DNA of 64,000 bases from Bacteroidota bacterium (GTDB lineage Bacteria > Bacteroidota > Bacteroidia > Palsa-965). The position numbers and the translations under genes are program-made. The DNA is taken from assembly GCA_006218065.1 (NCBI GenBank), contig VBWE01000014.1, positions 70,364 to 134,363 of the forward strand, read 5' to 3'. Of this stretch, positions 1 to 64,000 are shown one piece after another. Below the pieces are notes generated by a model that made no database searches, had not been told where the DNA came from, and worked only from the letters and a program-made list of their open reading frames with translations. Position 1 is the stretch's first letter, and every line of letters begins with the position of its first letter.

Positions 1-2
1 TC

Positions 3-446
3 GAAATTTTTAAGCCTGCCGCGGATACGCGCTACGATGAAGAGAAAGTGGTTTCGCACGATTCGAATGCCATACATTCTACGCCCGTACCCGCTGCCGC
101 CAATATTCTCCTGCTTTCCGGCGATACCGACGTGGTGGGCATCGACGAGGCCCAGTTTTTCGATGCAGGACTCGTGGAAGTCTGCAACCAGCTTGCCGGT
201 TCCGGCGTCCGCGTGATCGTGGCCGGGCTGGATATGGATTATATGGGCAAGCCTTTCGGTCCCCTGCCCGCGCTCATGTCCACCGCGGAATACGTAACCA
301 AGGTACACGCCATCTGCATCCGCTGCGGCCAGCTGGCCCAGTTCTCGCACCGCGTAAACGAAAGTGAAGAACTCGTCCTGCTCGGCGAAAAACGGGAATA
401 TGAACCGTTGTGCCGGGTATGTTATAATGCGGCGCAAAAAAAGTAA
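3..446 (+). CDS. tdk: Thymidine kinase (5'-truncated by window edge)
   Basis: Frame open from base 3 ([11 protein letters not shown]); motifs [18 protein letters not shown], Zn-binding CIRC...YEPLCRVC. Confidence 0.95.
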
Positions 447-449
447 GTA

Positions 450-700
450 GTCCATGACTCACCCCCCGGCCCCCTCTCTCCGCCTTTGGAGTAAGCAGTA
501 CAAAAAAAGTATGTGTTGCGCCAAAGGCACAAAGAGGGGGAGTCTATATATATTTATTAGCGTCGAAGACGCTAATAAATATAAGTCCGCATACTCTTCA
601 GTAAGGCACCCCCTCTTTGCGTCTTCGACGCAAAAGGAACTTCCCGTTTCTCCGGTCCCGTCGAAGGCGGAGAGAGGGGGCCGGGGGGTGAGTCATGGAC
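450..700. mobile_element. REPIN/MITE-like element, copy 1 (GACTCACCCCCCGGCCCCCTCTCTCCG family)
   Basis: Perfect 37-bp terminal inverted repeat 450-486/664-700; inner CAAAGAGGGGG/CCCCCTCTTTG pair; central 16-bp stem TATATTTATTAGCGTC-GAA-GACGCTAATAAATATA (549-583). Confidence 0.9.
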
Positions 701-713
701 CAATTTTATTTAC

Positions 714-3179
714 GTGATCTGCCATTTCTCCGATATCGCCCGCCTTTTCCCCGCCGCTGAAATTATCACGGCAAGCGACCACGTTGTCCGTCACCTGGTG
801 ATCGACAGCCGCACGAGCCATACCGCCGATTCCTTGTTTTTCGCCATCAAAGGCGAGCGGCACGACGGGCACCGGTTTATCGCGGACCTGTATACGAAAG
901 GACTGCGCAGTTTCGTAGTGCAGGAATTGCCCGGCGATTATGTGAAAAAATTTCCGGCTGCGAATTTCATCGTCGTCAAAAATACGATCGATGCTTTGCA
1001 GGAGATCAGTGCGAAGCACCGCGGACATTTTCATTACCCGGTGGTCGGCATTACGGGCAGTAACGGGAAAACCATCGTGAAAGAATGGCTTTACCAATTG
1101 CTGCGCGAAGATTACGCCATCGTGCGCAGCCCGAAAAGTTTCAATTCGCAGGTGGGCGTTCCGCTTTCGGTTTGGGCGATGTCCGGGGAACACACACTCG
1201 CTATTTTCGAAGCGGGAATTTCCCGGCCGGGGGAAATGGAGCGGCTTGAAAAAATTATCCGCCCTGGCATCGGCATCATCACGAATATCGGTGAAGCGCA
1301 CGGGGAAAACTTTACTTCGCTGCAGCAGAAGCTGGATGAAAAATCGAAACTGTTCGGCGACTCCTGCGAAACGATTATCTGCTGTATCGACGGAGCAACA
1401 CTTCCTGCGGATAAAAAACGGAAGCTGTTCACCTGGTCGAAAAAACAGGCGGCGAACCTGCAGATCACGGAAATCCGTCCCGGTAAAAATGAAACTGCGC
1501 TGGATGCCGTTTTTGAAAAACAAAAAATCTCCATCCGCATTCCGTTTACCGATGAAGCGTCGGTTGAAAACGCGATCCATTGCTGGTCGCTCTGCCTGCT
1601 GCTGAACGTGCCGCAGGAAAAAATCGCCGAACGTATGCTCCAGCTTAGTCCCGTGGCCATGCGCCTCGAACTGAAACAGGGCGTGAACAATTGCTCAGTC
1701 ATAAACGATACGTATAATTCCGACCTCGGTTCGCTGGCTGTCGCGCTCGATTTTTTGAACCAGCAGCAGCAGCACCCGAAACGCACGCTGATCCTGAGCG
1801 ATATCCTGCAAAGCGGGCGCAGCGAAGAAACGCTGTACAAAGAAGTCGCCGAACTGGTTTCGCGCAAAGGCATCCAGCGGCTGATCGGCATCGGTGAAGC
1901 GCTCACACGCCGCCAGCAGAATTTCCATGTCGCGCAGAAAGATTTTTTTACGGATACGCGTGCATTTCTCGCAGCATACCACAGTGGTTTTTTCGCAAAC
2001 GAAACGATCCTGCTGAAAGGCGCGCGGGCTTTCGGATTCGAGCAGATCGGGAAACTGCTGCAGCAGAAAGCGCACGAAACCGTACTCGAAGTGAACCTGA
2101 ACGCGCTGGTGCACAACCTGAATTATTTCCGCTCGAAACTCCGGCCCGGAACGAAACTGATGGCGATGGTGAAAGCCTTTTCATACGGAAGCGGCAGTTT
2201 CGAAATCGCGAACATGCTCCAGTTTCACCGCATCGATTATCTCGCCGTGGCCTATGCCGACGAGGGAATCGAATTGCGCAAAGCCGGCATCCGTGTGCCC
2301 ATCATGGTGATGAATCCCGAGGAGCAGGGCTATGAAGCGATGATCGGACACCGGCTCGAACCGGAAATTTTTTCGTTCCGCGTGCTCGATCTTTTTACCG
2401 CTGCGCTCGGGCAATATCATCCCGCGGGCGAAGAACCGTTCCCGGTACACATCAAGATCGATACCGGTATGCGCCGGCTCGGCTTCGAAGAGCGGGATAT
2501 GGAAAACCTGGCTGCGCGCCTGCGCGGGCATACGAACCTGCGCGTGCAAAGTGTGTTCTCGCACTTAGCCGCCAGCGACGAAACCGCGCACGATACATTT
2601 ACGCGAGAACAGTTTGAAAAATTTACGCGCATGAGCGATTTCCTGCGCAAAAATACCGGCTATGATTTCCTGCGGCACGTACTTAATTCCGCCGGCATCT
2701 CGCGTTTCCCGGAAGCGCAGTTCGACATGGTGCGTCTCGGCATCGGGCTTTACGGCGTGGGTGTAAATGACGCGGAGCAGAAACAACTGCAGCAGGTGAG
2801 CACGTTAAAAACCACGATCTCTCAGATCAAAGAAGTTCCCGAAGGCGAGAGTATCGGCTACAGCCGCAAAGGCCGCGCGGCAAGACCCACGCGCATCGCC
2901 ACGGTTCCCATCGGTTATGCCGACGGGCTCAGCCGGCGCCTCAGCAACGGGAAAGGAAAAATGTGGATCCACGGAAAAGCCGCGCCGGTTATCGGTAATG
3001 TGTGCATGGATATGTGCATGCTCGACATTACCGATATAGCGTGTGCGGAAGGCGACGATGTTTTTGTATTTAACGAAGAACACCCGATCACCGAACTGGC
3101 GAAGGATATGGACACGATTGCTTACGAAGTGCTTACTAATGTGGGTGCGCGGGTGAAGCGGGTGTATTACCAGGAGTAG
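714..3179 (+). CDS. alr: Bifunctional MurF-like ligase / alanine racemase fusion
   Basis: N-half Mur ligase (GITGSNGKT, SPKSFNSQVG, INDTYNSD); C-half Alr (MVKAFSYGSG PLP-lysine motif, KIDTGMRRLG, IGYADG, VCMDM). Confidence 0.95.
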   Translation: MICHFSDIARLFPAAEIITASDHVVRHLVIDSRTSHTADSLFFAIKGERHDGHRFIADLYTKGLRSFVVQELPGDYVKKFPAANFIVVKNTIDALQEISAKHRGHFHYPVVGITGSNGKTIVKEWLYQLLREDYAIVRSPKSFNSQVGVPLSVWAMSGEHTLAIFEAGISRPGEMERLEKIIRPGIGIITNIGEAHGENFTSLQQKLDEKSKLFGDSCETIICCIDGATLPADKKRKLFTWSKKQAANLQITEIRPGKNETALDAVFEKQKISIRIPFTDEASVENAIHCWSLCLLLNVPQEKIAERMLQLSPVAMRLELKQGVNNCSVINDTYNSDLGSLAVALDFLNQQQQHPKRTLILSDILQSGRSEETLYKEVAELVSRKGIQRLIGIGEALTRRQQNFHVAQKDFFTDTRAFLAAYHSGFFANETILLKGARAFGFEQIGKLLQQKAHETVLEVNLNALVHNLNYFRSKLRPGTKLMAMVKAFSYGSGSFEIANMLQFHRIDYLAVAYADEGIELRKAGIRVPIMVMNPEEQGYEAMIGHRLEPEIFSFRVLDLFTAALGQYHPAGEEPFPVHIKIDTGMRRLGFEERDMENLAARLRGHTNLRVQSVFSHLAASDETAHDTFTREQFEKFTRMSDFLRKNTGYDFLRHVLNSAGISRFPEAQFDMVRLGIGLYGVGVNDAEQKQLQQVSTLKTTISQIKEVPEGESIGYSRKGRAARPTRIATVPIGYADGLSRRLSNGKGKMWIHGKAAPVIGNVCMDMCMLDITDIACAEGDDVFVFNEEHPITELAKDMDTIAYEVLTNVGARVKRVYYQE

Positions 3180-3195
3180 ATTGGGAGTTGCGTCG

Positions 3196-3264
3196 CGTCT
3201 CGACTGCCGCTCGACGTGACAAGTTTTTATAATTGTTTATAGCGACTACCGCTTGACGTGACAA
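3196..3264. repeat. Two tandem copies of REP-like TCTCGACTGCCGCTCGACGTGAC
   Basis: 3196-3222 and degenerate 3243-3264; same family at 6511, 24766, 42910 and 60436. Confidence 0.8.
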
Positions 3265-3330
3265 ATCGTTATGATTACCGTTCCCGGAATAAGGTGAACA
3301 TTTCTTTACCATTCAAAAACGATAGTTCCC

Positions 3331-3338
3331 TATCTTTG
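3331..3338 (+). promoter_or_regulatory. Bacteroidota sigma70 -7 box TATCTTTG
   Basis: Matches TAnnTTTG 23 bp upstream of ATG 3361. Confidence 0.6.
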
Positions 3339-3360
3339 CCTCCGCGAATCCAAATACATC

Positions 3361-4080
3361 ATGTTACGAATCTCTTTAATCAGTCTTTCTTTCCTGCTGC
3401 TGCTTTCCGGCTGTGTGCCGAAGAAAAAACTTGCGCAGTCGGAAGCGGAGCTGAAAACGCAGCGGGAACTGGCGCAGGCCTATAAACTGCAGATCGATTC
3501 CTTGTCGAAAGTAGCTGCTGTGCAGCAGGACAGCCTGAACCGCCGTGACAGCCTGCTTGCGTATTACAAAGCGAAGGAGGACAAAAAAGGTTCACCATCG
3601 CCGGGGGGCGGGGGACCGCCGAAAAAGAGTTCACTTTCCAAAGAAGAAGAGTACGAGAAAAAAGCCATTTTCATTTACAATTTCACCCGGCAGGTTGTCT
3701 GGCCCGAAACGTTCAAGAGCGATAAATTCATTATCGGCGTGCTGGGTAATTCGATGGTGACGGATAAGCTGAAGAAAATAACGAAAGACAAAAAAGCGCT
3801 GGGCAAACTGATCGATGTCCGCGTTTACAGTATCGACAACCTGCAGGCTTCCCATATTCTTTTCGTCCCGCACGACCAGGTAAGCAGCCTGGGCAAAGTA
3901 CGTTCGGCGCTGGGTTCCAGGCCCATGCTGCTGGTTACGGAAGAAAGTTTCTGGAACTCCGTGGCCTCGCATGTCAATTTTTACATCGACGATTCACACT
4001 TGCGCTACCAGCTCAACAAAGGTACTGCCGAAAAAGCCGGGCTGAAGATCACGCAGGAGATGGTGAGATTTTCGGAATAA
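3361..4080 (+). CDS. YfiR/DUF4154-family lipoprotein with N-terminal coiled coil
   Basis: Lipobox LLSGC; KAIFIYNFTRQVVWP, FIIGVLG, HILFV and LRYQLN..A...GLKI are typical of YfiR-like domains. Confidence 0.8.
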   Translation: MLRISLISLSFLLLLSGCVPKKKLAQSEAELKTQRELAQAYKLQIDSLSKVAAVQQDSLNRRDSLLAYYKAKEDKKGSPSPGGGGPPKKSSLSKEEEYEKKAIFIYNFTRQVVWPETFKSDKFIIGVLGNSMVTDKLKKITKDKKALGKLIDVRVYSIDNLQASHILFVPHDQVSSLGKVRSALGSRPMLLVTEESFWNSVASHVNFYIDDSHLRYQLNKGTAEKAGLKITQEMVRFSE

Positions 4081-4225
4081 TTTTCGATTGCCGATTTTGG
4101 ATTTGCGATTTATCTCTGCATAAACATTAGCGCCTTCGCGTCTTCGCGGTGAGGTTTGATTTGTATTCCATTTTTTATCGCAAAGGCGCTAACAGTTTCT
4201 CAAATCCAAAATCGGCAATCGAAAA
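4081..4225. repeat. Heptamer-based inverted repeat element with inner TTAGCGCCTT/AAGGCGCTAA pair
   Basis: Perfect 25-bp IR TTTTCGATTGCCGATTTTGGATTTG 4081-4105 / 4201-4225 between convergent genes. Confidence 0.8.
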
Positions 4226-4232
4226 TCGCAAT

Positions 4233-5246
4233 TTAAAACGCTGCCCGGTGCATGGTTTTTCCTTTATGCTGCAGCTGGTTCTTGTTTTTGCTGCTGTCGG
4301 ACTCGGCGTATTCCTTTTTTACGCGGACGAAAAAATTATCCACGGCTTTTTTCTGATCGGTGCTTTTCCCGGGTTTCGTGATCGCGTCGGTAACGTAGGA
4401 GTAGAGCAGGTTTCCGTACTGTTTCTTGAAAAGTTCCGGGCTGAAAAAAATATCACTTCCGATTACACTGTCGCCGCTCATGGCTACCACACCGATCACA
4501 TAACTGGTGGTGTCGAAAGCGCCTTTAAAATACTTCAGGTACTCATCGCGTTTTTTAACGAAGTCGCCGTTATTTTCAAGACCGTTATACGTTCCCGAAG
4601 TATTGCCGGCTGCGGCATCCGCATTGTTGGCTGTAGTTACCACCGCCACATCACGCCATACTGCGCTCTGGTTTTGTTCGGTGGCGACTGTTTTACGCAC
4701 CGTGTTCGAACTCACATTCTGATAACCGGAGAAAGATGCTTTTTCACCTGCTTTTTCTTTGTTATCGTATGTCCACCGGCCGTGCTCCACGCAAAACACC
4801 GGCAGGTTCTGTTTCCCCGATTTCGGCGGAAGTATCATATCCTGCGCGATTACGCGGTCCTGTTTCCCGCCCTTCACCAGTTCGCCGGCCATCAGGAAAA
4901 CAGTATCGTTCGATGTGTTTTCAATGAGCAGCGTATTGACCGTAGCGGCATCCCCGGAAACATTATCGTTCAGGTTACCCGCCGGTGCATCGGTTGATCT
5001 TTCGCTGACCTTCACCGTTCCGGCGTTGATGCCTTCTTTCAGCGTTTTGTATTTTCCGAAATGGCTGTGCTCGTCGATATATCCTGAAGTTGCACGGATC
5101 GGGTAAAGCTGCAGGTCTTTGAAAGCCATCGCTTTTTCGTCGAGATAAAATCCTTTACCGGCGGGTGCGTTGCCGTTACCAGCGGGAGGTTGTGCGTTGC
5201 ATGCGGCAAATACCGTCAGTGCAGCGTAGCAGAGGTACTGTTTCAT
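4233..5246 (-). CDS. ARPP-1/DUF6569-like domain lipoprotein
   Basis: Lipobox VFAAC after MKQY; VNTLLIEN...FLMAGELVKGGKQDRVI...VFCVEHGRW...QSAVW. Confidence 0.7.
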   Translation of the reverse strand: MKQYLCYAALTVFAACNAQPPAGNGNAPAGKGFYLDEKAMAFKDLQLYPIRATSGYIDEHSHFGKYKTLKEGINAGTVKVSERSTDAPAGNLNDNVSGDAATVNTLLIENTSNDTVFLMAGELVKGGKQDRVIAQDMILPPKSGKQNLPVFCVEHGRWTYDNKEKAGEKASFSGYQNVSSNTVRKTVATEQNQSAVWRDVAVVTTANNADAAAGNTSGTYNGLENNGDFVKKRDEYLKYFKGAFDTTSYVIGVVAMSGDSVIGSDIFFSPELFKKQYGNLLYSYVTDAITKPGKSTDQKKAVDNFFVRVKKEYAESDSSKNKNQLQHKGKTMHRAAF

Positions 5247-5437
5247 GGTAAGAGGTTTTAAAATGTTAGCATTGAAAGGGGACGCTGCGGGAAAAGTAGT
5301 CGGAGGTGTATTACGTGTCAAGGAGCTTAACGCTAATTAACACGGCATGCGGAAATTAACGGGGCTTCTGTTAAGAACTGCCAATTTGAACGGTGCTTTC
5401 GCGGATTAATTATCTTCGGCATATAACACAACGGATC

Positions 5438-6013
5438 ATGATGCGAACCCCGGTAAAAATTATACTTGCGGTTATTCTTGCCGCTGCTGTTGCCGCCTGC
5501 TCGGCCAATGCGGAATCGACACGAACAGAAGAATCGACAATGCAATGCTGGTCGAAAAACTGGACCGGGAAAGACGAAAAAACACTTTCTGCCGGGATCA
5601 ATGCGCTGGAAGAATACCTGCTTGCCAAAGGTTTACTGAAGGAAAGAAATATGCCCGCCTACATGACCTTTGCCGCCGACAGCACAAAAATCCGTATCCC
5701 GAAATCCACGCCTCACCAGGAGGAAATTTATCTCGCCTTGACAGGCAATTTGCCCGGAGCGCCTGATGTAGGTGCGATGGGTAAATGTTTCGAGACAAAC
5801 TGGTTTTCGCAGCTCAGTAACCTTGATAGCACGGACGTGGTGGCCAGGACAGGCCGGTTGATTAAAGCGCTGGCAGATGCCGGTGCGGTCGATACTAAAG
5901 CCGTTCGGGTAGGTTTTTTCAAGGGCATGACCGAATCCGACATGCAGCGCCCGCTGATTAAAGCTGTTTTTTACTTCTTTGCCTGCGACGTGACAAGATT
6001 TAAGTTTGAATAA
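5438..6013 (+). CDS. Hypothetical lipoprotein
   Basis: Hydrophobic signal with lipobox VAAC; no recognisable domain. Confidence 0.6.
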   Translation: MMRTPVKIILAVILAAAVAACSANAESTRTEESTMQCWSKNWTGKDEKTLSAGINALEEYLLAKGLLKERNMPAYMTFAADSTKIRIPKSTPHQEEIYLALTGNLPGAPDVGAMGKCFETNWFSQLSNLDSTDVVARTGRLIKALADAGAVDTKAVRVGFFKGMTESDMQRPLIKAVFYFFACDVTRFKFE

Positions 6014-6194
6014 ATAAGCATCACTCTTACTTTCAGGGCAATTGCAAAAAACAACCACGGAAGCACGGCACCGGACGTAAAGAATACGTGATCCGGATCG
6101 TTTCTGCCAAACGCGGAGAAACGCGGGCGGAGCGCGTGAAAAAAACAATAGAGAAACTGCTGGCCCGGAAAAAAATGCCCGCGGAAAAAATAAA

Positions 6195-6452
6195 TCAGTC
6201 TTCCAGCTCTTCCGACTTTCCCGGCAGTTTCGTGTACTCGCCGCGCAAGGCATACCAGCCGAAAATCATCATGCCGATGCAGATAGGAATAAAGATGAAC
6301 AGGATAATTCCCCACTGCAGCGTGGTATTCTGACGCGCGGCTCCTTCGGCTGCTTTCCCGATCTTATCCAGTGCCTGCCAGATCATCAGCGCCACCAGGG
6401 CAGGACCGAGCAGGAACCATAAAACGCCGAGCGCTTTTTTTATGTTGTTCAT
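6195..6452 (-). CDS. Small two-TM membrane protein (DUF6814-like), downstream of the MFS gene
   Basis: Two hydrophobic helices; C-terminal FGWYALRGEY. Confidence 0.75.
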   Translation of the reverse strand: MNNIKKALGVLWFLLGPALVALMIWQALDKIGKAAEGAARQNTTLQWGIILFIFIPICIGMMIFGWYALRGEYTKLPGKSEELED

Positions 6453-6476
6453 TTGTACGTTCTATTTCCGGTACTG

Positions 6477-6569
6477 GATTTGAGACTTGAGACATATATT
6501 TTACAAAGTCGGTCTCGGCTGCCGCTCGACCTGACCGCAATACGTGTCTCAAATCTCAAGTCTCAAATC
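6477..6569. repeat. TTGAGAC heptamer inverted repeat enclosing a REP copy
   Basis: 16-bp IR 6477-6492/6554-6569; GGTCTCGGCTGCCGCTCGACCTGAC at 6511-6535. Confidence 0.8.
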
Positions 6570-6608
6570 TGTATTACAAACTTCCGTTTAAACAGTCTTT
6601 ACTTCACT

Positions 6609-8150
6609 TCAATCCATTACATTTTCATCCCGTTTATTCGCCAGGTACACGGCGCCGATAATGAAACACAACCCGGCCACGCCGATCGGGTACCACAAAC
6701 CGGCAAGCGGATCACCTGCGGGATTTGCTTCCGTCATCGTGAACGAAACGATCAGCGTCCCGAGAAACGGTACCAGTCCGCCGAACACGCCGTTACCGAT
6801 ATGATACGGCAGCGACATGGACGTGTAACGGATTTTGGTCGGGAATAATTCCACCAGGAATGCGGCGATCGGACCGTAAACCATCGTCACGTAAGCGATC
6901 TGCACAAAAACCAGCGCGATAAAAATCCAGTACGTTCCCGTCGGCAAGGTTTTTTCCGTTTTGATCTGCACCTTCGGGATTTCCTGTGACGCGACGGCCG
7001 GGAGGATTTCCTTTTTGGTTTCTTTTACGATGATCCCGTTTTCAAAATGTTTTTCGGTCCTCGTTGTCGTAACCGTGTCGTTTGTTCCTGCGGCAATTTC
7101 CGTACTGCGCTCAATCGCGGCGTCTCCCGTGATTTCGGTTTGCTGTTTCGTATCGCTCAGTTCCAAAAACGTTTTGTAAATCGGGCGCCAGGTGAGCACG
7201 CCGAGCAGCATACCGGTGAGCATGATCCATTTCCGGCCGTACCGGTCGCTCAGTGCGCCGAATACGATGAACAAAGGCGTGGCGAATGCGATGGCCCAGA
7301 GCAATATCGTGCGCGACTGTTCGAAATTTATTTTGCAGACGTTTTCGATAAACGACTGCGCGTAAAATTGTCCCGTGTACCAGACCACGCCCTGTCCCAT
7401 CACCGCGCCGAACAAAGCCAGTAGCACCATTTTGAAATTGCCGCGCTTGCGGAAACTTTCGCGGAGCGGTTTGGCGGATGTTTTTCCTTCGTTCTTCAGT
7501 TTCGTGAATGCCGGCGATTCCTGCATTTTCATGCGGATATAAATGGAAATGAGCACGAGCACCACGGAAACAAGGAAAGGAATCCGCCAGCCGTATTCGT
7601 TGAAGGCGTCGTCGCCGAGCATGTTTTTGGTGAGCAGGATCACGCCGAGTGAAAGGAAAAGTCCGAGCGTTGCGGTGGTCTGGATCCAGCTGGTATAAAA
7701 TCCGCGCCGGTTTGCCGGTGCATGTTCCGCGACATACGTAGCCGCTCCGCCATATTCGCCGCCGAGCGCAAGGCCCTGGATCAAACGCAGGATGAGTACG
7801 AGAACCGGCGCAGTGTAACCGATGCTTTTATAACCGGGAATCAAACCGATGGCGAATGTGGAAGCGCCCATGAGCACGAGCGTGAGCAGGAAGGTGTACT
7901 TGCGCCCCACGAGATCGCCCAGCCTGCCGAAAACCAGCGCGCCGAACGGACGCACGATAAATCCCGCCGCAAAAATAGCCAGCGTATTGATCAGCGCCGA
8001 AGCGCCTGCATCCGCCGGGAATAAATGTTTGCCAATGAGTATCGCGAGACTTCCGAAAATGTAAAAATCGTACCACTCGATGAGTGTACCCACGGAAGAT
8101 GCGGAGATGACGCGGCGTATACTGTTGGTTCCCGTGGTGCTGGAATTCAT
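6609..8150 (-). CDS. MFS transporter, metabolite:H+ symporter (MHS) family
   Basis: GTLIEWYDFYIFG, FGRLGDLVGRK, GGEYGGA, WRIPF, ELFPTKIRY. Confidence 0.92.
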   Translation of the reverse strand: MNSSTTGTNSIRRVISASSVGTLIEWYDFYIFGSLAILIGKHLFPADAGASALINTLAIFAAGFIVRPFGALVFGRLGDLVGRKYTFLLTLVLMGASTFAIGLIPGYKSIGYTAPVLVLILRLIQGLALGGEYGGAATYVAEHAPANRRGFYTSWIQTTATLGLFLSLGVILLTKNMLGDDAFNEYGWRIPFLVSVVLVLISIYIRMKMQESPAFTKLKNEGKTSAKPLRESFRKRGNFKMVLLALFGAVMGQGVVWYTGQFYAQSFIENVCKINFEQSRTILLWAIAFATPLFIVFGALSDRYGRKWIMLTGMLLGVLTWRPIYKTFLELSDTKQQTEITGDAAIERSTEIAAGTNDTVTTTRTEKHFENGIIVKETKKEILPAVASQEIPKVQIKTEKTLPTGTYWIFIALVFVQIAYVTMVYGPIAAFLVELFPTKIRYTSMSLPYHIGNGVFGGLVPFLGTLIVSFTMTEANPAGDPLAGLWYPIGVAGLCFIIGAVYLANKRDENVMD

Positions 8151-8270
8151 GAAGCCAAGGTAAAAATTATTGATGGTTTAATTTCTGCAGCGTTTGCCAC
8201 TCACTTTTCCAGATAAAAAAATTAGTTTTGTCATTACATCCCCCCACGCTTACAAAATCCCGTATCCAAA

Positions 8271-9557
8271 ATGAAAGCAATTCAACTGTTCATACTGTTG
8301 TGCTGTGCTGCACCCGGTATTAAAGCGCAATGGACGACTACTCCTTCGCCGTTATCCACGTACAGGCACGACGATGTGTACTTCTTAAACCCGGACACCG
8401 GCTGGGCGGTTAATTATTCGCTCGGCAATAACGGTTATGTGATCAAGACTGTAAACGGGGGTGCGAGCTGGCAAAAGCAGGTGGATTCATCCGGTGCAAA
8501 ATTCCGCGATATCGGTTTTATCGATTCGCTGAACGGATTTATCGGGACGCTTGAAACGGGTTATGATCCGGGGGATACCGTTATTATGTACAAAACGACG
8601 GACGGCGGAACGACCTGGAGTAACGTGGCGAACCTGCCCGGTCCGCGGCCCGGGGGAATCTGTGGCATGTTTGTCGTTAACGATTCCACCTTATACGCCT
8701 GCGGACGATATTACGGTCCCGCGGGATTTTACAAAACAACCGACAAGGGAATTTCCTGGTCGTACACCAGCATGACCGGGCTTGCGGGAGGTATTGTGGA
8801 CATTCACTTTTTCGACAAGGATACCGGCATTGCGGTCGGAGGTACAATTCCCAATTACCTGAACGCACAAGGCCGGATATTAAAAACGGTTGACGGCGGA
8901 AATACGTGGACGATTGCGCATACATCAGCACATCCGCAGGAAATAGGCTGGAAAATATCTTTTCCTTCGCGGAATACCGGGTATGTTTCGCTGGAATCTT
9001 TTCGCGCAAGCGGTCCGCAATATTTTCTGAAGACGACAGACGGCGGAAATACCTGGCAGGATATGCAGTTCCTGGCGAGCGGAACTTTCAGCGCCCAGGG
9101 AATCGGGTTTTTAAATGACACGATCGGCTGGATCGGCGGCAGTTCTTTCAATTATAAAACCACGAACGGAGGTTTGACTTGGTCATCGGATAACTTTGGA
9201 ACACCGGTCAACCGTTTCCGTTTTTTCGGCGATACGCTCGGGTATGCCGCAGGAAGATATATCTATAAATATAACGGCGGCCCGATCGGGATCGGCAGTT
9301 GGGAATTGCCTGCGGAAAAGCCGCTGCTGGTTTATCCGAATCCTTTTTCGGAATCGGTGACGATTTCCAAAACCTGGGACCTGAAATTAAATGCGATGCT
9401 TGTACTGTACGATTGTTTTGGCAGGAAAGTGTATGCGCAAAAACTCAACCAGGAGCAAACGGAAATTATCGAACCCCGGCTGGAACAGGGAATCTATTTT
9501 TACCAGGTTACTGTTTCGGATGGAAAATCAAGAACGGGGAAACTGGTTTGTAAATGA
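8271..9557 (+). CDS. YCF48/BNR-repeat beta-propeller protein with T9SS type A C-terminal domain
   Basis: Signal peptide; repeated KTTDGGxTW Asp-boxes; VYPNPF...GIYFY...KLV CTD. Confidence 0.88.
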   Translation: MKAIQLFILLCCAAPGIKAQWTTTPSPLSTYRHDDVYFLNPDTGWAVNYSLGNNGYVIKTVNGGASWQKQVDSSGAKFRDIGFIDSLNGFIGTLETGYDPGDTVIMYKTTDGGTTWSNVANLPGPRPGGICGMFVVNDSTLYACGRYYGPAGFYKTTDKGISWSYTSMTGLAGGIVDIHFFDKDTGIAVGGTIPNYLNAQGRILKTVDGGNTWTIAHTSAHPQEIGWKISFPSRNTGYVSLESFRASGPQYFLKTTDGGNTWQDMQFLASGTFSAQGIGFLNDTIGWIGGSSFNYKTTNGGLTWSSDNFGTPVNRFRFFGDTLGYAAGRYIYKYNGGPIGIGSWELPAEKPLLVYPNPFSESVTISKTWDLKLNAMLVLYDCFGRKVYAQKLNQEQTEIIEPRLEQGIYFYQVTVSDGKSRTGKLVCK

Positions 9558-9569
9558 GGAGTTGATTTC

Positions 9570-11567
9570 CTAACGGACAACCACACGCCCCAGCATCCCC
9601 GAAAAATATTTCTTCGCTTCGAGCAGTTGCTGGGTTTGCTGCAGGATGCGCAGCAGTTCTTCTTCGTTCGCGGCGTTGCGGAGTTCTTTCTGGTTTTCGT
9701 GCAGCATCATTTCGATGCGGCGGAGTTTGAGGGCATAAACACCATGCAGCGCGGCGTTTTTCAGGATCATGTCCTCGGTTTGCACGTAAATGAAATGACG
9801 TTCCCAGTTCGAAAGCGAGTAGGGAATACTCACCATGTCGATCGTGTATTTGCTGATTTCGGCCTGCGGATGGTGCGTAAAATAATTCAGGTCGGGAACG
9901 GTTCCGCTGTCCAGCAGGCGTGCGTACTCTTCAAAAATATTTTGCGCGGCCGTGTCGCCGAAAATGATCTGGTCCTGCCGGATTTCATGCACGAGCAATT
10001 CCGCCAGCGGCACGGGAACCGTAGTCGGGCGGCCTTCCTCGTCTTCGCTGTCGGCGTCGATCTGCTGCGTACCGTAGTTCAGCATCAGGCGGATGATTTC
10101 CCTTTCCTGCGCTTCGCAATTGATGATCGGCGAAACGGTTTCTTCCGGTTTGGCGGAAATGTCGGGAACAAAACCGGTTTCGTGCCCGTCATGTTCGGTG
10201 GTCTCGGGATGCTGTATTTCCGGTTTTCGCGCGCTTTCGTCTTTTCGTTTCTCGAAATTTTTCCGGCGGATTTTATTTAGTTCATTCAGCAGCGACTGCT
10301 CTTCCACATCCATGATGCGGCTGCACTCTTTTACGTACACGCTGCGTGTAATGCTGTCGGGAATCAGGGCGATGCTTTCCACGATCTCGCGGATCAGCAT
10401 AGCTTTTCGGATGGGATCGCCCTGGGTATCACCGACGAGCAACTGCGTTTTGAACTGGATAAAATCTTTTGTGTTGTGCCGGATAAATTCTTTCAGTTCC
10501 TCGCTGCTTACGCGTTTCGAATACGAATCCGGATCTTCATTATCCGGGAAAAGCAGCACGCGTACGTTCATGCCTTCTTCGAGGATGAGATCGATGCCGC
10601 GGAAGCTGGCCTTGATGCCTGCAGGGTCGCCGTCGTACAGGATAGTAACGTTGCTCGTGTAGCGGCGGATGAGACGGATCTGCTCAACCGTGAGTGAAGT
10701 GCCCGACGAAGCCACCACGTTTTCGATGCCGGCCTGGTGCATGGAAATCACGTCGGTGTAGCCTTCCACGAGGAAGCAGACATCGTCCTGGATGATCTGT
10801 TTTTTCGCGAAGTATAAACCGTAGAGCACGTTGCTCTTGTGGTAGATATCCGTTTCGGGCGAGTTGATGTACTTCGCGATCTTCTTGTCGCTCTTCAGCG
10901 TGCGTCCGCCGAAAGCGATTACACGCCCGCTCACATTATGCACGGGAAAAATCACGCGGTCGCGGAAGCGGTCGAAATACTTATCCGGATTTTCTTCGTT
11001 CTGGATCGTCAGCCCGGCTTTGACGAGGTACTCGATTTTGTAACTGGCTTGCAGTGCTGCGTCGGTGAGCGGGCGCCAGCCTTCGGGACTGAAACCGAGC
11101 TGAAATTTTTCGATAATGTCAGGACGGAAACCGCGCTCGGTAAAGTAAGTCAGGCCGATGGCTTTGCCGGATTCCGATTCGTGCAGTTGCTGCGTATAAT
11201 ATTTCTGCGCGAAGCCGCAGACCACGAACAAACTTTCGCGCTCGTTGTCGCGGGCCTGCTGCTCGTCGCTTTTCTGCTCTTCGGCGATTGTGATATTGTA
11301 TTTTTTCGCCAGCCAGCGCAGGGCATCGGGGTAGGAGATGTGTTCATGCTCCATCACGAAGTTCACGCTGTTACCGCCTTTGCCGCAGCCGAAACATTTG
11401 TAAATGCCCCGGGCGGGATTCACGTTGAAAGAAGGCGTTTTCTCGTTATGAAAAGGGCAAAGACCGATCATGTTCGCCCCGCGCTTTTTGAGCGAGACGA
11501 AATCACCCACCACTTCATCAATGCGGGAGGTATCGAGAATCAGGTCAACAGTTTCCTTCGGAATCAT
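9570..11567 (-). CDS. dnaG: DNA primase
   Basis: CHC2 Zn finger CPFHNEKTPSF...CFGC; KYINSPET; Toprim VEGYTDV, YDGDPAG, EDPD. Confidence 0.97.
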   Translation of the reverse strand: MIPKETVDLILDTSRIDEVVGDFVSLKKRGANMIGLCPFHNEKTPSFNVNPARGIYKCFGCGKGGNSVNFVMEHEHISYPDALRWLAKKYNITIAEEQKSDEQQARDNERESLFVVCGFAQKYYTQQLHESESGKAIGLTYFTERGFRPDIIEKFQLGFSPEGWRPLTDAALQASYKIEYLVKAGLTIQNEENPDKYFDRFRDRVIFPVHNVSGRVIAFGGRTLKSDKKIAKYINSPETDIYHKSNVLYGLYFAKKQIIQDDVCFLVEGYTDVISMHQAGIENVVASSGTSLTVEQIRLIRRYTSNVTILYDGDPAGIKASFRGIDLILEEGMNVRVLLFPDNEDPDSYSKRVSSEELKEFIRHNTKDFIQFKTQLLVGDTQGDPIRKAMLIREIVESIALIPDSITRSVYVKECSRIMDVEEQSLLNELNKIRRKNFEKRKDESARKPEIQHPETTEHDGHETGFVPDISAKPEETVSPIINCEAQEREIIRLMLNYGTQQIDADSEDEEGRPTTVPVPLAELLVHEIRQDQIIFGDTAAQNIFEEYARLLDSGTVPDLNYFTHHPQAEISKYTIDMVSIPYSLSNWERHFIYVQTEDMILKNAALHGVYALKLRRIEMMLHENQKELRNAANEEELLRILQQTQQLLEAKKYFSGMLGRVVVR

Positions 11568-11680
11568 AGCGCCGGAAAAGGATTGCTAAATTAAGCAAAG
11601 ATCGGTGACCGGGCTTTCCGGTGATTTCCAGGGGATTGATAATGACAAGATTACGTTAGGAACAGCTTTGGGCAGTTTTT

Positions 11681-12172
11681 TTATTTGGGCATGCGGCGGT
11701 ATTCTTCGCGGGTGATGGTGCGGTTTTGGGGGGCAAAACGGTCACGGGTCGGTTCGCATACCGGGCTACAGATAATAAGCTCTGCTTCGTCCAGCAGGAT
11801 ACGGAATCTGCAGCCCTGACCCGGGTCGATATGGATATTCGTGAGCAGGCACGAGTAATATCCCACCAGGTTGATCCGGGCATCAAACCGGTTTCCTGGA
11901 TTGGAAAAAAGCCTGGTACGCCCATCCATATCTGCAAATACTTGGTCGATCCGCCGGCCCGCAGAATCAAGCAGGATAACGGTCGCAAAAGGAAGCGGCT
12001 CCAGTGTTCCTGCGTCGAGAATAAGGAAGTGAATTCCTGCCGGGATGGTGTCACTGACCGTGGAATACACGTGTTTTTTTGCAGTTCCTTGGTTGGTTTC
12101 GCTTTGCATCGAAAGGTGTCCGCAACCCGCCAGCGTAAAGGCAATAAGTAAGGAAATGAAAAATTGGTTCAT
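11681..12172 (-). CDS. Hypothetical lipoprotein with carboxypeptidase-regulatory-like domain
   Basis: MNQFFISLLIAFTLAGC lipobox; LDAGTLEPLPFATV...ADMDG...VGY; longer ORF call extends into repeat copy 2. Confidence 0.65.
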   Translation of the reverse strand: MNQFFISLLIAFTLAGCGHLSMQSETNQGTAKKHVYSTVSDTIPAGIHFLILDAGTLEPLPFATVILLDSAGRRIDQVFADMDGRTRLFSNPGNRFDARINLVGYYSCLLTNIHIDPGQGCRFRILLDEAELIICSPVCEPTRDRFAPQNRTITREEYRRMPK

Positions 12173-12208
12173 GCTATGAGTAAGACGCAAGTTGGGGAAA
12201 AATCCATA

Positions 12209-12395
12209 GTCCGGGGACTCACCCCCCGGCCCCCTCTCTCCGACGTTGTAAGCTTTGTTTAAACGAGAGTCGAATTTGCGACAACGTCGCAAAGAGGGGG
12301 AGCCACAACTTAAGTTACTGGAACTAAAACGACCCGGCCTTGCAAAATAGATTAACAAAGCCGGAGAGAGGGGGCCGGGGGGTGAGTCCCCGGAC
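12209..12395. mobile_element. REPIN/MITE-like element, copy 2 (internally deleted)
   Basis: Perfect 34-bp TIR 12209-12242/12362-12395; inner CGACGTTGT/ACAACGTCG stem followed by CAAAGAGGGGG. Confidence 0.9.
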
Positions 12396-12409
12396 CACAA
12401 AAATCTTCC

Positions 12410-12417
12410 TATATTTG
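12410..12417 (+). promoter_or_regulatory. Bacteroidota -7 box TATATTTG for the DUF3098 gene
   Basis: TAnnTTTG immediately upstream of ATG 12424. Confidence 0.6.
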
Positions 12418-12423
12418 CGCTCT

Positions 12424-12705
12424 ATGGCCAAAGAATCAAAAGCCCAGCCTGCCAAAAACGTGAAGGATAACGCACAACCTTCCGGTGGCCTCACGTTTGG
12501 TCGTGAGAATTATATCATCCTGCTCGCGGGAGTTATCGTACTTGCACTCGGTTATATCCTGATGATCGGGGGAGGTTCTGACGACGTCAACAAATTTAAC
12601 GGCGAAGAACTGTTCAGCACGCGGCGGATCACGATTGCACCGATTACGCTGATCATCGGCTTTGTGATCGTACTGGTCGGCATTATGCGCAAACCGAAAA
12701 ACTGA
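12424..12705 (+). CDS. DUF3098-family small membrane protein
   Basis: FGRENYIILLAG...LMIGGGSDD...FSTRRITIAP. Confidence 0.88.
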   Translation: MAKESKAQPAKNVKDNAQPSGGLTFGRENYIILLAGVIVLALGYILMIGGGSDDVNKFNGEELFSTRRITIAPITLIIGFVIVLVGIMRKPKN

Positions 12706-12726
12706 ATTCCAGTTTCAAGATAATGG

Positions 12727-12754
12727 AACGCTCCCGGACGGGGGCGTTTTTTAT
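12727..12754 (+). terminator. Rho-independent terminator after DUF3098
   Basis: AACGCTCC-loop-GGGGCGTT stem followed by a T run. Confidence 0.7.
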
Positions 12755-12897
12755 TGGTGTTTGTTCCTCCCAGGCATTTAACGCCCAATGTCAAATACAC
12801 AATAAACAATTATCAAGGAAGTCCCTCCGATGAACATTGACGTTGATTGTTTTTTATTTCACGGAAGCTGCAGTTATCATAACATCTGTACGCGGTA

Positions 12898-13791
12898 TCA
12901 AAGCGAAATAATTTCTTCCACGTGAAGTCCGTCGAGTTTCAGTACGCCATACACCCGGACGTTCTTTTTCAGGGGAACTGTTTCTCCTTTGCTGTCGCGG
13001 ATAACGACATCTTTTTCAGTCCAGCCTTCTTTCAGATTTTCCATCTGGCTGATGCCTTTCCCGTTGAGTATCTTGACCGTAAATTTTTGTCCTTTTTTAT
13101 TGGTCAGGTCAATGGATATTTCCGCACCGGTAAGCACGTACATGGGCATGCTTAATTTGCCTTCGAGGAAATAGGCTTTGTCGCGCATTTCTTCTTTGTC
13201 ATCGTCGCCAAATGAAAGTTCCGGAAGATTCAATGCGGCATAGTCTGTCCGGGCATCCGGAATACGCTCCATTTTAATTACATCAAGATATACGGCTTTC
13301 CGTTTCGGGTCGCTGAATGATGCCTTCATCCGCCCGGTAATCCTGACGCGCTCGTTGGCGGAGAATGTTTTCCCCTTATCGTCGGTGATGACGAGATCTT
13401 TCAGCCTGTAGTTTTCCGGCAGGGCTTTCATGCGGTTATTCCCTGTTCCTGTATGAATGCGGGTATACATGGACTGGCCGTGGTTCTGGTTATGCCGCCC
13501 GAAAAAGTTCATGCTTTGTCCCCCGCTGCTCGCAGAAGACATCAGCCGCAGCTGCAGGTAACCTTCAACCGATACATTATGTTCCTGCTGCATGGTATCG
13601 GCAAACGCCTGTTCGAAAGTCATAGCAACTGCCGGCAGCTTGTTTATGCTGTCTTTGACCCGCTCCGCTTTTTCGTAAGCCGATTCCCGTTTCGGTTTAT
13701 TATCCTCCGTTTTATTTTTTTTAGAATCATTTCCGCAGGAAATGAAAATAAACCCGGGAAGAATCAATACGGCGAGGTAGAATTTGTTCAT
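12898..13791 (-). CDS. Hypothetical lipoprotein with two internal repeats
   Basis: Lipobox FISC; VEGYL...MKALPENY..KDLVITDDKG...VRITG repeated as LEGKL...MENLKEGW..KDVVIRDSKG...VRVYG. Confidence 0.7.
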   Translation of the reverse strand: MNKFYLAVLILPGFIFISCGNDSKKNKTEDNKPKRESAYEKAERVKDSINKLPAVAMTFEQAFADTMQQEHNVSVEGYLQLRLMSSASSGGQSMNFFGRHNQNHGQSMYTRIHTGTGNNRMKALPENYRLKDLVITDDKGKTFSANERVRITGRMKASFSDPKRKAVYLDVIKMERIPDARTDYAALNLPELSFGDDDKEEMRDKAYFLEGKLSMPMYVLTGAEISIDLTNKKGQKFTVKILNGKGISQMENLKEGWTEKDVVIRDSKGETVPLKKNVRVYGVLKLDGLHVEEIISL

Positions 13792-13942
13792 GTGTAATTT
13801 GTTTCGTGGATAAGCCGGAACAAATATAATAAGATGGAGCAAAGCAGATCAGGCTGCAGGTTCCCGGTGTCTTCGTATCCTGTTCAGTTCCTGCCACAAA
13901 GACACCAGGCATCACGAAGAGAAAAACGAATCGGAATTTATT

Positions 13943-14878
13943 TTACCGGACAACGGTTACGGTACCTGTGCGCTGAAGAGGCTCGGAATCGATCCTGCAA
14001 AACAACTTGTACACGTACACATCCTGCTGCACGTCGCGGTTGCGGTATTTTCCGTCCCACTGCCGTGCCAGGTTGTCCGATGAAAAAATCAGCTGGCCCC
14101 AGCGGTCAAAAATCTGCAGGCTGAATTCCGTTACTTTTTCGCCCAGCGCCGGGAAGAAATCGTTCGTGCCGTCGCCGTTGGGTGTAAATGCATTCGGCAG
14201 GTAAATCGTTCCGCCTGTTATGTTGTTGTTCGGAACCGGCGGTGTGGGCGGAATAACCGGGCAGGCCGTTACGTCCACGAAGTCGATATACATATACGTG
14301 AGGTTAGTTACCGATGCATTCTGAAAACCGCCCAGCGTAAGATATTCTTCACCACCGGCAGCGATGTATGTTCCGCTTACCTGCTGCCACTGCGTGGTAC
14401 TGAACGAGATCGTGCTCTGCACATGCGCGCTCATTCCCGCGGTAAACGGATTCGCCAGCAAAGGCGTTGCAGAAAAATACGCACCGAGCGAAGGTGCGGC
14501 AAGCGGCGTCTGGTCGCACACGGCTGCGTAAAAACTCACGCAGTATGACATGCCGGCCTGCAGCGGCTGGCTGAGCCGCACCTGCACGAATTCGGAATTG
14601 ATCGGCTGGCAGTCGATGCCGATGTATTTTGTTCCGTCGTACGCGGGAATGGTGGACGGCGGAAAAAATACCGCACCATTATAACAGAGGTCCGCCGTAT
14701 TCATCACCGGGTTGCCCGGTCCTGAAAAAATATTCCAGTCGTCGAGGCAATCGATCTGCGGAAGGGGAAAAGAGCAGCCCGAAGTGTCTTCAAAGCTCGG
14801 GTTGGGGACAAGATTCTGCGCCAGGCAGGCAGGTGCGGAGGCGAGCATCAGTATGGCGATTATTTTTCCGGTACCCAT
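13943..14878 (-). CDS. Secreted protein with gliding-motility-associated (T9SS type B) C-terminal domain
   Basis: AQNLVPNPSFE N-terminus; YLPNAFTPNGDGTND...IFDRWGQ...WDG...GTVTVVR. Confidence 0.9.
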   Translation of the reverse strand: MGTGKIIAILMLASAPACLAQNLVPNPSFEDTSGCSFPLPQIDCLDDWNIFSGPGNPVMNTADLCYNGAVFFPPSTIPAYDGTKYIGIDCQPINSEFVQVRLSQPLQAGMSYCVSFYAAVCDQTPLAAPSLGAYFSATPLLANPFTAGMSAHVQSTISFSTTQWQQVSGTYIAAGGEEYLTLGGFQNASVTNLTYMYIDFVDVTACPVIPPTPPVPNNNITGGTIYLPNAFTPNGDGTNDFFPALGEKVTEFSLQIFDRWGQLIFSSDNLARQWDGKYRNRDVQQDVYVYKLFCRIDSEPLQRTGTVTVVR

Positions 14879-15002
14879 GGTAAAACGTTTTAGTCAAAGG
14901 TAGCGGAGCGCTTTTCCGCGCAAATGGATAAACGACTGCTTTTCTTGTACGGGATCCGGCGCGGGTTCTGCGCTGTGCTATCATCGCGGACTTTTGTACC
15001 AT

Positions 15003-16526
15003 TCAGCCCTGTGCGGATTCCGATACGGCTGCGTGGAAACTGGTCTTCCGGATTTTACTTTCGATCCAGGCTTCGGTATTGAAATTCCCGGAAATGAGTT
15101 TTGTGCTTTGCACCGTGCGGATATTTTTCTGTTCCTGCCGGAATTTGCGCAGCGTATCACGAACAGCAGGATCATCCTGTTCGGTTGATTTTTTCAGGAT
15201 GGAAAGAAAAAGACGCAGCGGTTTATTCGCAGGAAATTCCCTGGCAGCCTGCCGTTGCATGTTGAGCGCGGCATAAAACAGCGCATCCGTTTCCCGCTGT
15301 TCGAAATAAACGAGCGCTTCCACCAGGCGCGCGGCGAAGTAAATGTCTTTCCGGAGATTGCTCGTTTCTTTCGTCGTTACGAGGCGCAGGTAACGCAGGC
15401 ACAAACGGTAGTTCCCCGATCCGAAGAAAAGATAAGCCAGGTTGTAGTGCATGATCATGCGGTGCACCGGGCTGATCAACCGGTCCAGCTTGCGCAGTTG
15501 CTGTTCCGTATCGCTGATCACGTGCTGCGCCCGGTCGAAGGAACCGCTGCGGATGTACAACTCCTGCAGGATCGGGTAAACGCTGGTAAATACTTTGAGC
15601 TGCCAGTCGGGCGAATCGGCGAAACCGAAACGCGCCGGCGCACCGTGCAGCTTGCGGATGCAGTCCATCACTTCGCCGGGTTTTTTGAACGCGCTGTAAG
15701 TGATCGCCAGGTTATTCAGCGAGATGAGGTAAAACACCGGGCGGCTCTTCACCTGCCGGGGATGCGCTTCCAGCAGCCCGACCAGTTTCAATTGGTACCG
15801 CAACGCTTTTTTCCGCTCGCCGCGAAGTCCGCAGTACGTGGCGTGCAGCTGGAAAAATCCCAGCCCGCTGCGGAACGAATCGATATTCCGCTCGCTCCGG
15901 TAAAAAGGATCTGCGAGTATTTCCCGGAGCATCTTCAGTTGTTCCCCGCGGCCGCTGTCGCCCTGGCTGCGCATGGTAAAAAAGAGGCGGCCGGAATCCT
16001 GCTTCACCCGCACAATCGATTCGTATTGCCGGAGCGACTTGTTTTCAAGATCGTACACCCGGCGCAGCTGCTGTTCCCGGATTCCTTTCCCGGTTACCTG
16101 GTACAGGTCGACCAGGCGGTTGGTGATTTCCAGGACGAGCAACTGGTTTTCGGCTGCAACGGCTTTTTTCAGCAGCCGTTCGAGCAGGCGCAAACAGGCA
16201 GGATACAAAGCCTTTCGGTAAAGGAGTCCCGCTTCCTGCAAGCCGTTCTGAAGGATCACCTCGTCCTGTTTTGTTTCGAGCTTGCGCAGGCAGCCGATGA
16301 TGAATTCGTACAGCCTGCGTTCGAGTACGTGCGGCTGCGAGCGGCCGGTTTTGCCTTTCACGGTTTTGCGGATTTCTTCCCGGCTGTATGCTTTGCCGGA
16401 AAACAAAAGTTCGAGCAGGTGCTGCAAAGCCGTGCCGTCTTTTTTTTCAGTGCGTGCGCAGGTCCGGATAAATCGTTTTTCGGGTCCGCTGAGTGCGGCA
16501 GCTAAGCGGGGCAGATCTTTTTTCAC
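15003..16526 (-). CDS. Uncharacterised ~500-aa cytoplasmic helical/TPR-like protein
   Basis: No signal peptide; N-terminal DLxxLxxALSxxEKRFI; TPR-like segments (SLNNLA, YNLAYLFFGSGNY). Confidence 0.75.
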   Translation of the reverse strand: MKKDLPRLAAALSGPEKRFIRTCARTEKKDGTALQHLLELLFSGKAYSREEIRKTVKGKTGRSQPHVLERRLYEFIIGCLRKLETKQDEVILQNGLQEAGLLYRKALYPACLRLLERLLKKAVAAENQLLVLEITNRLVDLYQVTGKGIREQQLRRVYDLENKSLRQYESIVRVKQDSGRLFFTMRSQGDSGRGEQLKMLREILADPFYRSERNIDSFRSGLGFFQLHATYCGLRGERKKALRYQLKLVGLLEAHPRQVKSRPVFYLISLNNLAITYSAFKKPGEVMDCIRKLHGAPARFGFADSPDWQLKVFTSVYPILQELYIRSGSFDRAQHVISDTEQQLRKLDRLISPVHRMIMHYNLAYLFFGSGNYRLCLRYLRLVTTKETSNLRKDIYFAARLVEALVYFEQRETDALFYAALNMQRQAAREFPANKPLRLFLSILKKSTEQDDPAVRDTLRKFRQEQKNIRTVQSTKLISGNFNTEAWIESKIRKTSFHAAVSESAQG

Positions 16527-16714
16527 AGGCGATTTTGCGGTCTGGTGGAATTGATCGCTTATTTATTCAGTACAATTATAAGTCAAAAATATATTGTAAA
16601 TAACTAATAATCAAATTATTAATTATTTTAATGATTAATTAATATCTGTACAAAATTTCATTCTTTTATTTTCCTGTGCACGCGCTGCACATTTCATTTG
16701 CAAAAAAATCGCTC

Positions 16715-18268
16715 ATGAAAGATTCTACGACAAGCAGAAGATCACAGGTGCCGGCGGGGAACAAATTGTTCCTGCTGATTTATTTTTTGTTCTTCATGCT
16801 GCTGTTCTGCTGGGCCAAAATGGCCGAAGCGCAATGCAACTGTACTGCGCCGCTGCCTGCGCCGCAAAATCAAACCGTTATAAACATTACCCCGCAGCAG
16901 GGAACTTCGGCCATCCAGTCGGCGATCAACAATGCCGGCGGACCGACTACGATCTACCTCGCGAACGGAACGTATTCGGTTTCGGGCGGACAGATAAACG
17001 TTACCAAACCGGGTATCACGATCCGTTCGCTCAGCGGTAACCGCGACAGCGTGATCATACTCGGGGGCGGCATGCTCGGCGGTTCCGGCTATCACGGCAT
17101 TTCCATCCTGGAAAGCAATGTTACCATCGCGGACCTTACGATCAGGAATATCGATACGCACCCGGTTGATATCAATTTCTGGTACCAGCCGAACAGCGAT
17201 ATCGACAATGTATTGCTGCACAATATCCACGTCATCGACGGCGGGCAGCAACTGGTGAAGATGAGTTTTTCAGGAAACGCGAACGTGAAAAGCAGTTACG
17301 GCATTATCGAATGCAGCCTGATCGAATACACGACTTCGCTGCCGGGAAGCAATACGTACACGAACGGGATCGACCTGCACAATGCGCATCACTGGATCAT
17401 CCGCGACAATGAAATACGCAACATCCGCAGCGGTCCTTCGGCTACAGGTCCCGCGGGTCCGGCCATCCTGTTTTTTCACGGCGGGTCCGATGCGATCGTG
17501 GAAAGAAACCGCGTGATCAACTGCGACGAAGGAATTTTTCTCGGGAATTATTCGAACAACCCGAACGTATCGTTCAGTGGCGGAATCGTCCGGAATAATT
17601 TTGTACGCGGTCATTCCACCAGCCGCTGTGGAATCGGCATCGTACTTTGCCCGGATGCGATCGTGGTGAACAATACGATTTACGCCCCCGGCGGCACAGC
17701 CTGGACAGTGGAGGAATATTCGATCGAGGTTACCGGTGCGCAAACCACGAACCTGCTTATCCAGAATAATCTCCTGGATGAAGATATTATCAACGTGTCG
17801 AATTCCGCGCCGCCGTTTACTACGGTAACGAATATCATCAACGCACCGGCCACGCACTTCGTCAGTACGAGCCTCACCAGCCCGGACCTGCACCTGGTGA
17901 GCAATTCATCCGCCATCAACGCAGGTACGGCGCATGCGCAGCGCACAGACGATTACGATTGCAGCGGAATAAACGGCACGACGGATATCGGCGCGGATGA
18001 ATTCGTAACCATCACGGCTGTTGCGCCGGTTGAAGCGGAGATCATACGCGCATACCCGAATCCTGTTTCCGGTTACCTGCGCGTGGAACTGGACGGTGCG
18101 GATGAAGAAAGAACCTACCAGGTTTTCGATGCGAAAGGCACGCTGGTGCAGTCGGGAATTGTTGCCGGGCTGGTTTTCGTCATCACCGCCAGCGAATTTG
18201 CACCGGGCCTGTATGTGTTGAAATTATCCGGCAACAGGGGAGGAATTTTCAGGTTCGCCAAGTACTGA
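16715..18268 (+). CDS. Right-handed parallel beta-helix protein with T9SS type A CTD
   Basis: IQSAINNA...TIYLANGTY; Asn-rich beta-helix coils; DIGADEF; AYPNPV...GLYVLK. Confidence 0.85.
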   Translation: MKDSTTSRRSQVPAGNKLFLLIYFLFFMLLFCWAKMAEAQCNCTAPLPAPQNQTVINITPQQGTSAIQSAINNAGGPTTIYLANGTYSVSGGQINVTKPGITIRSLSGNRDSVIILGGGMLGGSGYHGISILESNVTIADLTIRNIDTHPVDINFWYQPNSDIDNVLLHNIHVIDGGQQLVKMSFSGNANVKSSYGIIECSLIEYTTSLPGSNTYTNGIDLHNAHHWIIRDNEIRNIRSGPSATGPAGPAILFFHGGSDAIVERNRVINCDEGIFLGNYSNNPNVSFSGGIVRNNFVRGHSTSRCGIGIVLCPDAIVVNNTIYAPGGTAWTVEEYSIEVTGAQTTNLLIQNNLLDEDIINVSNSAPPFTTVTNIINAPATHFVSTSLTSPDLHLVSNSSAINAGTAHAQRTDDYDCSGINGTTDIGADEFVTITAVAPVEAEIIRAYPNPVSGYLRVELDGADEERTYQVFDAKGTLVQSGIVAGLVFVITASEFAPGLYVLKLSGNRGGIFRFAKY

Positions 18269-18379
18269 TTTTTTCCGTGATGCCCGCTTCTCCGCGGGTT
18301 TCTCCCCGAAAGAATTGTCCAGAGAAAACGTCTTGTCATCCCTTACGGATAAGCGTTTATCTTTGGCTTTTCTTTTTCT

Positions 18380-19183
18380 ATGCAAACATCCGATGCTGTC
18401 CTGCTCGCTATTGTGGAAGGACTTACTGAATTTCTGCCGGTAAGTTCCACCGGGCACATGATCATCACTTCGTCCGCGCTCGGCATTGCCTGCGATTCGT
18501 TTACCAAATTGTTTACGGTAGCGGTTCAGCTCGGCGCGATCCTTTCGGTGATCGTTTTTTACTGGAGAAAATTCATCAAACTCACGGACTATCGTTTTTA
18601 CCTGAAGCTGGGACTCGCCGTAGTTCCTGCGCTGATTTTCGGAAAACTGCTCGACGATTTTATCGACGACAAGCTCGGCAATCCTGTTTTTATCGCCTGT
18701 ACGTTACTCGGCGGCGGAATCGTTTTACTTTTCGTGGACAAGTTGTTCAATAAACCGGTCGTGGAAAAAGAAGAGCAGATCAGTTTTCTCAAAGCGCTGT
18801 TCATCGGCTGCTGGCAGGTGCTGGCGGTTTTGCTCCCGGGTTTGAGCCGCAGTGCGGCGACGATCATCGGCGGTATGCAGCAGCGGCTCACGCGCAACCT
18901 CGCCGCAGAGTTTTCATTCTTTCTTGCCGTACCGACCATGCTCGCGGCTACCGGCTACAAACTGTTCAGGTATTATAAAGAAACGGGAGGTTTCACCGGC
19001 GAGGAGATCAAACTGCTGGCCATCGGGAATGTCGTGGCTTTCGTCGTCGCGCTGTTCGCCATCAAGGTTTTCATTGATATGGTGAAAAAGTACGGATTCA
19101 AAATCTGGGGTTATTACCGTATTATCCTTGGAATCGCTGTCCTGGTCATTCATTTCTTTATTCCCATCGCGGTCTGTGCCTGA
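18380..19183 (+). CDS. uppP: Undecaprenyl-diphosphate phosphatase
   Basis: VEGLTEFLPVSSTGH; PGLSRSAATI; AAEFSFFLAVP; TATCTTTG box at 18358-18365. Confidence 0.97.
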   Translation: MQTSDAVLLAIVEGLTEFLPVSSTGHMIITSSALGIACDSFTKLFTVAVQLGAILSVIVFYWRKFIKLTDYRFYLKLGLAVVPALIFGKLLDDFIDDKLGNPVFIACTLLGGGIVLLFVDKLFNKPVVEKEEQISFLKALFIGCWQVLAVLLPGLSRSAATIIGGMQQRLTRNLAAEFSFFLAVPTMLAATGYKLFRYYKETGGFTGEEIKLLAIGNVVAFVVALFAIKVFIDMVKKYGFKIWGYYRIILGIAVLVIHFFIPIAVCA

Positions 19184-19895
19184 AGAAAAACATTTTGATT
19201 TTGCCGCCGGCGAAGTGCTGGCGATACACAAGCCGCTGAACTGGACTTCGTTCGACGTGGTCAACCGGCTGCGCTCGATGATCAAACACAAACTGAAGCT
19301 GAAACTCAAAGTGGGCCACGCCGGCACGCTTGATCCGCTGGCGGAAGGTTTGCTCATTATCTGCACGGGCAAATTCACCAAGCGCATCGACGAATACCAG
19401 GGCCAGGAAAAAGAATACACCGGCATGTTCTGCATTGGTGCAACCACACCCTGTTTCGACCTGGAGAAGCCCGTTGACATGCACTACCCGGTAGATCACA
19501 TCACGGACGAGATGATTCACGCAGCGGCGCAGACTTTTACGGGAAAGATCCGGCAGATCCCGCCGCATTTTTCAGCCATCAAGGTGGAAGGCAAGCGTGC
19601 GTACGATCTTGCGCGGGCGGGCACGGATGCGCAGCTGCAGCCACGCGAAGTGGAAATCACGACATTCGAGATCACGCGCATCGAACGGAAAGGACAGCTC
19701 ATCGAAGCCGACTTCCGCGTGGTTTGCGGAAAGGGAACGTACATCCGTGCGCTGGCGCACGACCTGGGTAGTGCGCTGGGCAGCGGCGCGTACCTCGGGA
19801 AACTCAGCCGCACGCGTATCGGCGACATCCGCCTGGACCAGGCGCTCTCCGTCGACCAGGTCAAAGCGATCATCGAAACCCTGGCTCCCCGTTAA
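19176..19895 (+). CDS. truB: tRNA pseudouridine(55) synthase
   Basis: KPLNWTSFDVV; KVGHAGTLDPLAEG; CGKGTYIRALAHDLG; probable GTG start overlapping the uppP stop. Confidence 0.96.
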   Translation: MPEEKHFDFAAGEVLAIHKPLNWTSFDVVNRLRSMIKHKLKLKLKVGHAGTLDPLAEGLLIICTGKFTKRIDEYQGQEKEYTGMFCIGATTPCFDLEKPVDMHYPVDHITDEMIHAAAQTFTGKIRQIPPHFSAIKVEGKRAYDLARAGTDAQLQPREVEITTFEITRIERKGQLIEADFRVVCGKGTYIRALAHDLGSALGSGAYLGKLSRTRIGDIRLDQALSVDQVKAIIETLAPR

Positions 19896-19958
19896 CACAA
19901 TGTTTACAAGGCTTTCCGGCCACCCCTGATAATTTATTAAAGTTTTTTTGCTTTTTAC

Positions 19959-19990
19959 TTGACAACGGGGGTACGCTAAGGATATATTTG
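19959..19990 (+). promoter_or_regulatory. Bacteroidota promoter for queA (TTG...TATATTTG)
   Basis: TTG at 19959 and TATATTTG at 19983-19990. Confidence 0.6.
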
Positions 19991-20083
19991 CGCGCTATTT
20001 ACCGGGGGGCAGATCATAACATATTATCGTAGAGGCTGATAATCCAGGTTTTTCCCCCGTACACCAAACAAACCGCTGTAATC

Positions 20084-21127
20084 ATGAAATTATCCCAGTT
20101 CAAGTTCCCGCTCACAAAAGATTTTGTATCCGAATACCCGTCGAAAAACCGCGATGAAGCGCGGCTGATGGTTATAAACCGCAAAACAGGGAAGATCGAA
20201 CATAAAGTATTCAAGGACATCATCAATTATTTTGACGACGGTGATGTCATGATTCTCAACGATACGAAAGTTTTTCCGGCACGTCTTTACGGCAACAAAG
20301 AAAAAACCGGTGCGAAAATCGAAGTCTTCCTGCTGCGCGAACTCAACCGCGAAAGCCGCCTGTGGGATGTGCTCGTTGATCCCGCCCGCAAAATCCGTAT
20401 CGGCAACAAACTCTATTTCGGCGACGACGATATGCTGGTTGCCGAAGTCATCGACAATACCACTTCGCGCGGCCGCACACTTCGTTTCCTGTTCGACGGG
20501 CCGTACGAAGATTTCAAAAAAACGATTTACCAGCTCGGCAATACGCCGCTTCCGAATCTTCGTACGGCCCAGGCCGATGATGCGGAACGTTACCAGACGG
20601 TTTATGCCAAAGTGGAAGGCGCTGTAGCCGCTCCCACAGCCGGTATGCATTTCAGCCGCGAGTTATTGAAACGGCTCGAACTGAAAGGCGTGAACTTCGC
20701 CGAACTTACGCTTCATGTCGGGCTCGGAAGTTTCCGCCCGGTAGAAGTGGAAGACCTCACCAAGCACAAGATGGAAAGCGAACAGGCCGAAATCCCGCAA
20801 GGCTGCGCCGATATCGTCAACGCAGGAAAGCGCAAGAAGAAACGCATCTGCGCAGTAGGTACTACGGTTGTCCGTTCCATCGAAACTTCCGTATCTACGG
20901 ATGGTTACCTGAAACCGTTCAGCGGCTGGACGAATAAATTTATTTTCCCGCCTTACGATTTCCAGATCGCCAACTGCATGATTACGAATTTTCATGCACC
21001 CGAATCCACCCTGCTCATGATGGTATGTGCATTCGGCGGATACGACCTGGTGATGAAAGCCTATCGCGAAGCCATGAAAGAAAAGTATCGCTTCCTGAGC
21101 TACGGTGATGCTATGCTGATCATCTAA
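20084..21127 (+). CDS. queA: S-adenosylmethionine:tRNA ribosyltransferase-isomerase
   Basis: [10 protein letters not shown]; RYQTVYA; [11 protein letters not shown]; LHVGLGSF; [10 protein letters not shown]; SYGDAMLI. Confidence 0.97.
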
Positions 21128-21137
21128 TTACACGCAA

Positions 21138-21851
21138 TTGAAATACTACGCGATCATTGTTGCCGCCGGCCGCGGATCGAGGATGAATACCCCGGTCCCC
21201 AAACAGTTCCTGCGGCTGGATGGAAAACCCGTCCTGCTGCACAGCATCTCCGCGTTCGCCGAATATGATCCGTCCATGCGCATCATCCTGGTATTGCCCA
21301 CCGACCAGTTTGAACAATGGGAAAAAATCAAAGCGGAATATGCCGTTACTGCCGATATACAGGTAGCTGCCGGCGGAGAAACGCGTTTCCATTCGGTGCA
21401 AAACGGGCTCGCGCTTATTTCAGATTCCGAACCCGCTATTGTCGCCGTGCACGATGCCGCCCGCCCGCTGGTCAGCCGCAAAACGATCAACACCGCCATC
21501 AAAGCCGCCGAACATTACGGCAACGGCGTACCCGCTATCCCGATCAGCGATTCCATTCGCCGCATCGAATCGGCGACGAGTATCGCTGTTGACCGTTCAC
21601 GCTACTGCCTGATCCAGACGCCGCAATGTTTTTCGCTCGAACTGCTCAGGCAGGCTTACAGGCAGGATTACAAATACACGTTTACGGATGATGCTTCGGT
21701 AGTGGAATCGGCGGGAGCGCCGATCAGGCTGGTGGACGGCAATACCGAAAATATCAAACTGACTTTGCCGATCGACATGGCGATAGCCGAAGCGATGCTG
21801 AAATACCGTTTACAGCACACGAACGACCTCAGCGGCGGAACTCATCCGTAA
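21138..21851 (+). CDS. ispD: 2-C-methyl-D-erythritol 4-phosphate cytidylyltransferase
   Basis: AAGRGSRM..PKQF; GGETRFHSV; VHDAARP; QTPQCF; TDDASV; TTG start. Confidence 0.93.
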   Translation: MKYYAIIVAAGRGSRMNTPVPKQFLRLDGKPVLLHSISAFAEYDPSMRIILVLPTDQFEQWEKIKAEYAVTADIQVAAGGETRFHSVQNGLALISDSEPAIVAVHDAARPLVSRKTINTAIKAAEHYGNGVPAIPISDSIRRIESATSIAVDRSRYCLIQTPQCFSLELLRQAYRQDYKYTFTDDASVVESAGAPIRLVDGNTENIKLTLPIDMAIAEAMLKYRLQHTNDLSGGTHP

Positions 21852-22985
21852 TTCTTTCCCGAGATTTTTGAGCAGGATAATTCCGGGCCGTTTTCCTTTT
21901 TCAAAACTACCGAGCGCGGGCATGTCCAGCGCGTCCGCGCCATTTTTGGTGGCCCAGTGCAGCAGCGTTTCGATCTCAAGATACGGAACGGCGGCGGCAA
22001 TCACTTTCAGTTCTTCGAGTACCGAAAGCGTATCGTTCGAGGCGAGGCTGTCGGTGCCGATGGTGATGCGCACACCGGCATCCGTAAAAATTTCATAATC
22101 GGGCAGCCGGTTTTCGATGTAGAGATTGGCTTTCGGGCAGAAGCACCAGTACAGGTTCGGAAAAATTCCGTTGGTGAAACGGATGTCGGCGGCGGTAGTG
22201 AACGTATTGTGCACGAGCAGCAGCGGATCGTCCGGGTTCATATTCGGCAGCGTCCGGCGAAGCGCGTTTATGCCCGGCGCTTTGAACCAGGAAATGTCGA
22301 TGCCGAGAAACCGGTACAGTTCCAGCATATCGCCCGTGCCTTTTTCGAAAAATTCATTTTCCGCCGCGCTTTCCTGGTTGTGGATGCTCAGCATTTTTCC
22401 TTCCCGGTTATTTTCGGAAATAAGCCGGAGCAATTCTTCCGAAACCGTGTAAGGCGCATGCGGAACGATGGTTGCCGGGTGATCGTGAATTTTCCCGAGC
22501 AGTTCCAGCCCGCCCTGCATCACCTGCTGCGCGGCTGCGGGATTCAGCGCCAGCAATTCGATGAAGGTATGGTACGCGATTCTTTTTTTACTCTTCTGCA
22601 AAAACGAATCCGCCGTATTGGAAATGTCACCGACCCCGACGATACCGTTCCGGTACATTTCGTCTTCGCCGTCGATGATGGCCTGCTGAATCTGCTCCGT
22701 GGTAAACTGGTTCCGCTTCGGTAAAAGTTCTTTTGCAAAACCGACGAAACCGGTATGCCGCGTAACCTGTCCGCGCAGGTGCGAAAGTTCGAGGTGACAA
22801 TGCGTATTGATGAAACCCGGGCAAAGCATGCCGCTGAAATGCTGCACCTGTTCGGGAACGGATGAAGCGGACTCCGGGTCCAGAAGATCGGTTATGGTTC
22901 CCTGTGCGTCGGTTACGAGAATTCCGCCGGGAACGATGCCCGTATGCGGTGAAAAAATATGATCGGCAGAGAAGAAACGCTGCAT
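21810..22985 (-). CDS. Metal-dependent amidohydrolase (SsnA/MtaD-like)
   Basis: PGFINTHCHLE; PHAPY; HNQES; GTDSLASN; ATKNGADAL; 42-bp convergent overlap with ispD. Confidence 0.9.
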   Translation of the reverse strand: MQRFFSADHIFSPHTGIVPGGILVTDAQGTITDLLDPESASSVPEQVQHFSGMLCPGFINTHCHLELSHLRGQVTRHTGFVGFAKELLPKRNQFTTEQIQQAIIDGEDEMYRNGIVGVGDISNTADSFLQKSKKRIAYHTFIELLALNPAAAQQVMQGGLELLGKIHDHPATIVPHAPYTVSEELLRLISENNREGKMLSIHNQESAAENEFFEKGTGDMLELYRFLGIDISWFKAPGINALRRTLPNMNPDDPLLLVHNTFTTAADIRFTNGIFPNLYWCFCPKANLYIENRLPDYEIFTDAGVRITIGTDSLASNDTLSVLEELKVIAAAVPYLEIETLLHWATKNGADALDMPALGSFEKGKRPGIILLKNLGKELRMSSAAEVVRVL

Positions 22986-23045
22986 AGTCCTGCAAAATTA
23001 GCAGGATCAGCATCCAAAAATACAATACCGGCGGATGAAATAGAA

Positions 23046-23360
23046 TTACTGCAGGATTTGTTTTGCTTCGCGAAGCAGGAACGCCTGCTGCAGCATATCG
23101 TTCAGCCGGTGAATTTCCTGCGGGGAAAAAGCGAGCAGCATATTTTCGTCAGCTGTGCGGATGTGCATGTTTTTCACGGGGCAGTCGGCACAGGACGCGC
23201 ATTTTTCCGACTGTGCGCGGATCACGGAAGAAAATTCACGGAACTCATGACCCGAAAAAGAAAAAACGACCGTTCCGAAAGCGACCTGCATGCGGTTGCA
23301 TCCGCCGCAATGCGCAGTGTATCCCCAGTCATCGTAATACAATACGTTAAAATCGCACAT
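23046..23360 (-). CDS. Small Cys-containing protein (DUF6686-like)
   Basis: HCGGC..MQVAFG...L.FS..EI..L..ML..A. Confidence 0.65.
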   Translation of the reverse strand: MCDFNVLYYDDWGYTAHCGGCNRMQVAFGTVVFSFSGHEFREFSSVIRAQSEKCASCADCPVKNMHIRTADENMLLAFSPQEIHRLNDMLQQAFLLREAKQILQ

Positions 23361-23526
23361 GCCTGTCGCGGGTTTCAGTTGCCGGGAAGAAAAACGAAGC
23401 CGGACCTGCCACAGCGTAAATGCGGGTCATGTGTTCGTCGGCATTCACGCCGATGATTTTGATCTCCTGCGTTTCCTGCTGTTTTAAAACGCGGATGAGT
23501 TTATTTTCCGGTTGCGGTTTTTTCAT
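23347..23526 (-). CDS. Putative 59-aa small ORF (below the ORF-track cutoff)
   Basis: MKKPQPENKLIRVLKQQE...; minus-strand TACATTTG box at 23543-23550; overlaps the start of the next gene. Confidence 0.4.
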   Translation of the reverse strand: MKKPQPENKLIRVLKQQETQEIKIIGVNADEHMTRIYAVAGPASFFFPATETRDRHVRF

Positions 23527-23678
23527 GTCGGTCAGCTTTCAGCAAATGTAGAACCGGCAAAACGCATGAGTCAATACGCCGGAATAGGTATTCTTTGGCG
23601 CAAACGATACCCGGTTTTGGGTACGATATTCATAATCCGCTGCTTTGCACAGATTTGCAATCCGTACCTTTGCACCTG

Positions 23679-24758
23679 ATGAACACCGCAGGCCAAAAGA
23701 ATATCCGCGCACTTTCCCTGGACGAGCTGAAAACGTTTTTCACCGAACAGGGCGATAAGGCATTTCGCGCGAAGCAGGTTTACGAATGGCTCTGGCAGAA
23801 ATCGGCGCACCGTTTCGAAGAGATGACCAATCTCTCGAAAACCACGCGCGACCTGCTCGGCCGGCATTTCGTGATCAACGCCGTGTGCATCGACAATTTC
23901 CAGGTGAGCCGCGACCGGACGATCAAAAATGCGTTTCGCCTGCACGACGGCAATATCGTGGAAGGCGTACTGATTCCTACCGAAACGCGGATGACCGCCT
24001 GCATTTCTTCGCAGGTCGGCTGCAGCCTCACCTGTAAATTCTGCGCAACCGGCAGGCTGGCCCGGCTCCGCAACCTCGACGCCGATGAAATCGTGGACCA
24101 GGTGGTGCTCATCCGCAAACAGGCGCTGGAACGTTACGATCAGAACCTGACCAATATCGTGTACATGGGTATGGGCGAACCGTTGCTGAATTACCGCAGC
24201 GTACTCGAATCGGCCGAACGGATCAGCGCGCCCGACGGACTGGGCATGAGTCCGCAACGGATCACCGTTTCAACCGCAGGTATCGCGAAAATGATCAAAA
24301 AGCTCGGCGACGACGAAGTGAAATTCAATCTCGCGCTTTCGCTTCACGCAGCCAACGATGCGAAGCGGAATCATATCATGCCGATCAACGAGCAGAATAC
24401 GCTGGATGCACTGGCCGAAGCGCTCAATTATTTTTATGACAAAACCGGGACGCGCGTAACCTTCGAGTTCATCGTGTTCCGCGATTTCAACGACAGCACG
24501 CAGGATGCACTCGAACTGGCAGCCTACTGCAAAAAAGTTCCCGCCAAAGTGAACATCATCGAATACAACCCGATCGATGACGGCGAATTCCAGCAAACCA
24601 CATCCGCGCGGCTGGATAATTTCAAGGAAGTGCTCGAAAGCAAGAACGTGATCGTCAACGTGCGGCGCAGCCGCGGAAAAGATATCGATGCCGCCTGCGG
24701 ACAGCTCGCCAATAAAAACGACGCGATGCGGAAAACGGAAGTGAAGAGGAAAGATTGA
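23679..24758 (+). CDS. rlmN: 23S rRNA (adenine2503-C2) methyltransferase, radical SAM
   Basis: CISSQVGCSLTCKFCATG; MGMGEP; SLHA; DIDAACGQL; TACCTTTG box at 23665-23672. Confidence 0.97.
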   Translation: MNTAGQKNIRALSLDELKTFFTEQGDKAFRAKQVYEWLWQKSAHRFEEMTNLSKTTRDLLGRHFVINAVCIDNFQVSRDRTIKNAFRLHDGNIVEGVLIPTETRMTACISSQVGCSLTCKFCATGRLARLRNLDADEIVDQVVLIRKQALERYDQNLTNIVYMGMGEPLLNYRSVLESAERISAPDGLGMSPQRITVSTAGIAKMIKKLGDDEVKFNLALSLHAANDAKRNHIMPINEQNTLDALAEALNYFYDKTGTRVTFEFIVFRDFNDSTQDALELAAYCKKVPAKVNIIEYNPIDDGEFQQTTSARLDNFKEVLESKNVIVNVRRSRGKDIDAACGQLANKNDAMRKTEVKRKD

Positions 24759-24765
24759 GTGCTGC

Positions 24766-24821
24766 CAGGTCTCGGCTACCCCGCCTCCCAAAGTTATACG
24801 GCGGGCAGGCGCTCGACCTGA
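24766..24821. repeat. REP copy interrupted by a 30-bp CCCGCC...GGCGGGCAGG insert
   Basis: Removing 24780-24809 restores GGTCTCGGCTACCGCTCGACCTGA (1 mismatch to the 6511 copy). Confidence 0.75.
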
Positions 24822-24908
24822 TGAGATCGTTTAACTTTTATTTCCGACTATCGTTCGGGCTGACGAATCCTTATACATACAAGTCCGAAAGCAGCAAACA
24901 ACAGACAG

Positions 24909-25013
24909 GTAGTCATTGCGAGCGAAGTATTCCGCTCGCTTTGCTTTTATGTAGAGACTCACGCAGCGAAGCAATCGCTTCCGAAGGTGTAACGCTGCGC
25001 TCGCAATGACTAC
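24909..25013. repeat. GTCATTGCGAGCG...CGAAGCAATC...CGCTCGCAATGAC palindromic element
   Basis: Perfect 16-bp IR 24909-24924/24998-25013. Confidence 0.8.
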
Positions 25014-25080
25014 AATCTGTTTTCCGCTGCACAGTAATTTGTTCATTCGCTTTTTCCGCTGTGCAATGATTACAATCTGA

Positions 25081-26685
25081 TCAATTCGAATATTGTATCT
25101 TATTAAAGAAAAACACCGTCCGTTTTTTCTTTCCGCCTTTGCCTTTTTCTTCCGTGTTTTTGATGCGCTGGTAGCCCCAGGTCACAAAATAATTGTCGTA
25201 CCAGAAAGCCATGTCGCTGTCGTAGTTCGATCGTACTTTATCGCCTTCTTTGTTCGTTTCGATCGGCGTGGACGATTTGTTGTCGATCACTTCGCTGCCC
25301 TGGATGATTTTACTGTGGATGGCGCCGCCGTAAGCGTATGCCAGTACGAGTTCCTTTTCCTGCGGCAGTACACGTACGCGTTCCTTCAGGTTGAAAGTTA
25401 AAATGTTCCAGATCTCGAATGTATTATCCCAGAGCATGTTCCCGCTTTTGTCGAATCCGCAAACGATCGCGTGCGTGTATCGCCAGCCGTCGAATACCTG
25501 GCGGGTGCGCGTAACGGGTTTCCCGTTTACGTACTCGGTATAAAACTCCGTATGGTATTCCGGGTAATAGGCTTCGGCAACCATGATGTACTGATCGTTG
25601 TATTCGAGTACATCATGAACCAGCAACTGGTAATTCACATCCAGTGTTTGTCCTTGTTCACTTTTTTTCCGGGCGCGTTTTTTCATCTTCATGGCTTTGC
25701 GCGCGGAATAATTCGCTTCAATGTATTTCCAGAAACTTTTCAATTCCGAAAACGCATAGTATTTGATGAATTCCTGTTCTTCGCCCTTGGCTTTGGTGAT
25801 GTAAAGCCCGTCGGAATACGGCGAAACAACAACCTGTTTGCCGCTTGTCGAGGCCTGGGAATAGGTGCCGACAATCAGTTTTTCCTTGTTTTTAAGATTG
25901 GAAACATGCGCGTTCAGCGGCAGGTTTGCACCCTGGGGATCGAGGCGGAGTTCGCTTTTCGGACCGCCGTTCGCGTAAAATTCTTTTACATCGAGGTCGA
26001 AGGTTTTTTTGTCGGGATGGCTCGCGATCACCGCGTCAAACGTTTTCTGTTCGGTGTCTTTCGAAATATCGGTTACGCTGCACTGTCCTTTGTATTTCAG
26101 TTTGGCCAGTTCGCTGTTCTGCGCGGCAAGGTCGGTGTGCATGAGCAGCGGCGTAGTATTTACCGCGCTGCGCGCAAGTCCGCAGGTATATCCGTACAGG
26201 CACATCTGGAACCAGGAAGGAACCGTACTTCCGCCCCAGAACGCATCGTCGCCCATCGCTTTGAAATCGGTAACGCGCATGCGCACGGGCGTTTTCCCGT
26301 TGGTGGCAGTAATTGAACCGCTGTTGATATTCAGGCGCAGCACGCTGTAATCGGCATTCCTGCGCGTGCCCATCAGGAGCAGGTACAGATTATCCATATC
26401 ATAATCGTACTTCACCATGGTCATCCGCGAACTTACGGCCTGCTGCTTGGTCCACACCTTTTTGAAATTCACATCGTACTTGGTGAATTCGATGACCTTT
26501 TCGCCTTTCTCTCCTTTTTCCTGGTTTTCATTAAAAAGAATCACGCCGTTTTTTCCTACGGGAAGAATATTGTACTGGTCGGAAGCCGAAGCGGCTTCGA
26601 TTTCCATGCGCATCAGGCTTTGTGCGTTCGAAGCGGCAAACGACAGGAAAAATGAAGCGGTGAATAAGAGGCGGGAAAAGTTCAT
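25081..26685 (-). CDS. Secreted hypothetical protein (beta-rich, propeller-like)
   Basis: Signal peptide ASNAQ; AEAYYP, FDKSGNMLWDN, WYDNYFVTWGYQ. Confidence 0.75.
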   Translation of the reverse strand: MNFSRLLFTASFFLSFAASNAQSLMRMEIEAASASDQYNILPVGKNGVILFNENQEKGEKGEKVIEFTKYDVNFKKVWTKQQAVSSRMTMVKYDYDMDNLYLLLMGTRRNADYSVLRLNINSGSITATNGKTPVRMRVTDFKAMGDDAFWGGSTVPSWFQMCLYGYTCGLARSAVNTTPLLMHTDLAAQNSELAKLKYKGQCSVTDISKDTEQKTFDAVIASHPDKKTFDLDVKEFYANGGPKSELRLDPQGANLPLNAHVSNLKNKEKLIVGTYSQASTSGKQVVVSPYSDGLYITKAKGEEQEFIKYYAFSELKSFWKYIEANYSARKAMKMKKRARKKSEQGQTLDVNYQLLVHDVLEYNDQYIMVAEAYYPEYHTEFYTEYVNGKPVTRTRQVFDGWRYTHAIVCGFDKSGNMLWDNTFEIWNILTFNLKERVRVLPQEKELVLAYAYGGAIHSKIIQGSEVIDNKSSTPIETNKEGDKVRSNYDSDMAFWYDNYFVTWGYQRIKNTEEKGKGGKKKRTVFFFNKIQYSN

Positions 26686-26711
26686 GACCCCGGGTTTTTG
26701 TAAATACAAAT

Positions 26712-27560
26712 TTACGGTTGTTTCTTCAGAATCCGGGCACGGATTTTTTCCTGGTACGCCTCGATCTTCCGCGCATTGTACTCGTCGGCCAGCTTGCCGG
26801 CATAACGCACGCCGCCGGAATAGAAACGCGCAGCCAGTCCAAGCCCGGTAGCCGTTCCTGAAATGTAATACCCGTCAAGCACCGTCCACGCGCCGTAAGC
26901 CAGCGAACCGGTTACGAGAATAAAACTGGTCAATCCGCGGATGGGTTTTCCCGCGTATACCTGCCCGAGACCGGGAACGATGATGGAAAGTCTCCTTGCT
27001 TTCGTTTTGCTTTTCAGTTTCAATTCTTTTTCGTCGCCGATCAGCTGCGTCGTATCAATAACAAGATGATTGAACTGCGCATAACGGATCACATGTTGTT
27101 TCGCCGCCGCCCAGTTTTCCTGTTCGAGATCGACGAGCGCCTGCAGTAAAAGGCAACTGTCGCGCCAGGAAGAATCGTTCATCAGCCTGATCTGCGTGAG
27201 CTGGAAAGCGGCTTCGGCTGCGTTGGACGATAAGTACGCGCAGAGCGCCGATTCGTAACGCAGGAAATACTGCAGGGAATCGGGCAAGGGTAAAGTATCG
27301 GCGCGTTTCAGGTTGCGCACGGCTTCGGTGTAATTGCCGGCGGCTTTCAGGCAGCGTCCTTTGTGCAGCAGGGCTTCGCCGCGGACTGCAGGATCAGCGT
27401 TCAGGAAAAGAATCTTTTCACAGGCGAGTGCCGCTTCATTGTATTTACCGGCAGTGCACAGGCTGTCGGCCCCCGCGAAGAGGTCGGGCTGCTTTGCCGC
27501 CGAAAACAGTTTACCTGCGTAAACGCTGCAAAGCAAAAGAAAGATCAGCCTGTACCACAT
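26712..27560 (-). CDS. TPR protein with C-terminal PGLGQVYAG membrane hairpin
   Basis: Signal peptide; TPR-like helices; LSIIVPGLGQVYAGK. Confidence 0.75.
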   Translation of the reverse strand: MWYRLIFLLLCSVYAGKLFSAAKQPDLFAGADSLCTAGKYNEAALACEKILFLNADPAVRGEALLHKGRCLKAAGNYTEAVRNLKRADTLPLPDSLQYFLRYESALCAYLSSNAAEAAFQLTQIRLMNDSSWRDSCLLLQALVDLEQENWAAAKQHVIRYAQFNHLVIDTTQLIGDEKELKLKSKTKARRLSIIVPGLGQVYAGKPIRGLTSFILVTGSLAYGAWTVLDGYYISGTATGLGLAARFYSGGVRYAGKLADEYNARKIEAYQEKIRARILKKQP

Positions 27561-28389
27561 AGTGTACGTCGTTTATTGTTTCACGGCGCTGCACGCGGAC
27601 GGTAAGCGCGCTGCCGTAAATATTTCCGAGATAAAAAACCGAGAACAGGGAGGCGTAGCCGATGAACCGCGCATCTTTTATGCCGCCTTTCCGGTAGGCT
27701 TCGAAAGCCTGCACGCCGAGCACGGCAACCGGTGTAAAAGCCGCCAGCCCGTGACGCGGTTTGCCTGCATATACTTTACCGAGACCGGGAACGATGGCCG
27801 AAAGTGCGCCGGCCACGAACGGTGATTTTTTTTTGATGCTGCGAAGCCTTTGTTCCTGCTCCATCAGCCGTTTGAATTCACCGTTCTCTTCGCGGTATAA
27901 TATTCCTGCGGAAGAATTATCCTGCACCAGTTTGCGAAACTGCGCCGTATCGTCCTGCAGCAAAGCCGCAGCAAGCAAACCGTAGCTGCGGATACCGGCA
28001 AGGGCGCTGTCGCCGGCGGAAACGTTATTGAACACGGATTCGAGTTCTGCATAGTTTTCCTGCTGCAGCTGAACCAGTGCATTACTGCACACGGCGCGCG
28101 TAAAAAAAACACTGCCCGGGGAAACTGCGTGGAAAGCGCGGGCGGCGGCATCTTTCCGGCCGGTTCTTTCCAAACTTTCGCCCAGCTGGAATTCCAGGCT
28201 GTCGTGCTGCGCGGGGGAAAGCGTATAACGATCGTTCATGTTGCCGAGCTGGAGCGCGGCGTCCCGGTGCAGCTGGTTTTTCAGCAGGTGATCGGCGAAA
28301 GCGCGGTCGGCGGAATACGCACTGTCCTGCGCAAAAATTTTTCCGGCGGAAAAAAGAAAAAGAAAAACCAGCAGCCGGAACGGGGTCAA
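27511..28389 (-). CDS. TPR protein with C-terminal PGLGKVYAG membrane hairpin (paralogue of neighbour)
   Basis: KKSPFVAGALSAIVPGLGKVYAGK; FYLGNIYGS. Confidence 0.75.
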   Translation of the reverse strand: MTPFRLLVFLFLFSAGKIFAQDSAYSADRAFADHLLKNQLHRDAALQLGNMNDRYTLSPAQHDSLEFQLGESLERTGRKDAAARAFHAVSPGSVFFTRAVCSNALVQLQQENYAELESVFNNVSAGDSALAGIRSYGLLAAALLQDDTAQFRKLVQDNSSAGILYREENGEFKRLMEQEQRLRSIKKKSPFVAGALSAIVPGLGKVYAGKPRHGLAAFTPVAVLGVQAFEAYRKGGIKDARFIGYASLFSVFYLGNIYGSALTVRVQRRETINDVHYVVQADLSFALQRLRR

Positions 28390-28853
28390 TGTTTCTTGCG
28401 GTATAACGAGGGTTCGTCTACGATATGATTATGCCCGTCGGTCCGCGAATTCGGAATTTCGGGCAGCACGCCGGTGGAGCAGCGCGTGAGCCGGTCGGCA
28501 GTGAGCAGGATGCCGCGCAGCAAACCGATTTCGCGGATGGCCGCTTTGCTGAAATTGGAACAGGTGCGTTCGTACAGGCATTCCGCGGAGATCTGCGGCG
28601 AAATCACGCCCTGGTAAACGAACATGGCTCCGGTGAGCATGAGCCGGACGGGATTGTAGCGCGCGAATGCGTTTTTCTTTTTCGCTTCCATCGGTTTTTT
28701 ATTATTCACCGAATCGATGCGGCCGTTGTAACCGAATTTCGCTGCGGAAGGTTCGTACTGCTGCAGCAATTGAAAATCGGATTGCGTTGTTTGCGCAGAA
28801 GCGATCCGCCCGAACAGCAAAAAAGAAAAAAATAAAATGATTCCTGCGCGCAT
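28386..28853 (-). CDS. YidD-like (haemolytic domain) protein with signal peptide
   Basis: YQGVISPQISAECLYERTCSNF...GILLTADRLTRC. Confidence 0.8.
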   Translation of the reverse strand: MRAGIILFFSFLLFGRIASAQTTQSDFQLLQQYEPSAAKFGYNGRIDSVNNKKPMEAKKKNAFARYNPVRLMLTGAMFVYQGVISPQISAECLYERTCSNFSKAAIREIGLLRGILLTADRLTRCSTGVLPEIPNSRTDGHNHIVDEPSLYRKKH

Positions 28854-28864
28854 ATCTTCAAAGA

Positions 28865-29578
28865 TCACATTCCCCAACCGAATTTCAAACCGATGCCGAA
28901 GTTTGGCGCAACCCGGTGATAGGCCGGTGACACCTGGTTCGGAATTTCCGTCGCCCTGTTTTCCCAGGTTTGCCGGATGCCGGCCGCGATATAGAAATCA
29001 ACGAAAGGTTCATTGGAATTCTCCGCGTTCTGCCAGCCACCGGCCAGCCGGATCTCCGAAACTTTCCGCAGGCCGGGATATACATCGTACACCAGGCCGG
29101 TAAATTCATACCAGTCCATTTTATAAGTCCGGAACGTAAACTCCGGCCCGATATAAAAACCGGCGATCGCTACGTCCGCATGACGCGGAAAGATCCGGCC
29201 CTGCCCGCGAAAACTCCAGCCCGAACGGAATTTGGCATTCTCGTTGCTGAGAAAATAACCGTTGTTCACGCTGGTTTCATAAAACAGGTCCGTATAGGTT
29301 ACGCCGATCGCCGCTTCAACACTGTAAAACCGGTTGACCCGGTATTCCACGAAAGCCGGCAGTTCACCGGTAAGCAGCAATACCGGGCTGCACTTGAAGG
29401 CAATCCGCACGCTGTCGGAAAGAACCGAACGGGGCCGGGCCGCGTTTGGTTCGGTTACGGGGACAATTTCCGTTTTCACAGTCGTATCCGCGCCGGTTAC
29501 CGTACCCAGCCTGCGCTGTGCCTGCAACTGTAAAGTAACCAGGGCAAATACGACGATAAATATGCTGCGTGTGATCAT
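28865..29578 (-). CDS. Putative outer-membrane beta-barrel (DUF3575-like)
   Basis: Signal peptide; amphipathic strands; C-terminal GIGLKFGWGM. Confidence 0.6.
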   Translation of the reverse strand: MITRSIFIVVFALVTLQLQAQRRLGTVTGADTTVKTEIVPVTEPNAARPRSVLSDSVRIAFKCSPVLLLTGELPAFVEYRVNRFYSVEAAIGVTYTDLFYETSVNNGYFLSNENAKFRSGWSFRGQGRIFPRHADVAIAGFYIGPEFTFRTYKMDWYEFTGLVYDVYPGLRKVSEIRLAGGWQNAENSNEPFVDFYIAAGIRQTWENRATEIPNQVSPAYHRVAPNFGIGLKFGWGM

Positions 29579-29696
29579 TACTGCAAAATTTGCAAAAAAA
29601 ACCGATAAGCAGCAAGAGCAAAGTCATTTTGCTATCCGAAGCGGTTCACAACAATCGAGCATCCGAATTGTTAACTTTGAGCCACTACTCCCATTT

Positions 29697-30671
29697 ATGT
29701 CGGTAATCGACTCTATCAAAGCGCCTGTACGGCAAGAAATGGAGCTGTTCGAACAAAAGTTCAGACAGTCGATGAAGAGTTCGGTTCCTTTGCTCGATAA
29801 GATCACGGCGTATATCGTAAAGCGGAAAGGGAAGCAGCTTCGTCCTTTATTCGTTTTTCTTTCGGCATCGGCCTGCGGGGGCGTGAATGAATCTACTTAC
29901 CGTGCGGCGGCGCTGATTGAACTTTTGCATACGGCGACGCTTGTTCACGACGACGTGGTGGACGATTCGAATCTCCGCCGCGGATTTTTTTCGGTGAGTG
30001 CGCTCTGGAAAAACAAAATTGCCGTGCTGGTGGGCGACTACCTGCTTTCGCGCGGCCTGCTGCTTTCGCTGGATAACAATGATTTCCGCCTGCTGAAAAC
30101 GGTAGCGACCGCGGTGCGCGAGATGAGTGAGGGCGAACTGCTGCAGATTGAAAAAGCGCGGCGCCTGGATATCGCCGAGCCAGTGTACTTTGAGATCATC
30201 CGCCAGAAAACCGCTTCGCTGATCGCTTCGTGCTGCGCCTGCGGAGCCGCTTCGGCCGACGACAGCGAAGAACTGCAGGAACGCATGCGCAAGTTCGGCG
30301 AGCTTACCGGTATTGCTTTCCAGATCAAAGACGACCTGTTCGACTACGGCAGTTCGGGCGATATCGGGAAACCGACCGGCATCGATATCAAGGAAAAGAA
30401 AATGACGCTTCCGCTGATCTACGCGCTGAACAATGCTTCGCGCAACGATAAGCGGAGAATGATTAATATTGTAAAGAATCACAACAACGAACCCGAAAAG
30501 GTCGCGGAAGTGATCAGCTTTGTCTGGAAAAGCGGCGGGATCGAATACGCACGCCAGCGCATGAACCAATACAAGGACGAAGCCCTGGCGCTTCTCCGTA
30601 CATTCCCCGAAAGCCAGGCAAGAACATCCCTGGAACAATTGGTGATCTACACGACCCAACGTGAGAAATGA
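29697..30671 (+). CDS. Polyprenyl (octaprenyl-type) diphosphate synthase
   Basis: GKQLRP; LVHDDVVD; FQIKDDLFD; TAACTTTG box at 29672-29679. Confidence 0.95.
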   Translation: MSVIDSIKAPVRQEMELFEQKFRQSMKSSVPLLDKITAYIVKRKGKQLRPLFVFLSASACGGVNESTYRAAALIELLHTATLVHDDVVDDSNLRRGFFSVSALWKNKIAVLVGDYLLSRGLLLSLDNNDFRLLKTVATAVREMSEGELLQIEKARRLDIAEPVYFEIIRQKTASLIASCCACGAASADDSEELQERMRKFGELTGIAFQIKDDLFDYGSSGDIGKPTGIDIKEKKMTLPLIYALNNASRNDKRRMINIVKNHNNEPEKVAEVISFVWKSGGIEYARQRMNQYKDEALALLRTFPESQARTSLEQLVIYTTQREK

Positions 30672-30672
30672 A

Positions 30673-32115
30673 ATGACTGTTTCAGTCCGGAACACAAACC
30701 CTTTTGTCCGATACCTCCTTCTCACCGTCATGGCAGCGACGGGAATCTCCGTATTTGTTTTTGCCTGCATTAAAGCAGTCATGCTTCCGTTTACGCATGA
30801 TGAGAGCCTGAGTTATCTCCTGTATGTACCCATGCCGGTTACAGATATTACAGGGTACGTCAACACGTATGGGCTTCCGAATAATCATATTCTGAACACA
30901 TTATTGATGAAATTCTGTGCCGGGGTTTTCGGAGACAGTACACTGTCGCTGCGCTTGCCGAATCTTATTGCCCTGGTCGCGTATCTTTATTTTGGTTTCC
31001 GTCTCTTGAAAAAAACATCCTCCTCCTGGTTGCTGTTAAGCGGATTTCTGCTTTTGACCAGCAACCTTTTTGCTACGGATTTTTTTTCGCTTGCCAGGGG
31101 CTATGGTCTTGCCAACGCGCTGATGCTGGGAGCAATTTATTTGCTTATTGCATACAACGAATCGCCATCATGGAAAAAAACGGTATGGCTTTTTATAGTA
31201 TGCGGGCTGATGATATTAGCCAATTTCACGCTTCTGCACGTAGCCTTAGTCATTGCCGGTTGTTATGAAATTCTGCGCTTCCGGAAAGAACGCCCGGTGT
31301 CCTTTAGGGGGTACATGAAAATCATGCAGCCCGCATTGTGGTTTTTCATTATCATGGCAGGAGTTTTATATGAACCGTTTCGCACGATTATCAAGTGGCA
31401 AACAACGTTCGGTGGCAATGAAAGTTTCTGGGCGGATTCTGTCAACCCCTTACTGACGGACAGTATTTATACGAATAATAGCTTTACATGGAAACCGTAT
31501 GTGGCTTTTGTGGTAGTGGTTTTGCTGCTGGTCATTACGGCTGTCACCGCGATGATCTTTTTGCGAAAAAAACGCTCGTGGCTCCCTTTATTTTTCGTGT
31601 TGCTTATCGTACCGGTATTGCTGTTTCAAATTCAACATGTATTGCTCGGTACACAATACCCGGTCAGCAGGACTGTTCAGTATTTATATCCGTTGTTTGT
31701 AATTGCCCTGGTTTTTGCAATTGATGTGACTGCGGAAAAAATAAATTGGTTTCGCTTTTCATTGCTGCCTTCCGCTTTATTGCTTGCTGTTTTTTTTGTC
31801 ATGCATTATTCAACGGAATATATTCCGGAGTGGCGCTACGACAGTTCTAACCGTGCAGTACTGGAGGATATTGAGCAATTAAGAAAGAAGGAACCGAAGA
31901 AGATCCAGGTGGGTGTTAACTGGCTTTTTGAACCGGGATTAAACTATGAACGAAAAAGAAAAAAATATGCCTGGTTGCAACCTCTTTATCGCGGAAGTAT
32001 CGACTCTGCATGTGATTATTATTACGTGACAGCTTCAGATACGGCCGGTATGCGAGCAAGGGGCAGAATGCTTATTCGTTCGTATGCTCTCAGTAATACT
32101 TATCTTTACCGTTAG
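30673..32115 (+). CDS. GT-C fold membrane glycosyltransferase-like protein (ArnT/PMT_2-like), lower GC
   Basis: FTHDE after TM1; PNNHIL; LRLP; ARGYGL; many TM helices. Confidence 0.7.
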   Translation: MTVSVRNTNPFVRYLLLTVMAATGISVFVFACIKAVMLPFTHDESLSYLLYVPMPVTDITGYVNTYGLPNNHILNTLLMKFCAGVFGDSTLSLRLPNLIALVAYLYFGFRLLKKTSSSWLLLSGFLLLTSNLFATDFFSLARGYGLANALMLGAIYLLIAYNESPSWKKTVWLFIVCGLMILANFTLLHVALVIAGCYEILRFRKERPVSFRGYMKIMQPALWFFIIMAGVLYEPFRTIIKWQTTFGGNESFWADSVNPLLTDSIYTNNSFTWKPYVAFVVVVLLLVITAVTAMIFLRKKRSWLPLFFVLLIVPVLLFQIQHVLLGTQYPVSRTVQYLYPLFVIALVFAIDVTAEKINWFRFSLLPSALLLAVFFVMHYSTEYIPEWRYDSSNRAVLEDIEQLRKKEPKKIQVGVNWLFEPGLNYERKRKKYAWLQPLYRGSIDSACDYYYVTASDTAGMRARGRMLIRSYALSNTYLYR

Positions 32116-32131
32116 CCCGAAACCTCTGAGA

Positions 32132-32980
32132 ATGCGGATATGCAAGGATAAAAAAACCGGTAAGCGTTGTTTACATTACATAAGCGTAGTATGGACGTTG
32201 TTGTTCTTTTTCACCGGCTCACAGGCGTACGCACAGCAGCCCACAAAATATTACTGGGAAAACGGCAAACTGAAAAGCGAAGGTATGCTGGACGCTGCGG
32301 GGAAACTCGACGGGTTCTGGGCTTTTTATTACGAAAGCGGTGTTAAAAAATCGGAAGGGTTTTATAATCACGGCAAAGCCGAGAAAGCCTGGTTTTTCTG
32401 GGATATGAACGGGAAACTGGCCAGCCGCGGGTTTTACAAAAATGACCAGCTCGACAGCGCCTGGATATTTTTTCAGCCCGACGGGCATGTATGGAAAATG
32501 TGTTTCTACAAAAACAACCTGCTCGACGGTGCCCACGTGGAATGGTGGAACGATACGCTGATGAAAGAAGCCGGCACGTACAGGAAAGGCCTGAAGCACG
32601 GCACCTGGACAACCTGGTACCCCGCCTGCCAGGTAAAAAGTCAGCAGGTTTTTGTCGACGGCAAAGTGAACGGCGATTACCTGCTCTGGCATGAGAATGG
32701 TGTGCTGCAAACTTCCGGCGAAGTGATGAACGACAAATCCGAAGGCGAATGGAAATTCTGGGACCGGCAGGGAAAACTGCTCACCGTGGGAAATTATCAT
32801 CTCGGGCAGTGGCACGGACTGTGGACGGATTACAAGGACAACGGGAAGCGCCTGGCCGCGGGTCATTTCAACATGAACAAAAAAACGGGTCGCTGGCGTT
32901 ACTGGAACGAGGAAGGAAAAATCAGGAAACTGGAAATCTATAAAGACGAAAAACTGTTCAAAGAAATCAGCTATGAATAA
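32132..32980 (+). CDS. MORN-variant repeat (YwqK-like) protein
   Basis: Repeated GxWxxYxENGxxKSEGxYxNG units; start uncertain. Confidence 0.8.
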   Translation: MRICKDKKTGKRCLHYISVVWTLLFFFTGSQAYAQQPTKYYWENGKLKSEGMLDAAGKLDGFWAFYYESGVKKSEGFYNHGKAEKAWFFWDMNGKLASRGFYKNDQLDSAWIFFQPDGHVWKMCFYKNNLLDGAHVEWWNDTLMKEAGTYRKGLKHGTWTTWYPACQVKSQQVFVDGKVNGDYLLWHENGVLQTSGEVMNDKSEGEWKFWDRQGKLLTVGNYHLGQWHGLWTDYKDNGKRLAAGHFNMNKKTGRWRYWNEEGKIRKLEIYKDEKLFKEISYE

Positions 32981-33428
32981 ACGCATCATACTTCCGGCCC
33001 TTGCCGGTGTTTTTTTTCTCGCAGCCTGCAGCAACGAACCTGTCGCTGACAAAAAAAAAGATACTGCCGATAGTGTGCTGAGAATCACGACCACCAACAG
33101 CGACGCACCGAAACCCGGCGCCATTATGTTCGAAGGCGATACGGTGACGCACTATCCGAACGGCGTGATCCAGGTAAAGGGCTATATGGGCGGCGGGATG
33201 CGGCAGGGACAATGGTTTGCCTTTTTTGAAAACGGCGAAGTACAGAGCGAATGCCAGTATAAAAACAACCTCAAACACGGAAAGTCGGTTGTTTACCGCG
33301 AAGGCGGTAAAAAGTACTGGGAAGGATATTATAATATGGATGCGAAAGTCGGGAAATGGAAATTCTGGGATGATGCCGGGAAAATGACGGAAAAAGATTA
33401 TGGAGGAACACTGCCCACCGGGAAGTAG
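32973..33428 (+). CDS. MORN-variant repeat lipoprotein
   Basis: Lipobox LAAC; YPNG..KG...GQW..FFENG repeats. Confidence 0.8.
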   Translation: MNKRIILPALAGVFFLAACSNEPVADKKKDTADSVLRITTTNSDAPKPGAIMFEGDTVTHYPNGVIQVKGYMGGGMRQGQWFAFFENGEVQSECQYKNNLKHGKSVVYREGGKKYWEGYYNMDAKVGKWKFWDDAGKMTEKDYGGTLPTGK

Positions 33429-33459
33429 TTACTCCTTGCCGGTCAAATGGCAAATGCAA

Positions 33460-33536
33460 AATTTCAAATGTAAAATGCCAACCTGTTTGATTGGTTCACT
33501 TTAGTGTTTGGAGTTTGGCATTTTACATTTGAAATT
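33460..33536. repeat. Heptamer-periodic inverted repeat
   Basis: Perfect 22-bp IR AATTTCAAATGTAAAATGCCAA 33460-33481/33515-33536. Confidence 0.8.
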
Positions 33537-33651
33537 ATTTTATGCGAACCAGGATTACCAGCTAAATTCCCCAACCCACGCAAACAAATGCCCCGGCCTG
33601 TTTGTTTTAAAAGCGGATCCCTTCTCTTCCTGTTCTTTTAAAACATCCGTT

Positions 33652-34167
33652 ATGATCTCCTCCGGTCAGAACCTTTATTCGCCGCTTCAACGGGAAGTCC
33701 GTTACCGGCACATCATCAACCGCTTGGGTATGATGGTCGCTTTTTTAGCCTTTATTATTCTTGCGCTGATCGCGATGCTCGTTTTCCGGCGGGCGGGTGC
33801 GAATGAAATGACCCTTTCCGAAAATAAGAACAGCGGCGGAAATGTAAGCGATATGATGCCACACGCCATGAACTATAAACCTGAAGAAGGCAAACCAAAC
33901 GGAGAACAGCTCTTCGAACAGAAATGCGCTTCCTGTCACCAGGTCAGTACTGAAAACATAACCGGTCCCGGCCTGCTGGGCGTGAGCGAACGTATCCCCG
34001 CCGGCGACTGGAAATACAAATGGATTACCAATCCCGCCGCGATGCGCGACCAGGAAGATCCGTATGCTTTAAAAATAATTGCAGAAAGTAACGGGAACAT
34101 GATGACGCCGCAAAACCTGTCGGATGAAGAAATCGACGAAATTTTCCGCTACATCGATGCGCATTGA
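33652..34167 (+). CDS. Membrane-anchored monoheme cytochrome c
   Basis: TM helix; GEQLF..KCASCH; GPGL; distal Met (MMTP); LSDEEIDEIFRYI. Confidence 0.9.
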   Translation: MISSGQNLYSPLQREVRYRHIINRLGMMVAFLAFIILALIAMLVFRRAGANEMTLSENKNSGGNVSDMMPHAMNYKPEEGKPNGEQLFEQKCASCHQVSTENITGPGLLGVSERIPAGDWKYKWITNPAAMRDQEDPYALKIIAESNGNMMTPQNLSDEEIDEIFRYIDAH

Positions 34168-34278
34168 TCTTTTGTTAATAGTGTAACTGCCTGATCGCTA
34201 ACTGTTTTACATTCATTAACACCGCTTGCCGAAACCTCTCCTGCCACCGGCTCGTTTACCCGGCAAGAACTACAACCC

Positions 34279-34431
34279 ATGTACGCTACAGTTGATCCTC
34301 TGAGTAAACGCGTTCTGCGTTACCCGATTCAAAAAACAAAGCAGTTCATCGCTTTTATCCGGAGCTGCATTTTTCCTCCACATCAGTTGATTCCTGTTCC
34401 CGTTACCACCGGGAAAGGCAGCCGGCGATAG
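34279..34431 (+). CDS. Putative 50-aa small protein
   Basis: MYATVDPLSKRVLRYPIQKTKQFIAFIRSCIFPPHQLIPVPVTTGKGSRR; preceded by ECF-like GAAAC...CGTT (34231-34256). Confidence 0.4.
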   Translation: MYATVDPLSKRVLRYPIQKTKQFIAFIRSCIFPPHQLIPVPVTTGKGSRR

Positions 34432-34513
34432 CGGTCGCATGCTGAATTGAATTCACTTGTGTATGCCACGCATGCGCAGGATCATTCCTTCTTTTCGTCA
34501 ACCCCAAAAATCC

Positions 34514-35590
34514 ATGCTCATGGAACCAAATCCATCTGACCTGATGAACAGGCCGGTGAACCGGTCATTGCTTCACGCATTCGGAAAGCATGCCCGCTGG
34601 AGTGAAAAAACGGCGCAGGACGCGTTTCACGAAAGCGGTATTTATGCCGGCCGCGCTCAATGGCTTACCTGGGCCACCCGTTTCTTCGCCGGAACGGGCG
34701 TCGCCTTCCTGCTTGCGGGTATTCTTTTCTTCTTCGCCTGGAACTGGGCAGATATGTCGCGCATGTTGAAATTCGGCATTATCGGCGGCGGCATTGTCGT
34801 GATCACCATTGTTTCGATGATCCTGCGGAAAAAACACGAATTCGCATTCCAGCTCGGACTTACGATCGTGAGTGCGCTGGTGGGTGTGCTCTTCGCCGTG
34901 CACGGGCAGGAATATCAAACCGGTGCGAACAGTTTCGAATTGTTCCGCAACTGGGCCGTAGCGATTGCGCTGCTGGTGGTCATCAGCAATTTTCCGCCGC
35001 TCTGGATGCTTTACCTGGTACTGCTGAATATCGTGGTGATTACCTGGAACATCCAGTTCGAGGGCTGGCAGGAAGGCATGCTTTTTACGGAACTGTTTAT
35101 CATGAACACCTTCGGCCTGATTGCCTGGGAACTGTGCCGCGGCTTCGGCGTTCCGTTTGCACAGCGGCGCTGGTTTCTGCGGGTGGCGGGATTTGCAGCA
35201 TTTGTTTTCCTGTCGTGGAAAGTGTTTATCACGGGCCATCATTTCAGCGGCATGTCGCGCGATGCGCTGGTTTGCTGCGTCGTCATCATTCCCGCTTTTG
35301 TTTTCGGGGCAGGGTACCTCGGGTTTTTCAGGAAGGATATTTTTTTCCTGGCGCTGATCTGTTTCTGCACGGTGATGATCGCGTCGAATTTTCTCGACCT
35401 GCTTTTGCCGCCGGTGAAGGAAAGCCGGGGAGAAGGTCTTGAAGCGATGTCGGCCTCCGTTAAATCGACGCTCGACCGGATGTACCTTATTATGATGATG
35501 CGCGGTCTGTTCATCATCGGCCTCACCAGCCTGATCGGTGTTCAATTGGTTAAGCTCAGTAAAAAATGGCGCAATCATGAACAATCCTGA
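34514..35590 (+). CDS. DUF2157 membrane protein
   Basis: GILFFFAWNW; GQEYQTGANSFELF..W. Confidence 0.88.
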   Translation: MLMEPNPSDLMNRPVNRSLLHAFGKHARWSEKTAQDAFHESGIYAGRAQWLTWATRFFAGTGVAFLLAGILFFFAWNWADMSRMLKFGIIGGGIVVITIVSMILRKKHEFAFQLGLTIVSALVGVLFAVHGQEYQTGANSFELFRNWAVAIALLVVISNFPPLWMLYLVLLNIVVITWNIQFEGWQEGMLFTELFIMNTFGLIAWELCRGFGVPFAQRRWFLRVAGFAAFVFLSWKVFITGHHFSGMSRDALVCCVVIIPAFVFGAGYLGFFRKDIFFLALICFCTVMIASNFLDLLLPPVKESRGEGLEAMSASVKSTLDRMYLIMMMRGLFIIGLTSLIGVQLVKLSKKWRNHEQS

Positions 35591-36689
35591 TGTCAAGCGA
35601 ATGACCTTCGGCCAGTTGCTCGAACGTCTTCAGCAAAAAGATCCGGCCGGACTTTCTTACGACCCGGCCCTGGTGGAAAACGAAATCGCGAAAAACGAAA
35701 AGCGTGAATACCCGGTGGCTGTGCGTGTGCTCATCGTACTCGGCGCCTGGATCGGTGCTGCGATGCTTGCGGCATTCCTCACCTTTTTCGTATTCGGAAA
35801 AGATGAACCGACCCTGGTGGTAGCCGGCGTGATCTTCATCCTCGCGGGATTGCTGCTGCCGCGCCTGAACGTGTTGCCCGTAGCGATAGAACCGTTTGCG
35901 CTGGCGATATCCGTGATCGGCATCTCGCTGCTCATGGGTGGCATGGATTACGATATCGACGATAATTATGCGCCGCATAACCTCATCATCGCACTCATCG
36001 AAATCGCGATTGCTGTTTTCACGGTGAGCCGCGTGCAACGTACGGTAGGTGTATTCGGTTTTTTCGGATTCCTGGGTATTTACTTTTACCAGAACCTGGA
36101 ATCGCCGCATGCCGTGATGGCCCTGGCCGGTGTATGTATGTTGCTGTTCACCTGGATGCAGGTCAGCGAAACGCGGATGCTTGCCAAAGGAAAAAAACTG
36201 ATCCGTTATTACCAGCCTGTACTGAGCGGACTGATGCTGTCGATCCCGGTACTTTGTTTATACACGCTGATCAAAGAACCGGAAGGACATGAATCGTGGC
36301 ACCCGGACAGTACGGGCTTCACGGGCTGGTGGCCTGTGGCGCTGCCGGCGATTGCGGCATTGCTCTGGACGCTTCGTGTGATCCTGGTGAAGACCTGCGG
36401 TTTTCAGAAAGCACGCGTGAACGCATTACTGCTTTTTGCGCTCCTCTGTCTCGCGCCCATGGTGAAAGCGCCCGGCATCGTGGCTTCGATCCTGCTGATC
36501 GCCTGCGGATTTTATTCGGGACAACGTTTCACGCTGGGCATCGGCATCCTGTCACTCATTTATTACTGCATCACTTTTTATTACATGATGGAAACCACCC
36601 TGCTCGTGAAATCCGTCCTGATGATGGTATCGGGTGCGCTGCTTGTGGCGGCGGCTCTGGTGTTTAACTATTTAAACAAACGCTCATGA
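35577..36689 (+). CDS. DUF4401 membrane protein
   Basis: GAWIGA; C-terminal FYYMMETTLLVKSVLMMVSG; operon context. Confidence 0.85.
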   Translation: MNNPDVKRMTFGQLLERLQQKDPAGLSYDPALVENEIAKNEKREYPVAVRVLIVLGAWIGAAMLAAFLTFFVFGKDEPTLVVAGVIFILAGLLLPRLNVLPVAIEPFALAISVIGISLLMGGMDYDIDDNYAPHNLIIALIEIAIAVFTVSRVQRTVGVFGFFGFLGIYFYQNLESPHAVMALAGVCMLLFTWMQVSETRMLAKGKKLIRYYQPVLSGLMLSIPVLCLYTLIKEPEGHESWHPDSTGFTGWWPVALPAIAALLWTLRVILVKTCGFQKARVNALLLFALLCLAPMVKAPGIVASILLIACGFYSGQRFTLGIGILSLIYYCITFYYMMETTLLVKSVLMMVSGALLVAAALVFNYLNKRS

Positions 36690-37261
36690 TTATCCGCAAA
36701 ATCCTTTTCGCTCTGTGCGTGACCGGCACGCTTGTTTTTTTCAGTATGGACATGAAAAAAAAAGAGGACGTCATTCAAAACGGCCGGCTTGTTTATTTCG
36801 ACATGCGGCAGCGTGACCCGCGTTCGCTGATGCAGGGCGATTACATGCACCTGAATTACGGTATGGAGAATAATATGAGGAGAGACAACGTGACGCTTTC
36901 GCCGGAAGGGTATGTGGTGATCTGGCTCGACAGTAACCGCGTGGCCCGCTTCATCCGCGTACAGGACCAGCCCGAACCGCTGCACGATACCGAACTCGTG
37001 GTGAAATACCGGACGCGGAAGAATTTTTTCGGAGCCGATCCTGTGCTTGGTCCTGCTTCCTTTTTCTTCGAGGAAGAAAAAGCGGAATGTTTTTCCACCG
37101 CCCGGTATATCGAAATGCGCGTGGATGAAAACGGCACCGCTATCCTGACCGGCCTGGCCGACTGGGATTTCTGCAGGCTGCACGAACAGGATTCGGCGAG
37201 CTACCATCACTGGCTCGAAAATCATCCGCCGCCCCCTCCGCCCCCTCCGGGAATCGATTAA
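36686..37261 (+). CDS. GDYXXLXY-domain protein
   Basis: DPRSLMQGDYMHLNY; SFFFEE. Confidence 0.92.
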   Translation: MIIRKILFALCVTGTLVFFSMDMKKKEDVIQNGRLVYFDMRQRDPRSLMQGDYMHLNYGMENNMRRDNVTLSPEGYVVIWLDSNRVARFIRVQDQPEPLHDTELVVKYRTRKNFFGADPVLGPASFFFEEEKAECFSTARYIEMRVDENGTAILTGLADWDFCRLHEQDSASYHHWLENHPPPPPPPPGID

Positions 37262-37369
37262 CATAGAAATCTCCGGGATTGATTCTTCAAAAATTATTTG
37301 AGCACAATCTCCCGGCATTCCCGGACGGATGAAACAAAGCCCGCCGGCTTTTCTTATTTTTAGACCTTC

Positions 37370-39373
37370 ATGGCAAAGAAGACGGAAAAAAAGAAAAGCA
37401 AAGCCGCATCACCCGGGCTGAGCGGATACCTGAAAAAGCATGTTTTTATCGTCGCACTCGTTGTGCTGGTCGGCATCGTTTTCGGGAACACGCTTTCGAA
37501 CGGGTACGCGCTCGATGACGATTACTATACGAACGGCGGCACGTCGCAAACCGCGCAAAATATCCGCAAAGGTTTTTCGGGCATTCCGAAACTGCTGACC
37601 ACGCTGACCTTCCAGGGAAGAGAAGGAGAAGGTTACGCATACCGCCCGGTGGTGGCGATTTCATTTGCCATCGAACATGCGCTTTTCGGTGAAAGTGCGA
37701 AAGCCAGTCACTTCATCAGCCTGCTTTTATATGCGCTCACGGTCGTGGTGCTTTTCCTTCTACTGAAGCGCTGGTTCCCGGCGCAGGGCGAATGGTTCGT
37801 GTTTTTCGTCTGCCTGCTTTTTCTCGTTCACCCGCTGCATACCGAAGTGGTAAACAATATCAAAAGCCGGGATGAACTGCTGGCTATGCTGGGCGCGCTG
37901 GGTTGTTTCTATTTCGCGTGGCGGCATATCGAAACGGGTCGCTGGTACTACCTGCTGCTTTACCCGCTTTGTTTCCTGCTCGGTATGTTTTCCAAACGCA
38001 CGATCATTCCGTATTACGTATTGTTCCCGATGGCGCTCTGGTTTTTCAGCAAACAGAACTGGAAAAAAATCGCGCTGTACATGGTTCCGCTGATTATCGT
38101 CGCAGCCATTTCAGCCCTTGCACAGCAACAGCTTCTGCCGCAGCAGCAAAGAGAATACCTTTTGCTGGAAAATCCGTTTCCCACGGGACACTATGGTATT
38201 GCTGCAAAAACAGCGACCTCGGCCTACATTCTCGGGCGTTATCTCTGGCTGCATATTATTCCGCACCCGCTCGTGTATTATTACGGGTTCCGTCACGTGC
38301 CGGTCGTGGACTGGTCGAATATCATCGCGATTGCGGGATTGCTCGTGCATGTTTTTCTCGGCGTGGTGGCTTTGCTCGGGTTACGGAAACGCAGCCTGCT
38401 TTCGTTCGCCATCCTGTTTTATCTTGTCAACATGGCTGCCTACTCGAACCTGCTGCAGCCCGCTCCGGGTATGATGGCGGAACGTTTTACCTATTCGGCC
38501 ACCATCGGTTTTTGCATCGCCATAACCTGGCTTGTTTTTAAACTGCTGAAAACAGAACCGCAAAATTTTGCCTGGGGAGAAACCAATACGGTGCGGATCG
38601 TGCTGCTGGGTATTGCAGGTCTTTTTGCCATGCGCAGCTTTGTGCGAAACGGCGACTGGGAAAGTAAAATAACCCTGTACGGCAACGACATGGAATACCT
38701 CGAAGAATCGGCCAAAGCGAATATGATGCTCGGCCAGCTTTATTTATACGACGGTATCCAGAAGAACAACCAGCAGGAACTGGAGCTTGCGCGGAAAAAT
38801 TTTCAGAAAGCCGTGGAGATTACGCCCGGTTATTCCATCGCGTGGAACGATCTCGGCACCGCTTCGTTTTTCCTCGGAGAATACAGCGCCGCCGCGAAGG
38901 AATTCGGAAAAAGTCTTGCGCTGGATCCGAAAAACGTGAACACGGTGTACAGTATGGGCCTTTCGCTTTACAAGATGCAGCAGTTGGATTCTGCGCTTCC
39001 GTATTTTCAGCGGACGCTCCGGCTCGACTCCATGCAGATGCGCGCCTGGGAATACGTAGCCCGGATCACATCCGAAAAAGGAAATCCCGACGAAGCGCTC
39101 CGCATACTCGAACGCGCCGCGAAAACCGATCCGAAAAACGAACTGCCGTATGAAGTCATGGCCAGTATCCACATGAAGGATAAAAAAGACACCGTGATGG
39201 CCATCGCGCTGTATGAAAAATCATTGCAGATGAACCCGCGAAACCTGCAGCGCATCGGTGGACTGGCCGAGTATTTCAAGCAAAAAGGCAATACGGAAAA
39301 ACTGCAATACTACAGCGATATGTATATGCGCATCAAACAGGAGATGGAAACTGCTGCGCAGCAAAAAAAATGA
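37370..39373 (+). CDS. TMTC-like membrane glycosyltransferase with C-terminal TPRs
   Basis: YALDD; YRP; HPLHTEVVNNIKSRDE; AERFTY; RNGDW; several TPRs. Confidence 0.85.
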   Translation: MAKKTEKKKSKAASPGLSGYLKKHVFIVALVVLVGIVFGNTLSNGYALDDDYYTNGGTSQTAQNIRKGFSGIPKLLTTLTFQGREGEGYAYRPVVAISFAIEHALFGESAKASHFISLLLYALTVVVLFLLLKRWFPAQGEWFVFFVCLLFLVHPLHTEVVNNIKSRDELLAMLGALGCFYFAWRHIETGRWYYLLLYPLCFLLGMFSKRTIIPYYVLFPMALWFFSKQNWKKIALYMVPLIIVAAISALAQQQLLPQQQREYLLLENPFPTGHYGIAAKTATSAYILGRYLWLHIIPHPLVYYYGFRHVPVVDWSNIIAIAGLLVHVFLGVVALLGLRKRSLLSFAILFYLVNMAAYSNLLQPAPGMMAERFTYSATIGFCIAITWLVFKLLKTEPQNFAWGETNTVRIVLLGIAGLFAMRSFVRNGDWESKITLYGNDMEYLEESAKANMMLGQLYLYDGIQKNNQQELELARKNFQKAVEITPGYSIAWNDLGTASFFLGEYSAAAKEFGKSLALDPKNVNTVYSMGLSLYKMQQLDSALPYFQRTLRLDSMQMRAWEYVARITSEKGNPDEALRILERAAKTDPKNELPYEVMASIHMKDKKDTVMAIALYEKSLQMNPRNLQRIGGLAEYFKQKGNTEKLQYYSDMYMRIKQEMETAAQQKK

Positions 39374-39482
39374 TTTGAAAATGAACCGATTTGAAAATTT
39401 GAAAATGCGCACATATCAACACACGCAGTCATCTTCTCTCCCGATAGCTATCGGGACAAATTGATTCATTTTCAAATCGGAT
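39372..39482. repeat. ATTTGAAAATG-family MITE-like element containing palindrome TCCCGATAGCTATCGGGA
   Basis: Homologous to the reverse complement of 44968-45064 and 51281-51377; palindrome at 39439-39456. Confidence 0.85.
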
Positions 39483-39507
39483 CAAATTCTTAGTCCGTAC
39501 TATAATT

Positions 39508-39978
39508 ATGGGTATCGAAATCGAGCGCAAATTTTTAGTGAAAGACGAGAGCTGGAAACAGGCTTTGTCCGAACCCGGAAAACCGTACCGGCAGGGTTAT
39601 ATGCTCAGCGACAATCGCCGCACCGTTCGCGTGCGCACCGCGGGGGATAAAGGATTCATCACCATCAAAGGAAAAGGAAAGGGATTGCGCCGCCCGGAAT
39701 TTGAATACGAGATTCCGCTGGAAGATGCGAAAGAATTGCTGGCGCTTTGCGATGAAACGATCATCGTAAAAAAGCGGCACCTCGTGCAGCATGAAGCGCA
39801 TACGTGGGAAGTGGACGTTTTCGAAGGCGACAATGCCGGGCTGATCGTTGCGGAAATCGAATTGTCGCACGAAGATGAAACATTCGCCGTTCCCGATTGG
39901 GCCGGTGAAGAAGTGACTTTTGACGGCCGGTATTCCAACGCCAGTTTGTCGCGGCGGCCGTGGAGTAAGTGGAATTGA
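39508..39978 (+). CDS. CYTH-domain protein
   Basis: EIERKFLV; RVR; EFEYEIP; WEVDVF; VAEIEL; YSN. Confidence 0.93.
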   Translation: MGIEIERKFLVKDESWKQALSEPGKPYRQGYMLSDNRRTVRVRTAGDKGFITIKGKGKGLRRPEFEYEIPLEDAKELLALCDETIIVKKRHLVQHEAHTWEVDVFEGDNAGLIVAEIELSHEDETFAVPDWAGEEVTFDGRYSNASLSRRPWSKWN

Positions 39979-40225
39979 CTCACCCCCCGGCCCCCTCTCT
40001 CCGGCTTTGTTAATCCGCTTTACAAGGCTGGGTCGTTTTAATACAAAGCCGCAAAGAGGGGGTGTCGTAAAACTGTAAAACCTGCGTCTTTGACGCAGGT
40101 TTTACAGTAGTTCCTTTTACTATAAGTTGTGGCTCCCCCTCTTTGTGACGTTGTCGCAAACCGACTTTCGTTTAAACAAAACACACAACGTCGGAGAGAG
40201 GGGGCCGGGGGGTGAGTCCCCGGAC
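39977..40225. mobile_element. REPIN/MITE-like element, copy 3 (full length, inverted relative to copy 2)
   Basis: 27-bp TIR 39977-40003/40192-40218; each arm has an inner stem plus CAAAGAGGGGG; central ACTGTAAAACCTGCGTC-TTT-GACGCAGGTTTTACAGT stem. Confidence 0.9.
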
Positions 40226-40232
40226 AACCGAC

Positions 40233-41108
40233 TCAATTCTTATACAACGAATCAATATCCTGCCGCAAATACTTGCGCACGGCCAGCGCGGTGCATATCC
40301 ACGCGATGAAAATACCGAGTACGGTAACCAGCCCGTAAAGGATAGCCAGTGTTTTCAGGTCGGTGATGCCGATGAAGTGGAAATCGGGAACGTGGTCGAG
40401 CCCGTAGATAATTCCGCTGATGAGCGCGATGGCTACAATGGCGCCGAAAATGCCGTTGCGGATCCCGCTCAGTACGAAAGGCCGCCGGATAAAGCCCTGC
40501 GTGGCGCCCACCAGGTTCATGGTGCGGATCAGGAAACGTTTCGAATAAATGGCCAGGCGAATCGTATTGTTGATCAGGCCGATGGAAATCAGCAGGAGCA
40601 GTCCGCTGAAAATCAAAATGCCGATGGTGATCTGGTTAATGTTTTCGTTCATGGCGCTCACCATGCTTTTTTGGTAATACACATCCTTTACCTGCGTATC
40701 CTCGCGCAATTCCTTTTCGATCCAGGCAATGCTGTCGTTATTCGCGTATGCGGCCCTGAGCGAGATTTCGATGGAAGGCTGGAGCGGGTTGAAGCCGAGC
40801 GTTTTGATGAAATCCTCGCCGAGGTCTTCCTGCAGTTTCTTCGCCGCTTCCTCTTTCGAAACGTAAACCGTGGCGCGGCGATAGGGTGAAGCGTCGATGG
40901 ATTTCTGCAGGGCGATGATGTCGGCGTCTTTCGCAGTCTCGTCCAGGAAAACGGTTACCGTGATATTTTCCTTCACATAATCCGAAACCGATTTCGCTTT
41001 CAGTACCACCAGGCTGGTAATGCCAAGCAGGGTAAGCACCAGCGCAATGCTGATGACGATGGTGAGGGCGGAGGAGCGAATACTTAAACGGCTGTATTTT
41101 TCCGACAC
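40233..41108 (-). CDS. ftsX: Cell division permease FtsX
   Basis: VISIALVL.LLG; YVSKEEAA; LGFNPL; INNTIRLAIYSKRFLIRTMNLVGAT..FIRRPF. Confidence 0.95.
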   Translation of the reverse strand: MSEKYSRLSIRSSALTIVISIALVLTLLGITSLVVLKAKSVSDYVKENITVTVFLDETAKDADIIALQKSIDASPYRRATVYVSKEEAAKKLQEDLGEDFIKTLGFNPLQPSIEISLRAAYANNDSIAWIEKELREDTQVKDVYYQKSMVSAMNENINQITIGILIFSGLLLLISIGLINNTIRLAIYSKRFLIRTMNLVGATQGFIRRPFVLSGIRNGIFGAIVAIALISGIIYGLDHVPDFHFIGITDLKTLAILYGLVTVLGIFIAWICTALAVRKYLRQDIDSLYKN

Positions 41109-41251
41109 GGCTGATGCTGTTAATTAGCGAAATTAGATAATCGGCCTTTGCCGGCTCCCGGATTTTCGCCAAGATGCTGACAAGCGGATTGTTGAAAACC
41201 CCGGATTTTTAAGTCCGGACCAGCGGGAGCGGAAGTTCCTGCTATGATTAG

Positions 41252-41334
41252 CCGATTTGAAAATGGAGCCAATTTGAAAATGCACACAGGCAAGTGCGCA
41301 TGGCATCTTCAAATTGGCTCCATTTTCAAATTGG
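41252..41334. repeat. ATTTGAAAATG-family element (variant) between divergent ftsX and leuS
   Basis: Perfect 24-bp IR 41255-41278/41308-41331. Confidence 0.85.
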
Positions 41335-41406
41335 TCCATCGGTAAATCAGCCATAAAATCGGGAATTCCGTACCTTCGATCTCCCTTTAACAGCGTCAGG
41401 AAATTT

Positions 41407-44400
41407 ATGGAATACAATTTTTCAGAGATCGAAAAAAAATGGCAGAAAGCCTGGAAGGATAACCAAACCTACCGGGTAACGGATGGCGGAAGCAAACCGA
41501 AATACTACGTGCTCGACATGTTTCCCTATCCTTCGGGAGCGGGTTTGCACGTGGGGCATCCGCTCGGGTATATCGCTTCGGATATTTTTTCGCGTTACAA
41601 GCGCCTTAAAGGATTCAATGTGCTGCACCCGATGGGTTTCGACGCTTTCGGTTTGCCTGCCGAGCAGTATGCCATTCAAACCGGCCGCCATCCTGCGGAT
41701 ACGACCAAAGAAAATATCGCGCGCTACCGCGAACAACTGGATAAAATCGGTTTCAGTTTCGACTGGAGTCGTGAAGTGCGTACCTGTGAACCGGAATATT
41801 ACCGGTGGACGCAGTGGGTTTTCCTGCAGCTTTTCAAATCCTGGTACAATTGCAAAACGCAGAAAGCCGAATCCCTCGATACGCTGATCGCGGTTTTCGA
41901 AAAAGAAGGGTTTAAAGGTGAAGCGCACCAGGTGCTCACCGGCGATATCGAACATGATCTTGCACCGTTTACCGCGGAAGAGTGGAAGAATTTTTCGGAG
42001 AAGGAAAAATCCGATGTGCTGATGAATTTCCGGCTGGCTTATCTCGGTGAAGCCTGGGTGAACTGGTGCCCGGGATTGGGTACCGTGCTGGCCAACGACG
42101 AAGTGAAGGACGGCGTTTCCGAACGCGGCGGTTATCCCGTGGAGCGCAAACGCATGCCGCAGTGGAGCCTGCGTATCACGGCTTACGCCGATCGCCTGCT
42201 GAATGATCTGAACGGTATCGACTGGTCCGACAGTATCAAGGAAGCCCAGCGCAACTGGATCGGGCGGAGTGAAGGGACTTCGATTTTTTTCAGACTGGAA
42301 AATCACGATGCGGCCGTGGAAGTTTTCACCACGCGACCGGATACGGTTTTCGGCGTTTCGTTCGTTACGCTGGCGCCGGAGCATGAACTGGTGGCGAAAA
42401 TCACGACGGCGGAATACAAAGCGGCCGTGGATGCCTACGTGAATACCGCGAAAAACAAATCGGAACGTGAGCGGCAGGCGGATGTGAAAAACGTGAGCGG
42501 ACAATTTACCGGCGCGTATGTGATCCACCCGTTCACTGCGAAAAAAGTCCCGGTCTGGATCGGCGAATATGTCCTGGCCGGCTACGGAACCGGCGCGGTA
42601 ATGGCCGTTCCCGCCCACGACTCGCGCGATTTTGCTTTTGCTTCGCACTTCGGTTTGGAAAAACCGCAGGTGATCCAGCCGCCCGCAGCATGGAATTTTG
42701 AAAAAGAATCTTTCGACGAAAAAGAAGGCGTCTGCATCAATTCCGATTTCCTGGACGGGCTGGAAGTGAAAGCGGCCATCCGCAAAGCGATCGAAGAAAT
42801 TGAGAAACGTGGCCTGGGAAAAGGCAAGATCAATTTCCGCCTCCGCGACGCCGCTTTCGGCCGCCAGCGTTACTGGGGAGAACCTATTCCGATTTATTAT
42901 AAACCTGCCGTCAGTTCGAGCGCAGTCGAGAACACGGCGGACCTTATTCCTGTTCCACTTGACGAATCGGAACTCCCGCTCATCCTGCCGGAAGTGGATA
43001 AATTTTTACCGACGGAAACCGGTGAGCCGCCATTGGCGCGAGCGCGGGGGTGGGCATACAGACCACACCCCCTTCCCCTCTCCGAGGGAGGGGGGAGCGA
43101 TGCTTTCACCTTCGGTGAAGGCTATACTCCTCGCTTTTTTACGACTTCGCCCGAGAAGTGGAAACTTTTGAAAGAGTGGGCGAGGGCGCACCGGAAGGCG
43201 GCTACGCCGGCCGAAGATCTGCTTTGGCAGGAATTGCGTGGCAAGAAAACCGGTTTCCAGATTCGCAGGCAGCATGCGATCGATGTTTTTATCGTGGACT
43301 TTGTTTGCCTTTCCAGAAAACTGGTGATTGAAGTGGACGGCGGGTATCACAACGATCCCGGGCAGCAGGAATATGATGCACAACGGACGCTCGTACTGAA
43401 CGAACTTGGTTTTAAAGTTATGCGTTTCACGAACGAACAGGTTTTGCAGCGTACCAGCGAAACGGTGAATGAAATAGCAAACACCCTGCGAACCACCGTC
43501 CTCCCTGAAGGGGAGGAAAGAGGTGGGGTCGCTTACCCATATGAAACCACCACCATGCCCGGCTGGGCCGGATCGAGCTGGTATTTTTTACGCTACATGG
43601 ATCCGCATAATGAAAACGAATTTGTTTCGCGCGAAAAAGCGGATTACTGGCAGAACGTGGATTTGTATTTAGGCGGCGCCGAACATGCTACCGGGCATTT
43701 GCTGTATGTGCGTTTCTGGACGAAGTTTTTGTACGATATCGGGAAGATTGGTGTGCAGGAACCGGCGAAGAAGTTGATTAACCAGGGGATGATACAGGGG
43801 ATGTCTGAAAAAATTAAGATTAAACAATCAATTTTCTCAGGAACAACAACTACATCCGATGCTCATCCGGTTGCTTCATCCAAATCGTTTCTGATGCCGC
43901 AAGAAATGGAAGGATTAAATAGCACTACAGTGACTTTACCTATTGATTCAAAACAGGTTTTTGTCAGCGCTGAAATAGAAGATTCCAAGGATGAGTTGAT
44001 GACGTTCTTCAATTATGTTCCAATACAATTATCCAAAAATTCGAAGTTGGAGATAGATAAGTATCTCGAATGGAATCACAAGGAACGAAATAATGATATT
44101 TCCTCCGCTGTTTTTTTGATCAAAAATTTTTATTGGTTTAAAGGTAATTGGTATGACTATTCGATGAATGTTATATCCAATACGAGTAATCTTGCTTTCT
44201 TGACAAAATCAGAAGTTGAAAAAATGTCGAAGTCAAAACTCAATGTAGAGACTCCCGACGATATCTGCGATCAATACGGCGCCGATACTTTACGCATGTA
44301 CGAAATGTTCCTCGGTCCCATCGACCAGGCCAAACCCTGGAATACGAACGGCATTACCGGCGTTCACGGATTCCTGCGTCGTTTCTGGCGTTTGTTTCAT

Positions 44401-44904
44401 GATGATAAAAACGGGTTTGCAGTAAACGAAGAAGCCGCCACCAAAGCCGAACTGAAAGTGCTGCATAAAACGATCAAAAAAATCGGCGAGGATGTCGAAC
44501 GTTTTTCATTCAATACCGGTGTGAGCAGTTTCATGATCGCCTGCAACGAACTCACGGAACTGAAATGCCGCAAGCGCAGTATCCTCGAACCGCTGGTGAT
44601 CGCGCTTTCGCCTTTCGCCCCGCATATCGCGGAAGAACTCTGGGAAAAACTCGGGCATACCGGCAGCGTGAACTTCGCGCAGTTCCCGGTTTACGATGAA
44701 CAGTACCTCACCGAAGACAGTTTCGAATACCCGGTGCAGGTAAACGGAAAACTGCGTTTCAAATACAGCGTGGCCTTAGGTTTAAATCCGCAGCAGATCG
44801 AAAAAGAAGTGATGGGCAGCGAAGAAGTGCAGAAATGGCTCGACGGAAAAACGCCGAAAAAAGTGATCGTGGTCCCGAATAAGATCGTGAATATCGTCGT
44901 TTAA
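41407..44904 (+). CDS. leuS: Leucine--tRNA ligase with in-frame insertions
   Basis: MFPYPSGAGLHVGH (HIGH); FTTRPDT and GTGAVMAVPAHD editing domain; KMSKS; QVNGKLR C-terminus. Confidence 0.97.
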   Translation: MEYNFSEIEKKWQKAWKDNQTYRVTDGGSKPKYYVLDMFPYPSGAGLHVGHPLGYIASDIFSRYKRLKGFNVLHPMGFDAFGLPAEQYAIQTGRHPADTTKENIARYREQLDKIGFSFDWSREVRTCEPEYYRWTQWVFLQLFKSWYNCKTQKAESLDTLIAVFEKEGFKGEAHQVLTGDIEHDLAPFTAEEWKNFSEKEKSDVLMNFRLAYLGEAWVNWCPGLGTVLANDEVKDGVSERGGYPVERKRMPQWSLRITAYADRLLNDLNGIDWSDSIKEAQRNWIGRSEGTSIFFRLENHDAAVEVFTTRPDTVFGVSFVTLAPEHELVAKITTAEYKAAVDAYVNTAKNKSERERQADVKNVSGQFTGAYVIHPFTAKKVPVWIGEYVLAGYGTGAVMAVPAHDSRDFAFASHFGLEKPQVIQPPAAWNFEKESFDEKEGVCINSDFLDGLEVKAAIRKAIEEIEKRGLGKGKINFRLRDAAFGRQRYWGEPIPIYYKPAVSSSAVENTADLIPVPLDESELPLILPEVDKFLPTETGEPPLARARGWAYRPHPLPLSEGGGSDAFTFGEGYTPRFFTTSPEKWKLLKEWARAHRKAATPAEDLLWQELRGKKTGFQIRRQHAIDVFIVDFVCLSRKLVIEVDGGYHNDPGQQEYDAQRTLVLNELGFKVMRFTNEQVLQRTSETVNEIANTLRTTVLPEGEERGGVAYPYETTTMPGWAGSSWYFLRYMDPHNENEFVSREKADYWQNVDLYLGGAEHATGHLLYVRFWTKFLYDIGKIGVQEPAKKLINQGMIQGMSEKIKIKQSIFSGTTTTSDAHPVASSKSFLMPQEMEGLNSTTVTLPIDSKQVFVSAEIEDSKDELMTFFNYVPIQLSKNSKLEIDKYLEWNHKERNNDISSAVFLIKNFYWFKGNWYDYSMNVISNTSNLAFLTKSEVEKMSKSKLNVETPDDICDQYGADTLRMYEMFLGPIDQAKPWNTNGITGVHGFLRRFWRLFHDDKNGFAVNEEAATKAELKVLHKTIKKIGEDVERFSFNTGVSSFMIACNELTELKCRKRSILEPLVIALSPFAPHIAEELWEKLGHTGSVNFAQFPVYDEQYLTEDSFEYPVQVNGKLRFKYSVALGLNPQQIEKEVMGSEEVQKWLDGKTPKKVIVVPNKIVNIVV
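42910..42933 (+). repeat. REP-like 24-mer inside leuS, translated as VSSSAVEN
   Basis: GTCAGTTCGAGCGCAGTCGAGAAC resembles the reverse complement of intergenic copies at 3196 and 6511; starts on a codon boundary. Confidence 0.75.
43060..43530 (+). mobile_element. DUF559 (Vsr-like PD-(D/E)XK) endonuclease cassette with inverted hairpin arms, in frame in leuS
   Basis: AR..RK..TPAEDLLWQELR...IRRQHAI..FIVDFVC...LVIEVDGGYH...YD..RT..L...GFKVMRFTNEQV; imperfect TIR 43061-43095/43496-43530; flanks GCATAC/GCTTAC. Confidence 0.85.
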
Positions 44905-44967
44905 GTACCGCTTACTCCTCAACGTATTTTTAAACGTAAGTCACGGAACTTCGGAGTGTCCGTATTT

Positions 44968-45064
44968 CAATTTGAAAATGAATCAATTTGAAAATTGAGA
45001 AGATGGTTGCGCGCGCGGACATGTGCGCATTTTCAAATTTTCAAATCGGTTCATTTTCAAATTG
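44968..45064. repeat. ATTTGAAAATG-family MITE-like element
   Basis: CAATTTGAAAATGAATCAATTTGAAAATT...AATTTTCAAATCGGTTCATTTTCAAATTG. Confidence 0.85.
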
Positions 45065-45104
45065 CACCGAAAAGCCGTACTTTTCATAGGCAAATTCCCG
45101 ACCC

Positions 45105-46604
45105 ATGAAAAAATTCTACGTACTTCTCATTTTCCTACTTCCCGTTTCCATCCTTCCCGCCCAGCAATACCGTTGCTTCCAGCAGAGTGATACGACCTGG
45201 TATGAATATCACACCGGGATGACACAGATGTTCCAGGCGATTCATATCGACTCGGTTGCGGCCCTGTCGGGAGATTCCGCTTTTTACAATTATAAAGTCG
45301 CGATCGGCAGTCCGGCGAATTCCACCTGCTTTACAATGGACGACACGACCTGGATGGGAGCGCCGTCTGTTCGCAGGGTAAACGGGAACGAAATTTTTTA
45401 CAACGATAATGGCGACAGTATTGTGATCAAACCGCAGGCTGCCATGGGAAATTCCTGGCGGTTACTCGAACTGGGCGGCGGCAATTATCTTGAAGCGACA
45501 GTCAGCGGCATTGCTTCGCAGAGCGTGCTGAATCAAACCGGCAATGTGAAAACGATTACGATCCAGGCGAAAGATATTTCCAACATGCCCATGGCACATA
45601 TGTTCAACGGTAAAACCATACAGGTCAGCGAAGACTACGGCTTTGTGCGTATTTATCACCTGCGTTATTTTCCGGGAGATACGTCAGCATACACAATTGC
45701 CGGGAAAACGGGCATGACCGGCGTTGCGCACCAGGTTACGGCGGCTGATATTTTCGATTTCAATATCGGGGAACAATTCGATTACCACGGCCATGAACGC
45801 ACAGGCATGCCGCCGAACCAGTTTGTTTTTGATCTGTACACGACCAACGTACTTACTGCCAAACAGGTGAACGGAAATTCCATCACCTACACCTGGAGCC
45901 AGACGTATTGCAAGAAAATGGGTACAACGATCATCACCAGCTACGCCAACCAGCCGTATGTGGAAACGGTTTACACGGGCCTGCTGGATACTACGGCCTA
46001 TCTCGATAAACTTCCCGAAGAACATGTGTACCCGCTCGATACGGTTACGGGAAATTACATGGACGAATACAGTTTCTTTTTCTACCAGCCGGCTGTTTAC
46101 AACGGACGCCTGCAGCGCAATTACGGCCGTATCTGGCCTTATGGTTACGCAGGTCAGCAATGCTGGTCGGGATCGACGGTTTCTTTCGGCCCCTGCGACA
46201 ATATCCAGCAGAATTACGTGGTTGGCCTGGGCCTGGCTTTTACCGGCGCGAGCCCGTTTTATTGCAATGATAACCGGCTGGTTTACTTCCAGAAAGGCAT
46301 CGAAACCTGGGGAACACCCAACGACTGGCCGCTGATTCTCGGCGAAAAAGACCTGTCTCTTTCCCAAAATACCTTAAAACTGTACCCGGTCCCCGCCGAA
46401 GACCAGGTTACCCTGCAAATGCCTTTTGGAACAAACGACCGTACAATCCGTCTCTACGACGCTGCGGGGCGGCTGCTGGATGTAACAAACTGGCCTTCAG
46501 GATCGTTAACAAGGCAGTTAAACGTGGCCCATTTACCAGCGGGCGTTTACCGGGTGGCCGTGGATGGTCCGGAAGGGCGTTCAAATGCTATGCTGGTAAG
46601 GTAA
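45105..46604 (+). CDS. Secreted protein with T9SS type A CTD
   Basis: Signal peptide; LYPVPA...LYDAAGR...LPAGVY CTD. Confidence 0.85.
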   Translation: MKKFYVLLIFLLPVSILPAQQYRCFQQSDTTWYEYHTGMTQMFQAIHIDSVAALSGDSAFYNYKVAIGSPANSTCFTMDDTTWMGAPSVRRVNGNEIFYNDNGDSIVIKPQAAMGNSWRLLELGGGNYLEATVSGIASQSVLNQTGNVKTITIQAKDISNMPMAHMFNGKTIQVSEDYGFVRIYHLRYFPGDTSAYTIAGKTGMTGVAHQVTAADIFDFNIGEQFDYHGHERTGMPPNQFVFDLYTTNVLTAKQVNGNSITYTWSQTYCKKMGTTIITSYANQPYVETVYTGLLDTTAYLDKLPEEHVYPLDTVTGNYMDEYSFFFYQPAVYNGRLQRNYGRIWPYGYAGQQCWSGSTVSFGPCDNIQQNYVVGLGLAFTGASPFYCNDNRLVYFQKGIETWGTPNDWPLILGEKDLSLSQNTLKLYPVPAEDQVTLQMPFGTNDRTIRLYDAAGRLLDVTNWPSGSLTRQLNVAHLPAGVYRVAVDGPEGRSNAMLVR

Positions 46605-46665
46605 AACGTACTAATTTGGCATGTCGTTTGAAGTATAAACGGCAACGCTATTAACGAATACCAAT

Positions 46666-47475
46666 ATGAAACGTATAGTCATCAGCCTCTGCATCTCCTG
46701 TGCGATCCCGGTTTGGGCCGGCACAGGCGCCCAGGTGGATTATAGTCTCCAGCAAAAGGACGAATTGCGGAAGGTGCCTAACGCGGCATTCAAACGCGGT
46801 GAAGAACTGAAATACCGCATGCACTACGGGCTGATCAACGCGGGGGAAGCGATCCTGACCGTGGAAAATGAGAACAAAGTAGTCGGCGGACGGAATACAT
46901 TACATGTTGTTGGAAAAGGATACTCACGCGGTACGTTCGACTGGTTTTTCAAAGTCCGCGACCGTTACGAATCGTACATCGACGAAGAAGCGATGGCGCC
47001 TTTGATTTTCATCCGCCAGGTGGATGAAGGCGGTTTCAAGATCAACCAGAAACAGATTTACGATCACCGCGCAGGACGCGTGAGTTCGAACGGCAAAATG
47101 CTGAGCGTACCGAGTTATGTGCAGGATATGATTTCCTCGTTCTATTATGCGCGAAGCATGGATTACAGCAAAGCCAAGCCCGGCGATATCTTCGAAATTC
47201 CCTGTTTCATGGACGATGAAATATGGCCGCTGAAGATGAAATACGTCGGGAAAGAAACGATCAAATCGGATGTGGGCAAAGTGCGTTGCCTCAAGTTCCG
47301 CCCGGTAGTTCAGAAAGGCCGCGTGTTTAAAAGCGAGGAAGACCTGACTGCCTGGATCAGCGACGATGCGATGCACGTTCCGGTCCGCGCCGAAGCGAAT
47401 ATCCTGGTCGGTTCCATCAAAATGGACCTGATGTCGTACTCGAATCTTACCGGTGCGCTCAACATTGTGAAATAA
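46666..47475 (+). CDS. DUF3108-family protein
   Basis: AFKRGEELKYRMHYG; FFKVRDRYESY; QDMISSFY; WISDD..HVP. Confidence 0.85.
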   Translation: MKRIVISLCISCAIPVWAGTGAQVDYSLQQKDELRKVPNAAFKRGEELKYRMHYGLINAGEAILTVENENKVVGGRNTLHVVGKGYSRGTFDWFFKVRDRYESYIDEEAMAPLIFIRQVDEGGFKINQKQIYDHRAGRVSSNGKMLSVPSYVQDMISSFYYARSMDYSKAKPGDIFEIPCFMDDEIWPLKMKYVGKETIKSDVGKVRCLKFRPVVQKGRVFKSEEDLTAWISDDAMHVPVRAEANILVGSIKMDLMSYSNLTGALNIVK

Positions 47476-47706
47476 CAACGATTTTCTACATCCCCGAACC
47501 GGCAGGCACGTTCAAACGGCTTGCCGGTTCTGCTTTTATCCCAATTCTTTCCCTGTATAAACTTCGTATTCCTGCGTTTTGCGCGGTGAGGATTCGGAAA
47601 TATTAACCGCAGTGTCCATGACATCTGTCATTTTTTTCACCGCCCGGCATTTTCTAACTTGCGCCTCTTCCGGAACCAACCGGTAAGAATTAAAATCACG
47701 GGCAAG

Positions 47707-48636
47707 ATGGACATGAAGCCAGGAATGAGCGAAACGCTGAAACAGATCGAAGAAAAACACGCCGCACTCGGGCAGGACGCAGGTTCTTACCTGAAAGGTT
47801 TTCTCTACAGCAAACCGCTGGCCTACTGGGATTATGTGCAACTCGAAACGCTTCTTTCCCTGCAGCGCCCGCGGACCGATTACCCGGACGAGCCGATCTT
47901 CATCATGTATCACCAGGTTACCGAACTGCTGCTCAAACTGATCATACATGAACTGCAGCAGGTAGTCGACCTGGAATGCCCGCACCCGGCATTTTTCAGC
48001 ACCAAGATAGAACGCGTGAACCGTTACGCCGGCATCCTGACGCAATCGTTCGCGGTGATGCGCGAAGGCATGGATTACGATCAGTACAATGAGTTCCGCC
48101 TCACGCTCGCACCGGCCAGCGGACTGCAGAGCATGCAGTTCCGCGTGATCGAAATCATGTGCACGGACATCGTTCACCTGCTCAATCACCGCGTAAAAGG
48201 AAAGCTCGACGAAAGCGCAGGCATGGACAAACTGTTCGAAGAACTGTACTGGAAAGACGCCGGGCTGGACCGCAAAACAGGAAAGAAAACGCAAACCCTG
48301 CAGCTTTTCGAAGAGAAATACGAAACCGGTTTTAAAAAACTCGCCGGCGAGATGAAGGAGAATAACCTGCTGAAAAAATTTCTCACCATCGAAAGCAAAA
48401 GTGAAGATTACGAAAAACTGAAATCCGCGCTCCGTGCTTTCGACCATACATACAACGTGGAATGGCCGCTTTCGCATCTCAAAACGGCGGAGCATTACCT
48501 CAACTCGAAAGGCGTTATGAAAGGCGCCACCGGCGGCAGCGAATGGCAGAAATACCTGCATCCCTCGTACCAGCGCCGCATTTTCTTCCCGCAACTTTGG
48601 ACTAAAGAAGAACTGGAGAACTGGGGTAAGTTTTAA
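47707..48636 (+). CDS. kynA: Tryptophan 2,3-dioxygenase family protein
   Basis: YWDYVQLETLLSLQ; FIMYHQVTEL; PASGLQSMQFR; ATGGS. Confidence 0.88.
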   Translation: MDMKPGMSETLKQIEEKHAALGQDAGSYLKGFLYSKPLAYWDYVQLETLLSLQRPRTDYPDEPIFIMYHQVTELLLKLIIHELQQVVDLECPHPAFFSTKIERVNRYAGILTQSFAVMREGMDYDQYNEFRLTLAPASGLQSMQFRVIEIMCTDIVHLLNHRVKGKLDESAGMDKLFEELYWKDAGLDRKTGKKTQTLQLFEEKYETGFKKLAGEMKENNLLKKFLTIESKSEDYEKLKSALRAFDHTYNVEWPLSHLKTAEHYLNSKGVMKGATGGSEWQKYLHPSYQRRIFFPQLWTKEELENWGKF

Positions 48637-48654
48637 GGGCTCTCCGGGAAATTG

Positions 48655-48734
48655 GTTTAAACGTACGCTTAAACGTAGCTTTAAACCTACGTTTAAAACT
48701 ACGTTGCTAGTCGACGACTCAGTCGTCGACTAGC
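48655..48734. repeat. Four 12-bp tandem units (GTTTAAACGTAC-like) followed by a 29-bp palindrome
   Basis: Units at 48655, 48667, 48679, 48691; GCTAGTCGACGACT-C-AGTCGTCGACTAGC at 48706-48734. Confidence 0.8.
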
Positions 48735-48811
48735 GGAGACTGTATTCCAGGGCTCGTGAAAAGCGACTCTTTTACCGAAGTCTTGCGTAACTTTGGATAA
48801 GCCACGTATTC

Positions 48812-51274
48812 ATGCCCGGGAAAAAAATCGGTTTCCTTTTTCTTTTTTTGTTGCTCTTCGCCGCAACGGATACGCTTTTGGCTTACCAGGTGAGCGGGCG
48901 TGTTACGGATGAAAAAGGCGAAGCGCTGCCGTACGCGGTGGTTTACGTGAAAGGAACCACGCGCGGGACTACGACCAACGTGGAAGGCCGTTATTCGCTG
49001 GAACTTTTGCCGGGCAAATACACGCTCGTTTTCCAGATGATCAGTTTTGCGCAGCACACCGCCGAAGTTGATCTCAGTTCCGGCAATGCCAGCCTCGATA
49101 TCCGGCTGCGCCCCACGGTGATGACTACCAAAGAAGTCACGATCACCGCCGGCGAAGATCCTGCGTACGAAGTGATCCGGCAGGCCATCAAAAAAAGAAA
49201 ATTTTACCGCGACCAGGTGGATGCGTTCAGTTGCGACGTGTACATCAAAGGTCTGCAGCGAATCACGCAGCACCCGAAAAAAATCATGGGCCTGGAAGTT
49301 GATCCCGAAGGGGAGATCGACAGCACAACGGGTATCGTGTATCTTTCCGAATCGGTTTCCCGATTTAATTTCGCGCAGCCGGACAAGATCAAAGAAGAAA
49401 TGATTTCCTCCAAGGTCAGCGGCGACAATAAAGCGTTCAGCTACAACCAGGCCAGCGAAATGCTGTTCAATTTTTACGAAAACCTGATCGAGATCGACGG
49501 GTTGAGCGAGCGCGGTTTTGTTTCACCGATCTCGGCGAGCGCTTTGTTTTTCTACAAATATCACCTGGTCGGCACTTTTTTCGAAGGCGAAAACATGATC
49601 AACAAAATTGAAGTGACGCCCAAAAGGAAAAGTGATCCCGTATTCCGCGGCTACCTGTACATCATGGAAAATTCCTGGCGCATCCACAGCACGGAATTGT
49701 ACCTGACGAAAGACGCGCAGATCGATTTCGTGGATACGCTCGTTATCAACCAGCAGTTCGTGCCGGTGGAAAAGGACGTGTGGATGCTGTTCAGCAACAG
49801 GTTCCGTTTCAACTTCGGGTTCATGGGCATAAAAGGAAGTGGCTACTTCGTGAGTACGAACAAAAATTATGTGCTCAATCCCGATTTCCCGAAACGTTTT
49901 TTCAACGGCGAGGAAATGAAAGTGAACGACGACGCGAATAAAAAAGATTCCGCTTACTGGAAAGACACCCGTCCCGTTCCGCTCACGTACGAAGAAGAGC
50001 GCGACTACCGGAAACGCGACAGCCTGCAGCGGATACGGGAATCGAAACCCTACCTCGATTCGCTGGACAGGAAAACGAACAAACCGGCTTTCGGTGATAT
50101 TGTGTTTACGGGTTACACGTTCAACAGGCGATTCAAAAAAGAGAGTTACGGATTTTCGCCGCTCATCCAGGATATCAGTTTCAATACCGTGCAGGGCTGG
50201 CGCATCGCGCTGGATATGGAGTATGAAAAACGCTGGGAGAACAACCGGTATCTCTCCGTTTCACCTGAGTTCAATTACGGTTTGTCGTCGGTGCGCGGTT
50301 ACGGATCGGTACACGCGACGTACGTTTATAAACCGGTCCGTTTCGAACGGATCTCCGTGGACGGCGGTTACGATGCGGTGCAGTTCAACGGGCGCGAACC
50401 GATCGGTCCTTTTCTGAATGCACTGTACACGTTGTTCGATGAACGGAATTTCCTGAAACTGTACGGGAAATCGTACGGGGGCCTTACGTGGAACCGCGAA
50501 CTGGTTAACGGTGTGATCATGAACCTCGGTGCGGAATACGCCGACCGCAAACCGCTTTTTAATACGACTGATTATACGATCGTGAAACACGATGACCGCG
50601 ACTACAGTTCCAACCACCCGCTCGATCCGGACAACCGCGACACGACGGCTTCGTTCAATCCGCACCAGTCGGTGATCGTGAACCTGCAGATGACTTTCCG
50701 CATCAAACAGAAATATTACACGCGCCCGAACGTCAAGATCATCATCGGTTCCAAATGGCCTTCGTTCGGGTTGCAGTACCGGAAAGGACTTGCATTGTTC
50801 GGCGGAGATACGGATTACGATTTCGTGAAGATCAGCGTGCGCGATGAAATCAAACTGAAACTTTTCGGCCGTTTGAAATATTACGTTGCCGGCGGAAAAT
50901 TTCTCACGACAAAATCGCTGCTCTTTCCGGATTATTATCATTTCCAGGGCAACCGGACACTCTGGTCTTCGTTCCTGTTCCAGGGTTTTCATTTGCTGGA
51001 ATATTACAAATACAGTACGCCGGGCGTTTTCGTGGAAGCTCATGCGGAGCATAATTTCGGCGGCTTCATCCTGAATAAAATTCCGCTTGTGCGCAAGCTG
51101 AAACTTTGGGAAATTGCAGGAGTGAATTATATTATGACAGACTCGCCTTCGGTGCAATACCTCGAAGTGTTTTTCGGTTTGGAGAAGCTCGACGTGATCC
51201 GCGTGGATTTCGCGCTGGGTTTTATGCAGAACAGGCAGGTAAGTACCGGATTACGGTTTGGATTGAAAATATAA
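48812..51274 (+). CDS. DUF5686 + carboxypeptidase-regulatory-like domain outer-membrane protein
   Basis: GRVTDEKGEALPYA...GTTTN..G; EDPAYEVIRQAI; YLSESVS; SPIS..A.FFY.Y; TAACTTTG box at 48788. Confidence 0.88.
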   Translation: MPGKKIGFLFLFLLLFAATDTLLAYQVSGRVTDEKGEALPYAVVYVKGTTRGTTTNVEGRYSLELLPGKYTLVFQMISFAQHTAEVDLSSGNASLDIRLRPTVMTTKEVTITAGEDPAYEVIRQAIKKRKFYRDQVDAFSCDVYIKGLQRITQHPKKIMGLEVDPEGEIDSTTGIVYLSESVSRFNFAQPDKIKEEMISSKVSGDNKAFSYNQASEMLFNFYENLIEIDGLSERGFVSPISASALFFYKYHLVGTFFEGENMINKIEVTPKRKSDPVFRGYLYIMENSWRIHSTELYLTKDAQIDFVDTLVINQQFVPVEKDVWMLFSNRFRFNFGFMGIKGSGYFVSTNKNYVLNPDFPKRFFNGEEMKVNDDANKKDSAYWKDTRPVPLTYEEERDYRKRDSLQRIRESKPYLDSLDRKTNKPAFGDIVFTGYTFNRRFKKESYGFSPLIQDISFNTVQGWRIALDMEYEKRWENNRYLSVSPEFNYGLSSVRGYGSVHATYVYKPVRFERISVDGGYDAVQFNGREPIGPFLNALYTLFDERNFLKLYGKSYGGLTWNRELVNGVIMNLGAEYADRKPLFNTTDYTIVKHDDRDYSSNHPLDPDNRDTTASFNPHQSVIVNLQMTFRIKQKYYTRPNVKIIIGSKWPSFGLQYRKGLALFGGDTDYDFVKISVRDEIKLKLFGRLKYYVAGGKFLTTKSLLFPDYYHFQGNRTLWSSFLFQGFHLLEYYKYSTPGVFVEAHAEHNFGGFILNKIPLVRKLKLWEIAGVNYIMTDSPSVQYLEVFFGLEKLDVIRVDFALGFMQNRQVSTGLRFGLKI

Positions 51275-51280
51275 GTTATC

Positions 51281-51377
51281 CGATTTGAAAATGATTCAAT
51301 TTGAAAATTGAGAAGATGCCCGTGCGCGTTGACATGTGTGCATTTTCAAATTTTCAAATTGATTCATTTTCAAATTG
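51281..51377. repeat. ATTTGAAAATG-family MITE-like element
   Basis: Same orientation and internal GAGAAGATG...GACATGTG.GCA as 44968-45064. Confidence 0.85.
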
Positions 51378-51405
51378 ATTATCCCGAGCTTAAAAAAAAG
51401 TGACC

Positions 51406-52713
51406 ATGAAAAAAATACTTCTATTGTTATGCTGCCTGTTCACATTGGGTACCCAGGCGCAGCAATACCCGACGTTTTCGAAAACCCTGGCGAACGGGTT
51501 GAAGGTGATCGTCTGCGAAAAACCGGGGAACGATTTCGCGCAGGTGGAAGTCTGGTACCGCACCGGCAGCAAGGATGAAAAGCCCGGCATCCGCGGCATG
51601 GCGCATATGTTCGAGCACATGATGTTCCGCGGAACGAAAAATTTTCCCGGCAGCCGGCTGATGGATATGCTCGACAGCGTGGGCGGAAACTGGAACGCAT
51701 ACACTACGTTCGACCGCACGGTTTACCACGAGTATTTACCGGCAGGCGCGGTGGATATGGCCCTGCAACTGGAAGCCGACCGCATGACCAACCTGGTGGT
51801 TACGCAGGAAATTCTAAATACCGAGCGCGAGGTGGTGGGCGAGGAGCTGCGTAACGGTTTGAGCAACTGGTACCGCAAAACGATGACGGACCGCTACCCG
51901 CTACTTTATCCCGCGGGCCATCCGTACGAAGTGGACGTGATCGGTAACCTGGATGAGATCACGGCGTTCACCGCGCAGCAATGCATGGACTTTTACAATA
52001 ATTTTTACAGCCCGAACAATGCGTTTGTCGTGGTGGCCGGGAATGTGAAACACGATGCGGTTTTTGCGAGCTGCGAAAAATATTTCGGACCGGTGACCAA
52101 GCAACTGAAACTGGAAAAGAAGCAGGACATCCCGGATGTATTTACCAGCAAGCTGAAAGGCACCGACGTGGAACTGAATTTCCCGGTGCAGATTTACAGT
52201 TACGCCTTCCCGCATCCTTCGCCGGACAGTAAGGATTTTTTCGCGGTGAATATGCTGACGTCGGTTTTATTCACGGATGATAATTCCATTCTCATGAACC
52301 GGCTGGTGAAAAAGGATTTCAGCGCTTACGGGATCCAGGCGGTCAGCGAGGACTACAGTTTGTATCCCAACCGCATGCTCATCGACGTATTTATGCCGCC
52401 CAGCCCGGGAAATGTGAAAGTGAAAAAAGCCATCCGCGAAGAAATTTCGAAAGTCGCCGCCGAAGGTTTGCCGGAAGACATGATCGATGCGTTTATCGCG
52501 CACCAGGAAGCGACTCAGCTGCTGAGCAATTATTCATCGGCGGATATCGCAGGACAGTTGGGCATCGCGGAATATTATTTCCGGGATCACCGCAGGGCAT
52601 TCTCGCCCGCCGACGAGTATAAAAAAATCACGAACGATGATTTCAAAAGAGTTGCCGCAACGTATTTCTCCGAAGAAAAAATCGAAATCATCAACCTCAA
52701 GCCCGCATTCTGA
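51406..52713 (+). CDS. M16 zinc peptidase, catalytic subunit
   Basis: GMAHMFEHMMFRG (HXXEH); NAYT; LEADRM. Confidence 0.92.
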   Translation: MKKILLLLCCLFTLGTQAQQYPTFSKTLANGLKVIVCEKPGNDFAQVEVWYRTGSKDEKPGIRGMAHMFEHMMFRGTKNFPGSRLMDMLDSVGGNWNAYTTFDRTVYHEYLPAGAVDMALQLEADRMTNLVVTQEILNTEREVVGEELRNGLSNWYRKTMTDRYPLLYPAGHPYEVDVIGNLDEITAFTAQQCMDFYNNFYSPNNAFVVVAGNVKHDAVFASCEKYFGPVTKQLKLEKKQDIPDVFTSKLKGTDVELNFPVQIYSYAFPHPSPDSKDFFAVNMLTSVLFTDDNSILMNRLVKKDFSAYGIQAVSEDYSLYPNRMLIDVFMPPSPGNVKVKKAIREEISKVAAEGLPEDMIDAFIAHQEATQLLSNYSSADIAGQLGIAEYYFRDHRRAFSPADEYKKITNDDFKRVAATYFSEEKIEIINLKPAF

Positions 52714-52715
52714 TC

Positions 52716-54068
52716 ATGAAACGGATACTCTTTTTTCTCGCCATACTTGCGCACACGTTTGCGAACGCGCAATTCTTCCCGCAAACCGAACGGTATAAAC
52801 TGAAGAACGGCCTGGAAGTGATTTTCGCGGATTACGGCGAACTGCCGGTGACTTCGCTTGCGTTTTTCGTGAACACGGGAAAGAAAAGCGAAACGCCCGG
52901 CCAGCAGGGACTTGCGGCGATTACGGCGAACGGGCTGCTGCTGGGTTCCGCCAAATATTCACAGACGCAGCTGGACCATAAACTGTACACGATGGGCAGT
53001 TCGATCGGCGCTTCGAGCAACGATAATTTCAGCACGGTTTCGGGAAGATTCCTGAACAGGGATATTGCGCAGGGCATGGAACTGATGGCCGAAGCGATCC
53101 TGCACCCGGCTTTCCCGCAGCAGGAAATCAGCGAGTACATGCGTTTCCAGCTCGCGCAGAACAAGCCCGCGAAAATGGACATCACGCAGTTGGCCGACGT
53201 GTATTCGGATTATTTCGTTTTCGGAACGGCAAATCCGCTCGGGCGGTATTTTTATGAAACGCAGCTGAACAAAATCACCGTCGCGCAAATCAAAGAATTC
53301 TGGCAGTTCAATTACACGCCGAAGAATACGAAGCTTGTCGTTACCGGCAAACCCGACCGCGAGCAGGTGAAAAAACTCATCGAACAGTATTTCGGTCCCT
53401 GGGAAGCCGCCTACGGCGAAGTAAACGGTTCGGAATATGAAACCGCGCCGATCAAAAGCAAAGAATACGCGTTCGTGAATAAAGAAGGTGTTACACAGGC
53501 CTGCCTCGCGTGGACCAAGCGCGCGCCTGCTGCCGACAGTAAAGACCTCGTGGCTTTCGATCTCGCAAACCACGTTTTCGGAAAACTGCTGATGGACGTG
53601 ATCCGCGAAAAAGAAGGAAAAACGTACGGCATTTACAGCAGTTTCAGCGAGCAGCAGGATACCAAAGTTTTCCGTGTGCAGACGCAGGTGCGCAACGAAG
53701 TGATGTACACCACCATCGAATCGTTCGATCGCGTGCTGCAGGATTTTTTCACGAAAGGCGTGGATGAAGCCTCGCTGAAAAAAATGAAAACGATGATGCG
53801 CACCGAACTCACCGGCCTGGAAGAACCCGGTTCGATGGCTTCGGCGATCAATCCCTGGGTATACCGCGATTACGAAAAACGGAAAACCTACCTCGACGAA
53901 TTGAACAAGCTCGACCTGGCTACGGTGAACAAAGCCGTCAAAAAATACTTCACGCCCGATTCGTATAAACTGGTCGTGGCCGGTGATGAAAAAGCCCTGG
54001 CCGGTCAACTGGCTAAAGTGAAGGAACTTCAGCGGATTGACCTGAAGGCGATTGAGGTGGATCAGTGA
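52716..54068 (+). CDS. M16 peptidase, non-catalytic partner subunit
   Basis: LKNGL; lacks HXXEH; IREKEGKTYG. Confidence 0.88.
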   Translation: MKRILFFLAILAHTFANAQFFPQTERYKLKNGLEVIFADYGELPVTSLAFFVNTGKKSETPGQQGLAAITANGLLLGSAKYSQTQLDHKLYTMGSSIGASSNDNFSTVSGRFLNRDIAQGMELMAEAILHPAFPQQEISEYMRFQLAQNKPAKMDITQLADVYSDYFVFGTANPLGRYFYETQLNKITVAQIKEFWQFNYTPKNTKLVVTGKPDREQVKKLIEQYFGPWEAAYGEVNGSEYETAPIKSKEYAFVNKEGVTQACLAWTKRAPAADSKDLVAFDLANHVFGKLLMDVIREKEGKTYGIYSSFSEQQDTKVFRVQTQVRNEVMYTTIESFDRVLQDFFTKGVDEASLKKMKTMMRTELTGLEEPGSMASAINPWVYRDYEKRKTYLDELNKLDLATVNKAVKKYFTPDSYKLVVAGDEKALAGQLAKVKELQRIDLKAIEVDQ

Positions 54069-54183
54069 TTTTAATTATTTGATATTCAATATATTAACAT
54101 GTAAGACAATAAAAATGTTGTCAATTTATTTTTGACAATTAATTCGTTGTCATAAATTTGTAGCAACAAAATCGTTGTCAAAA

Positions 54184-55365
54184 ATGGATTGGATAAAACC
54201 GAAAACAATTACCGGATCTCCTGCAGAAGGAGATTGCTATCTCAGAAGACAATATATAAATGATGAGTTCTGGGAGAAGATACGAAATAACGAACACATT
54301 CTTTTTGTAGCTCCACGTCGTGTCGGGAAGTCTTCAGTAATGAAAGACTTGGAGAACAGCCCGGAAGGTTGTGTTGCCGTGTATCAGAATATTGAATCTG
54401 ACAGGAATCAACGGGAGTTTTTCAAAAGAATTTTTTTGCTGCTTCTTGATCGATTAAAAGGACATAATCGGTTTATCAAACGGGTTGGACAATGGATAAA
54501 GCAGAGAGGGATTGGAGAAATATCTGCGGAAGGAATTAAGTTCGAATCAAAAGAGCTGAGTTATAAAGAAGAGTTGCTTGGATTAATTGAAGAACTTGGG
54601 AAAGAAGAAGATTTGCGTATAGTTATGATGCTGGATGAATTTCCTGATGTTATCCAGGCGATTGCAAAGAATGACGGAGATGAAGCAGCGATAGAAACGC
54701 TCAGGACCCTTCGCAAAATCAGGCACGATAAAGAGTTTAAACAGTTTTCTTTTGTTTTTGCCGGCTCGGTTGGACTTCGTCATGTCGTAGCTACGCTTGA
54801 CAGGGAGAGCTTAATCAATGATCTTGCTCCTGTTCGTATCGACAAGTTGTCTGATCCTGAAGCGCACGAGTTGCTGAACTTGTTGCTGAACGGAGTTACG
54901 ATGCAAATGGGATTGCAGGAAAGGGATTACCTGCTGGATAAAATTACCTACCTGCTTCCGTATCACATTCAATTGATGGTAGAGAAATGTGATATCATTC
55001 TTTATGTTACAAAAACAACTGTTATTACACGGCAAGATATCGACAAAGCCTTTGATGAAGTTATTAAGGAAGGACGAAACTTCAATGATTGGGAAACGCG
55101 ACTTACAAGATACCTGGTCAAAGAAGATTCAAAGTATTGTATTGAGATATTAACCCGAGCCGCACATATTGAAGGATACACAATTCAGGATGCATTTAAT
55201 CATTCAAAAAAAGCTGCTCCGGTTACCGGGTATAAAGCGTTGCTGGATGATATCCTTATTAAGGATGGGTACCTGGTCGAAGAAAATGGCAGGTATTTTT
55301 TTCTTTCGCCGTTTCTCCGGGAATGGTGGAAAAACAGGCACCCGGAATTTGAAATCGAAGACTGA
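54184..55365 (+). CDS. P-loop ATPase (STAND/AAA-like) with probable C-terminal winged helix, low GC
   Basis: Walker A APRRVGKS; Walker B MMLDEF; FAGSVG; PYHIQ; FLSPFLREWW. Confidence 0.85.
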   Translation: MDWIKPKTITGSPAEGDCYLRRQYINDEFWEKIRNNEHILFVAPRRVGKSSVMKDLENSPEGCVAVYQNIESDRNQREFFKRIFLLLLDRLKGHNRFIKRVGQWIKQRGIGEISAEGIKFESKELSYKEELLGLIEELGKEEDLRIVMMLDEFPDVIQAIAKNDGDEAAIETLRTLRKIRHDKEFKQFSFVFAGSVGLRHVVATLDRESLINDLAPVRIDKLSDPEAHELLNLLLNGVTMQMGLQERDYLLDKITYLLPYHIQLMVEKCDIILYVTKTTVITRQDIDKAFDEVIKEGRNFNDWETRLTRYLVKEDSKYCIEILTRAAHIEGYTIQDAFNHSKKAAPVTGYKALLDDILIKDGYLVEENGRYFFLSPFLREWWKNRHPEFEIED

Positions 55366-55371
55366 GAAATC

Positions 55372-57702
55372 ATGAAACCAATTACCTATTATCAAGCCTC
55401 GGGGCTGACGGATTTGGAAGTAAAAAGCCAATTTGTCGTCCGGAAAAATGAACTTGAACGTGTGATCTCGGAGATAAGAAGAGATGACATGAAGGGTTCT
55501 ATTCAGCACTATATTTTTGTTGGACAACGCGGTAGCGGGAAATCAACATTGCTCAGGCGAATACAGGCGGAGATAAACACGGACAAAGAATTGAACGAAC
55601 GGCTCATTGCCATTAACCTGAGTGAAGAACAAGCCGGCATTTACCGTTTGCACGATTTGTGGGATCGTGTTTGCCAGGAGCTTCGTATGAACCATAAGAT
55701 AGAGGTGGAAGAAGTAAAATGGGAGGATTATGAAAATGATCTGACTGATTTTGCCCGTGCGCTATATAGTGCAATGCAAAAAGGATTGAAAAAAACGGGT
55801 AAAAAAATAGTATTGCTGCTTGATAATATCGACCGAATTCTTGAGAGTGTCAAAGCAAATGACAATCATCTTTTCCGGGAATTACTCATGAATTATAAGG
55901 ATGTTCGGATTATTGGGGGAAGTACCCGCCTCAGTGAGCATCACTGGAAGTACGATCAACCGTTTTATGAATTTTTTAATGTAATACGCCTGGCTCCGTT
56001 AACCAAGGAAGAACTGAAAGAGTTGCTGGTGTTCTGGAGTAATTTTCTGAAAGAACCAAAGCTGGGCGAATTTGTCTGTAATAATTCCGGGCGTCTTAAC
56101 GCCTTACGCATTTTAAGCGACGGAATGCCCCGAACCATGCTCAATCTTGTAGAACTTATGATAGACCGCCCCGGCCAGCAGGGATATGATTATCTAAGAT
56201 ATATTCTTGATCGCGCTACGCCAGTATACCAGGAACGCCTTGGAATTCTATCTCCTCTGCATCAAAAAATTGTCCTCGAACTTTCTTTCTTCTGGGACGC
56301 GGCCAAGGTTAAAGAATTATCTGAAGCTACACGTATTGAAAGTAAAACATTGTCTGCCGCATTAGCTCAACTGGTTGAATTACAAATTGTCGATAAAATA
56401 AAAGGTAAGGGCAAAAATCTTATGTACATCTTGCGGGAAAGGTTTTTCAATCTTTGGTTGATTATGACGCAGGGAGGGCCGAAACAAAAGAGTCAGGTGA
56501 AATGGCTGACAGTTTTTTTGGAAACCTGGTATAACGAGCAAGAACTAAAAGAAATGTATCAAAAATTTATTAATGAAATCGATGGGGGAGTTATTGACCC
56601 TGATCGTGCAGTAATCAAAGCCAAGGCATTTGTGCATTTAAAGAACATCTCAATCGACGAAAGAGACTTGTTGCTAAGCCGTATACATGAAGTAATTGGT
56701 GACAGAAAAGAATACCTGGAACTTTTACCAGCAAAAGCAGCTGACATCATTATGAATGTTTTTGCTTTAATTGACGCTGAGGCATGGAGTCAGGCGATAG
56801 AAGAAATGGAAAAAATAGATCAAGATTTTGAGATGAAATACCATATGATAGGATTTTTATTTGAGATGAAAGGTGAAATTGTAGAGGCCGAAAAACTTTA
56901 TCGAAAAGGAATTAAAAAGAATATTAAAGGCACATTATCGCTGCTTGCAGATATTTATAAAAAAGAAGAGCGTTATGAAGATGCCGAAAAATTTTATTTG
57001 AAGGCAATTCAGTATAGTGATGTTAAAGGACTCATAGGGATGGGTGAGCTATGCGAAATAAAAGGTGATGCTACACGAGCGGAGGAATATTATATTCATG
57101 CAACGGAAAATGGGAGTGTAATCGCTTTACATGCTCTCGCCGAGTTTTATGCTAAAAATAAACGTAATGAGGAAGCTGAAAAATATTACTTGCTCGCTAT
57201 TAAAAAAGGATACATTTTCGGAGCAGGCCCATTAGCATTTTTCTATTTCGATAATAATATCAAAAAAGAAAAGGCATATGAGTTAATTGTAGCATATAAT
57301 TCCCGAAACCAAAGAATATTCGATTATCAATTCTTTTTTTGTGCGGAACAAATTATTGCAATTTGGGCTGGATTACCTGAGAAAATCTCTTTGATCGAAA
57401 ACGAGTTGGGAAGCATTGTTGATAGTAAAAACGAATTTCTTCTCAAATATATTATTTCGGAATGTTTAGTTCATAAACAGGCAACTCATGTATGGAATTG
57501 GTTTTTAAACCAAGAATTTGGTGAAAAAATCAGAGAAATGCTTCGACTTTTATTTTTTGTAACGGCACGGTTTATTAATAATAGTGATGCCCAATTAAAA
57601 ATACTGGCGATTGCTCCTGAACTTATCGAGCCTGTAGATGAGATATATCAGGATATTATCGAACGTCAAGAATTCTACTATGGAAAGAACAAAAACACAT
57701 AA
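55372..57702 (+). CDS. STAND-like ATPase - wHTH - TPR/Sel1 protein, low GC
   Basis: Walker A GQRGSGKS; Walker B LLLDNID; DGMPR (GxP); wHTH then RERFFNLW; AEKxYxxAI repeats. Confidence 0.85.
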   Translation: MKPITYYQASGLTDLEVKSQFVVRKNELERVISEIRRDDMKGSIQHYIFVGQRGSGKSTLLRRIQAEINTDKELNERLIAINLSEEQAGIYRLHDLWDRVCQELRMNHKIEVEEVKWEDYENDLTDFARALYSAMQKGLKKTGKKIVLLLDNIDRILESVKANDNHLFRELLMNYKDVRIIGGSTRLSEHHWKYDQPFYEFFNVIRLAPLTKEELKELLVFWSNFLKEPKLGEFVCNNSGRLNALRILSDGMPRTMLNLVELMIDRPGQQGYDYLRYILDRATPVYQERLGILSPLHQKIVLELSFFWDAAKVKELSEATRIESKTLSAALAQLVELQIVDKIKGKGKNLMYILRERFFNLWLIMTQGGPKQKSQVKWLTVFLETWYNEQELKEMYQKFINEIDGGVIDPDRAVIKAKAFVHLKNISIDERDLLLSRIHEVIGDRKEYLELLPAKAADIIMNVFALIDAEAWSQAIEEMEKIDQDFEMKYHMIGFLFEMKGEIVEAEKLYRKGIKKNIKGTLSLLADIYKKEERYEDAEKFYLKAIQYSDVKGLIGMGELCEIKGDATRAEEYYIHATENGSVIALHALAEFYAKNKRNEEAEKYYLLAIKKGYIFGAGPLAFFYFDNNIKKEKAYELIVAYNSRNQRIFDYQFFFCAEQIIAIWAGLPEKISLIENELGSIVDSKNEFLLKYIISECLVHKQATHVWNWFLNQEFGEKIREMLRLLFFVTARFINNSDAQLKILAIAPELIEPVDEIYQDIIERQEFYYGKNKNT

Positions 57703-57758
57703 CGATTATAGCATAATATACTAATTATGAGATAGTTGTGTTTTGTTTGTCCGTTCCC

Positions 57759-57786
57759 TGTAACTTTGCCCCCGATCAGCCCGTCT
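57759..57786 (+). promoter_or_regulatory. Putative ECF autoregulatory promoter TGTAAC-N17-CGTCT
   Basis: AAC/CGT ECF-type consensus about 30 bp upstream of the ECF sigma ATG. Confidence 0.55.
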
Positions 57787-57817
57787 TACGACTGAAAAAC
57801 ATCGAAATACTGCTGCG

Positions 57818-58303
57818 ATGACCGTTGAAGAATTCAACCGCTGTGTTGATGAACATGCCGATAGCCTCTATCGCTTTATCCTGAAAAATGTGAAGGATAA
57901 GGACAAGGCGAAGGATATTGTCCAGGACACGTATGAAAAACTGTGGCTGAAAGTTTCGGATACGGAAGCGAAGAATGCCAGGTCGTATATGTTCACCACC
58001 GCGTACCGCACGATGATCGATGCGATCCGGAAGGACAAACGGCAGGGCTCGATTGAAGAAGCGCCGATGATCGCACTTTCGACGAATAAACAGTACAGCG
58101 ATCTCAAGGAAATTCTGAATGAAGCGGTATCCAAACTTCCCGAAATGCAGCGGTCGGTGATCATGCTCCGCGATTACGAAGGATACAGCTACGAAGAAAT
58201 CGGCGGGATTACCGGGCTGAGTGAATCACAGGTAAAAGTGTACATCTTCAGGGCGCGGACGTTTTTGAAGAATTATATAGGAAGCATGGACAAAGTGCTT
58301 TAA
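57818..58303 (+). CDS. ECF RNA polymerase sigma factor
   Basis: AKDIVQDTYEKLW; LRDYEGYSYEEI...ESQVKVYIFRAR. Confidence 0.95.
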   Translation: MTVEEFNRCVDEHADSLYRFILKNVKDKDKAKDIVQDTYEKLWLKVSDTEAKNARSYMFTTAYRTMIDAIRKDKRQGSIEEAPMIALSTNKQYSDLKEILNEAVSKLPEMQRSVIMLRDYEGYSYEEIGGITGLSESQVKVYIFRARTFLKNYIGSMDKVL

Positions 58304-58308
58304 GAAAA

Positions 58309-59586
58309 ATGGATATTAACAGGAACAATTGCGAAGCTTATTTCCTCGATTTTTTTGAGGGACGCCTCTCCCCGGAGCAGGCTGAGCTTTTGTTCGCTTT
58401 CCTGGATGAGCATCCCGATCTCCACGAACTGTTCAACAACTACGAGCATATCGGGCTGGACGATGAATCCGGTGTGAACTTCGAAGGAAAAGAAACCTTG
58501 AAACGTTTCGCTGATCTGCCGCTGACGGTAAACGAAGCGAACTGCGAAGAATTTTTTATCGCCGCCGCTGAAGGTTTGCTGAATGCCGATGAACAGAAAC
58601 GCGTGGAGCAGTTTCTCGCGCAACACCCGGAACGCCGCGCCGATTACGATGCCTTCGCAAAAACGCGCCTGCAGCCCGAAGAAATTGTGTTTGAACATAA
58701 AGGGTCGCTGAAGAAAACGCTCGAACCGGTCAGCGCATCGAATTACGAAGACTATATCCTTTCCGCGATCGAAGGTTTGCTGAACGCGCAGCAGCGGAAA
58801 GAACTCGATACGTTCATCGCATCGGATCCGGTGTATGCTGCGGTATTTGCACAATATCAGCAAACCCGCCTGCAGCCCGACCTTTCCGTTGTATTCGAAG
58901 ACAAAGCTTCGCTGAAACGTCGCGCCCGCGGAACACCGTGGATGCCCGTATGGCGCGCTGCGGCTGCTTTCGCGGTACTCGTACTTGCCGGTTACGGCAT
59001 TACGCGCCTGGCGAACGGCGGCCCGGTTGATGCCGATGGTCTTGCCGGGAATTCCGCGCTGAAAAACCGCGAAGTGACCCCGGTGGTTATTCCTGTTCCC
59101 GACAATAACAACGGAACGCAGCAGGCCAACTATGCTTCGAACAACGGCACTCAAAAGATTTCTCCGCTGGATACCACGAAACCCGTTCGCGAAAATTTAT
59201 TCGCAGCAAGTTTTAATCCCCGTGAGATCCAGGGAATCCGGCAAAAAGAAACTGAGCCGGGCATGCTGGCGCTTGCAGGCTATACGCCGTTGTCATCCGG
59301 AACAACTACGCAGCAGGCTTACCCGGAATACAATTTCCCCACGGTCCGCGAAATGGCCGAGGACTGGGCGCTTGAAAAACTGGGCGGAAAACCGACGGAA
59401 CCGGCTACAGGCGTAATGGCCATGAACCAGCAAAAAGAATCGATGACCGGCTGGGACTGGGCCGGGCTGGCGATGAAAAAAGTATCCAACGAAAAAATCA
59501 CCCTCGAAAAATCTGCGGATGAAAACGGCCGCGTGCTCAACGTGCGCCTGGGTAAGATTAAGTTCAAGCATACGTTTTCGAAGTAA
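58309..59586 (+). CDS. Putative anti-sigma factor with triplicated N-terminal domain and one TM helix
   Basis: Three NxxN(C/Y)ExxxxxxxEGxL...FExKxxLK units; WRAAAAFAVLVLAG TM; directly downstream of the ECF gene. Confidence 0.75.
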   Translation: MDINRNNCEAYFLDFFEGRLSPEQAELLFAFLDEHPDLHELFNNYEHIGLDDESGVNFEGKETLKRFADLPLTVNEANCEEFFIAAAEGLLNADEQKRVEQFLAQHPERRADYDAFAKTRLQPEEIVFEHKGSLKKTLEPVSASNYEDYILSAIEGLLNAQQRKELDTFIASDPVYAAVFAQYQQTRLQPDLSVVFEDKASLKRRARGTPWMPVWRAAAAFAVLVLAGYGITRLANGGPVDADGLAGNSALKNREVTPVVIPVPDNNNGTQQANYASNNGTQKISPLDTTKPVRENLFAASFNPREIQGIRQKETEPGMLALAGYTPLSSGTTTQQAYPEYNFPTVREMAEDWALEKLGGKPTEPATGVMAMNQQKESMTGWDWAGLAMKKVSNEKITLEKSADENGRVLNVRLGKIKFKHTFSK

Positions 59587-59853
59587 GTGCTCTTCCCGGA
59601 ATCTTTTTCCCAACTAAGGCAAAAAATGAAACGCTCCTCTGCGCCCTCTTGTGGGCATGCGGGGAGAACCCTGTGTGCTCTGCGTTTTAATGCTGATACG
59701 GCGTTGCATTTTTTGCCTGGACGGCGGCAGGTTTCACATATTCCCGGCGCCGGCAATCTTTTCGTTAATTTTGATAGCGTTTATTCTGTTAACACATGTG
59801 AAATGAAAATCCGGCCGCCCGTTTTGCACGTACATGATGAAAAACAGATCAGC

Positions 59854-60393
59854 ATGAAAAAGCTCGCACAGATTGTCCTGGTTTTTGTCATTCTTTCGAC
59901 AAGCGCCTGCAGCCCGGACGCCTCCAGATCGGTCAACGAAAACAAGGCAGCGAATGAAATACCTAAAACTACTGTAGCCATGAAAACGGACGATACCGCC
60001 AAAAAAATTGTGAAAACGGATGAGGAATGGAAAAAAATCCTGACGCCGGAACAATACCGCATCCTGCGCCAGAAAGGAACCGAATACGCGTTCTCGGGCC
60101 AATACTGGAACAGCGAAGAAAAAGGAATTTACCGCTGCGCAGGCTGCAACAATATCCTGTTCGTTTCCGAACAGAAATTCGAATCCGGCTGCGGCTGGCC
60201 GAGTTTCAGCATGCCTTTCGATTCCACTACCTGCGATTACCACGAAGACAACACGTACGGCATGACACGCACGGAAGTCACCTGTAAAGCCTGCGGCGGT
60301 CACTTAGGCCATGTGTTTAACGACGGACCTCCGCCCACAGGACAGCGCTACTGTATCAATTCCGGTTCGCTGAAGTTTGAAGCGGTGAAGTAA
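59854..60393 (+). CDS. msrB: Peptide-methionine (R)-S-oxide reductase, lipoprotein
   Basis: Lipobox TSAC; GTE; [11 protein letters not shown]; [10 protein letters not shown]; RYCINS. Confidence 0.95.
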
Positions 60394-60435
60394 TCGTGCG
60401 CCACACGAAATTAACACGCCACATAAAATGAATAC

Positions 60436-60536
60436 GTCACACTGAGCGGAGTCGAAGTGTGTGTAAAAGAGACTGTACTACACACACTTCGACTGCCGCT
60501 CAGTGTGACCTCCGTATTCAGTGTGACGTCCGTATT
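60436..60536. repeat. Inverted REP doublet (GTCACACTGAGCGGAGTCGAAGTG) with a terminal 18-bp tandem duplication
   Basis: Arms 60436-60465/60479-60509; CAGTGTGAC(C/G)TCCGTATT at 60501 and 60519. Confidence 0.85.
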
Positions 60537-60537
60537 A

Positions 60538-60570
60538 AAAAAGGCTGCACCCGGGAGGAACAGCCTTTTT
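60538..60570. terminator. Bidirectional Rho-independent terminator
   Basis: AAAAAGGCTG...CAGCCTTTTT between convergent genes. Confidence 0.7.
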
Positions 60571-60612
60571 CATTTCATGTGCATTTGCTTTTCGCGAAAG
60601 CAGAGGTAAAAT

Positions 60613-63174
60613 CTATCGGGTGATCGTAAGTTTTTGAGTCTGGATGCTGTTGCCTTGTTTTACACGAACTAGGTAAACACCGGCACTGAGGTGTGCAAGA
60701 TCGAGGCGTGTGTTGCGGTTGCTCGTTTTCACAGAACTTACCGTGCGGCCGACCATGTCCAGTACGTCGATCTGTTCGGAAGCGCCGGTGGTGCTCACGA
60801 ATACTTCGCCGCTGGCGGGGTTCGGGTACAGCGTAAAGCCTGCGGCAGTTTCATATTCCGGTACAGAGGTCTGTAAGGTCGGATCGATCACCACGGAGTC
60901 GGCAATGATTGCAACCGGGATATTTGCTTCGCTCAAAGTAATCGCCGTTACGTTGGAAACATCCAGGTGCAGGATCGCGATTCCGGAAAGGTTGTCCGTG
61001 GTAACGATCTGGAACGAACCGATCGATCCCGAACCGCCGTTGAAACTCTGCTGGTCGTTCCGCACTTCGCAGGCGTCGATAATCCCCGCGCTGCGGAAAG
61101 GTTTGCGGAAACCGATCATGTTATTCCCGATCGTTCCCAGCCACGAACCGGTAAAGTTCATCGTGGTCATCATCGTATCGATCAGGTTCGCATCCATGTT
61201 GATGCGGAACGCTATTCCGTATAAACTGTCCACCGGGATGCTTGACGTACCGAGACGAATATCTACGTTCACCAAAGTCTGCAATCCGCAGGTATCGTAG
61301 CTCGCAACCAGCTGCAGGGTAGGTGTGCTGGCCGCGACCGGAACTTCCGGGACGAAATGATACGGGTGCGTCAGTCCGTAATTGAGGCTGATGGGAACAG
61401 TATCGTTTACGTTGATAATTCCGTTTCCGTCGGCGTCGGCATGTTTGTAATTGCAGTTGGTGAAATTCTGCGTCCAGTCGGCCATCGGCTGCAGGTACCA
61501 GGCATTGCTCGCGTTCGGACGTGTTGCGCCGGTGGTGTTGTAGCCTACGCCGATGTGCAGCACATCCGCCATGTTCGCCGTGAGATCGTAGTTGCAGTCG
61601 CCCGGCCAGACATGCCCGACAGGTACGTTGCACGAATCGATCACGTAGAAAATACTGGTCAGCGCGCCGCATCCGGGATAGAAAGCGAAACCGAGATACG
61701 AACCGGGCTGGTTCACGGCAAGTGTTTGCGTATTCGCATTGATCGGGAAAGTATTGCCAGCCGTGTCGGTATAATACTGCCAGTAATAGTTCGCTGCACC
61801 CGGGCCGAAATCGAGTGTAACGAAACTGCTGTCGCAATTGTAAATAGTATCGATATGCCAGTAGTACGCACTGACCATCACTGTATCGGTAGCCGTGCAG
61901 TTTCCGTCCGTCATCGTAACCACGTACTGCTGGTTGCTCACTCCTGAAATAATGTTCGGATTCTGGCTGTTCGGATTATCGAGTCCGTATGCCGGCGACC
62001 AGCTGTACGTATAATTTCCCGGCGTTCCCGGCGTGGCGTTCAGTTGTCCCTGCTGCTGGCAGAACACGGTATCCGGACCTGCGCTCACGCTGCAGAAAGT
62101 CACCACGCAACTGTCGGCCACATAAAAAACACTGGTCAGCGCGCCGCATCCGGGGAAGGTGGCGTATCCAGTATACGATCCCGGCTGGTTGACGGTAATT
62201 GTTTGCGTGGTATAATTCAGGTTGGTGGTGTTGCCGGCCGTATCGGTATAAAATTGCCAGAAGTAATTTGTTGCGCCGGGACCAAAATCGAGAATGACGT
62301 TACTGTTGTTGCAACTGTAAGATGTATCGCCTACCGAAAAATGAAATTCACTTACCGTGATCGTATCGGTTACCGTGCAGTTAGTAACGGTATCGGTCAT
62401 CGTTACGGTGTATACCTGGTTGTACACGCCGTACACCGTCGGGTTCGCGATATTCGGGTTGCTCAGGCCGGTGGAAGGCCACCACTGGAAAATGTAATTG
62501 TTGCCCGGCGTTCCGGGAACGGCGTTCAGTTGCGGGTTCTGCGACTGGCAGAAAACAGTATCCGGTCCGGCGCTCACGCTGCAAGAGTTGCTGCTGTTAC
62601 AGCCGATCACCACCGGGATATTGCTGGTAATCGCTCCGCAGCCGGGGAAGTTGGCATAACCGAAATAATATCCCGGCTGTGTTACCGTGAGCGTTTGCGT
62701 AGTAACGTTCAGCGCAGTCTGGTTTCCGAGCGTATCATAATAATATTGCCAGAGATATGAAGATGCTCCCGGGCCGAAATCAAGTACCGTTGACGTGCTC
62801 GGCGAACAGATAAACGCCGTATCGATAACAGGCATGTACGATGAAACGATTACCGTATCGGTTGTAACGCAACCGCCGACGGTATCGGTCATCGTAACAA
62901 CGAAAGCCTGGTTCTGCACGCCCGGTCCGCCGAAGGGTCCCCATGCGCTGGCGCTGTTCGGGTTCACCAGCAGGTTGGCCGGCGACCAGCTGTACACGTA
63001 ATTATTGCCCGGGGTGAGCGCGGTGGCCTGCACCTGGACCGGCTGCTGACAATTTACATGATCAGCCCCGGCAGATACCGAGCATTGTGCGCGGAGACCG
63101 GGTGACATGATGACGCCGATAAAGATCGAGAGCCCGGTCAGCCTGCTTTTGTATGAGATGCTTGTCGGTTTCAT
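60613..63174 (-). CDS. T9SS type A cargo with three Cys-containing repeats plus dockerin-like and cohesin-like modules
   Basis: 3x CSVSAG.D...LDFGPGA..Y.WQ.Y.DT.GN...PGCGA; VWPGDCNYD and HADADGNGIINVND; LYPNPA...AGVYLV CTD. Confidence 0.85.
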   Translation of the reverse strand: MKPTSISYKSRLTGLSIFIGVIMSPGLRAQCSVSAGADHVNCQQPVQVQATALTPGNNYVYSWSPANLLVNPNSASAWGPFGGPGVQNQAFVVTMTDTVGGCVTTDTVIVSSYMPVIDTAFICSPSTSTVLDFGPGASSYLWQYYYDTLGNQTALNVTTQTLTVTQPGYYFGYANFPGCGAITSNIPVVIGCNSSNSCSVSAGPDTVFCQSQNPQLNAVPGTPGNNYIFQWWPSTGLSNPNIANPTVYGVYNQVYTVTMTDTVTNCTVTDTITVSEFHFSVGDTSYSCNNSNVILDFGPGATNYFWQFYTDTAGNTTNLNYTTQTITVNQPGSYTGYATFPGCGALTSVFYVADSCVVTFCSVSAGPDTVFCQQQGQLNATPGTPGNYTYSWSPAYGLDNPNSQNPNIISGVSNQQYVVTMTDGNCTATDTVMVSAYYWHIDTIYNCDSSFVTLDFGPGAANYYWQYYTDTAGNTFPINANTQTLAVNQPGSYLGFAFYPGCGALTSIFYVIDSCNVPVGHVWPGDCNYDLTANMADVLHIGVGYNTTGATRPNASNAWYLQPMADWTQNFTNCNYKHADADGNGIINVNDTVPISLNYGLTHPYHFVPEVPVAASTPTLQLVASYDTCGLQTLVNVDIRLGTSSIPVDSLYGIAFRINMDANLIDTMMTTMNFTGSWLGTIGNNMIGFRKPFRSAGIIDACEVRNDQQSFNGGSGSIGSFQIVTTDNLSGIAILHLDVSNVTAITLSEANIPVAIIADSVVIDPTLQTSVPEYETAAGFTLYPNPASGEVFVSTTGASEQIDVLDMVGRTVSSVKTSNRNTRLDLAHLSAGVYLVRVKQGNSIQTQKLTITR

Positions 63175-63389
63175 AGGAGACAAGGTTTTGTGTGTGTTAG
63201 CCAGTTAGTTGTGTGTGCCTAGTTTTTGACAGTACAAACATAGATCGATTCATATGGGTAAAAAAATACAGATTTTAGTATTTATCGGGCATATATTTGC
63301 ATAAATGTACTCGACAAAGCAAACATAATTTATATTTATATTATTGATTATCAATCAAATATATATAATGATAAAAATACTTATTTTTT

Positions 63390-63397
63390 TATATTTG
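63390..63397 (+). promoter_or_regulatory. Bacteroidota -7 box TATATTTG
   Basis: 11 bp upstream of ATG 63409. Confidence 0.6.
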
Positions 63398-63408
63398 TCG
63401 GAGATACT

Positions 63409-64000
63409 ATGTTTAACAGCAAAGCAGCAGGCCTGGTAAATGTTTTGGAAGAATCTGAAAAGAGCGCTTTCCGGAAATATCTTGCCTGTGATTTTTTTAC
63501 CGGGAATGCGCAGCTGGGAAAATTATTTTCTTTCCTGGCGGATCGTACCGGTAGTGAAACGGAGGAAACGAAACTGCGGCGCAGCGCTTTCCGTTTTTGT
63601 TTTCCGGGCCGGCATTATAATGACAAGAAGCTGCGTTACCTGATGACCGAACTGTGCGGGCACCTGGAAAATTTTCTCACCCTTCAGTCGATCCGCCGCG
63701 ACCCGGAAAAAAGCGAGAACATACTGTCGAAGGAACTGGCTGTGCGCGGTGCGGAGAAAGCGTACAACAGCCTGCTGCACAATCACCGGCTGATCGAACA
63801 ACGCAGTGCGCGCCGCGATGCTGATTTTTATTTGTATCGCTACACCGGCGAATTTCACCACCTCGCGTATGCTTCGGCCACGCTCAAGCGCGACGATAAA
63901 AGCAATATCGAGGACACGGTGAATTACCTCGACCGGTTTTACCTCGCGCGCAAGCTTCAGCTCTGCTGCGAAATATTCAACGTGCGCAACGTGCTTTCGG
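63409..64000 (+). CDS. Uncharacterised helical cytoplasmic protein (3'-truncated; absent from ORF track)
   Basis: Translated by hand and open to the window end: MFNSKAAGLVNVLEESEKSAFRKYLACDFF...FPGRHYNDKKLRYLMTEL...LDRFYLARKLQLCC. Confidence 0.8.
   Translation, partial: MFNSKAAGLVNVLEESEKSAFRKYLACDFFTGNAQLGKLFSFLADRTGSETEETKLRRSAFRFCFPGRHYNDKKLRYLMTELCGHLENFLTLQSIRRDPEKSENILSKELAVRGAEKAYNSLLHNHRLIEQRSARRDADFYLYRYTGEFHHLAYASATLKRDDKSNIEDTVNYLDRFYLARKLQLCCEIFNVRNVLS

Follow-up and report, generated by a model that had tools for sequence, protein, structure and literature searches.

Site-specific invertible segments include the Hin/Gin/Fim type and the invertons of Bacteroides, and Bacteroidota are known for invertible DNA. 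Rickettsia palindromic elements (RPE) lie in frame in protein genes and are not known to carry a gene. According to the available part of PMC5771137, dispersed repeats (IS, MITE, REP, rrn) break short-read assemblies and drive rearrangements in Bacteroidota, published genomes from this phylum have had false inversions at repeats, and the BrickBuilt elements of P. gingivalis are MITEs. The available sections of PMC3239194 and PMC3424549 assign DUF559, Vsr and a group I intron homing endonuclease to one PD-(D/E)XK clade.

We analyzed a window of 64,000 nt from a Bacteroidota bacterium (GCA_006218065.1, VBWE01000014.1:70364-134363), in which a first-pass annotation had proposed a repeat-mediated chromosomal inversion splitting ftsX from DUF3098, uppP, truB and queA (Table 1). 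Inverted repeat copies at both junctions and the synteny of relatives support this proposal, and we regard it as quite likely that the block from DUF3098 to CYTH (27.6 kb) was inverted once and that both ends of the flip fell within oppositely oriented copies of a lineage-specific repeat.

Table 1. Features of the rearranged locus, with positions counted from the first nucleotide of the window.
Feature	Position	Strand	Remarks
Repeat copy 1, same family	445..705	+	No part in the inversion
dnaG, conserved left-flank anchor	9570..11567	-	Shares its strand with ftsX, also in five family relatives
orf163, 163-aa ORF, left flank	11681..12172	-	"Lipoprotein" of the first-pass annotation; no Pfam family
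Repeat copy 2, left breakpoint	12209..12395	+	187-nt palindromic MITE-like element; terminal inverted repeats 12209-12249 / 12355-12395; without central block
Segment between the repeats, DUF3098 to CYTH	12396..39976	.	~27.6-27.8 kb; 27 ORFs (by our selection)
TATATTTG, putative -7-type promoter box	12410..12417	+	6 nt before the DUF3098 ATG; relatives have similar boxes
DUF3098 gene	12424..12705	+	Pfam E 4e-26; start 28 nt past the end of copy 2 at 12395
uppP, truB, queA	18380..21127	+	uppP 18380-19183, truB 19128-19895, queA 20084-21127; inside the inverted block
CYTH gene, last of the inverted block	39508..39978	+	Stop codon TGA extends into the first bases of copy 3
Repeat copy 3, right breakpoint	39977..40225	-	Inverted relative to copy 2; central hairpin block ~67 nt; CYTH-side end ~7 nt shorter
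ftsX, right flank, ancestral orientation	40233..41108	-	Stop codon 40233-40235, 7 nt from the end of copy 3 at 40225
leuS, right flank	41314..44904	+	Divergent from ftsX as in relatives; in-frame DUF559 insert ~43061-43533, with repeat-related hairpin modules at its ends

The two breakpoint copies are palindromic repeats of 190-250 bp that stand in inverted orientation and are 91-92% alike. BLAST of copy 2 against the reverse strand of copy 3 gave two matches, one of 119 nt at 90.8% identity and one of 64 nt at 92.2%, and two pairs of 64-nt arms are complementary, one at 94% (12209-12272 / 40162-40225) and the other at 92% (12325-12388 / 39977-40040). Outside their ends, the copies differ every few bases and by the ~67-nt central block, which is present in copy 3 and absent from copy 2. 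The terminal inverted repeats of copy 2 (41 nt) match at 95%, and folding z-scores of -10.7 (copy 2) and -12.9 (copy 3) mark both copies as long palindromes, so that their orientation was judged from the internal sequence, which is inverted. BLAST and arm complementarity bear out the first-pass annotation, which had described copy 2 as the reverse complement of copy 3, internal sequence included; it had also rightly placed ftsX close to copy 3 and DUF3098 close to copy 2, the gaps being 7 nt (to the ftsX stop) and 28 nt (to the DUF3098 start).

Gene order in relatives was compared at several depths. ftsX and DUF3098 were adjacent and co-directional in 24 of the 25 relatives where both were found, the sole exception (G016) having each of the two genes within ~320 nt of contig ends, and their order was kept in 20 of 29 metagenome loci; the inverted order was seen in none of the 29, the other 9 of which end early or lack a DUF3098 match. 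That this order is commonly conserved in Bacteroidota, as stated at first pass, agrees with both counts. The dnaG-to-leuS stretch was fetched from five family relatives (two genera), and all five share the order dnaG(-)...MORN2(-) MORN1(-) polyprenyl(-) rlmN(-) ispD(-) queA(-) truB(-) uppP(-) [DUF3098(-)] ftsX(-) leuS(+), with dnaG and ftsX on one strand and 11-27 kb apart (28.7 kb in the window). The window has the flanks dnaG(-) and ftsX(-) leuS(+) unchanged, but between the repeats both gene order and strand are reversed, and DUF3098 lies 27.5 kb from ftsX on the opposite strand; in relatives it is found directly downstream of ftsX. Flipping the segment between the repeats restores this position, as had been predicted, in agreement with all five family relatives.

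The congener G001 carries ftsX-DUF3098-uppP-truB-queA-...-CYTH un-inverted and differs in its left flank, where dnaG is flipped, so that the ancestral state rests on the family-level outgroups. Since no ortholog of orf163 was found in relatives (best match 27% identity, elsewhere in the congener), synteny alone puts the left breakpoint only between dnaG and the CYTH/MORN genes. At the other junction, the leftover ftsX-DUF3098 spacer (7 + 28 nt) matches the short spacers of relatives. The repeat family itself gave no match in G001 or in the syntenic stretches fetched from six relatives, which makes the repeats a novelty of the inversion-carrying lineage. The synteny check thus gave the outcome predicted at first pass: relatives without the repeat are un-inverted, and none of them already has the gene order of the window. 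Same-species contigs were not found in metagenomes, where the best ftsX match reached only 76% identity. GC3 skew per gene gave no signal for or against the inversion (plus-strand skew: left +0.07, interior -0.003, right -0.01); coding strand dominates this measure, which therefore holds no usable replication signal and gives no dating.

The inversion might instead have arisen by another route, with the repeats inserted afterwards or placed by the element's own transposition (inversion-insertion). The divergence of the copies would fit later insertion, and the ftsX-DUF3098 spacer may be a favoured landing site, given that a congener-level metagenome contig (L016) carries an unrelated 1.3-kb insert in it. 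Yet the copies sit exactly at both breakpoints although the family occupies only ~30 loci in 5.26 Mb; two independent inverted insertions at these points are improbable, and by our rough estimate a coincidence has a probability well below 1e-4, so that the placement reflects more than chance. Nor do the flanks show an inverted target-site duplication, as left by replicative intramolecular transposition. We consider this route highly unlikely.

For the preferred inversion between the repeats, we infer the order of events, the mechanism of exchange and the fixed state as follows. Before the flip, the locus would have read dnaG(-) orf163(-) [repeat] CYTH(-) ... uppP(-) DUF3098(-) [repeat] ftsX(-) leuS(+), after insertion of one repeat copy into the ~35-nt spacer between ftsX and DUF3098 and of a second at the stop codon of CYTH. 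An exchange between these copies would have reversed the interior, parted DUF3098-uppP-truB from ftsX and given each junction a hybrid but complete copy. It may have proceeded through RecA recombination on the 39-41-nt identical ends or through break repair at cruciform-prone palindromes. RecA needs a minimum identity of roughly 25-30 nt, and the longest exact match between copy 2 and reverse-complemented copy 3 (41 nt) is long enough for homologous exchange; copies that are 91-92% alike with at most 41 identical bases are nevertheless a poor RecA substrate, which counts against RecA exchange. The inversion is probably ordinary, repeat-mediated and fixed.

A -7-type promoter box of its own just upstream of DUF3098, TATATTTG, would explain why the flip was tolerated; the assignment takes TAnnTTTG as the Bacteroidota promoter consensus. 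Read by eye, 14 of 26 related loci carry a TAnnTT(T/C)G box 8-15 nt ahead of the DUF3098 start codon (ATG), which supports the earlier suggestion of a separate promoter for this gene. The first-pass annotation had also treated DUF3098-uppP-truB-queA as one group; these genes do all lie inside the block, but 5.7 kb of T9SS-cargo-type ORFs (12898-18268) separates DUF3098 from uppP.

The arrangement could also be an assembly artefact, the true genome being ancestral and its flanks having been joined to the wrong interior ends at the inverted repeats. In an assembly graph, such a repeat pair allows the interior to be read in either orientation, the source is a groundwater metagenome bin of 81 contigs with a depth of ~7.5 in the best run, and false inversions at repeats have precedent in Bacteroidota genomes (in the available part of PMC5771137). 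At least 16 of the 162 contig ends have the repeat core no more than 130 nt away, so this family does trouble the assembler. We compared 31-mer contigs from 4 of the 5 public runs found with positions 11700-12900: all stop inside the repeat, none bridges it, no joints were seen and the loose ends come only from further family copies, a result that says nothing for or against either orientation. An exact terminal word of exactly 59 nt is shared with another place in the assembly by 43 of the 162 contig ends, which points to a de Bruijn word of ~59 nt. Exact words of copy 2 and copy 3 recur in the assembly up to lengths of 50 and 49 nt, respectively; these and the 41-nt word shared by the two copies are shorter than the ~59-nt word found at the contig ends, so that the path through each copy consists of unique words. 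Apart from their ends, the copies also show a difference every few bases, and only one has the ~67-nt block; their four 200-nt flanks are unique in the assembly, the window has no N, no contig carries an alternative junction, and an artefact would need two concordant wrong joins. Assembly error is accordingly unlikely, and indirect evidence favours a real, fixed inversion.

A programmed reversible switch, in which a site-specific recombinase would act on the repeats and both orientations would exist in the population, is highly unlikely. It would suit inverted repeats bounding a segment in a phylum with invertible DNA. However, a Pfam scan of the 61 ORFs of the window revealed no integrase, invertase or resolvase family, and the missing recombinase gene makes such a switch unlikely; the segment comprises 27.6 kb of housekeeping genes and is neither a promoter nor a shufflon; the repeat belongs to a dispersed family of ~30 loci and not to a dedicated pair of sites; and the copies, which frequent exchange would keep alike, are 8-9% diverged and differ by an indel. 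The other-orientation junction is absent from the assembly.

The repeat family comprises 59 terminal-repeat matches at ~30 loci of this 5.26-Mb genome, and the exact terminal-repeat 27-mer had no match in 185,579 species genomes. Its members have the traits of MITEs, namely terminal inverted repeats, small size, no ORF and many copies. In the 16 complete copies, the two 27-nt core matches span 163-244 nt. In none of these 16 was a target-site duplication or a direct repeat seen at the flanks, which therefore cannot tell which copy was where before the flip; several copies have a common AGTAAGTA / TACTTACT motif outside their ends. Our search for a transposase partner covered Y1_Tnp (PF01797) alone and found no autonomous element with the same ends. 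A Y1 (RAYT) partner, as in REP/BIME, was rejected, the two weak Y1 transposase matches being flanked by no repeat. An RNA family was likewise rejected for copy 2, on which Rfam gave chance-level miRNA matches only, and at gathering thresholds Rfam detected no family in the whole window, the leuS insert included. The only gene found flanked by units of the family encodes a free-standing DUF559 endonuclease (G000:C63:123-503).

The hairpin module of the repeat, laid out as CCCCTCTCC-loop-GGAGAGGGG, also borders cassettes encoding a DUF559 (Vsr-like) endonuclease. Such cassettes lie in frame in the single-copy genes leuS, in the window, and ileS, and elsewhere in the phylum DUF559 inserts occur in HsdR, HsdM, MetH, acetyl-CoA synthetase and Lhr, among others, being discrete and patchily distributed. 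The leuS insert (~158 codons) is bounded by hairpin modules and not by splicing elements; the modules would be read through as Pro/Gly-rich linkers, which would allow the cassette to sit in frame inside essential single-copy genes. Literature searches found no printed description of such a hairpin-bounded DUF559 family. Tentatively, the breakpoint repeats might be non-autonomous derivatives of cross-phylum selfish DUF559 cassettes, and the inversion collateral of breaks made or provoked at two hairpin modules rather than plain RecA exchange, a possibility that we hold to be doubtful.

Taken alone, the inversion is a routine case of repeat-driven genome plasticity. It does break the ftsX-DUF3098-uppP-truB cluster, conserved in nearly all relatives examined; with this cluster split, DUF3098 needs no co-transcription with ftsX, and the case calls for caution when metagenome bins are annotated by synteny. 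Of more consequence than the flip is the repeat, whose hairpin module ties a lineage-specific burst of small palindromes to DUF559 cassettes in frame in single-copy aminoacyl-tRNA synthetase genes. Were these to form one mobile-element family, it would combine insertion in frame without splicing (compare Rickettsia palindromic elements) with a homing-type nuclease.

The locus shares with inversions between inverted dispersed repeats (IS, MITE, REP, rrn) the repeats at the breakpoints, the reversed interior and the conserved flanks; it differs in that its repeats measure just 190-250 bp, agree at no more than 91-92% and are markedly palindromic, and in that neither a transposase partner (Y1_Tnp search) nor a target-site duplication was found. 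Hin/Gin/Fim systems and Bacteroides invertons likewise have a segment bounded by inverted repeats, but here the window holds no recombinase gene, the segment spans 27.6 kb and 27 ORFs, the repeat family is dispersed and there is no sign of two orientations. The repeats resemble MITEs, BrickBuilt included, in being small, non-coding, multi-copy, intergenic and lineage-specific, with terminal inverted repeats and nested hairpins, and differ from them in that no target-site duplication was seen and the Y1_Tnp search turned up no transposase sharing their ends; among genes, just one for a DUF559 endonuclease was found between family units. The Vsr-like (EDxHD) homing endonuclease I-Bth0305I belongs to a clade in common with DUF559 (available sections of PMC3239194 and PMC3424549); it resides in a group I intron (available section of PMC3239194), whereas the DUF559 insert here is in frame and matches no Rfam RNA family at gathering thresholds. 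As with RPE, palindromic repeat DNA is tolerated in coding regions as an in-frame insert, but unlike RPE, the inserts in leuS and ileS have an endonuclease domain encoded between their hairpins. As a rearrangement the inversion is ordinary; it is the repeat family that is unusual.

The ftsX and DUF3098 proteins served as queries against 30 related genomes, and both were found in 25. In 24 of these 25, ftsX was immediately followed by a co-directional DUF3098 gene (gaps of ~15 to 335 nt), bearing out the ftsX-DUF3098 order that the first-pass annotation had given as conserved. In G016, the one exception, ftsX and DUF3098 lay on two different contigs, each within ~320 nt of a contig end, an arrangement compatible with adjacency across an assembly gap. 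Scanning metagenome contigs with ftsX yielded 29 loci, some of them near-duplicates of one another: ftsX was followed by DUF3098 in 20, most continuing to uppP and truB, the other 9 stopped too early or gave no DUF3098 match, and neither CYTH nor an inverted block was found in any of the 29. A congener-level metagenome contig (L016, ftsX 76% identical) carried a 1.3-kb insert between ftsX and DUF3098 (4858-6184) and a T9SS-type gene, not uppP, after DUF3098; the ftsX-DUF3098 spacer may be a favoured insertion site.

In five relatives of the same family (G003, G005, G008, G013 and G018), dnaG was located on the ftsX contig and strand, 11-27 kb downstream. We fetched these dnaG-ftsX stretches and located the window's proteins in each. 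All five read dnaG(-) ... MORN2(-) [MORN1(-)] polyprenyl synthase(-) orf28865(+) rlmN(-) amidohydrolase(+) ispD(-) queA(-) truB(-) uppP(-) [DUF3098(-)] ftsX(-), with leuS(+) coming next in four; under a stricter local cut-off DUF3098 was retained in two of these relatives, and the protein search of related genomes places it there in all five. The window reads dnaG(-) orf163(-) [copy 2] DUF3098(+) ... uppP(+) truB(+) queA(+) ispD(+) amidohydrolase(-) rlmN(+) ... orf28865(-) polyprenyl(+) MORN1(+) MORN2(+) ... CYTH(+) [copy 3] ftsX(-) leuS(+) DUF3108(+) TDO(+), where orf163 is a 163-aa ORF beside copy 2 and orf28865 an ORF in the block. Compared with the family relatives, the flanks thus retain the ancestral spacing and the same orientation to each other, and the whole interval between the repeats runs backwards, with gene order and strands both reversed. 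The un-inverted order is also seen in the congener G001: leuS(-) ftsX(+) DUF3098(+) uppP(+) ... CYTH(+). At the far side of this stretch, the congener has a flipped dnaG and a displaced DUF4154-MFS block; G001 has undergone rearrangements of its own at this neighbourhood, and we infer the ancestral order of the genus from the family-level outgroups. The dnaG-ftsX distance is 86-197 kb in G011, G015 and G016, so the neighbourhood is not immutable. The synteny of relatives therefore supports the repeat-mediated inversion that had been proposed, and the window probably holds an ordinary repeat-bounded inversion, in a fixed state, in a metagenome-assembled Bacteroidota genome.

Repeat copies and flanking genes in the window (genes assigned with Pfam)
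Feature	Position	Strand	Remark
Repeat copy 1	445-705		Palindromic repeat family member
Repeat copy 2	12209-12395		Without the central ~67-nt block
Repeat copy 3	39977-40225		With the central ~67-nt block
dnaG	9570-11567	-	
DUF3098	12424-12705	+	
uppP, truB, queA	18380-21127	+	
CYTH	39508-39978	+	
ftsX	40233-41108	-	
leuS	41314-44904	+	

The split of ftsX from DUF3098-uppP-truB-queA stands, but DUF3098 and uppP are not contiguous in the window: the interval between them is taken up by four T9SS-cargo-type ORFs over 5.7 kb (12898-18268), two of which have T9SS sorting domains (CHU_C, Por_Secre_tail). These ORFs are absent from the junction in G001 and the five family relatives, where the two genes are adjacent. 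For a DUF2157-DUF4401-GDYXXLXY group with a TPR/PMT_2 glycosyltransferase-like gene (34457-39373), which lies in the block between a cytochrome c gene and CYTH, the syntenic stretch of the congener gave no match. Another intergenic repeat family, with abundant ATTTGAAAAT/TTGAAAATTGA, is present at 39373-39438, 44970-45064 and 51283-51377 (86-89% alike), and the CYTH-dnaG spacer of the congener has similar words (L002:10990-11560). The congener stretch G001:C21:30001-90000 (L001-L003) has ~15 kb between the flipped dnaG and the DUF4154-ARPP1-MFS genes, and none of the window's repeats were found in it. Elsewhere in the window, 714-3179 is a single 821-aa frame with a Mur ligase domain and both alanine racemase domains, a murF-alr-type fusion; 54000-58000 is of low GC (0.375-0.40 vs ~0.51 elsewhere), contains two AAA-ATPase genes, one of 776 aa with TPR repeats (54175-57702), and may be an acquired island; and 60613-63183 (-) encodes an 856-aa T9SS-sorted protein with three internal repeats of ~480-490 nt (65-87% alike).

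As annotated at first pass, copy 2 matches the reverse complement of copy 3 over both arms, the 64-nt arms being 94% and 92% complementary (BLAST on opposite strands: 90.8% over 119 nt and 92.2% over 64 nt). The two repeats hug the separated genes, copy 3 lying 7 nt from the ftsX stop codon and copy 2 28 nt from the DUF3098 start. The CYTH frame matches that of G001 as far as the last tryptophan, and copy 3 begins within the CYTH stop codon. Each copy has terminal inverted repeats of ~40 nt and folds as a single long palindrome (copy 2: -65 kcal/mol, z -10.7; copy 3: -85 kcal/mol, z -12.9); the central ~67-nt block common to copies 1 and 3 consists of a hairpin and the second half of an inner inverted repeat.

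Such repeats could also have led the assembler to join the wrong flanks. The public runs with this sequence are groundwater metagenomes (depth ~7.5 in the best run), and as 31-mer contigs they end inside the repeat, none bridging it. Of the 162 contig ends in the window's genome (G000), 43 terminate in a word of exactly 59 nt that recurs unchanged elsewhere in the assembly, implying a de Bruijn word of ~59. At least 16 contig ends have the repeat core within 130 nt, so the assembly did break at more uniform copies. No exact word longer than 50 nt (copy 2) or 49 nt (copy 3) recurs anywhere in the assembly, the two copies share at most 41 identical nt with each other, their four 200-nt flanks are all unique, and the window is without N. 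Each junction path is thus made of unique words, and a misassembly would need two concordant wrong joins. We consider it improbable, and rate it no lower because one account (PMC5771137) includes documented false inversions at repeats in published Bacteroidota genomes.

The inversion is most simply explained by two insertion events and a later single exchange between the copies: the short spacer between ftsX and DUF3098 would have received one copy and the CYTH stop codon the other, after which the exchange would have flipped the block. Because the copies are modestly alike (91-92%, at most 41 identical bases), RecA exchange would be rare; long palindromes are prone to breaks, which makes break repair an equal candidate on these data. 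A programmed switch by site-specific inversion is unlikely, given that no recombinase family was detected among the 61 window ORFs scanned with Pfam, that the segment comprises 27.6 kb of housekeeping genes, and that the copies have diverged, differ by an indel and belong to a dispersed family. The promoter box ascribed to DUF3098 is present (TATATTTG, 6 nt upstream of the ATG), and a TAnnTT(T/C)G box was read by eye 8-15 nt upstream of the ATG in 14 of 26 related loci. Judging from these motifs, a dedicated promoter and a very short leader seem ancestral for DUF3098, and the split from ftsX would accordingly be tolerated.

The inversion itself is of modest interest, and the nature of the repeat merits a separate look. 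Its terminal 27-mer occurs 59 times in the genome with up to 4 mismatches, in ~30 loci, including 16 complete copies (two 27-nt core matches spanning 163-244 nt) at which no target-site duplication was visible. A search of copy 2 against 30 relatives gave no match in G001 and only 24-30-nt terminal-core matches in G010 and G024, and the repeat was absent from all six fetched syntenic stretches; the family therefore expanded in the lineage bearing the inversion. Two weak Y1-transposase matches in the genome were not flanked by the repeat, and Rfam returned no RNA family in the window or on the repeat. The 21-nt core of the terminal inverted repeat (12218-12238) recurs exactly at more than 124 loci in other species, those listed including Chloroflexota, Planctomycetota, Hymenobacter, Armatimonadota, Acidobacteriota and others; among 91 listed occurrences, most continue into a variable loop and GGAGAGGGGG, forming a hairpin. 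Of 80 loci retrieved with this 21-mer (L045-L124), just 3 have an adjacent DUF559 gene, so most hairpin modules are solitary.

DUF559, a Vsr-like endonuclease domain, occupies residues 619-725 of the window's 1196-aa LeuRS, within an in-frame insert of ~158 codons (residues 583-740, DNA ~43061-43533) bounded by 31-nt imperfect inverted repeats of the CCCCTCTCC/GGAGAGGGG hairpin type, the same pyrimidine-run type as the 21-nt-core modules. The site is empty in 8 relatives and filled in 4 loci (two near-duplicate pairs). A second DUF559 lies in frame in ileS, bounded by similar G/C hairpins (G000:C78:74621-75028), and a third is free-standing and flanked by units 92-93% identical to the copy 2 arms (G000:C63:123-503); the assembly, which is 99.98% complete, has one copy each of leuS and ileS. 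The domain is present in 59 of 121 sampled genomes of the phylum, with at least 24 matches in open frames of at least 600 aa by our count; it was found 9 times in G024 and not in G001, G003, G018 or G010. A Pfam scan of 14 DUF559 frames, 422-1109 aa long within the limits of the fetched loci, recognised a host protein in 12: LeuRS (3), HsdR (3), MetH (2), IleRS (1, the genome's own locus), acetyl-CoA synthetase (1), HsdM (1) and Lhr helicase (1), the remaining two being DUF559 alone and a frame with no family. The window's LeuRS is a fourth LeuRS case, and LeuRS inserts occupy two different sites. The best inverted repeat across the domain exceeded the maximum of 10 shuffles in 23 of 28 DUF559 loci, 21 of these 23 showing by eye a hairpin of the CCCTCTCC-loop-GGAGAGGG type. 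A tie between hairpin-bounded DUF559 cassettes and the repeat is offered as a lead. A literature search at title and abstract level found no account of hairpin-bounded or in-frame DUF559 cassettes; among known systems, a survey of PD-(D/E)XK nucleases puts DUF559 in one group with Vsr and with a homing endonuclease of a group I intron (PMC3424549; PMC3239194).

What the first reader, a model, noticed from the sequence alone, without database searches (positions are those of the whole stretch)
43054..43536. Hairpin-flanked DUF559 endonuclease cassette inserted in frame in leuS: candidate autonomous member of a DUF559-REP mobile system
Seen: 157 extra codons (43060-43530) interrupt LeuRS between ...PLARARGWAY and AYPYETTTMPGWAGSSW. 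The core is a complete DUF559/Vsr-like nuclease domain (TPAE, RRQH, IVDF, IEVDGGYH, MRFTN). Its ends are an imperfect inverted repeat (24/35 ungapped matches by my alignment). Each end forms a hairpin: CCACACCCCCTTCCCCTCTCC-GAG-GGAGGGGGGAG on the left and TCCTCCC-TGAAG-GGGAGGAAAGAGGTGGGG on the right. Both are translated (PHPLPLSEGGG, LPEGEERGGV). The flanks GCATAC/GCTTAC (both AY) look like a 6-bp target duplication with one synonymous change. The left arm resembles the arms of three non-coding elements at 450, 12209 and 39977. Known: DUF559 is a PD-(D/E)XK nuclease-like family of unclear role, and RAYT/REPIN is an established nuclease-plus-palindrome system. Inference: DUF559 plays the RAYT-like role for this repeat family and persists as a non-spliced passenger domain in an essential enzyme.
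Basis: partly seen in the sequence, partly recalled or inferred. Interest (0 to 1): 0.85.

Follow-up and report, generated by a model that had tools for sequence, protein, structure and literature searches.

The report
Mobile nuclease cassette inside leuS
The only leucyl-tRNA synthetase gene of this groundwater Bacteroidota genome carries, in frame and apparently unspliced, a small selfish DNA element that encodes a DUF559 nuclease between hairpin-forming inverted ends, one of a large and seemingly undescribed family that settles in conserved spots of housekeeping genes.

Summary
leuS carries a 470-bp cassette (43061-43530). It is a full DUF559 (Vsr-like) nuclease domain between about 35-bp inverted ends, each a 9-nt tail, a spacer and a GC hairpin. 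Twenty-two relatives, including the same-genus genome, have 3 to 45 nt at this spot. The proposed 6-bp target duplication is not real.

The cassette belongs to a large Bacteroidota family. In an even sample of 121 genomes, 28 of 145 DUF559 copies lie in open frames of 400 aa or more. The same sites recur in LeuRS (two sites), IleRS, RecG, ValRS and others. Hairpins flank most copies. The same DNA hairpin is read in different frames, so it is a DNA-level feature.

Insert and host trees disagree, so inserts move between alleles. The leuS ends match a roughly 125-bp MITE family: 41 ends in this genome, none in 40 relatives, 2 in 400 other Bacteroidota.

Best reading: a selfish nuclease-plus-hairpin element living unspliced inside essential genes, with non-coding derivatives. 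Nuclease activity, and its role as the driver, are inferred and not shown. I found no description in print.

The parts
41407..44904 (+). leuS (leucyl-tRNA synthetase), 1165 aa including the insert; the only leuS found in the genome
   Evidence: ORF and translation. Pfam tRNA-synt_1, tRNA-synt_1_2 and Anticodon_1. The LeuRS query found only this locus in G000, plus the two other DUF559 copies.
43061..43530 (+). The mobile cassette, from inverted-repeat tip to tip (GACCACACC ... GGTGGGGTC), 470 bp, read in frame with leuS
   Evidence: Inverted repeat. Boundaries by comparison with 22 empty alleles and with family-B MITE ends.
43061..43095 (+). Left end: tail GACCACACC (43061-43069), spacer, hairpin CCCCTCTCC-GAG-GGAGGGGGG (43075-43095); translated as PHPLPLSEGGG
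   Evidence: Sequence, fold. Match to the family-B end consensus scores 17, 0 of 1000 shuffles.
43168..43488 (+). DUF559 / Vsr-like PD-(D/E)XK nuclease domain (TPAE, RRQH, IVDF, IEVDGGYH, RFTN)
   Evidence: Pfam PF04480 E=2e-32. Solved relative 3hrl_A E=2.2e-22. All 19 invariant columns kept.
43499..43530 (+). Right end: hairpin TCCTCCC-TGAAG-GGGAGGA (43499-43517), spacer AAGA, tail GGTGGGGTC (43522-43530); translated as VLPEGEERGGV
   Evidence: Sequence, fold. 21 of 21 identical to a family-B MITE end at C21:61223-61243; 43 of 45 identical to a solo end at C43:32547-32591. Counted among the 41 family-B ends.
42908..42937 (+). Second, small in-frame insert in leuS (part of 12 extra codons, PAVSSSAVENTA): a 30-mer of another dispersed repeat
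   Evidence: The upstream region of G000 is 36 nt longer than in 28 of the 29 other alleles compared (L038 is also longer). The 30-mer recurs in at least 15 places of the genome at 92-100% identity.
457..693 (.). Family-A MITE-like element (convergent pair of units ACTCACCCCCCGGCCCCCTCTCTCCG...CGCAAAGAGGGGG); built on the same plan, link to the leuS cassette indirect
12217..12387 (.). Family-A MITE-like element
39978..40217 (.). Family-A MITE-like element

Best explanation
The insert is a compact selfish mobile element. It is one gene-sized DUF559 (Vsr-like PD-(D/E)XK) nuclease domain bounded by about 35-bp terminal inverted repeats. Each repeat consists of a 9-nt tail ((G)CCTCACC-type; here GACCACACC), a short spacer and a C-rich/G-rich hairpin.

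It sits in a length-variable surface loop of LeuRS, in frame and free of stops. The cell therefore makes one long LeuRS with the nuclease as an extra domain, joined by Pro/Gly-rich linkers that are simply the translated hairpins. Nothing removes it: there is no intein and no intron.

It belongs to a large Bacteroidota family that occupies the same conserved spots of housekeeping genes again and again (LeuRS at two sites, IleRS, ValRS, RecG, MeaB-like GTPase, MetH and others). The family also occurs free-standing between genes. It decays to hairpin-only footprints and has short non-coding derivatives (MITEs) with the same ends.

Shown: the anatomy, the family-wide hairpin ends, DNA-level conservation of the hairpins, recurrent sites, patchy occupancy, insert/host tree conflict, purifying selection on the domain, and a private MITE family with matching ends.

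Inferred: the nuclease, expressed as part of the host protein, cuts DNA either at the element's own hairpin ends or at empty target sites. Repair from an occupied copy then spreads the element (homing between alleles). Action on the shared ends also moves the MITEs. An essential gene is a safe harbour because any imprecise loss is lethal.
For: Domain and ends.

Empty alleles: 22 of 30 leuS loci compared lack the insert, including same-genus G001 with 9 nt at the site; 8 are occupied at the same site.

Sole leuS: the occupied allele is the only leuS match in G000, G007, G014, G017, G019 and G023, which are 97-100% complete.

Second copy: a DUF559 copy sits in frame in ileS of the same genome. 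None of the 39 relatives with an IleRS match has it. Six distant Bacteroidota carry one at exactly that site.

Breadth: 76 of the best 150 relatives among 1.84 billion proteins are longer than 250 aa with the domain inside. Their hosts span 78 Pfam families. 58 of 80 genome loci lie in open frames of 400 aa or more. 28 of 145 DUF559 matches, in 19 of 121 evenly drawn Bacteroidota genomes, do so too.

Hairpins: stems of 7 bp or more at 61 of 78 left and 56 of 78 right ends, against 39 of 305 control windows. The two ends of one element share their loop in 19 of 62 cases, against 5.5% across elements.

DNA-level feature: the same hairpin CCTCTCC-N3-6-GGAGAGG is read in two codon phases on the left (11 and 10) and in three on the right (3, 9 and 2).

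Mobility: occupancy needs at least 3 changes on the host tree. G023 and G019 hosts are 87% identical but their inserts only 55%. AU tests reject congruence at p=0.0004, 0.010 and 8e-23.

Selection: insert pN is far below pS, omega 0.09-0.26, like the host.

Decay products: hairpin-only footprints at the leuS site in G002 and in ileS of G000 at a site that carries a full cassette in P0055.

MITE link: the family-B end motif has 41 hits in G000, one of them the leuS right end. It has 0 hits in 40 relatives and 2 hits in 1 of 400 other Bacteroidota; the reversed control gives 0. The tail-plus-arm motif lies within 100 nt of 9 of the 39 DUF559 places in relatives and is otherwise about one per Mb.

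Outside support: a published screen found 'DUF559 domain-containing protein' enriched 14-fold among genes bracketed by inverted repeats (PMC9881135, passage read).
Against: No cleavage, binding or transposition has been shown for any DUF559 protein that I could find.

No target-site duplication or common target motif was seen, so the insertion chemistry is unknown.

The ends of this particular copy are only 71% complementary, and the left hairpin has a mismatch, so this copy may be past its active life.

Family B could be moved by another enzyme. The draft genome breaks at repeats and could hide one, and two RAYT-like genes exist.

Of the 22 relatives without a DUF559 match, 5 still carry the end motif. 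Four of those are 62-89% complete; one is complete and has a single copy.

Purifying selection could reflect only the need for a well-folded, harmless insert in an essential protein. dS is near saturation.

The groups in the AU tests were named after the trees were seen. Relatives are not independent samples.

No RNA or protein data exist for this organism, so translation through the insert is inferred from the open frame and from the absence of any splicing signature.
Confidence: 0.72

Rival explanations
1. DUF559 is a passenger, not the driver. The hairpin-ended repeats are moved by some other enzyme (a RAYT-type Y1 transposase or an unassembled IS transposase), and the DUF559 gene is cargo carried between two such ends.
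For: G000 has two RAYT-like genes (27.8 and 27.0 bits, cut-off 23). Five relatives carry the end motif without a detectable DUF559. G010 has 8 family-A ends and no DUF559 match, but is 62% complete. The assembly breaks in repeats: about 20 of 28 solo family-A ends lie near contig ends.
Against: Each RAYT-like gene lies beside its own, different palindrome family (71 and 48 arm hits). None of families A, B or C lies within 1.5 kb of them. No transposase-like ORF lies beside the 8 solo family-B ends examined. Across more than 100 loci in many genera the hairpin ends travel with DUF559, inside genes and outside. The domain keeps all invariant residues and is under purifying selection.
Confidence: 0.15
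2. A pure homing endonuclease with protein-level linkers. The element spreads only by cutting empty alleles, and the hairpins exist because Pro/Gly-rich linkers (CCN/GGN codons) happen to be complementary. The inverted ends would have no DNA-level role and the MITE match would be coincidental.
For: Same-site recurrence with patchy distribution and insert/host incongruence are the classic homing pattern. A Vsr-like homing endonuclease family is known (I-Bth0305I; cited in PMC3424549). No target duplication was found.
Against: The identical DNA hairpin is translated in two or three different phases. Free-standing copies have the same hairpins in non-coding flanks. The two ends of one element share loop and tail variants. 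Forty further ends of the same type sit at unrelated intergenic places in G000. Hosts span 78 Pfam families, which is too many for one recognition site.
Confidence: 0.08
3. A domesticated or functional fusion: LeuRS and the other hosts recruited DUF559 as a working accessory domain, inherited vertically.
For: The domain is conserved and under purifying selection. The occupied allele is the only leuS in six genomes. Some long hosts are restriction enzymes (Type_ISP_C in 5, Eco57I in 2 of 76), where a nuclease fusion could be functional.
Against: Occupancy is patchy within one genus, with 6 of the 16 g3 leuS loci compared occupied and the same-genus G001 empty. Insert and host histories conflict. 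Hosts are functionally unrelated. Inverted hairpin ends and hairpin-only footprints are hallmarks of insertion, not of fusion.
Confidence: 0.03
4. The insert is removed before the enzyme works, by protein splicing, RNA splicing or ribosomal bypass.
For: GC hairpins at both borders recall the bypassed 'byp' inserts of yeast mitochondria and T4 gene 60 (recalled, not looked up).
Against: There is no Hint/intein domain in Pfam and no Cys/Ser/Thr at the downstream junction (Y or A). No intron family appears in Rfam at E up to 1. The frame is open and continuous with the host on both sides in every embedded copy, which removal would not require.
Confidence: 0.02

Closest known systems
REPIN / RAYT systems (REP doublets with a single-copy Y1 HUH transposase)
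   Same: A nuclease gene is flanked by short hairpin repeats. The same hairpins are dispersed in tens of copies, often as convergent pairs, and are private to a genome lineage. G000 itself has two such RAYT-like genes with their own palindromes, for comparison.
   Different: The enzyme is a Vsr-like PD-(D/E)XK domain, not an HUH tyrosine transposase. The cassette has true inverted ends. It lives in frame inside essential genes and recurs at the same sites in different lineages.
Inteins carrying homing endonucleases
   Same: In-frame residence in conserved motifs of essential genes, patchy distribution, same-site recurrence, and an insert history that differs from the host's.
   Different: There is no Hint splicing domain or junction nucleophiles. 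The insert stays in the mature protein. It has inverted hairpin ends and MITE derivatives.
I-Bth0305I / EDxHD family of Vsr-like homing endonucleases (Taylor 2011, as cited in PMC3424549 and PMC9403480; passages read)
   Same: The same superfamily clade (VSR, DUF559, DUF2726) is already linked to homing.
   Different: Those enzymes sit in group I introns, inteins or free-standing. An unspliced in-frame life with hairpin ends is not reported. By sequence the closest solved structure here is 3hrl, not 3r3p.
Rickettsia palindromic elements and intragenic REPs (as described in PMC3733652; passages read)
   Same: Short palindromic repeats inserted in frame in functional genes. This matches the hairpin-only footprints in ileS of G000 and leuS of G002, and the 36-nt mini-insert in leuS.
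   Different: RPEs and REPs encode nothing. Here a full-length coding form with the same ends exists.
ShiLan insertion in phage methylase genes (PMC11855218; abstract read)
   Same: A homing insertion that leaves the host frame open and has no splicing domain.
   Different: Its HNH endonuclease is read in another frame with its own start. It is found in phages, and no hairpin inverted ends or MITEs are reported in the abstract.
IS200/IS605 and bacterial MITEs
   Same: Small size, hairpins near the ends, no target duplication (IS200/IS605), and non-coding derivatives that share the ends.
   Different: No HUH or DDE transposase. The ends are inverted, whereas IS200/IS605 ends are not. The coding form is an in-frame protein domain.

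Membership tests
Pfam DUF559 (PF04480), Vsr-like PD-(D/E)XK clade | Profile match above the curated cut-off over the whole domain | tested here: met
   111.7 bits against a cut-off of 20.6, profile positions 3-108 of 109. 3hrl_A E=2.2e-22.
Pfam DUF559 (PF04480), Vsr-like PD-(D/E)XK clade | Conserved core residues (T..E...W, RRQH, D-F, E-x-D-G..H, D..R, RF.N) | tested here: met
   All 19 invariant columns of alignment A2 are present in the window's copy; 11 invariant columns in the 76-row alignment A1.
Pfam DUF559 (PF04480), Vsr-like PD-(D/E)XK clade | Nuclease activity | not testable with these tools
   No assay was possible, and no paper with DUF559 in title or abstract was found among 25 that mention it.
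Intein | Hint splicing domain and junction nucleophiles (Cys/Ser/Thr at +1, terminal His-Asn) | tested here: not met
   No Hint family in Pfam at E up to 0.01. The junctions read ...WAY|RPHP and GGVA|YPYE, and the other alleles likewise.
Group I / group II intron | Ribozyme structure | tested here: not met
   No intron family in Rfam at E up to 1 over 39000-45500. The insert is an open, conserved protein-coding frame.
Homing endonuclease element | Same site occupied in some lineages and empty in close relatives | tested here: met
   8 occupied and 22 unoccupied leuS alleles at one site. The ileS site is occupied in G000 and in 6 distant genomes, and empty in 39 relatives.
Homing endonuclease element | Insert phylogeny differs from host phylogeny | tested here: met
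   AU p=0.0004, 0.010 and 8e-23, with groups named after the trees were seen.
Homing endonuclease element | Enzyme cleaves the empty target site | not testable with these tools
   Needs a biochemical assay.
MITE / autonomous-element pair | Non-coding short elements share terminal inverted repeats with a coding element in the same genome | tested here: met
   Family B has 41 ends including the leuS right end. End consensus against the leuS ends scores 17 and 18, 0 of 1000 shuffles. Private to G000 among 441 genomes, apart from 2 one-mismatch hits in G231.
MITE / autonomous-element pair | Target-site duplication | tested here: not met
   None seen at the leuS site, at 22 elements with clear tips, or by eye at 15 family-B copies.
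REPIN / RAYT | Associated enzyme is a Y1 HUH transposase | tested here: not met
   The cassette encodes DUF559 only. The genome's two Y1_Tnp genes lie elsewhere with other palindromes.
REPIN / RAYT | Hairpin repeats in convergent pairs, tens of copies, flanking a nuclease gene that is present in few copies | tested here: met
   Family A: 58 ends, 15 complete pairs, two units flanking the free-standing DUF559 on C63. Family B pairs.

The most novel reading that the evidence does not exclude
DUF559 is the sole protein of a new class of prokaryotic mobile element, in which a Vsr-like PD-(D/E)XK nuclease recognises tail-plus-hairpin inverted ends. The element can live as an unspliced, translated domain inside essential genes (an 'intein lifestyle without splicing'), with stop-free pyrimidine/purine hairpin arms that tolerate any reading frame. 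It seeds genome-private MITE families. This would give the large orphan family DUF559 (22,478 hits at E<=0.001 among cluster representatives) its first function, and would make domain insertion into aaRS, RecG and similar proteins a by-product of parasitism.
Probability: 0.45. Interest if true: 0.9.

Novelty: new variant of a known kind. Interest (0 to 1): 0.85.

Why it matters
DUF559 is a very large family with no assigned role. The data give it a concrete, testable role: the nuclease of a hairpin-ended selfish element.

The element shows a way for a parasite to persist in essential genes without inventing splicing. It stays in frame, sits in a tolerant loop, and carries ends that contain no stop in any frame.

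About one Bacteroidota genome in six in an even sample has a housekeeping protein enlarged in this way (19 of 121). This affects gene annotation, protein-length outliers and the structural biology of aaRS, RecG and MetH. It also offers natural experiments in domain insertion.

If the nuclease recognises a tail-plus-hairpin structure, it is a candidate structure-specific DNA tool.

The pairing of a coding cassette with a genome-private MITE family gives a clean system to test mobilisation.

Tried and rejected
Target-site duplication was rejected.

Family A as the partner of the leuS cassette is weak, and family B fits better. The ileS cassette ends have no repeat family in G000.

Rfam over 39000-45500 gave only sub-threshold microRNA-like hairpin hits at 41247-41339 and 44967-45065, and no intron or known RNA.

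I looked for another transposase beside solo family-B ends and saw none. This was judged by eye from ORF lists; those ORFs were not scanned against Pfam.

The RAYT rival was checked with PF01797.

Expression: no RNA holder was listed for this stretch, so nothing can be said about transcripts. The laid runs are contigs only. A joint skipping 43037-43579 in run X4 comes from a contig only about 87% like the flanks, so it belongs to another organism, and it is not used.

dN/dS: dS is near saturation, and two pairs could not be computed.

The first hairpin census of the genome used a faulty pattern and undercounted. It was redone.

Structure prediction, fold search, complex prediction, the protein atlas, the search for homologous proteins and the listing of cluster members were not used. 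The fold is set by sequence homology to 3hrl, and no binding claim is made.

Literature: eight searches found no description of DUF559 as a mobile in-frame element. The library lacks most subscription journals, and supplements were not open. The supplementary lists of PMC9881135 (inversion targets) and PMC3733652 (intragenic REPs) may bear on this and were not seen.

Full report
WHAT IS THERE. The window holds one long open frame, 41314-44904. From the ATG at 41407 it encodes a 1165-aa leucyl-tRNA synthetase, with Pfam tRNA-synt_1, the LeuRS editing domain and Anticodon_1. Inside it, residues 619-725 of the frame (nt 43168-43488) match Pfam DUF559 at 107 bits. The excised stretch 43054-43536 scores 111.7 bits (E=2.1e-32; cut-off 20.6), covering profile positions 3-108 of 109. 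The nearest solved structure is 3hrl_A, an 'endonuclease-like protein' of 104 aa (E=2.2e-22). The ends of the insert form an imperfect inverted repeat: 43061-43091 against 43500-43530, 31 nt, 71% complementary. Each end folds into a GC hairpin.

THE EMPTY SITE. I searched 41 related genomes with the LeuRS segment around the insert and compared the 30 best loci. Eight are occupied at exactly this site: G000, six genomes of a sister genus, and one of another family. Twenty-two are not. The same-genus genome G001 reads ...ARAKDWKY-NGQ-YDYEWTTMPGW. The loop between W-x-Y and Y/P-x-E varies from 1 to 12 codons in 21 of the empty alleles, so it is a tolerant, variable loop. The target-duplication claim therefore fails. 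One 'empty' allele (G002) has 45 nt at the site that are a tail plus a C-rich/G-rich hairpin and nothing else (TPPPLTPPLGGGEPAS). This is a hairpin-only footprint.

The occupied allele is the only LeuRS match in G000 (99.98% complete) and in five other carriers, so the cell must live on the enlarged enzyme. Contigs from a second metagenome sample cover both junctions without a difference, so the arrangement is not an assembly artefact.

A SECOND AND A THIRD COPY IN THE SAME GENOME. A tblastn search of the insert against the laid genome finds three copies. One is the leuS insert. The second (48% identical) lies in frame inside ileS on contig C78, between ...HYPFENKDAIKSPYMA and FPADFIAEGVDQTRGW, again with GC hairpins at both ends. 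None of the 39 relatives with an IleRS match has it; all align to residues 1-494 and 641-800 of the query. The third is a free-standing 145-codon ORF on C63 with a family-A repeat unit on either side. The ileS gene also carries a hairpin-plus-tail footprint in frame (TEPLPLSAGEGAGGEV) in the variable loop before LAWTTTPWTLPSN. A metagenomic IleRS (P0055) carries a full DUF559 at that very place.

THE FAMILY. A search of the 157-aa insert against 1.84 billion cluster representatives gave 22,478 hits at E<=0.001. Of the best 150, 76 are longer than 250 aa with the domain inside. All 76 hit DUF559, and together they hit 78 Pfam families. These include class I tRNA synthetases (9), the LeuRS editing domain (6), glycosyltransferase 2 (6), Type ISP restriction enzymes (5), chorismate synthase (3), DegT aminotransferases (3), MetH, FGAM synthase and others.

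Of the 80 best loci kept, 79 are labelled as Bacteroidota lineages. Fifty-eight of the 80 lie in open frames of 400 aa or more, at recurrent places:
- LeuRS site 2 (RNWIGxSxG..F | VFTTRxDT): 15
- RecG (between DEQHRFGV and MTATPIPRT): 7
- IleRS (the G000 site): 6
- LeuRS site 1 (the window's site): 5
- MeaB-like P-loop: 3
- a GNNGLGL protein: 3
- ValRS-like: 2
- UDP-GlcNAc 2-epimerase-like: 2
- MetH-like: 2
- IspF-like: 2
- other hosts: 14
- short open frames: 19
(The two IspF-like loci have open frames under 400 aa and LeuRS site 2 includes one of 320 aa, so the host rows sum to 61, not 58.)

That sample is biased towards relatives of the query. In an even draw of 121 Bacteroidota genomes at least 90% complete, 60 have DUF559. 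Of the 145 matches, 28 lie in open frames of 400 aa or more, in 19 genomes (counted by hand from the table).

THE ENDS ARE A DNA FEATURE. In 78 loci with full flanks, a perfect hairpin stem of 7 bp or more lies within 140 nt of the domain at 61 left ends and 56 right ends, and at both ends in 48. The figure for control windows of the same loci is 39 of 305. The canonical end is (G)CCTCACC(C/T)-spacer-CCCCTCTCC-loop-GGAGAGGGG, with the mirror image on the other side. The two ends of one element share the reverse-complemented loop in 19 of 62 elements, against 5.5% for ends of different elements.

The same DNA hairpin CCTCTCC-N3-6-GGAGAGG is translated in two codon phases on the left: PSP..ERG in 11 elements and PLS..GEG in 10. 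On the right it is translated in all three phases (3, 9 and 2). Free-standing copies have the same hairpins in non-coding DNA. The hairpins are therefore conserved as DNA, or as a folded strand, and not as peptides.

Read directly from the sequence: one arm holds only C and T and the other only G and A. Neither arm can contain a stop codon in any frame on either strand. This would let such ends sit in a gene in any phase.

IT MOVES. On a tree of the host LeuRS flanks (30 alleles, insert removed), occupancy needs 5 changes by parsimony, and at least 3 are forced by well-supported branches. G023 and G019 have 87% identical hosts but 55% identical inserts, while the G019 insert is 70% identical to those of G007 and G017. 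The insert tree joins G000+G023+G014 (SH-aLRT 100). The host tree joins G000+G009 and G023+G019 (99). AU tests reject the host groupings on the insert data (p=0.0004 and 0.010) and the insert grouping on the host data (p=8e-23). The groups were named after I had seen the trees.

The domain is under purifying selection of about the same strength as the host gene (omega 0.09-0.26 against 0.07-0.19), though dS is near saturation.

NON-CODING RELATIVES. There are 15 complete convergent pairs of 161-242 bp, and most other copies lie at contig ends. Family A shares the building plan (tail ACTCACCCC, spacer, C-rich arm), but matches the leuS cassette only modestly.

The real match is a family I call B: elements of about 125 bp with ends GACCYCRCC-TCTT-TCCTCYCC-GAA-GGRGAGGA around a central palindrome. 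The leuS right end is 21 of 21 identical to one such end. The family-B end consensus aligns to both leuS ends with scores of 17 and 18, reached by 0 of 1000 shuffles. The end motif has 41 hits in G000 (one being the leuS cassette), none in 40 relatives, and at up to 1 mismatch 38 in G000 against 2 (in one genome) among 400 other Bacteroidota. A solo right end on C43 is 43 of 45 identical to the leuS end and includes the last 15 nt of the coding linker, as a remnant of a second cassette would.

More generally, the tail-plus-arm motif CTCRCCYY-N2-5-YCCCTCTCC occurs in 18 of 41 genomes, with one control hit in all. It is found in 13 of the 19 genomes with a DUF559 match, and in 5 of the 22 without, four of which are incomplete assemblies. 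It lies within 100 nt of 9 of the 39 DUF559 places. These genomes are kin, so the counts overstate independence.

CONTROL WITHIN THE GENOME. G000 also has two RAYT-like genes. Each sits beside its own palindrome family (71 and 48 arm hits), unrelated to families A, B and C. So in this one genome each small nuclease gene has its own private hairpin family. This is the REPIN/RAYT logic with a different enzyme.

HOW IT MOST LIKELY WORKS. Shown: a compact cassette with inverted hairpin ends and a conserved nuclease domain; residence in frame in tolerant loops next to highly conserved motifs of essential genes; exchange between alleles; decay to footprints; and MITEs with the same ends. Inferred: the nuclease is made as part of the host protein, since there is no separate start and the frame is open on both sides. 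It cuts either the hairpin or cruciform ends, or empty sites, and recombinational repair copies the element. The many unrelated MITE locations argue that the ends themselves are a substrate. The recurrence at the same sites argues for homing, or for spread by homologous recombination through conserved flanks after gene transfer. No target duplication was found, so a DDE-type mechanism is unlikely. This particular copy has degraded ends (71%) but an intact domain.

WHAT IS KNOWN. The Vsr/DUF559 clade includes a homing endonuclease family (PMC3424549 and PMC9403480, passages). In-frame palindromic repeats are known (RPEs, intragenic REPs; PMC3733652, passages). An unspliced in-frame homing insert with an out-of-frame HNH gene was described in phages (PMC11855218, abstract). 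A large screen found DUF559 proteins 14-fold enriched among genes bracketed by inverted repeats, without interpreting them as mobile (PMC9881135, passage). Eight full-text searches found no description of a hairpin-ended DUF559 element, of its in-frame life in housekeeping genes, or of its MITEs.

VERDICT. The feature is real and more than chance. The target duplication is wrong, the matching repeat family is a different one, and the enzymatic role remains to be shown.

Noticed in passing
G000 contig C78:74612-75028 (outside the window; locus L020): A second DUF559 cassette sits in frame in ileS of the same genome, 48% identical to the leuS one, with its own hairpins (CCCTTCC-CGGGG-GGAAGGG). 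None of the 39 relatives with an IleRS match has it. Six distant Bacteroidota carry one at the same site.
   Followed up: yes
G000 contig C78:73313-73345 (locus L020:202-234): A hairpin-plus-tail footprint lies in frame in ileS (TEPLPLSAGEGAGGEV), in a variable loop before LAWTTTPWTLPSN. The G007 loop there also looks hairpin-derived (APLTGVGLGVRS).
   Followed up: partly
window 42908-42937: leuS has a further small in-frame insert (12 extra codons, PAVSSSAVENTA). Its 30-mer is a dispersed repeat found in at least 15 places in the genome, unrelated to the DUF559 ends.
   Followed up: partly
window about 43807-44230: There is a long stretch of about 140 codons between GMIQG and KMSKS (MSEKIKIKQSIFSGTTTT...). 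The relatives' matches to the LeuRS query stop at its start. It may be a divergent leucine-specific domain or yet another insert.
   Followed up: no
G000 contig C63:1-900: A free-standing DUF559 ORF (C63:135-539, minus strand) has a family-A repeat unit on each side (33 and 124 nt away), both in the same orientation. The contig ends inside the downstream unit, so the full structure is unknown.
   Followed up: partly
G000 contigs C24:47568-47819 and C76:34661-34885 (loci L141, L142): Two RAYT-like Y1 transposase genes (HUH motifs MPDHLHII and MPDHFHAIL) each lie next to their own palindrome (GCTAGTCGACGAC-TCA-..., TACGTAGGGGCGATGC-CGA-...). Those palindromes have 71 and 48 arm hits genome-wide.
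   Followed up: partly
G000, e.g. C23:3967, C23:45591, C78:53291 (outside the window): A third small repeat, family C: GGTTCGGCCTCACCCCAACCCCTCTCCGGCAGAGAGGGGAATTGGTTCGG, about 11 intergenic solo units. The same 19-mer variant marks the single DUF559 element of G013 and 7 other places in that genome.
   Followed up: partly
G000 contig C78:90318-90347 and 90876-90903: Two direct copies of a unit resembling the leuS left end (93% and 89% over 28-30 nt) bracket a small gene for a secreted-looking 90-aa protein.
   Followed up: no
window 41247-41339 and 44967-45065: Long hairpins lie just upstream and downstream of leuS. They gave sub-threshold microRNA-like Rfam hits (27-32 bits against gathering scores of 70-211) and are probably further palindromic repeats.
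   Followed up: no
protein P0002 (377 aa): The best database relative of the insert has three DUF559 stretches in one protein (284 bits in all), i.e. tandem cassettes or a triple fusion.
   Followed up: no
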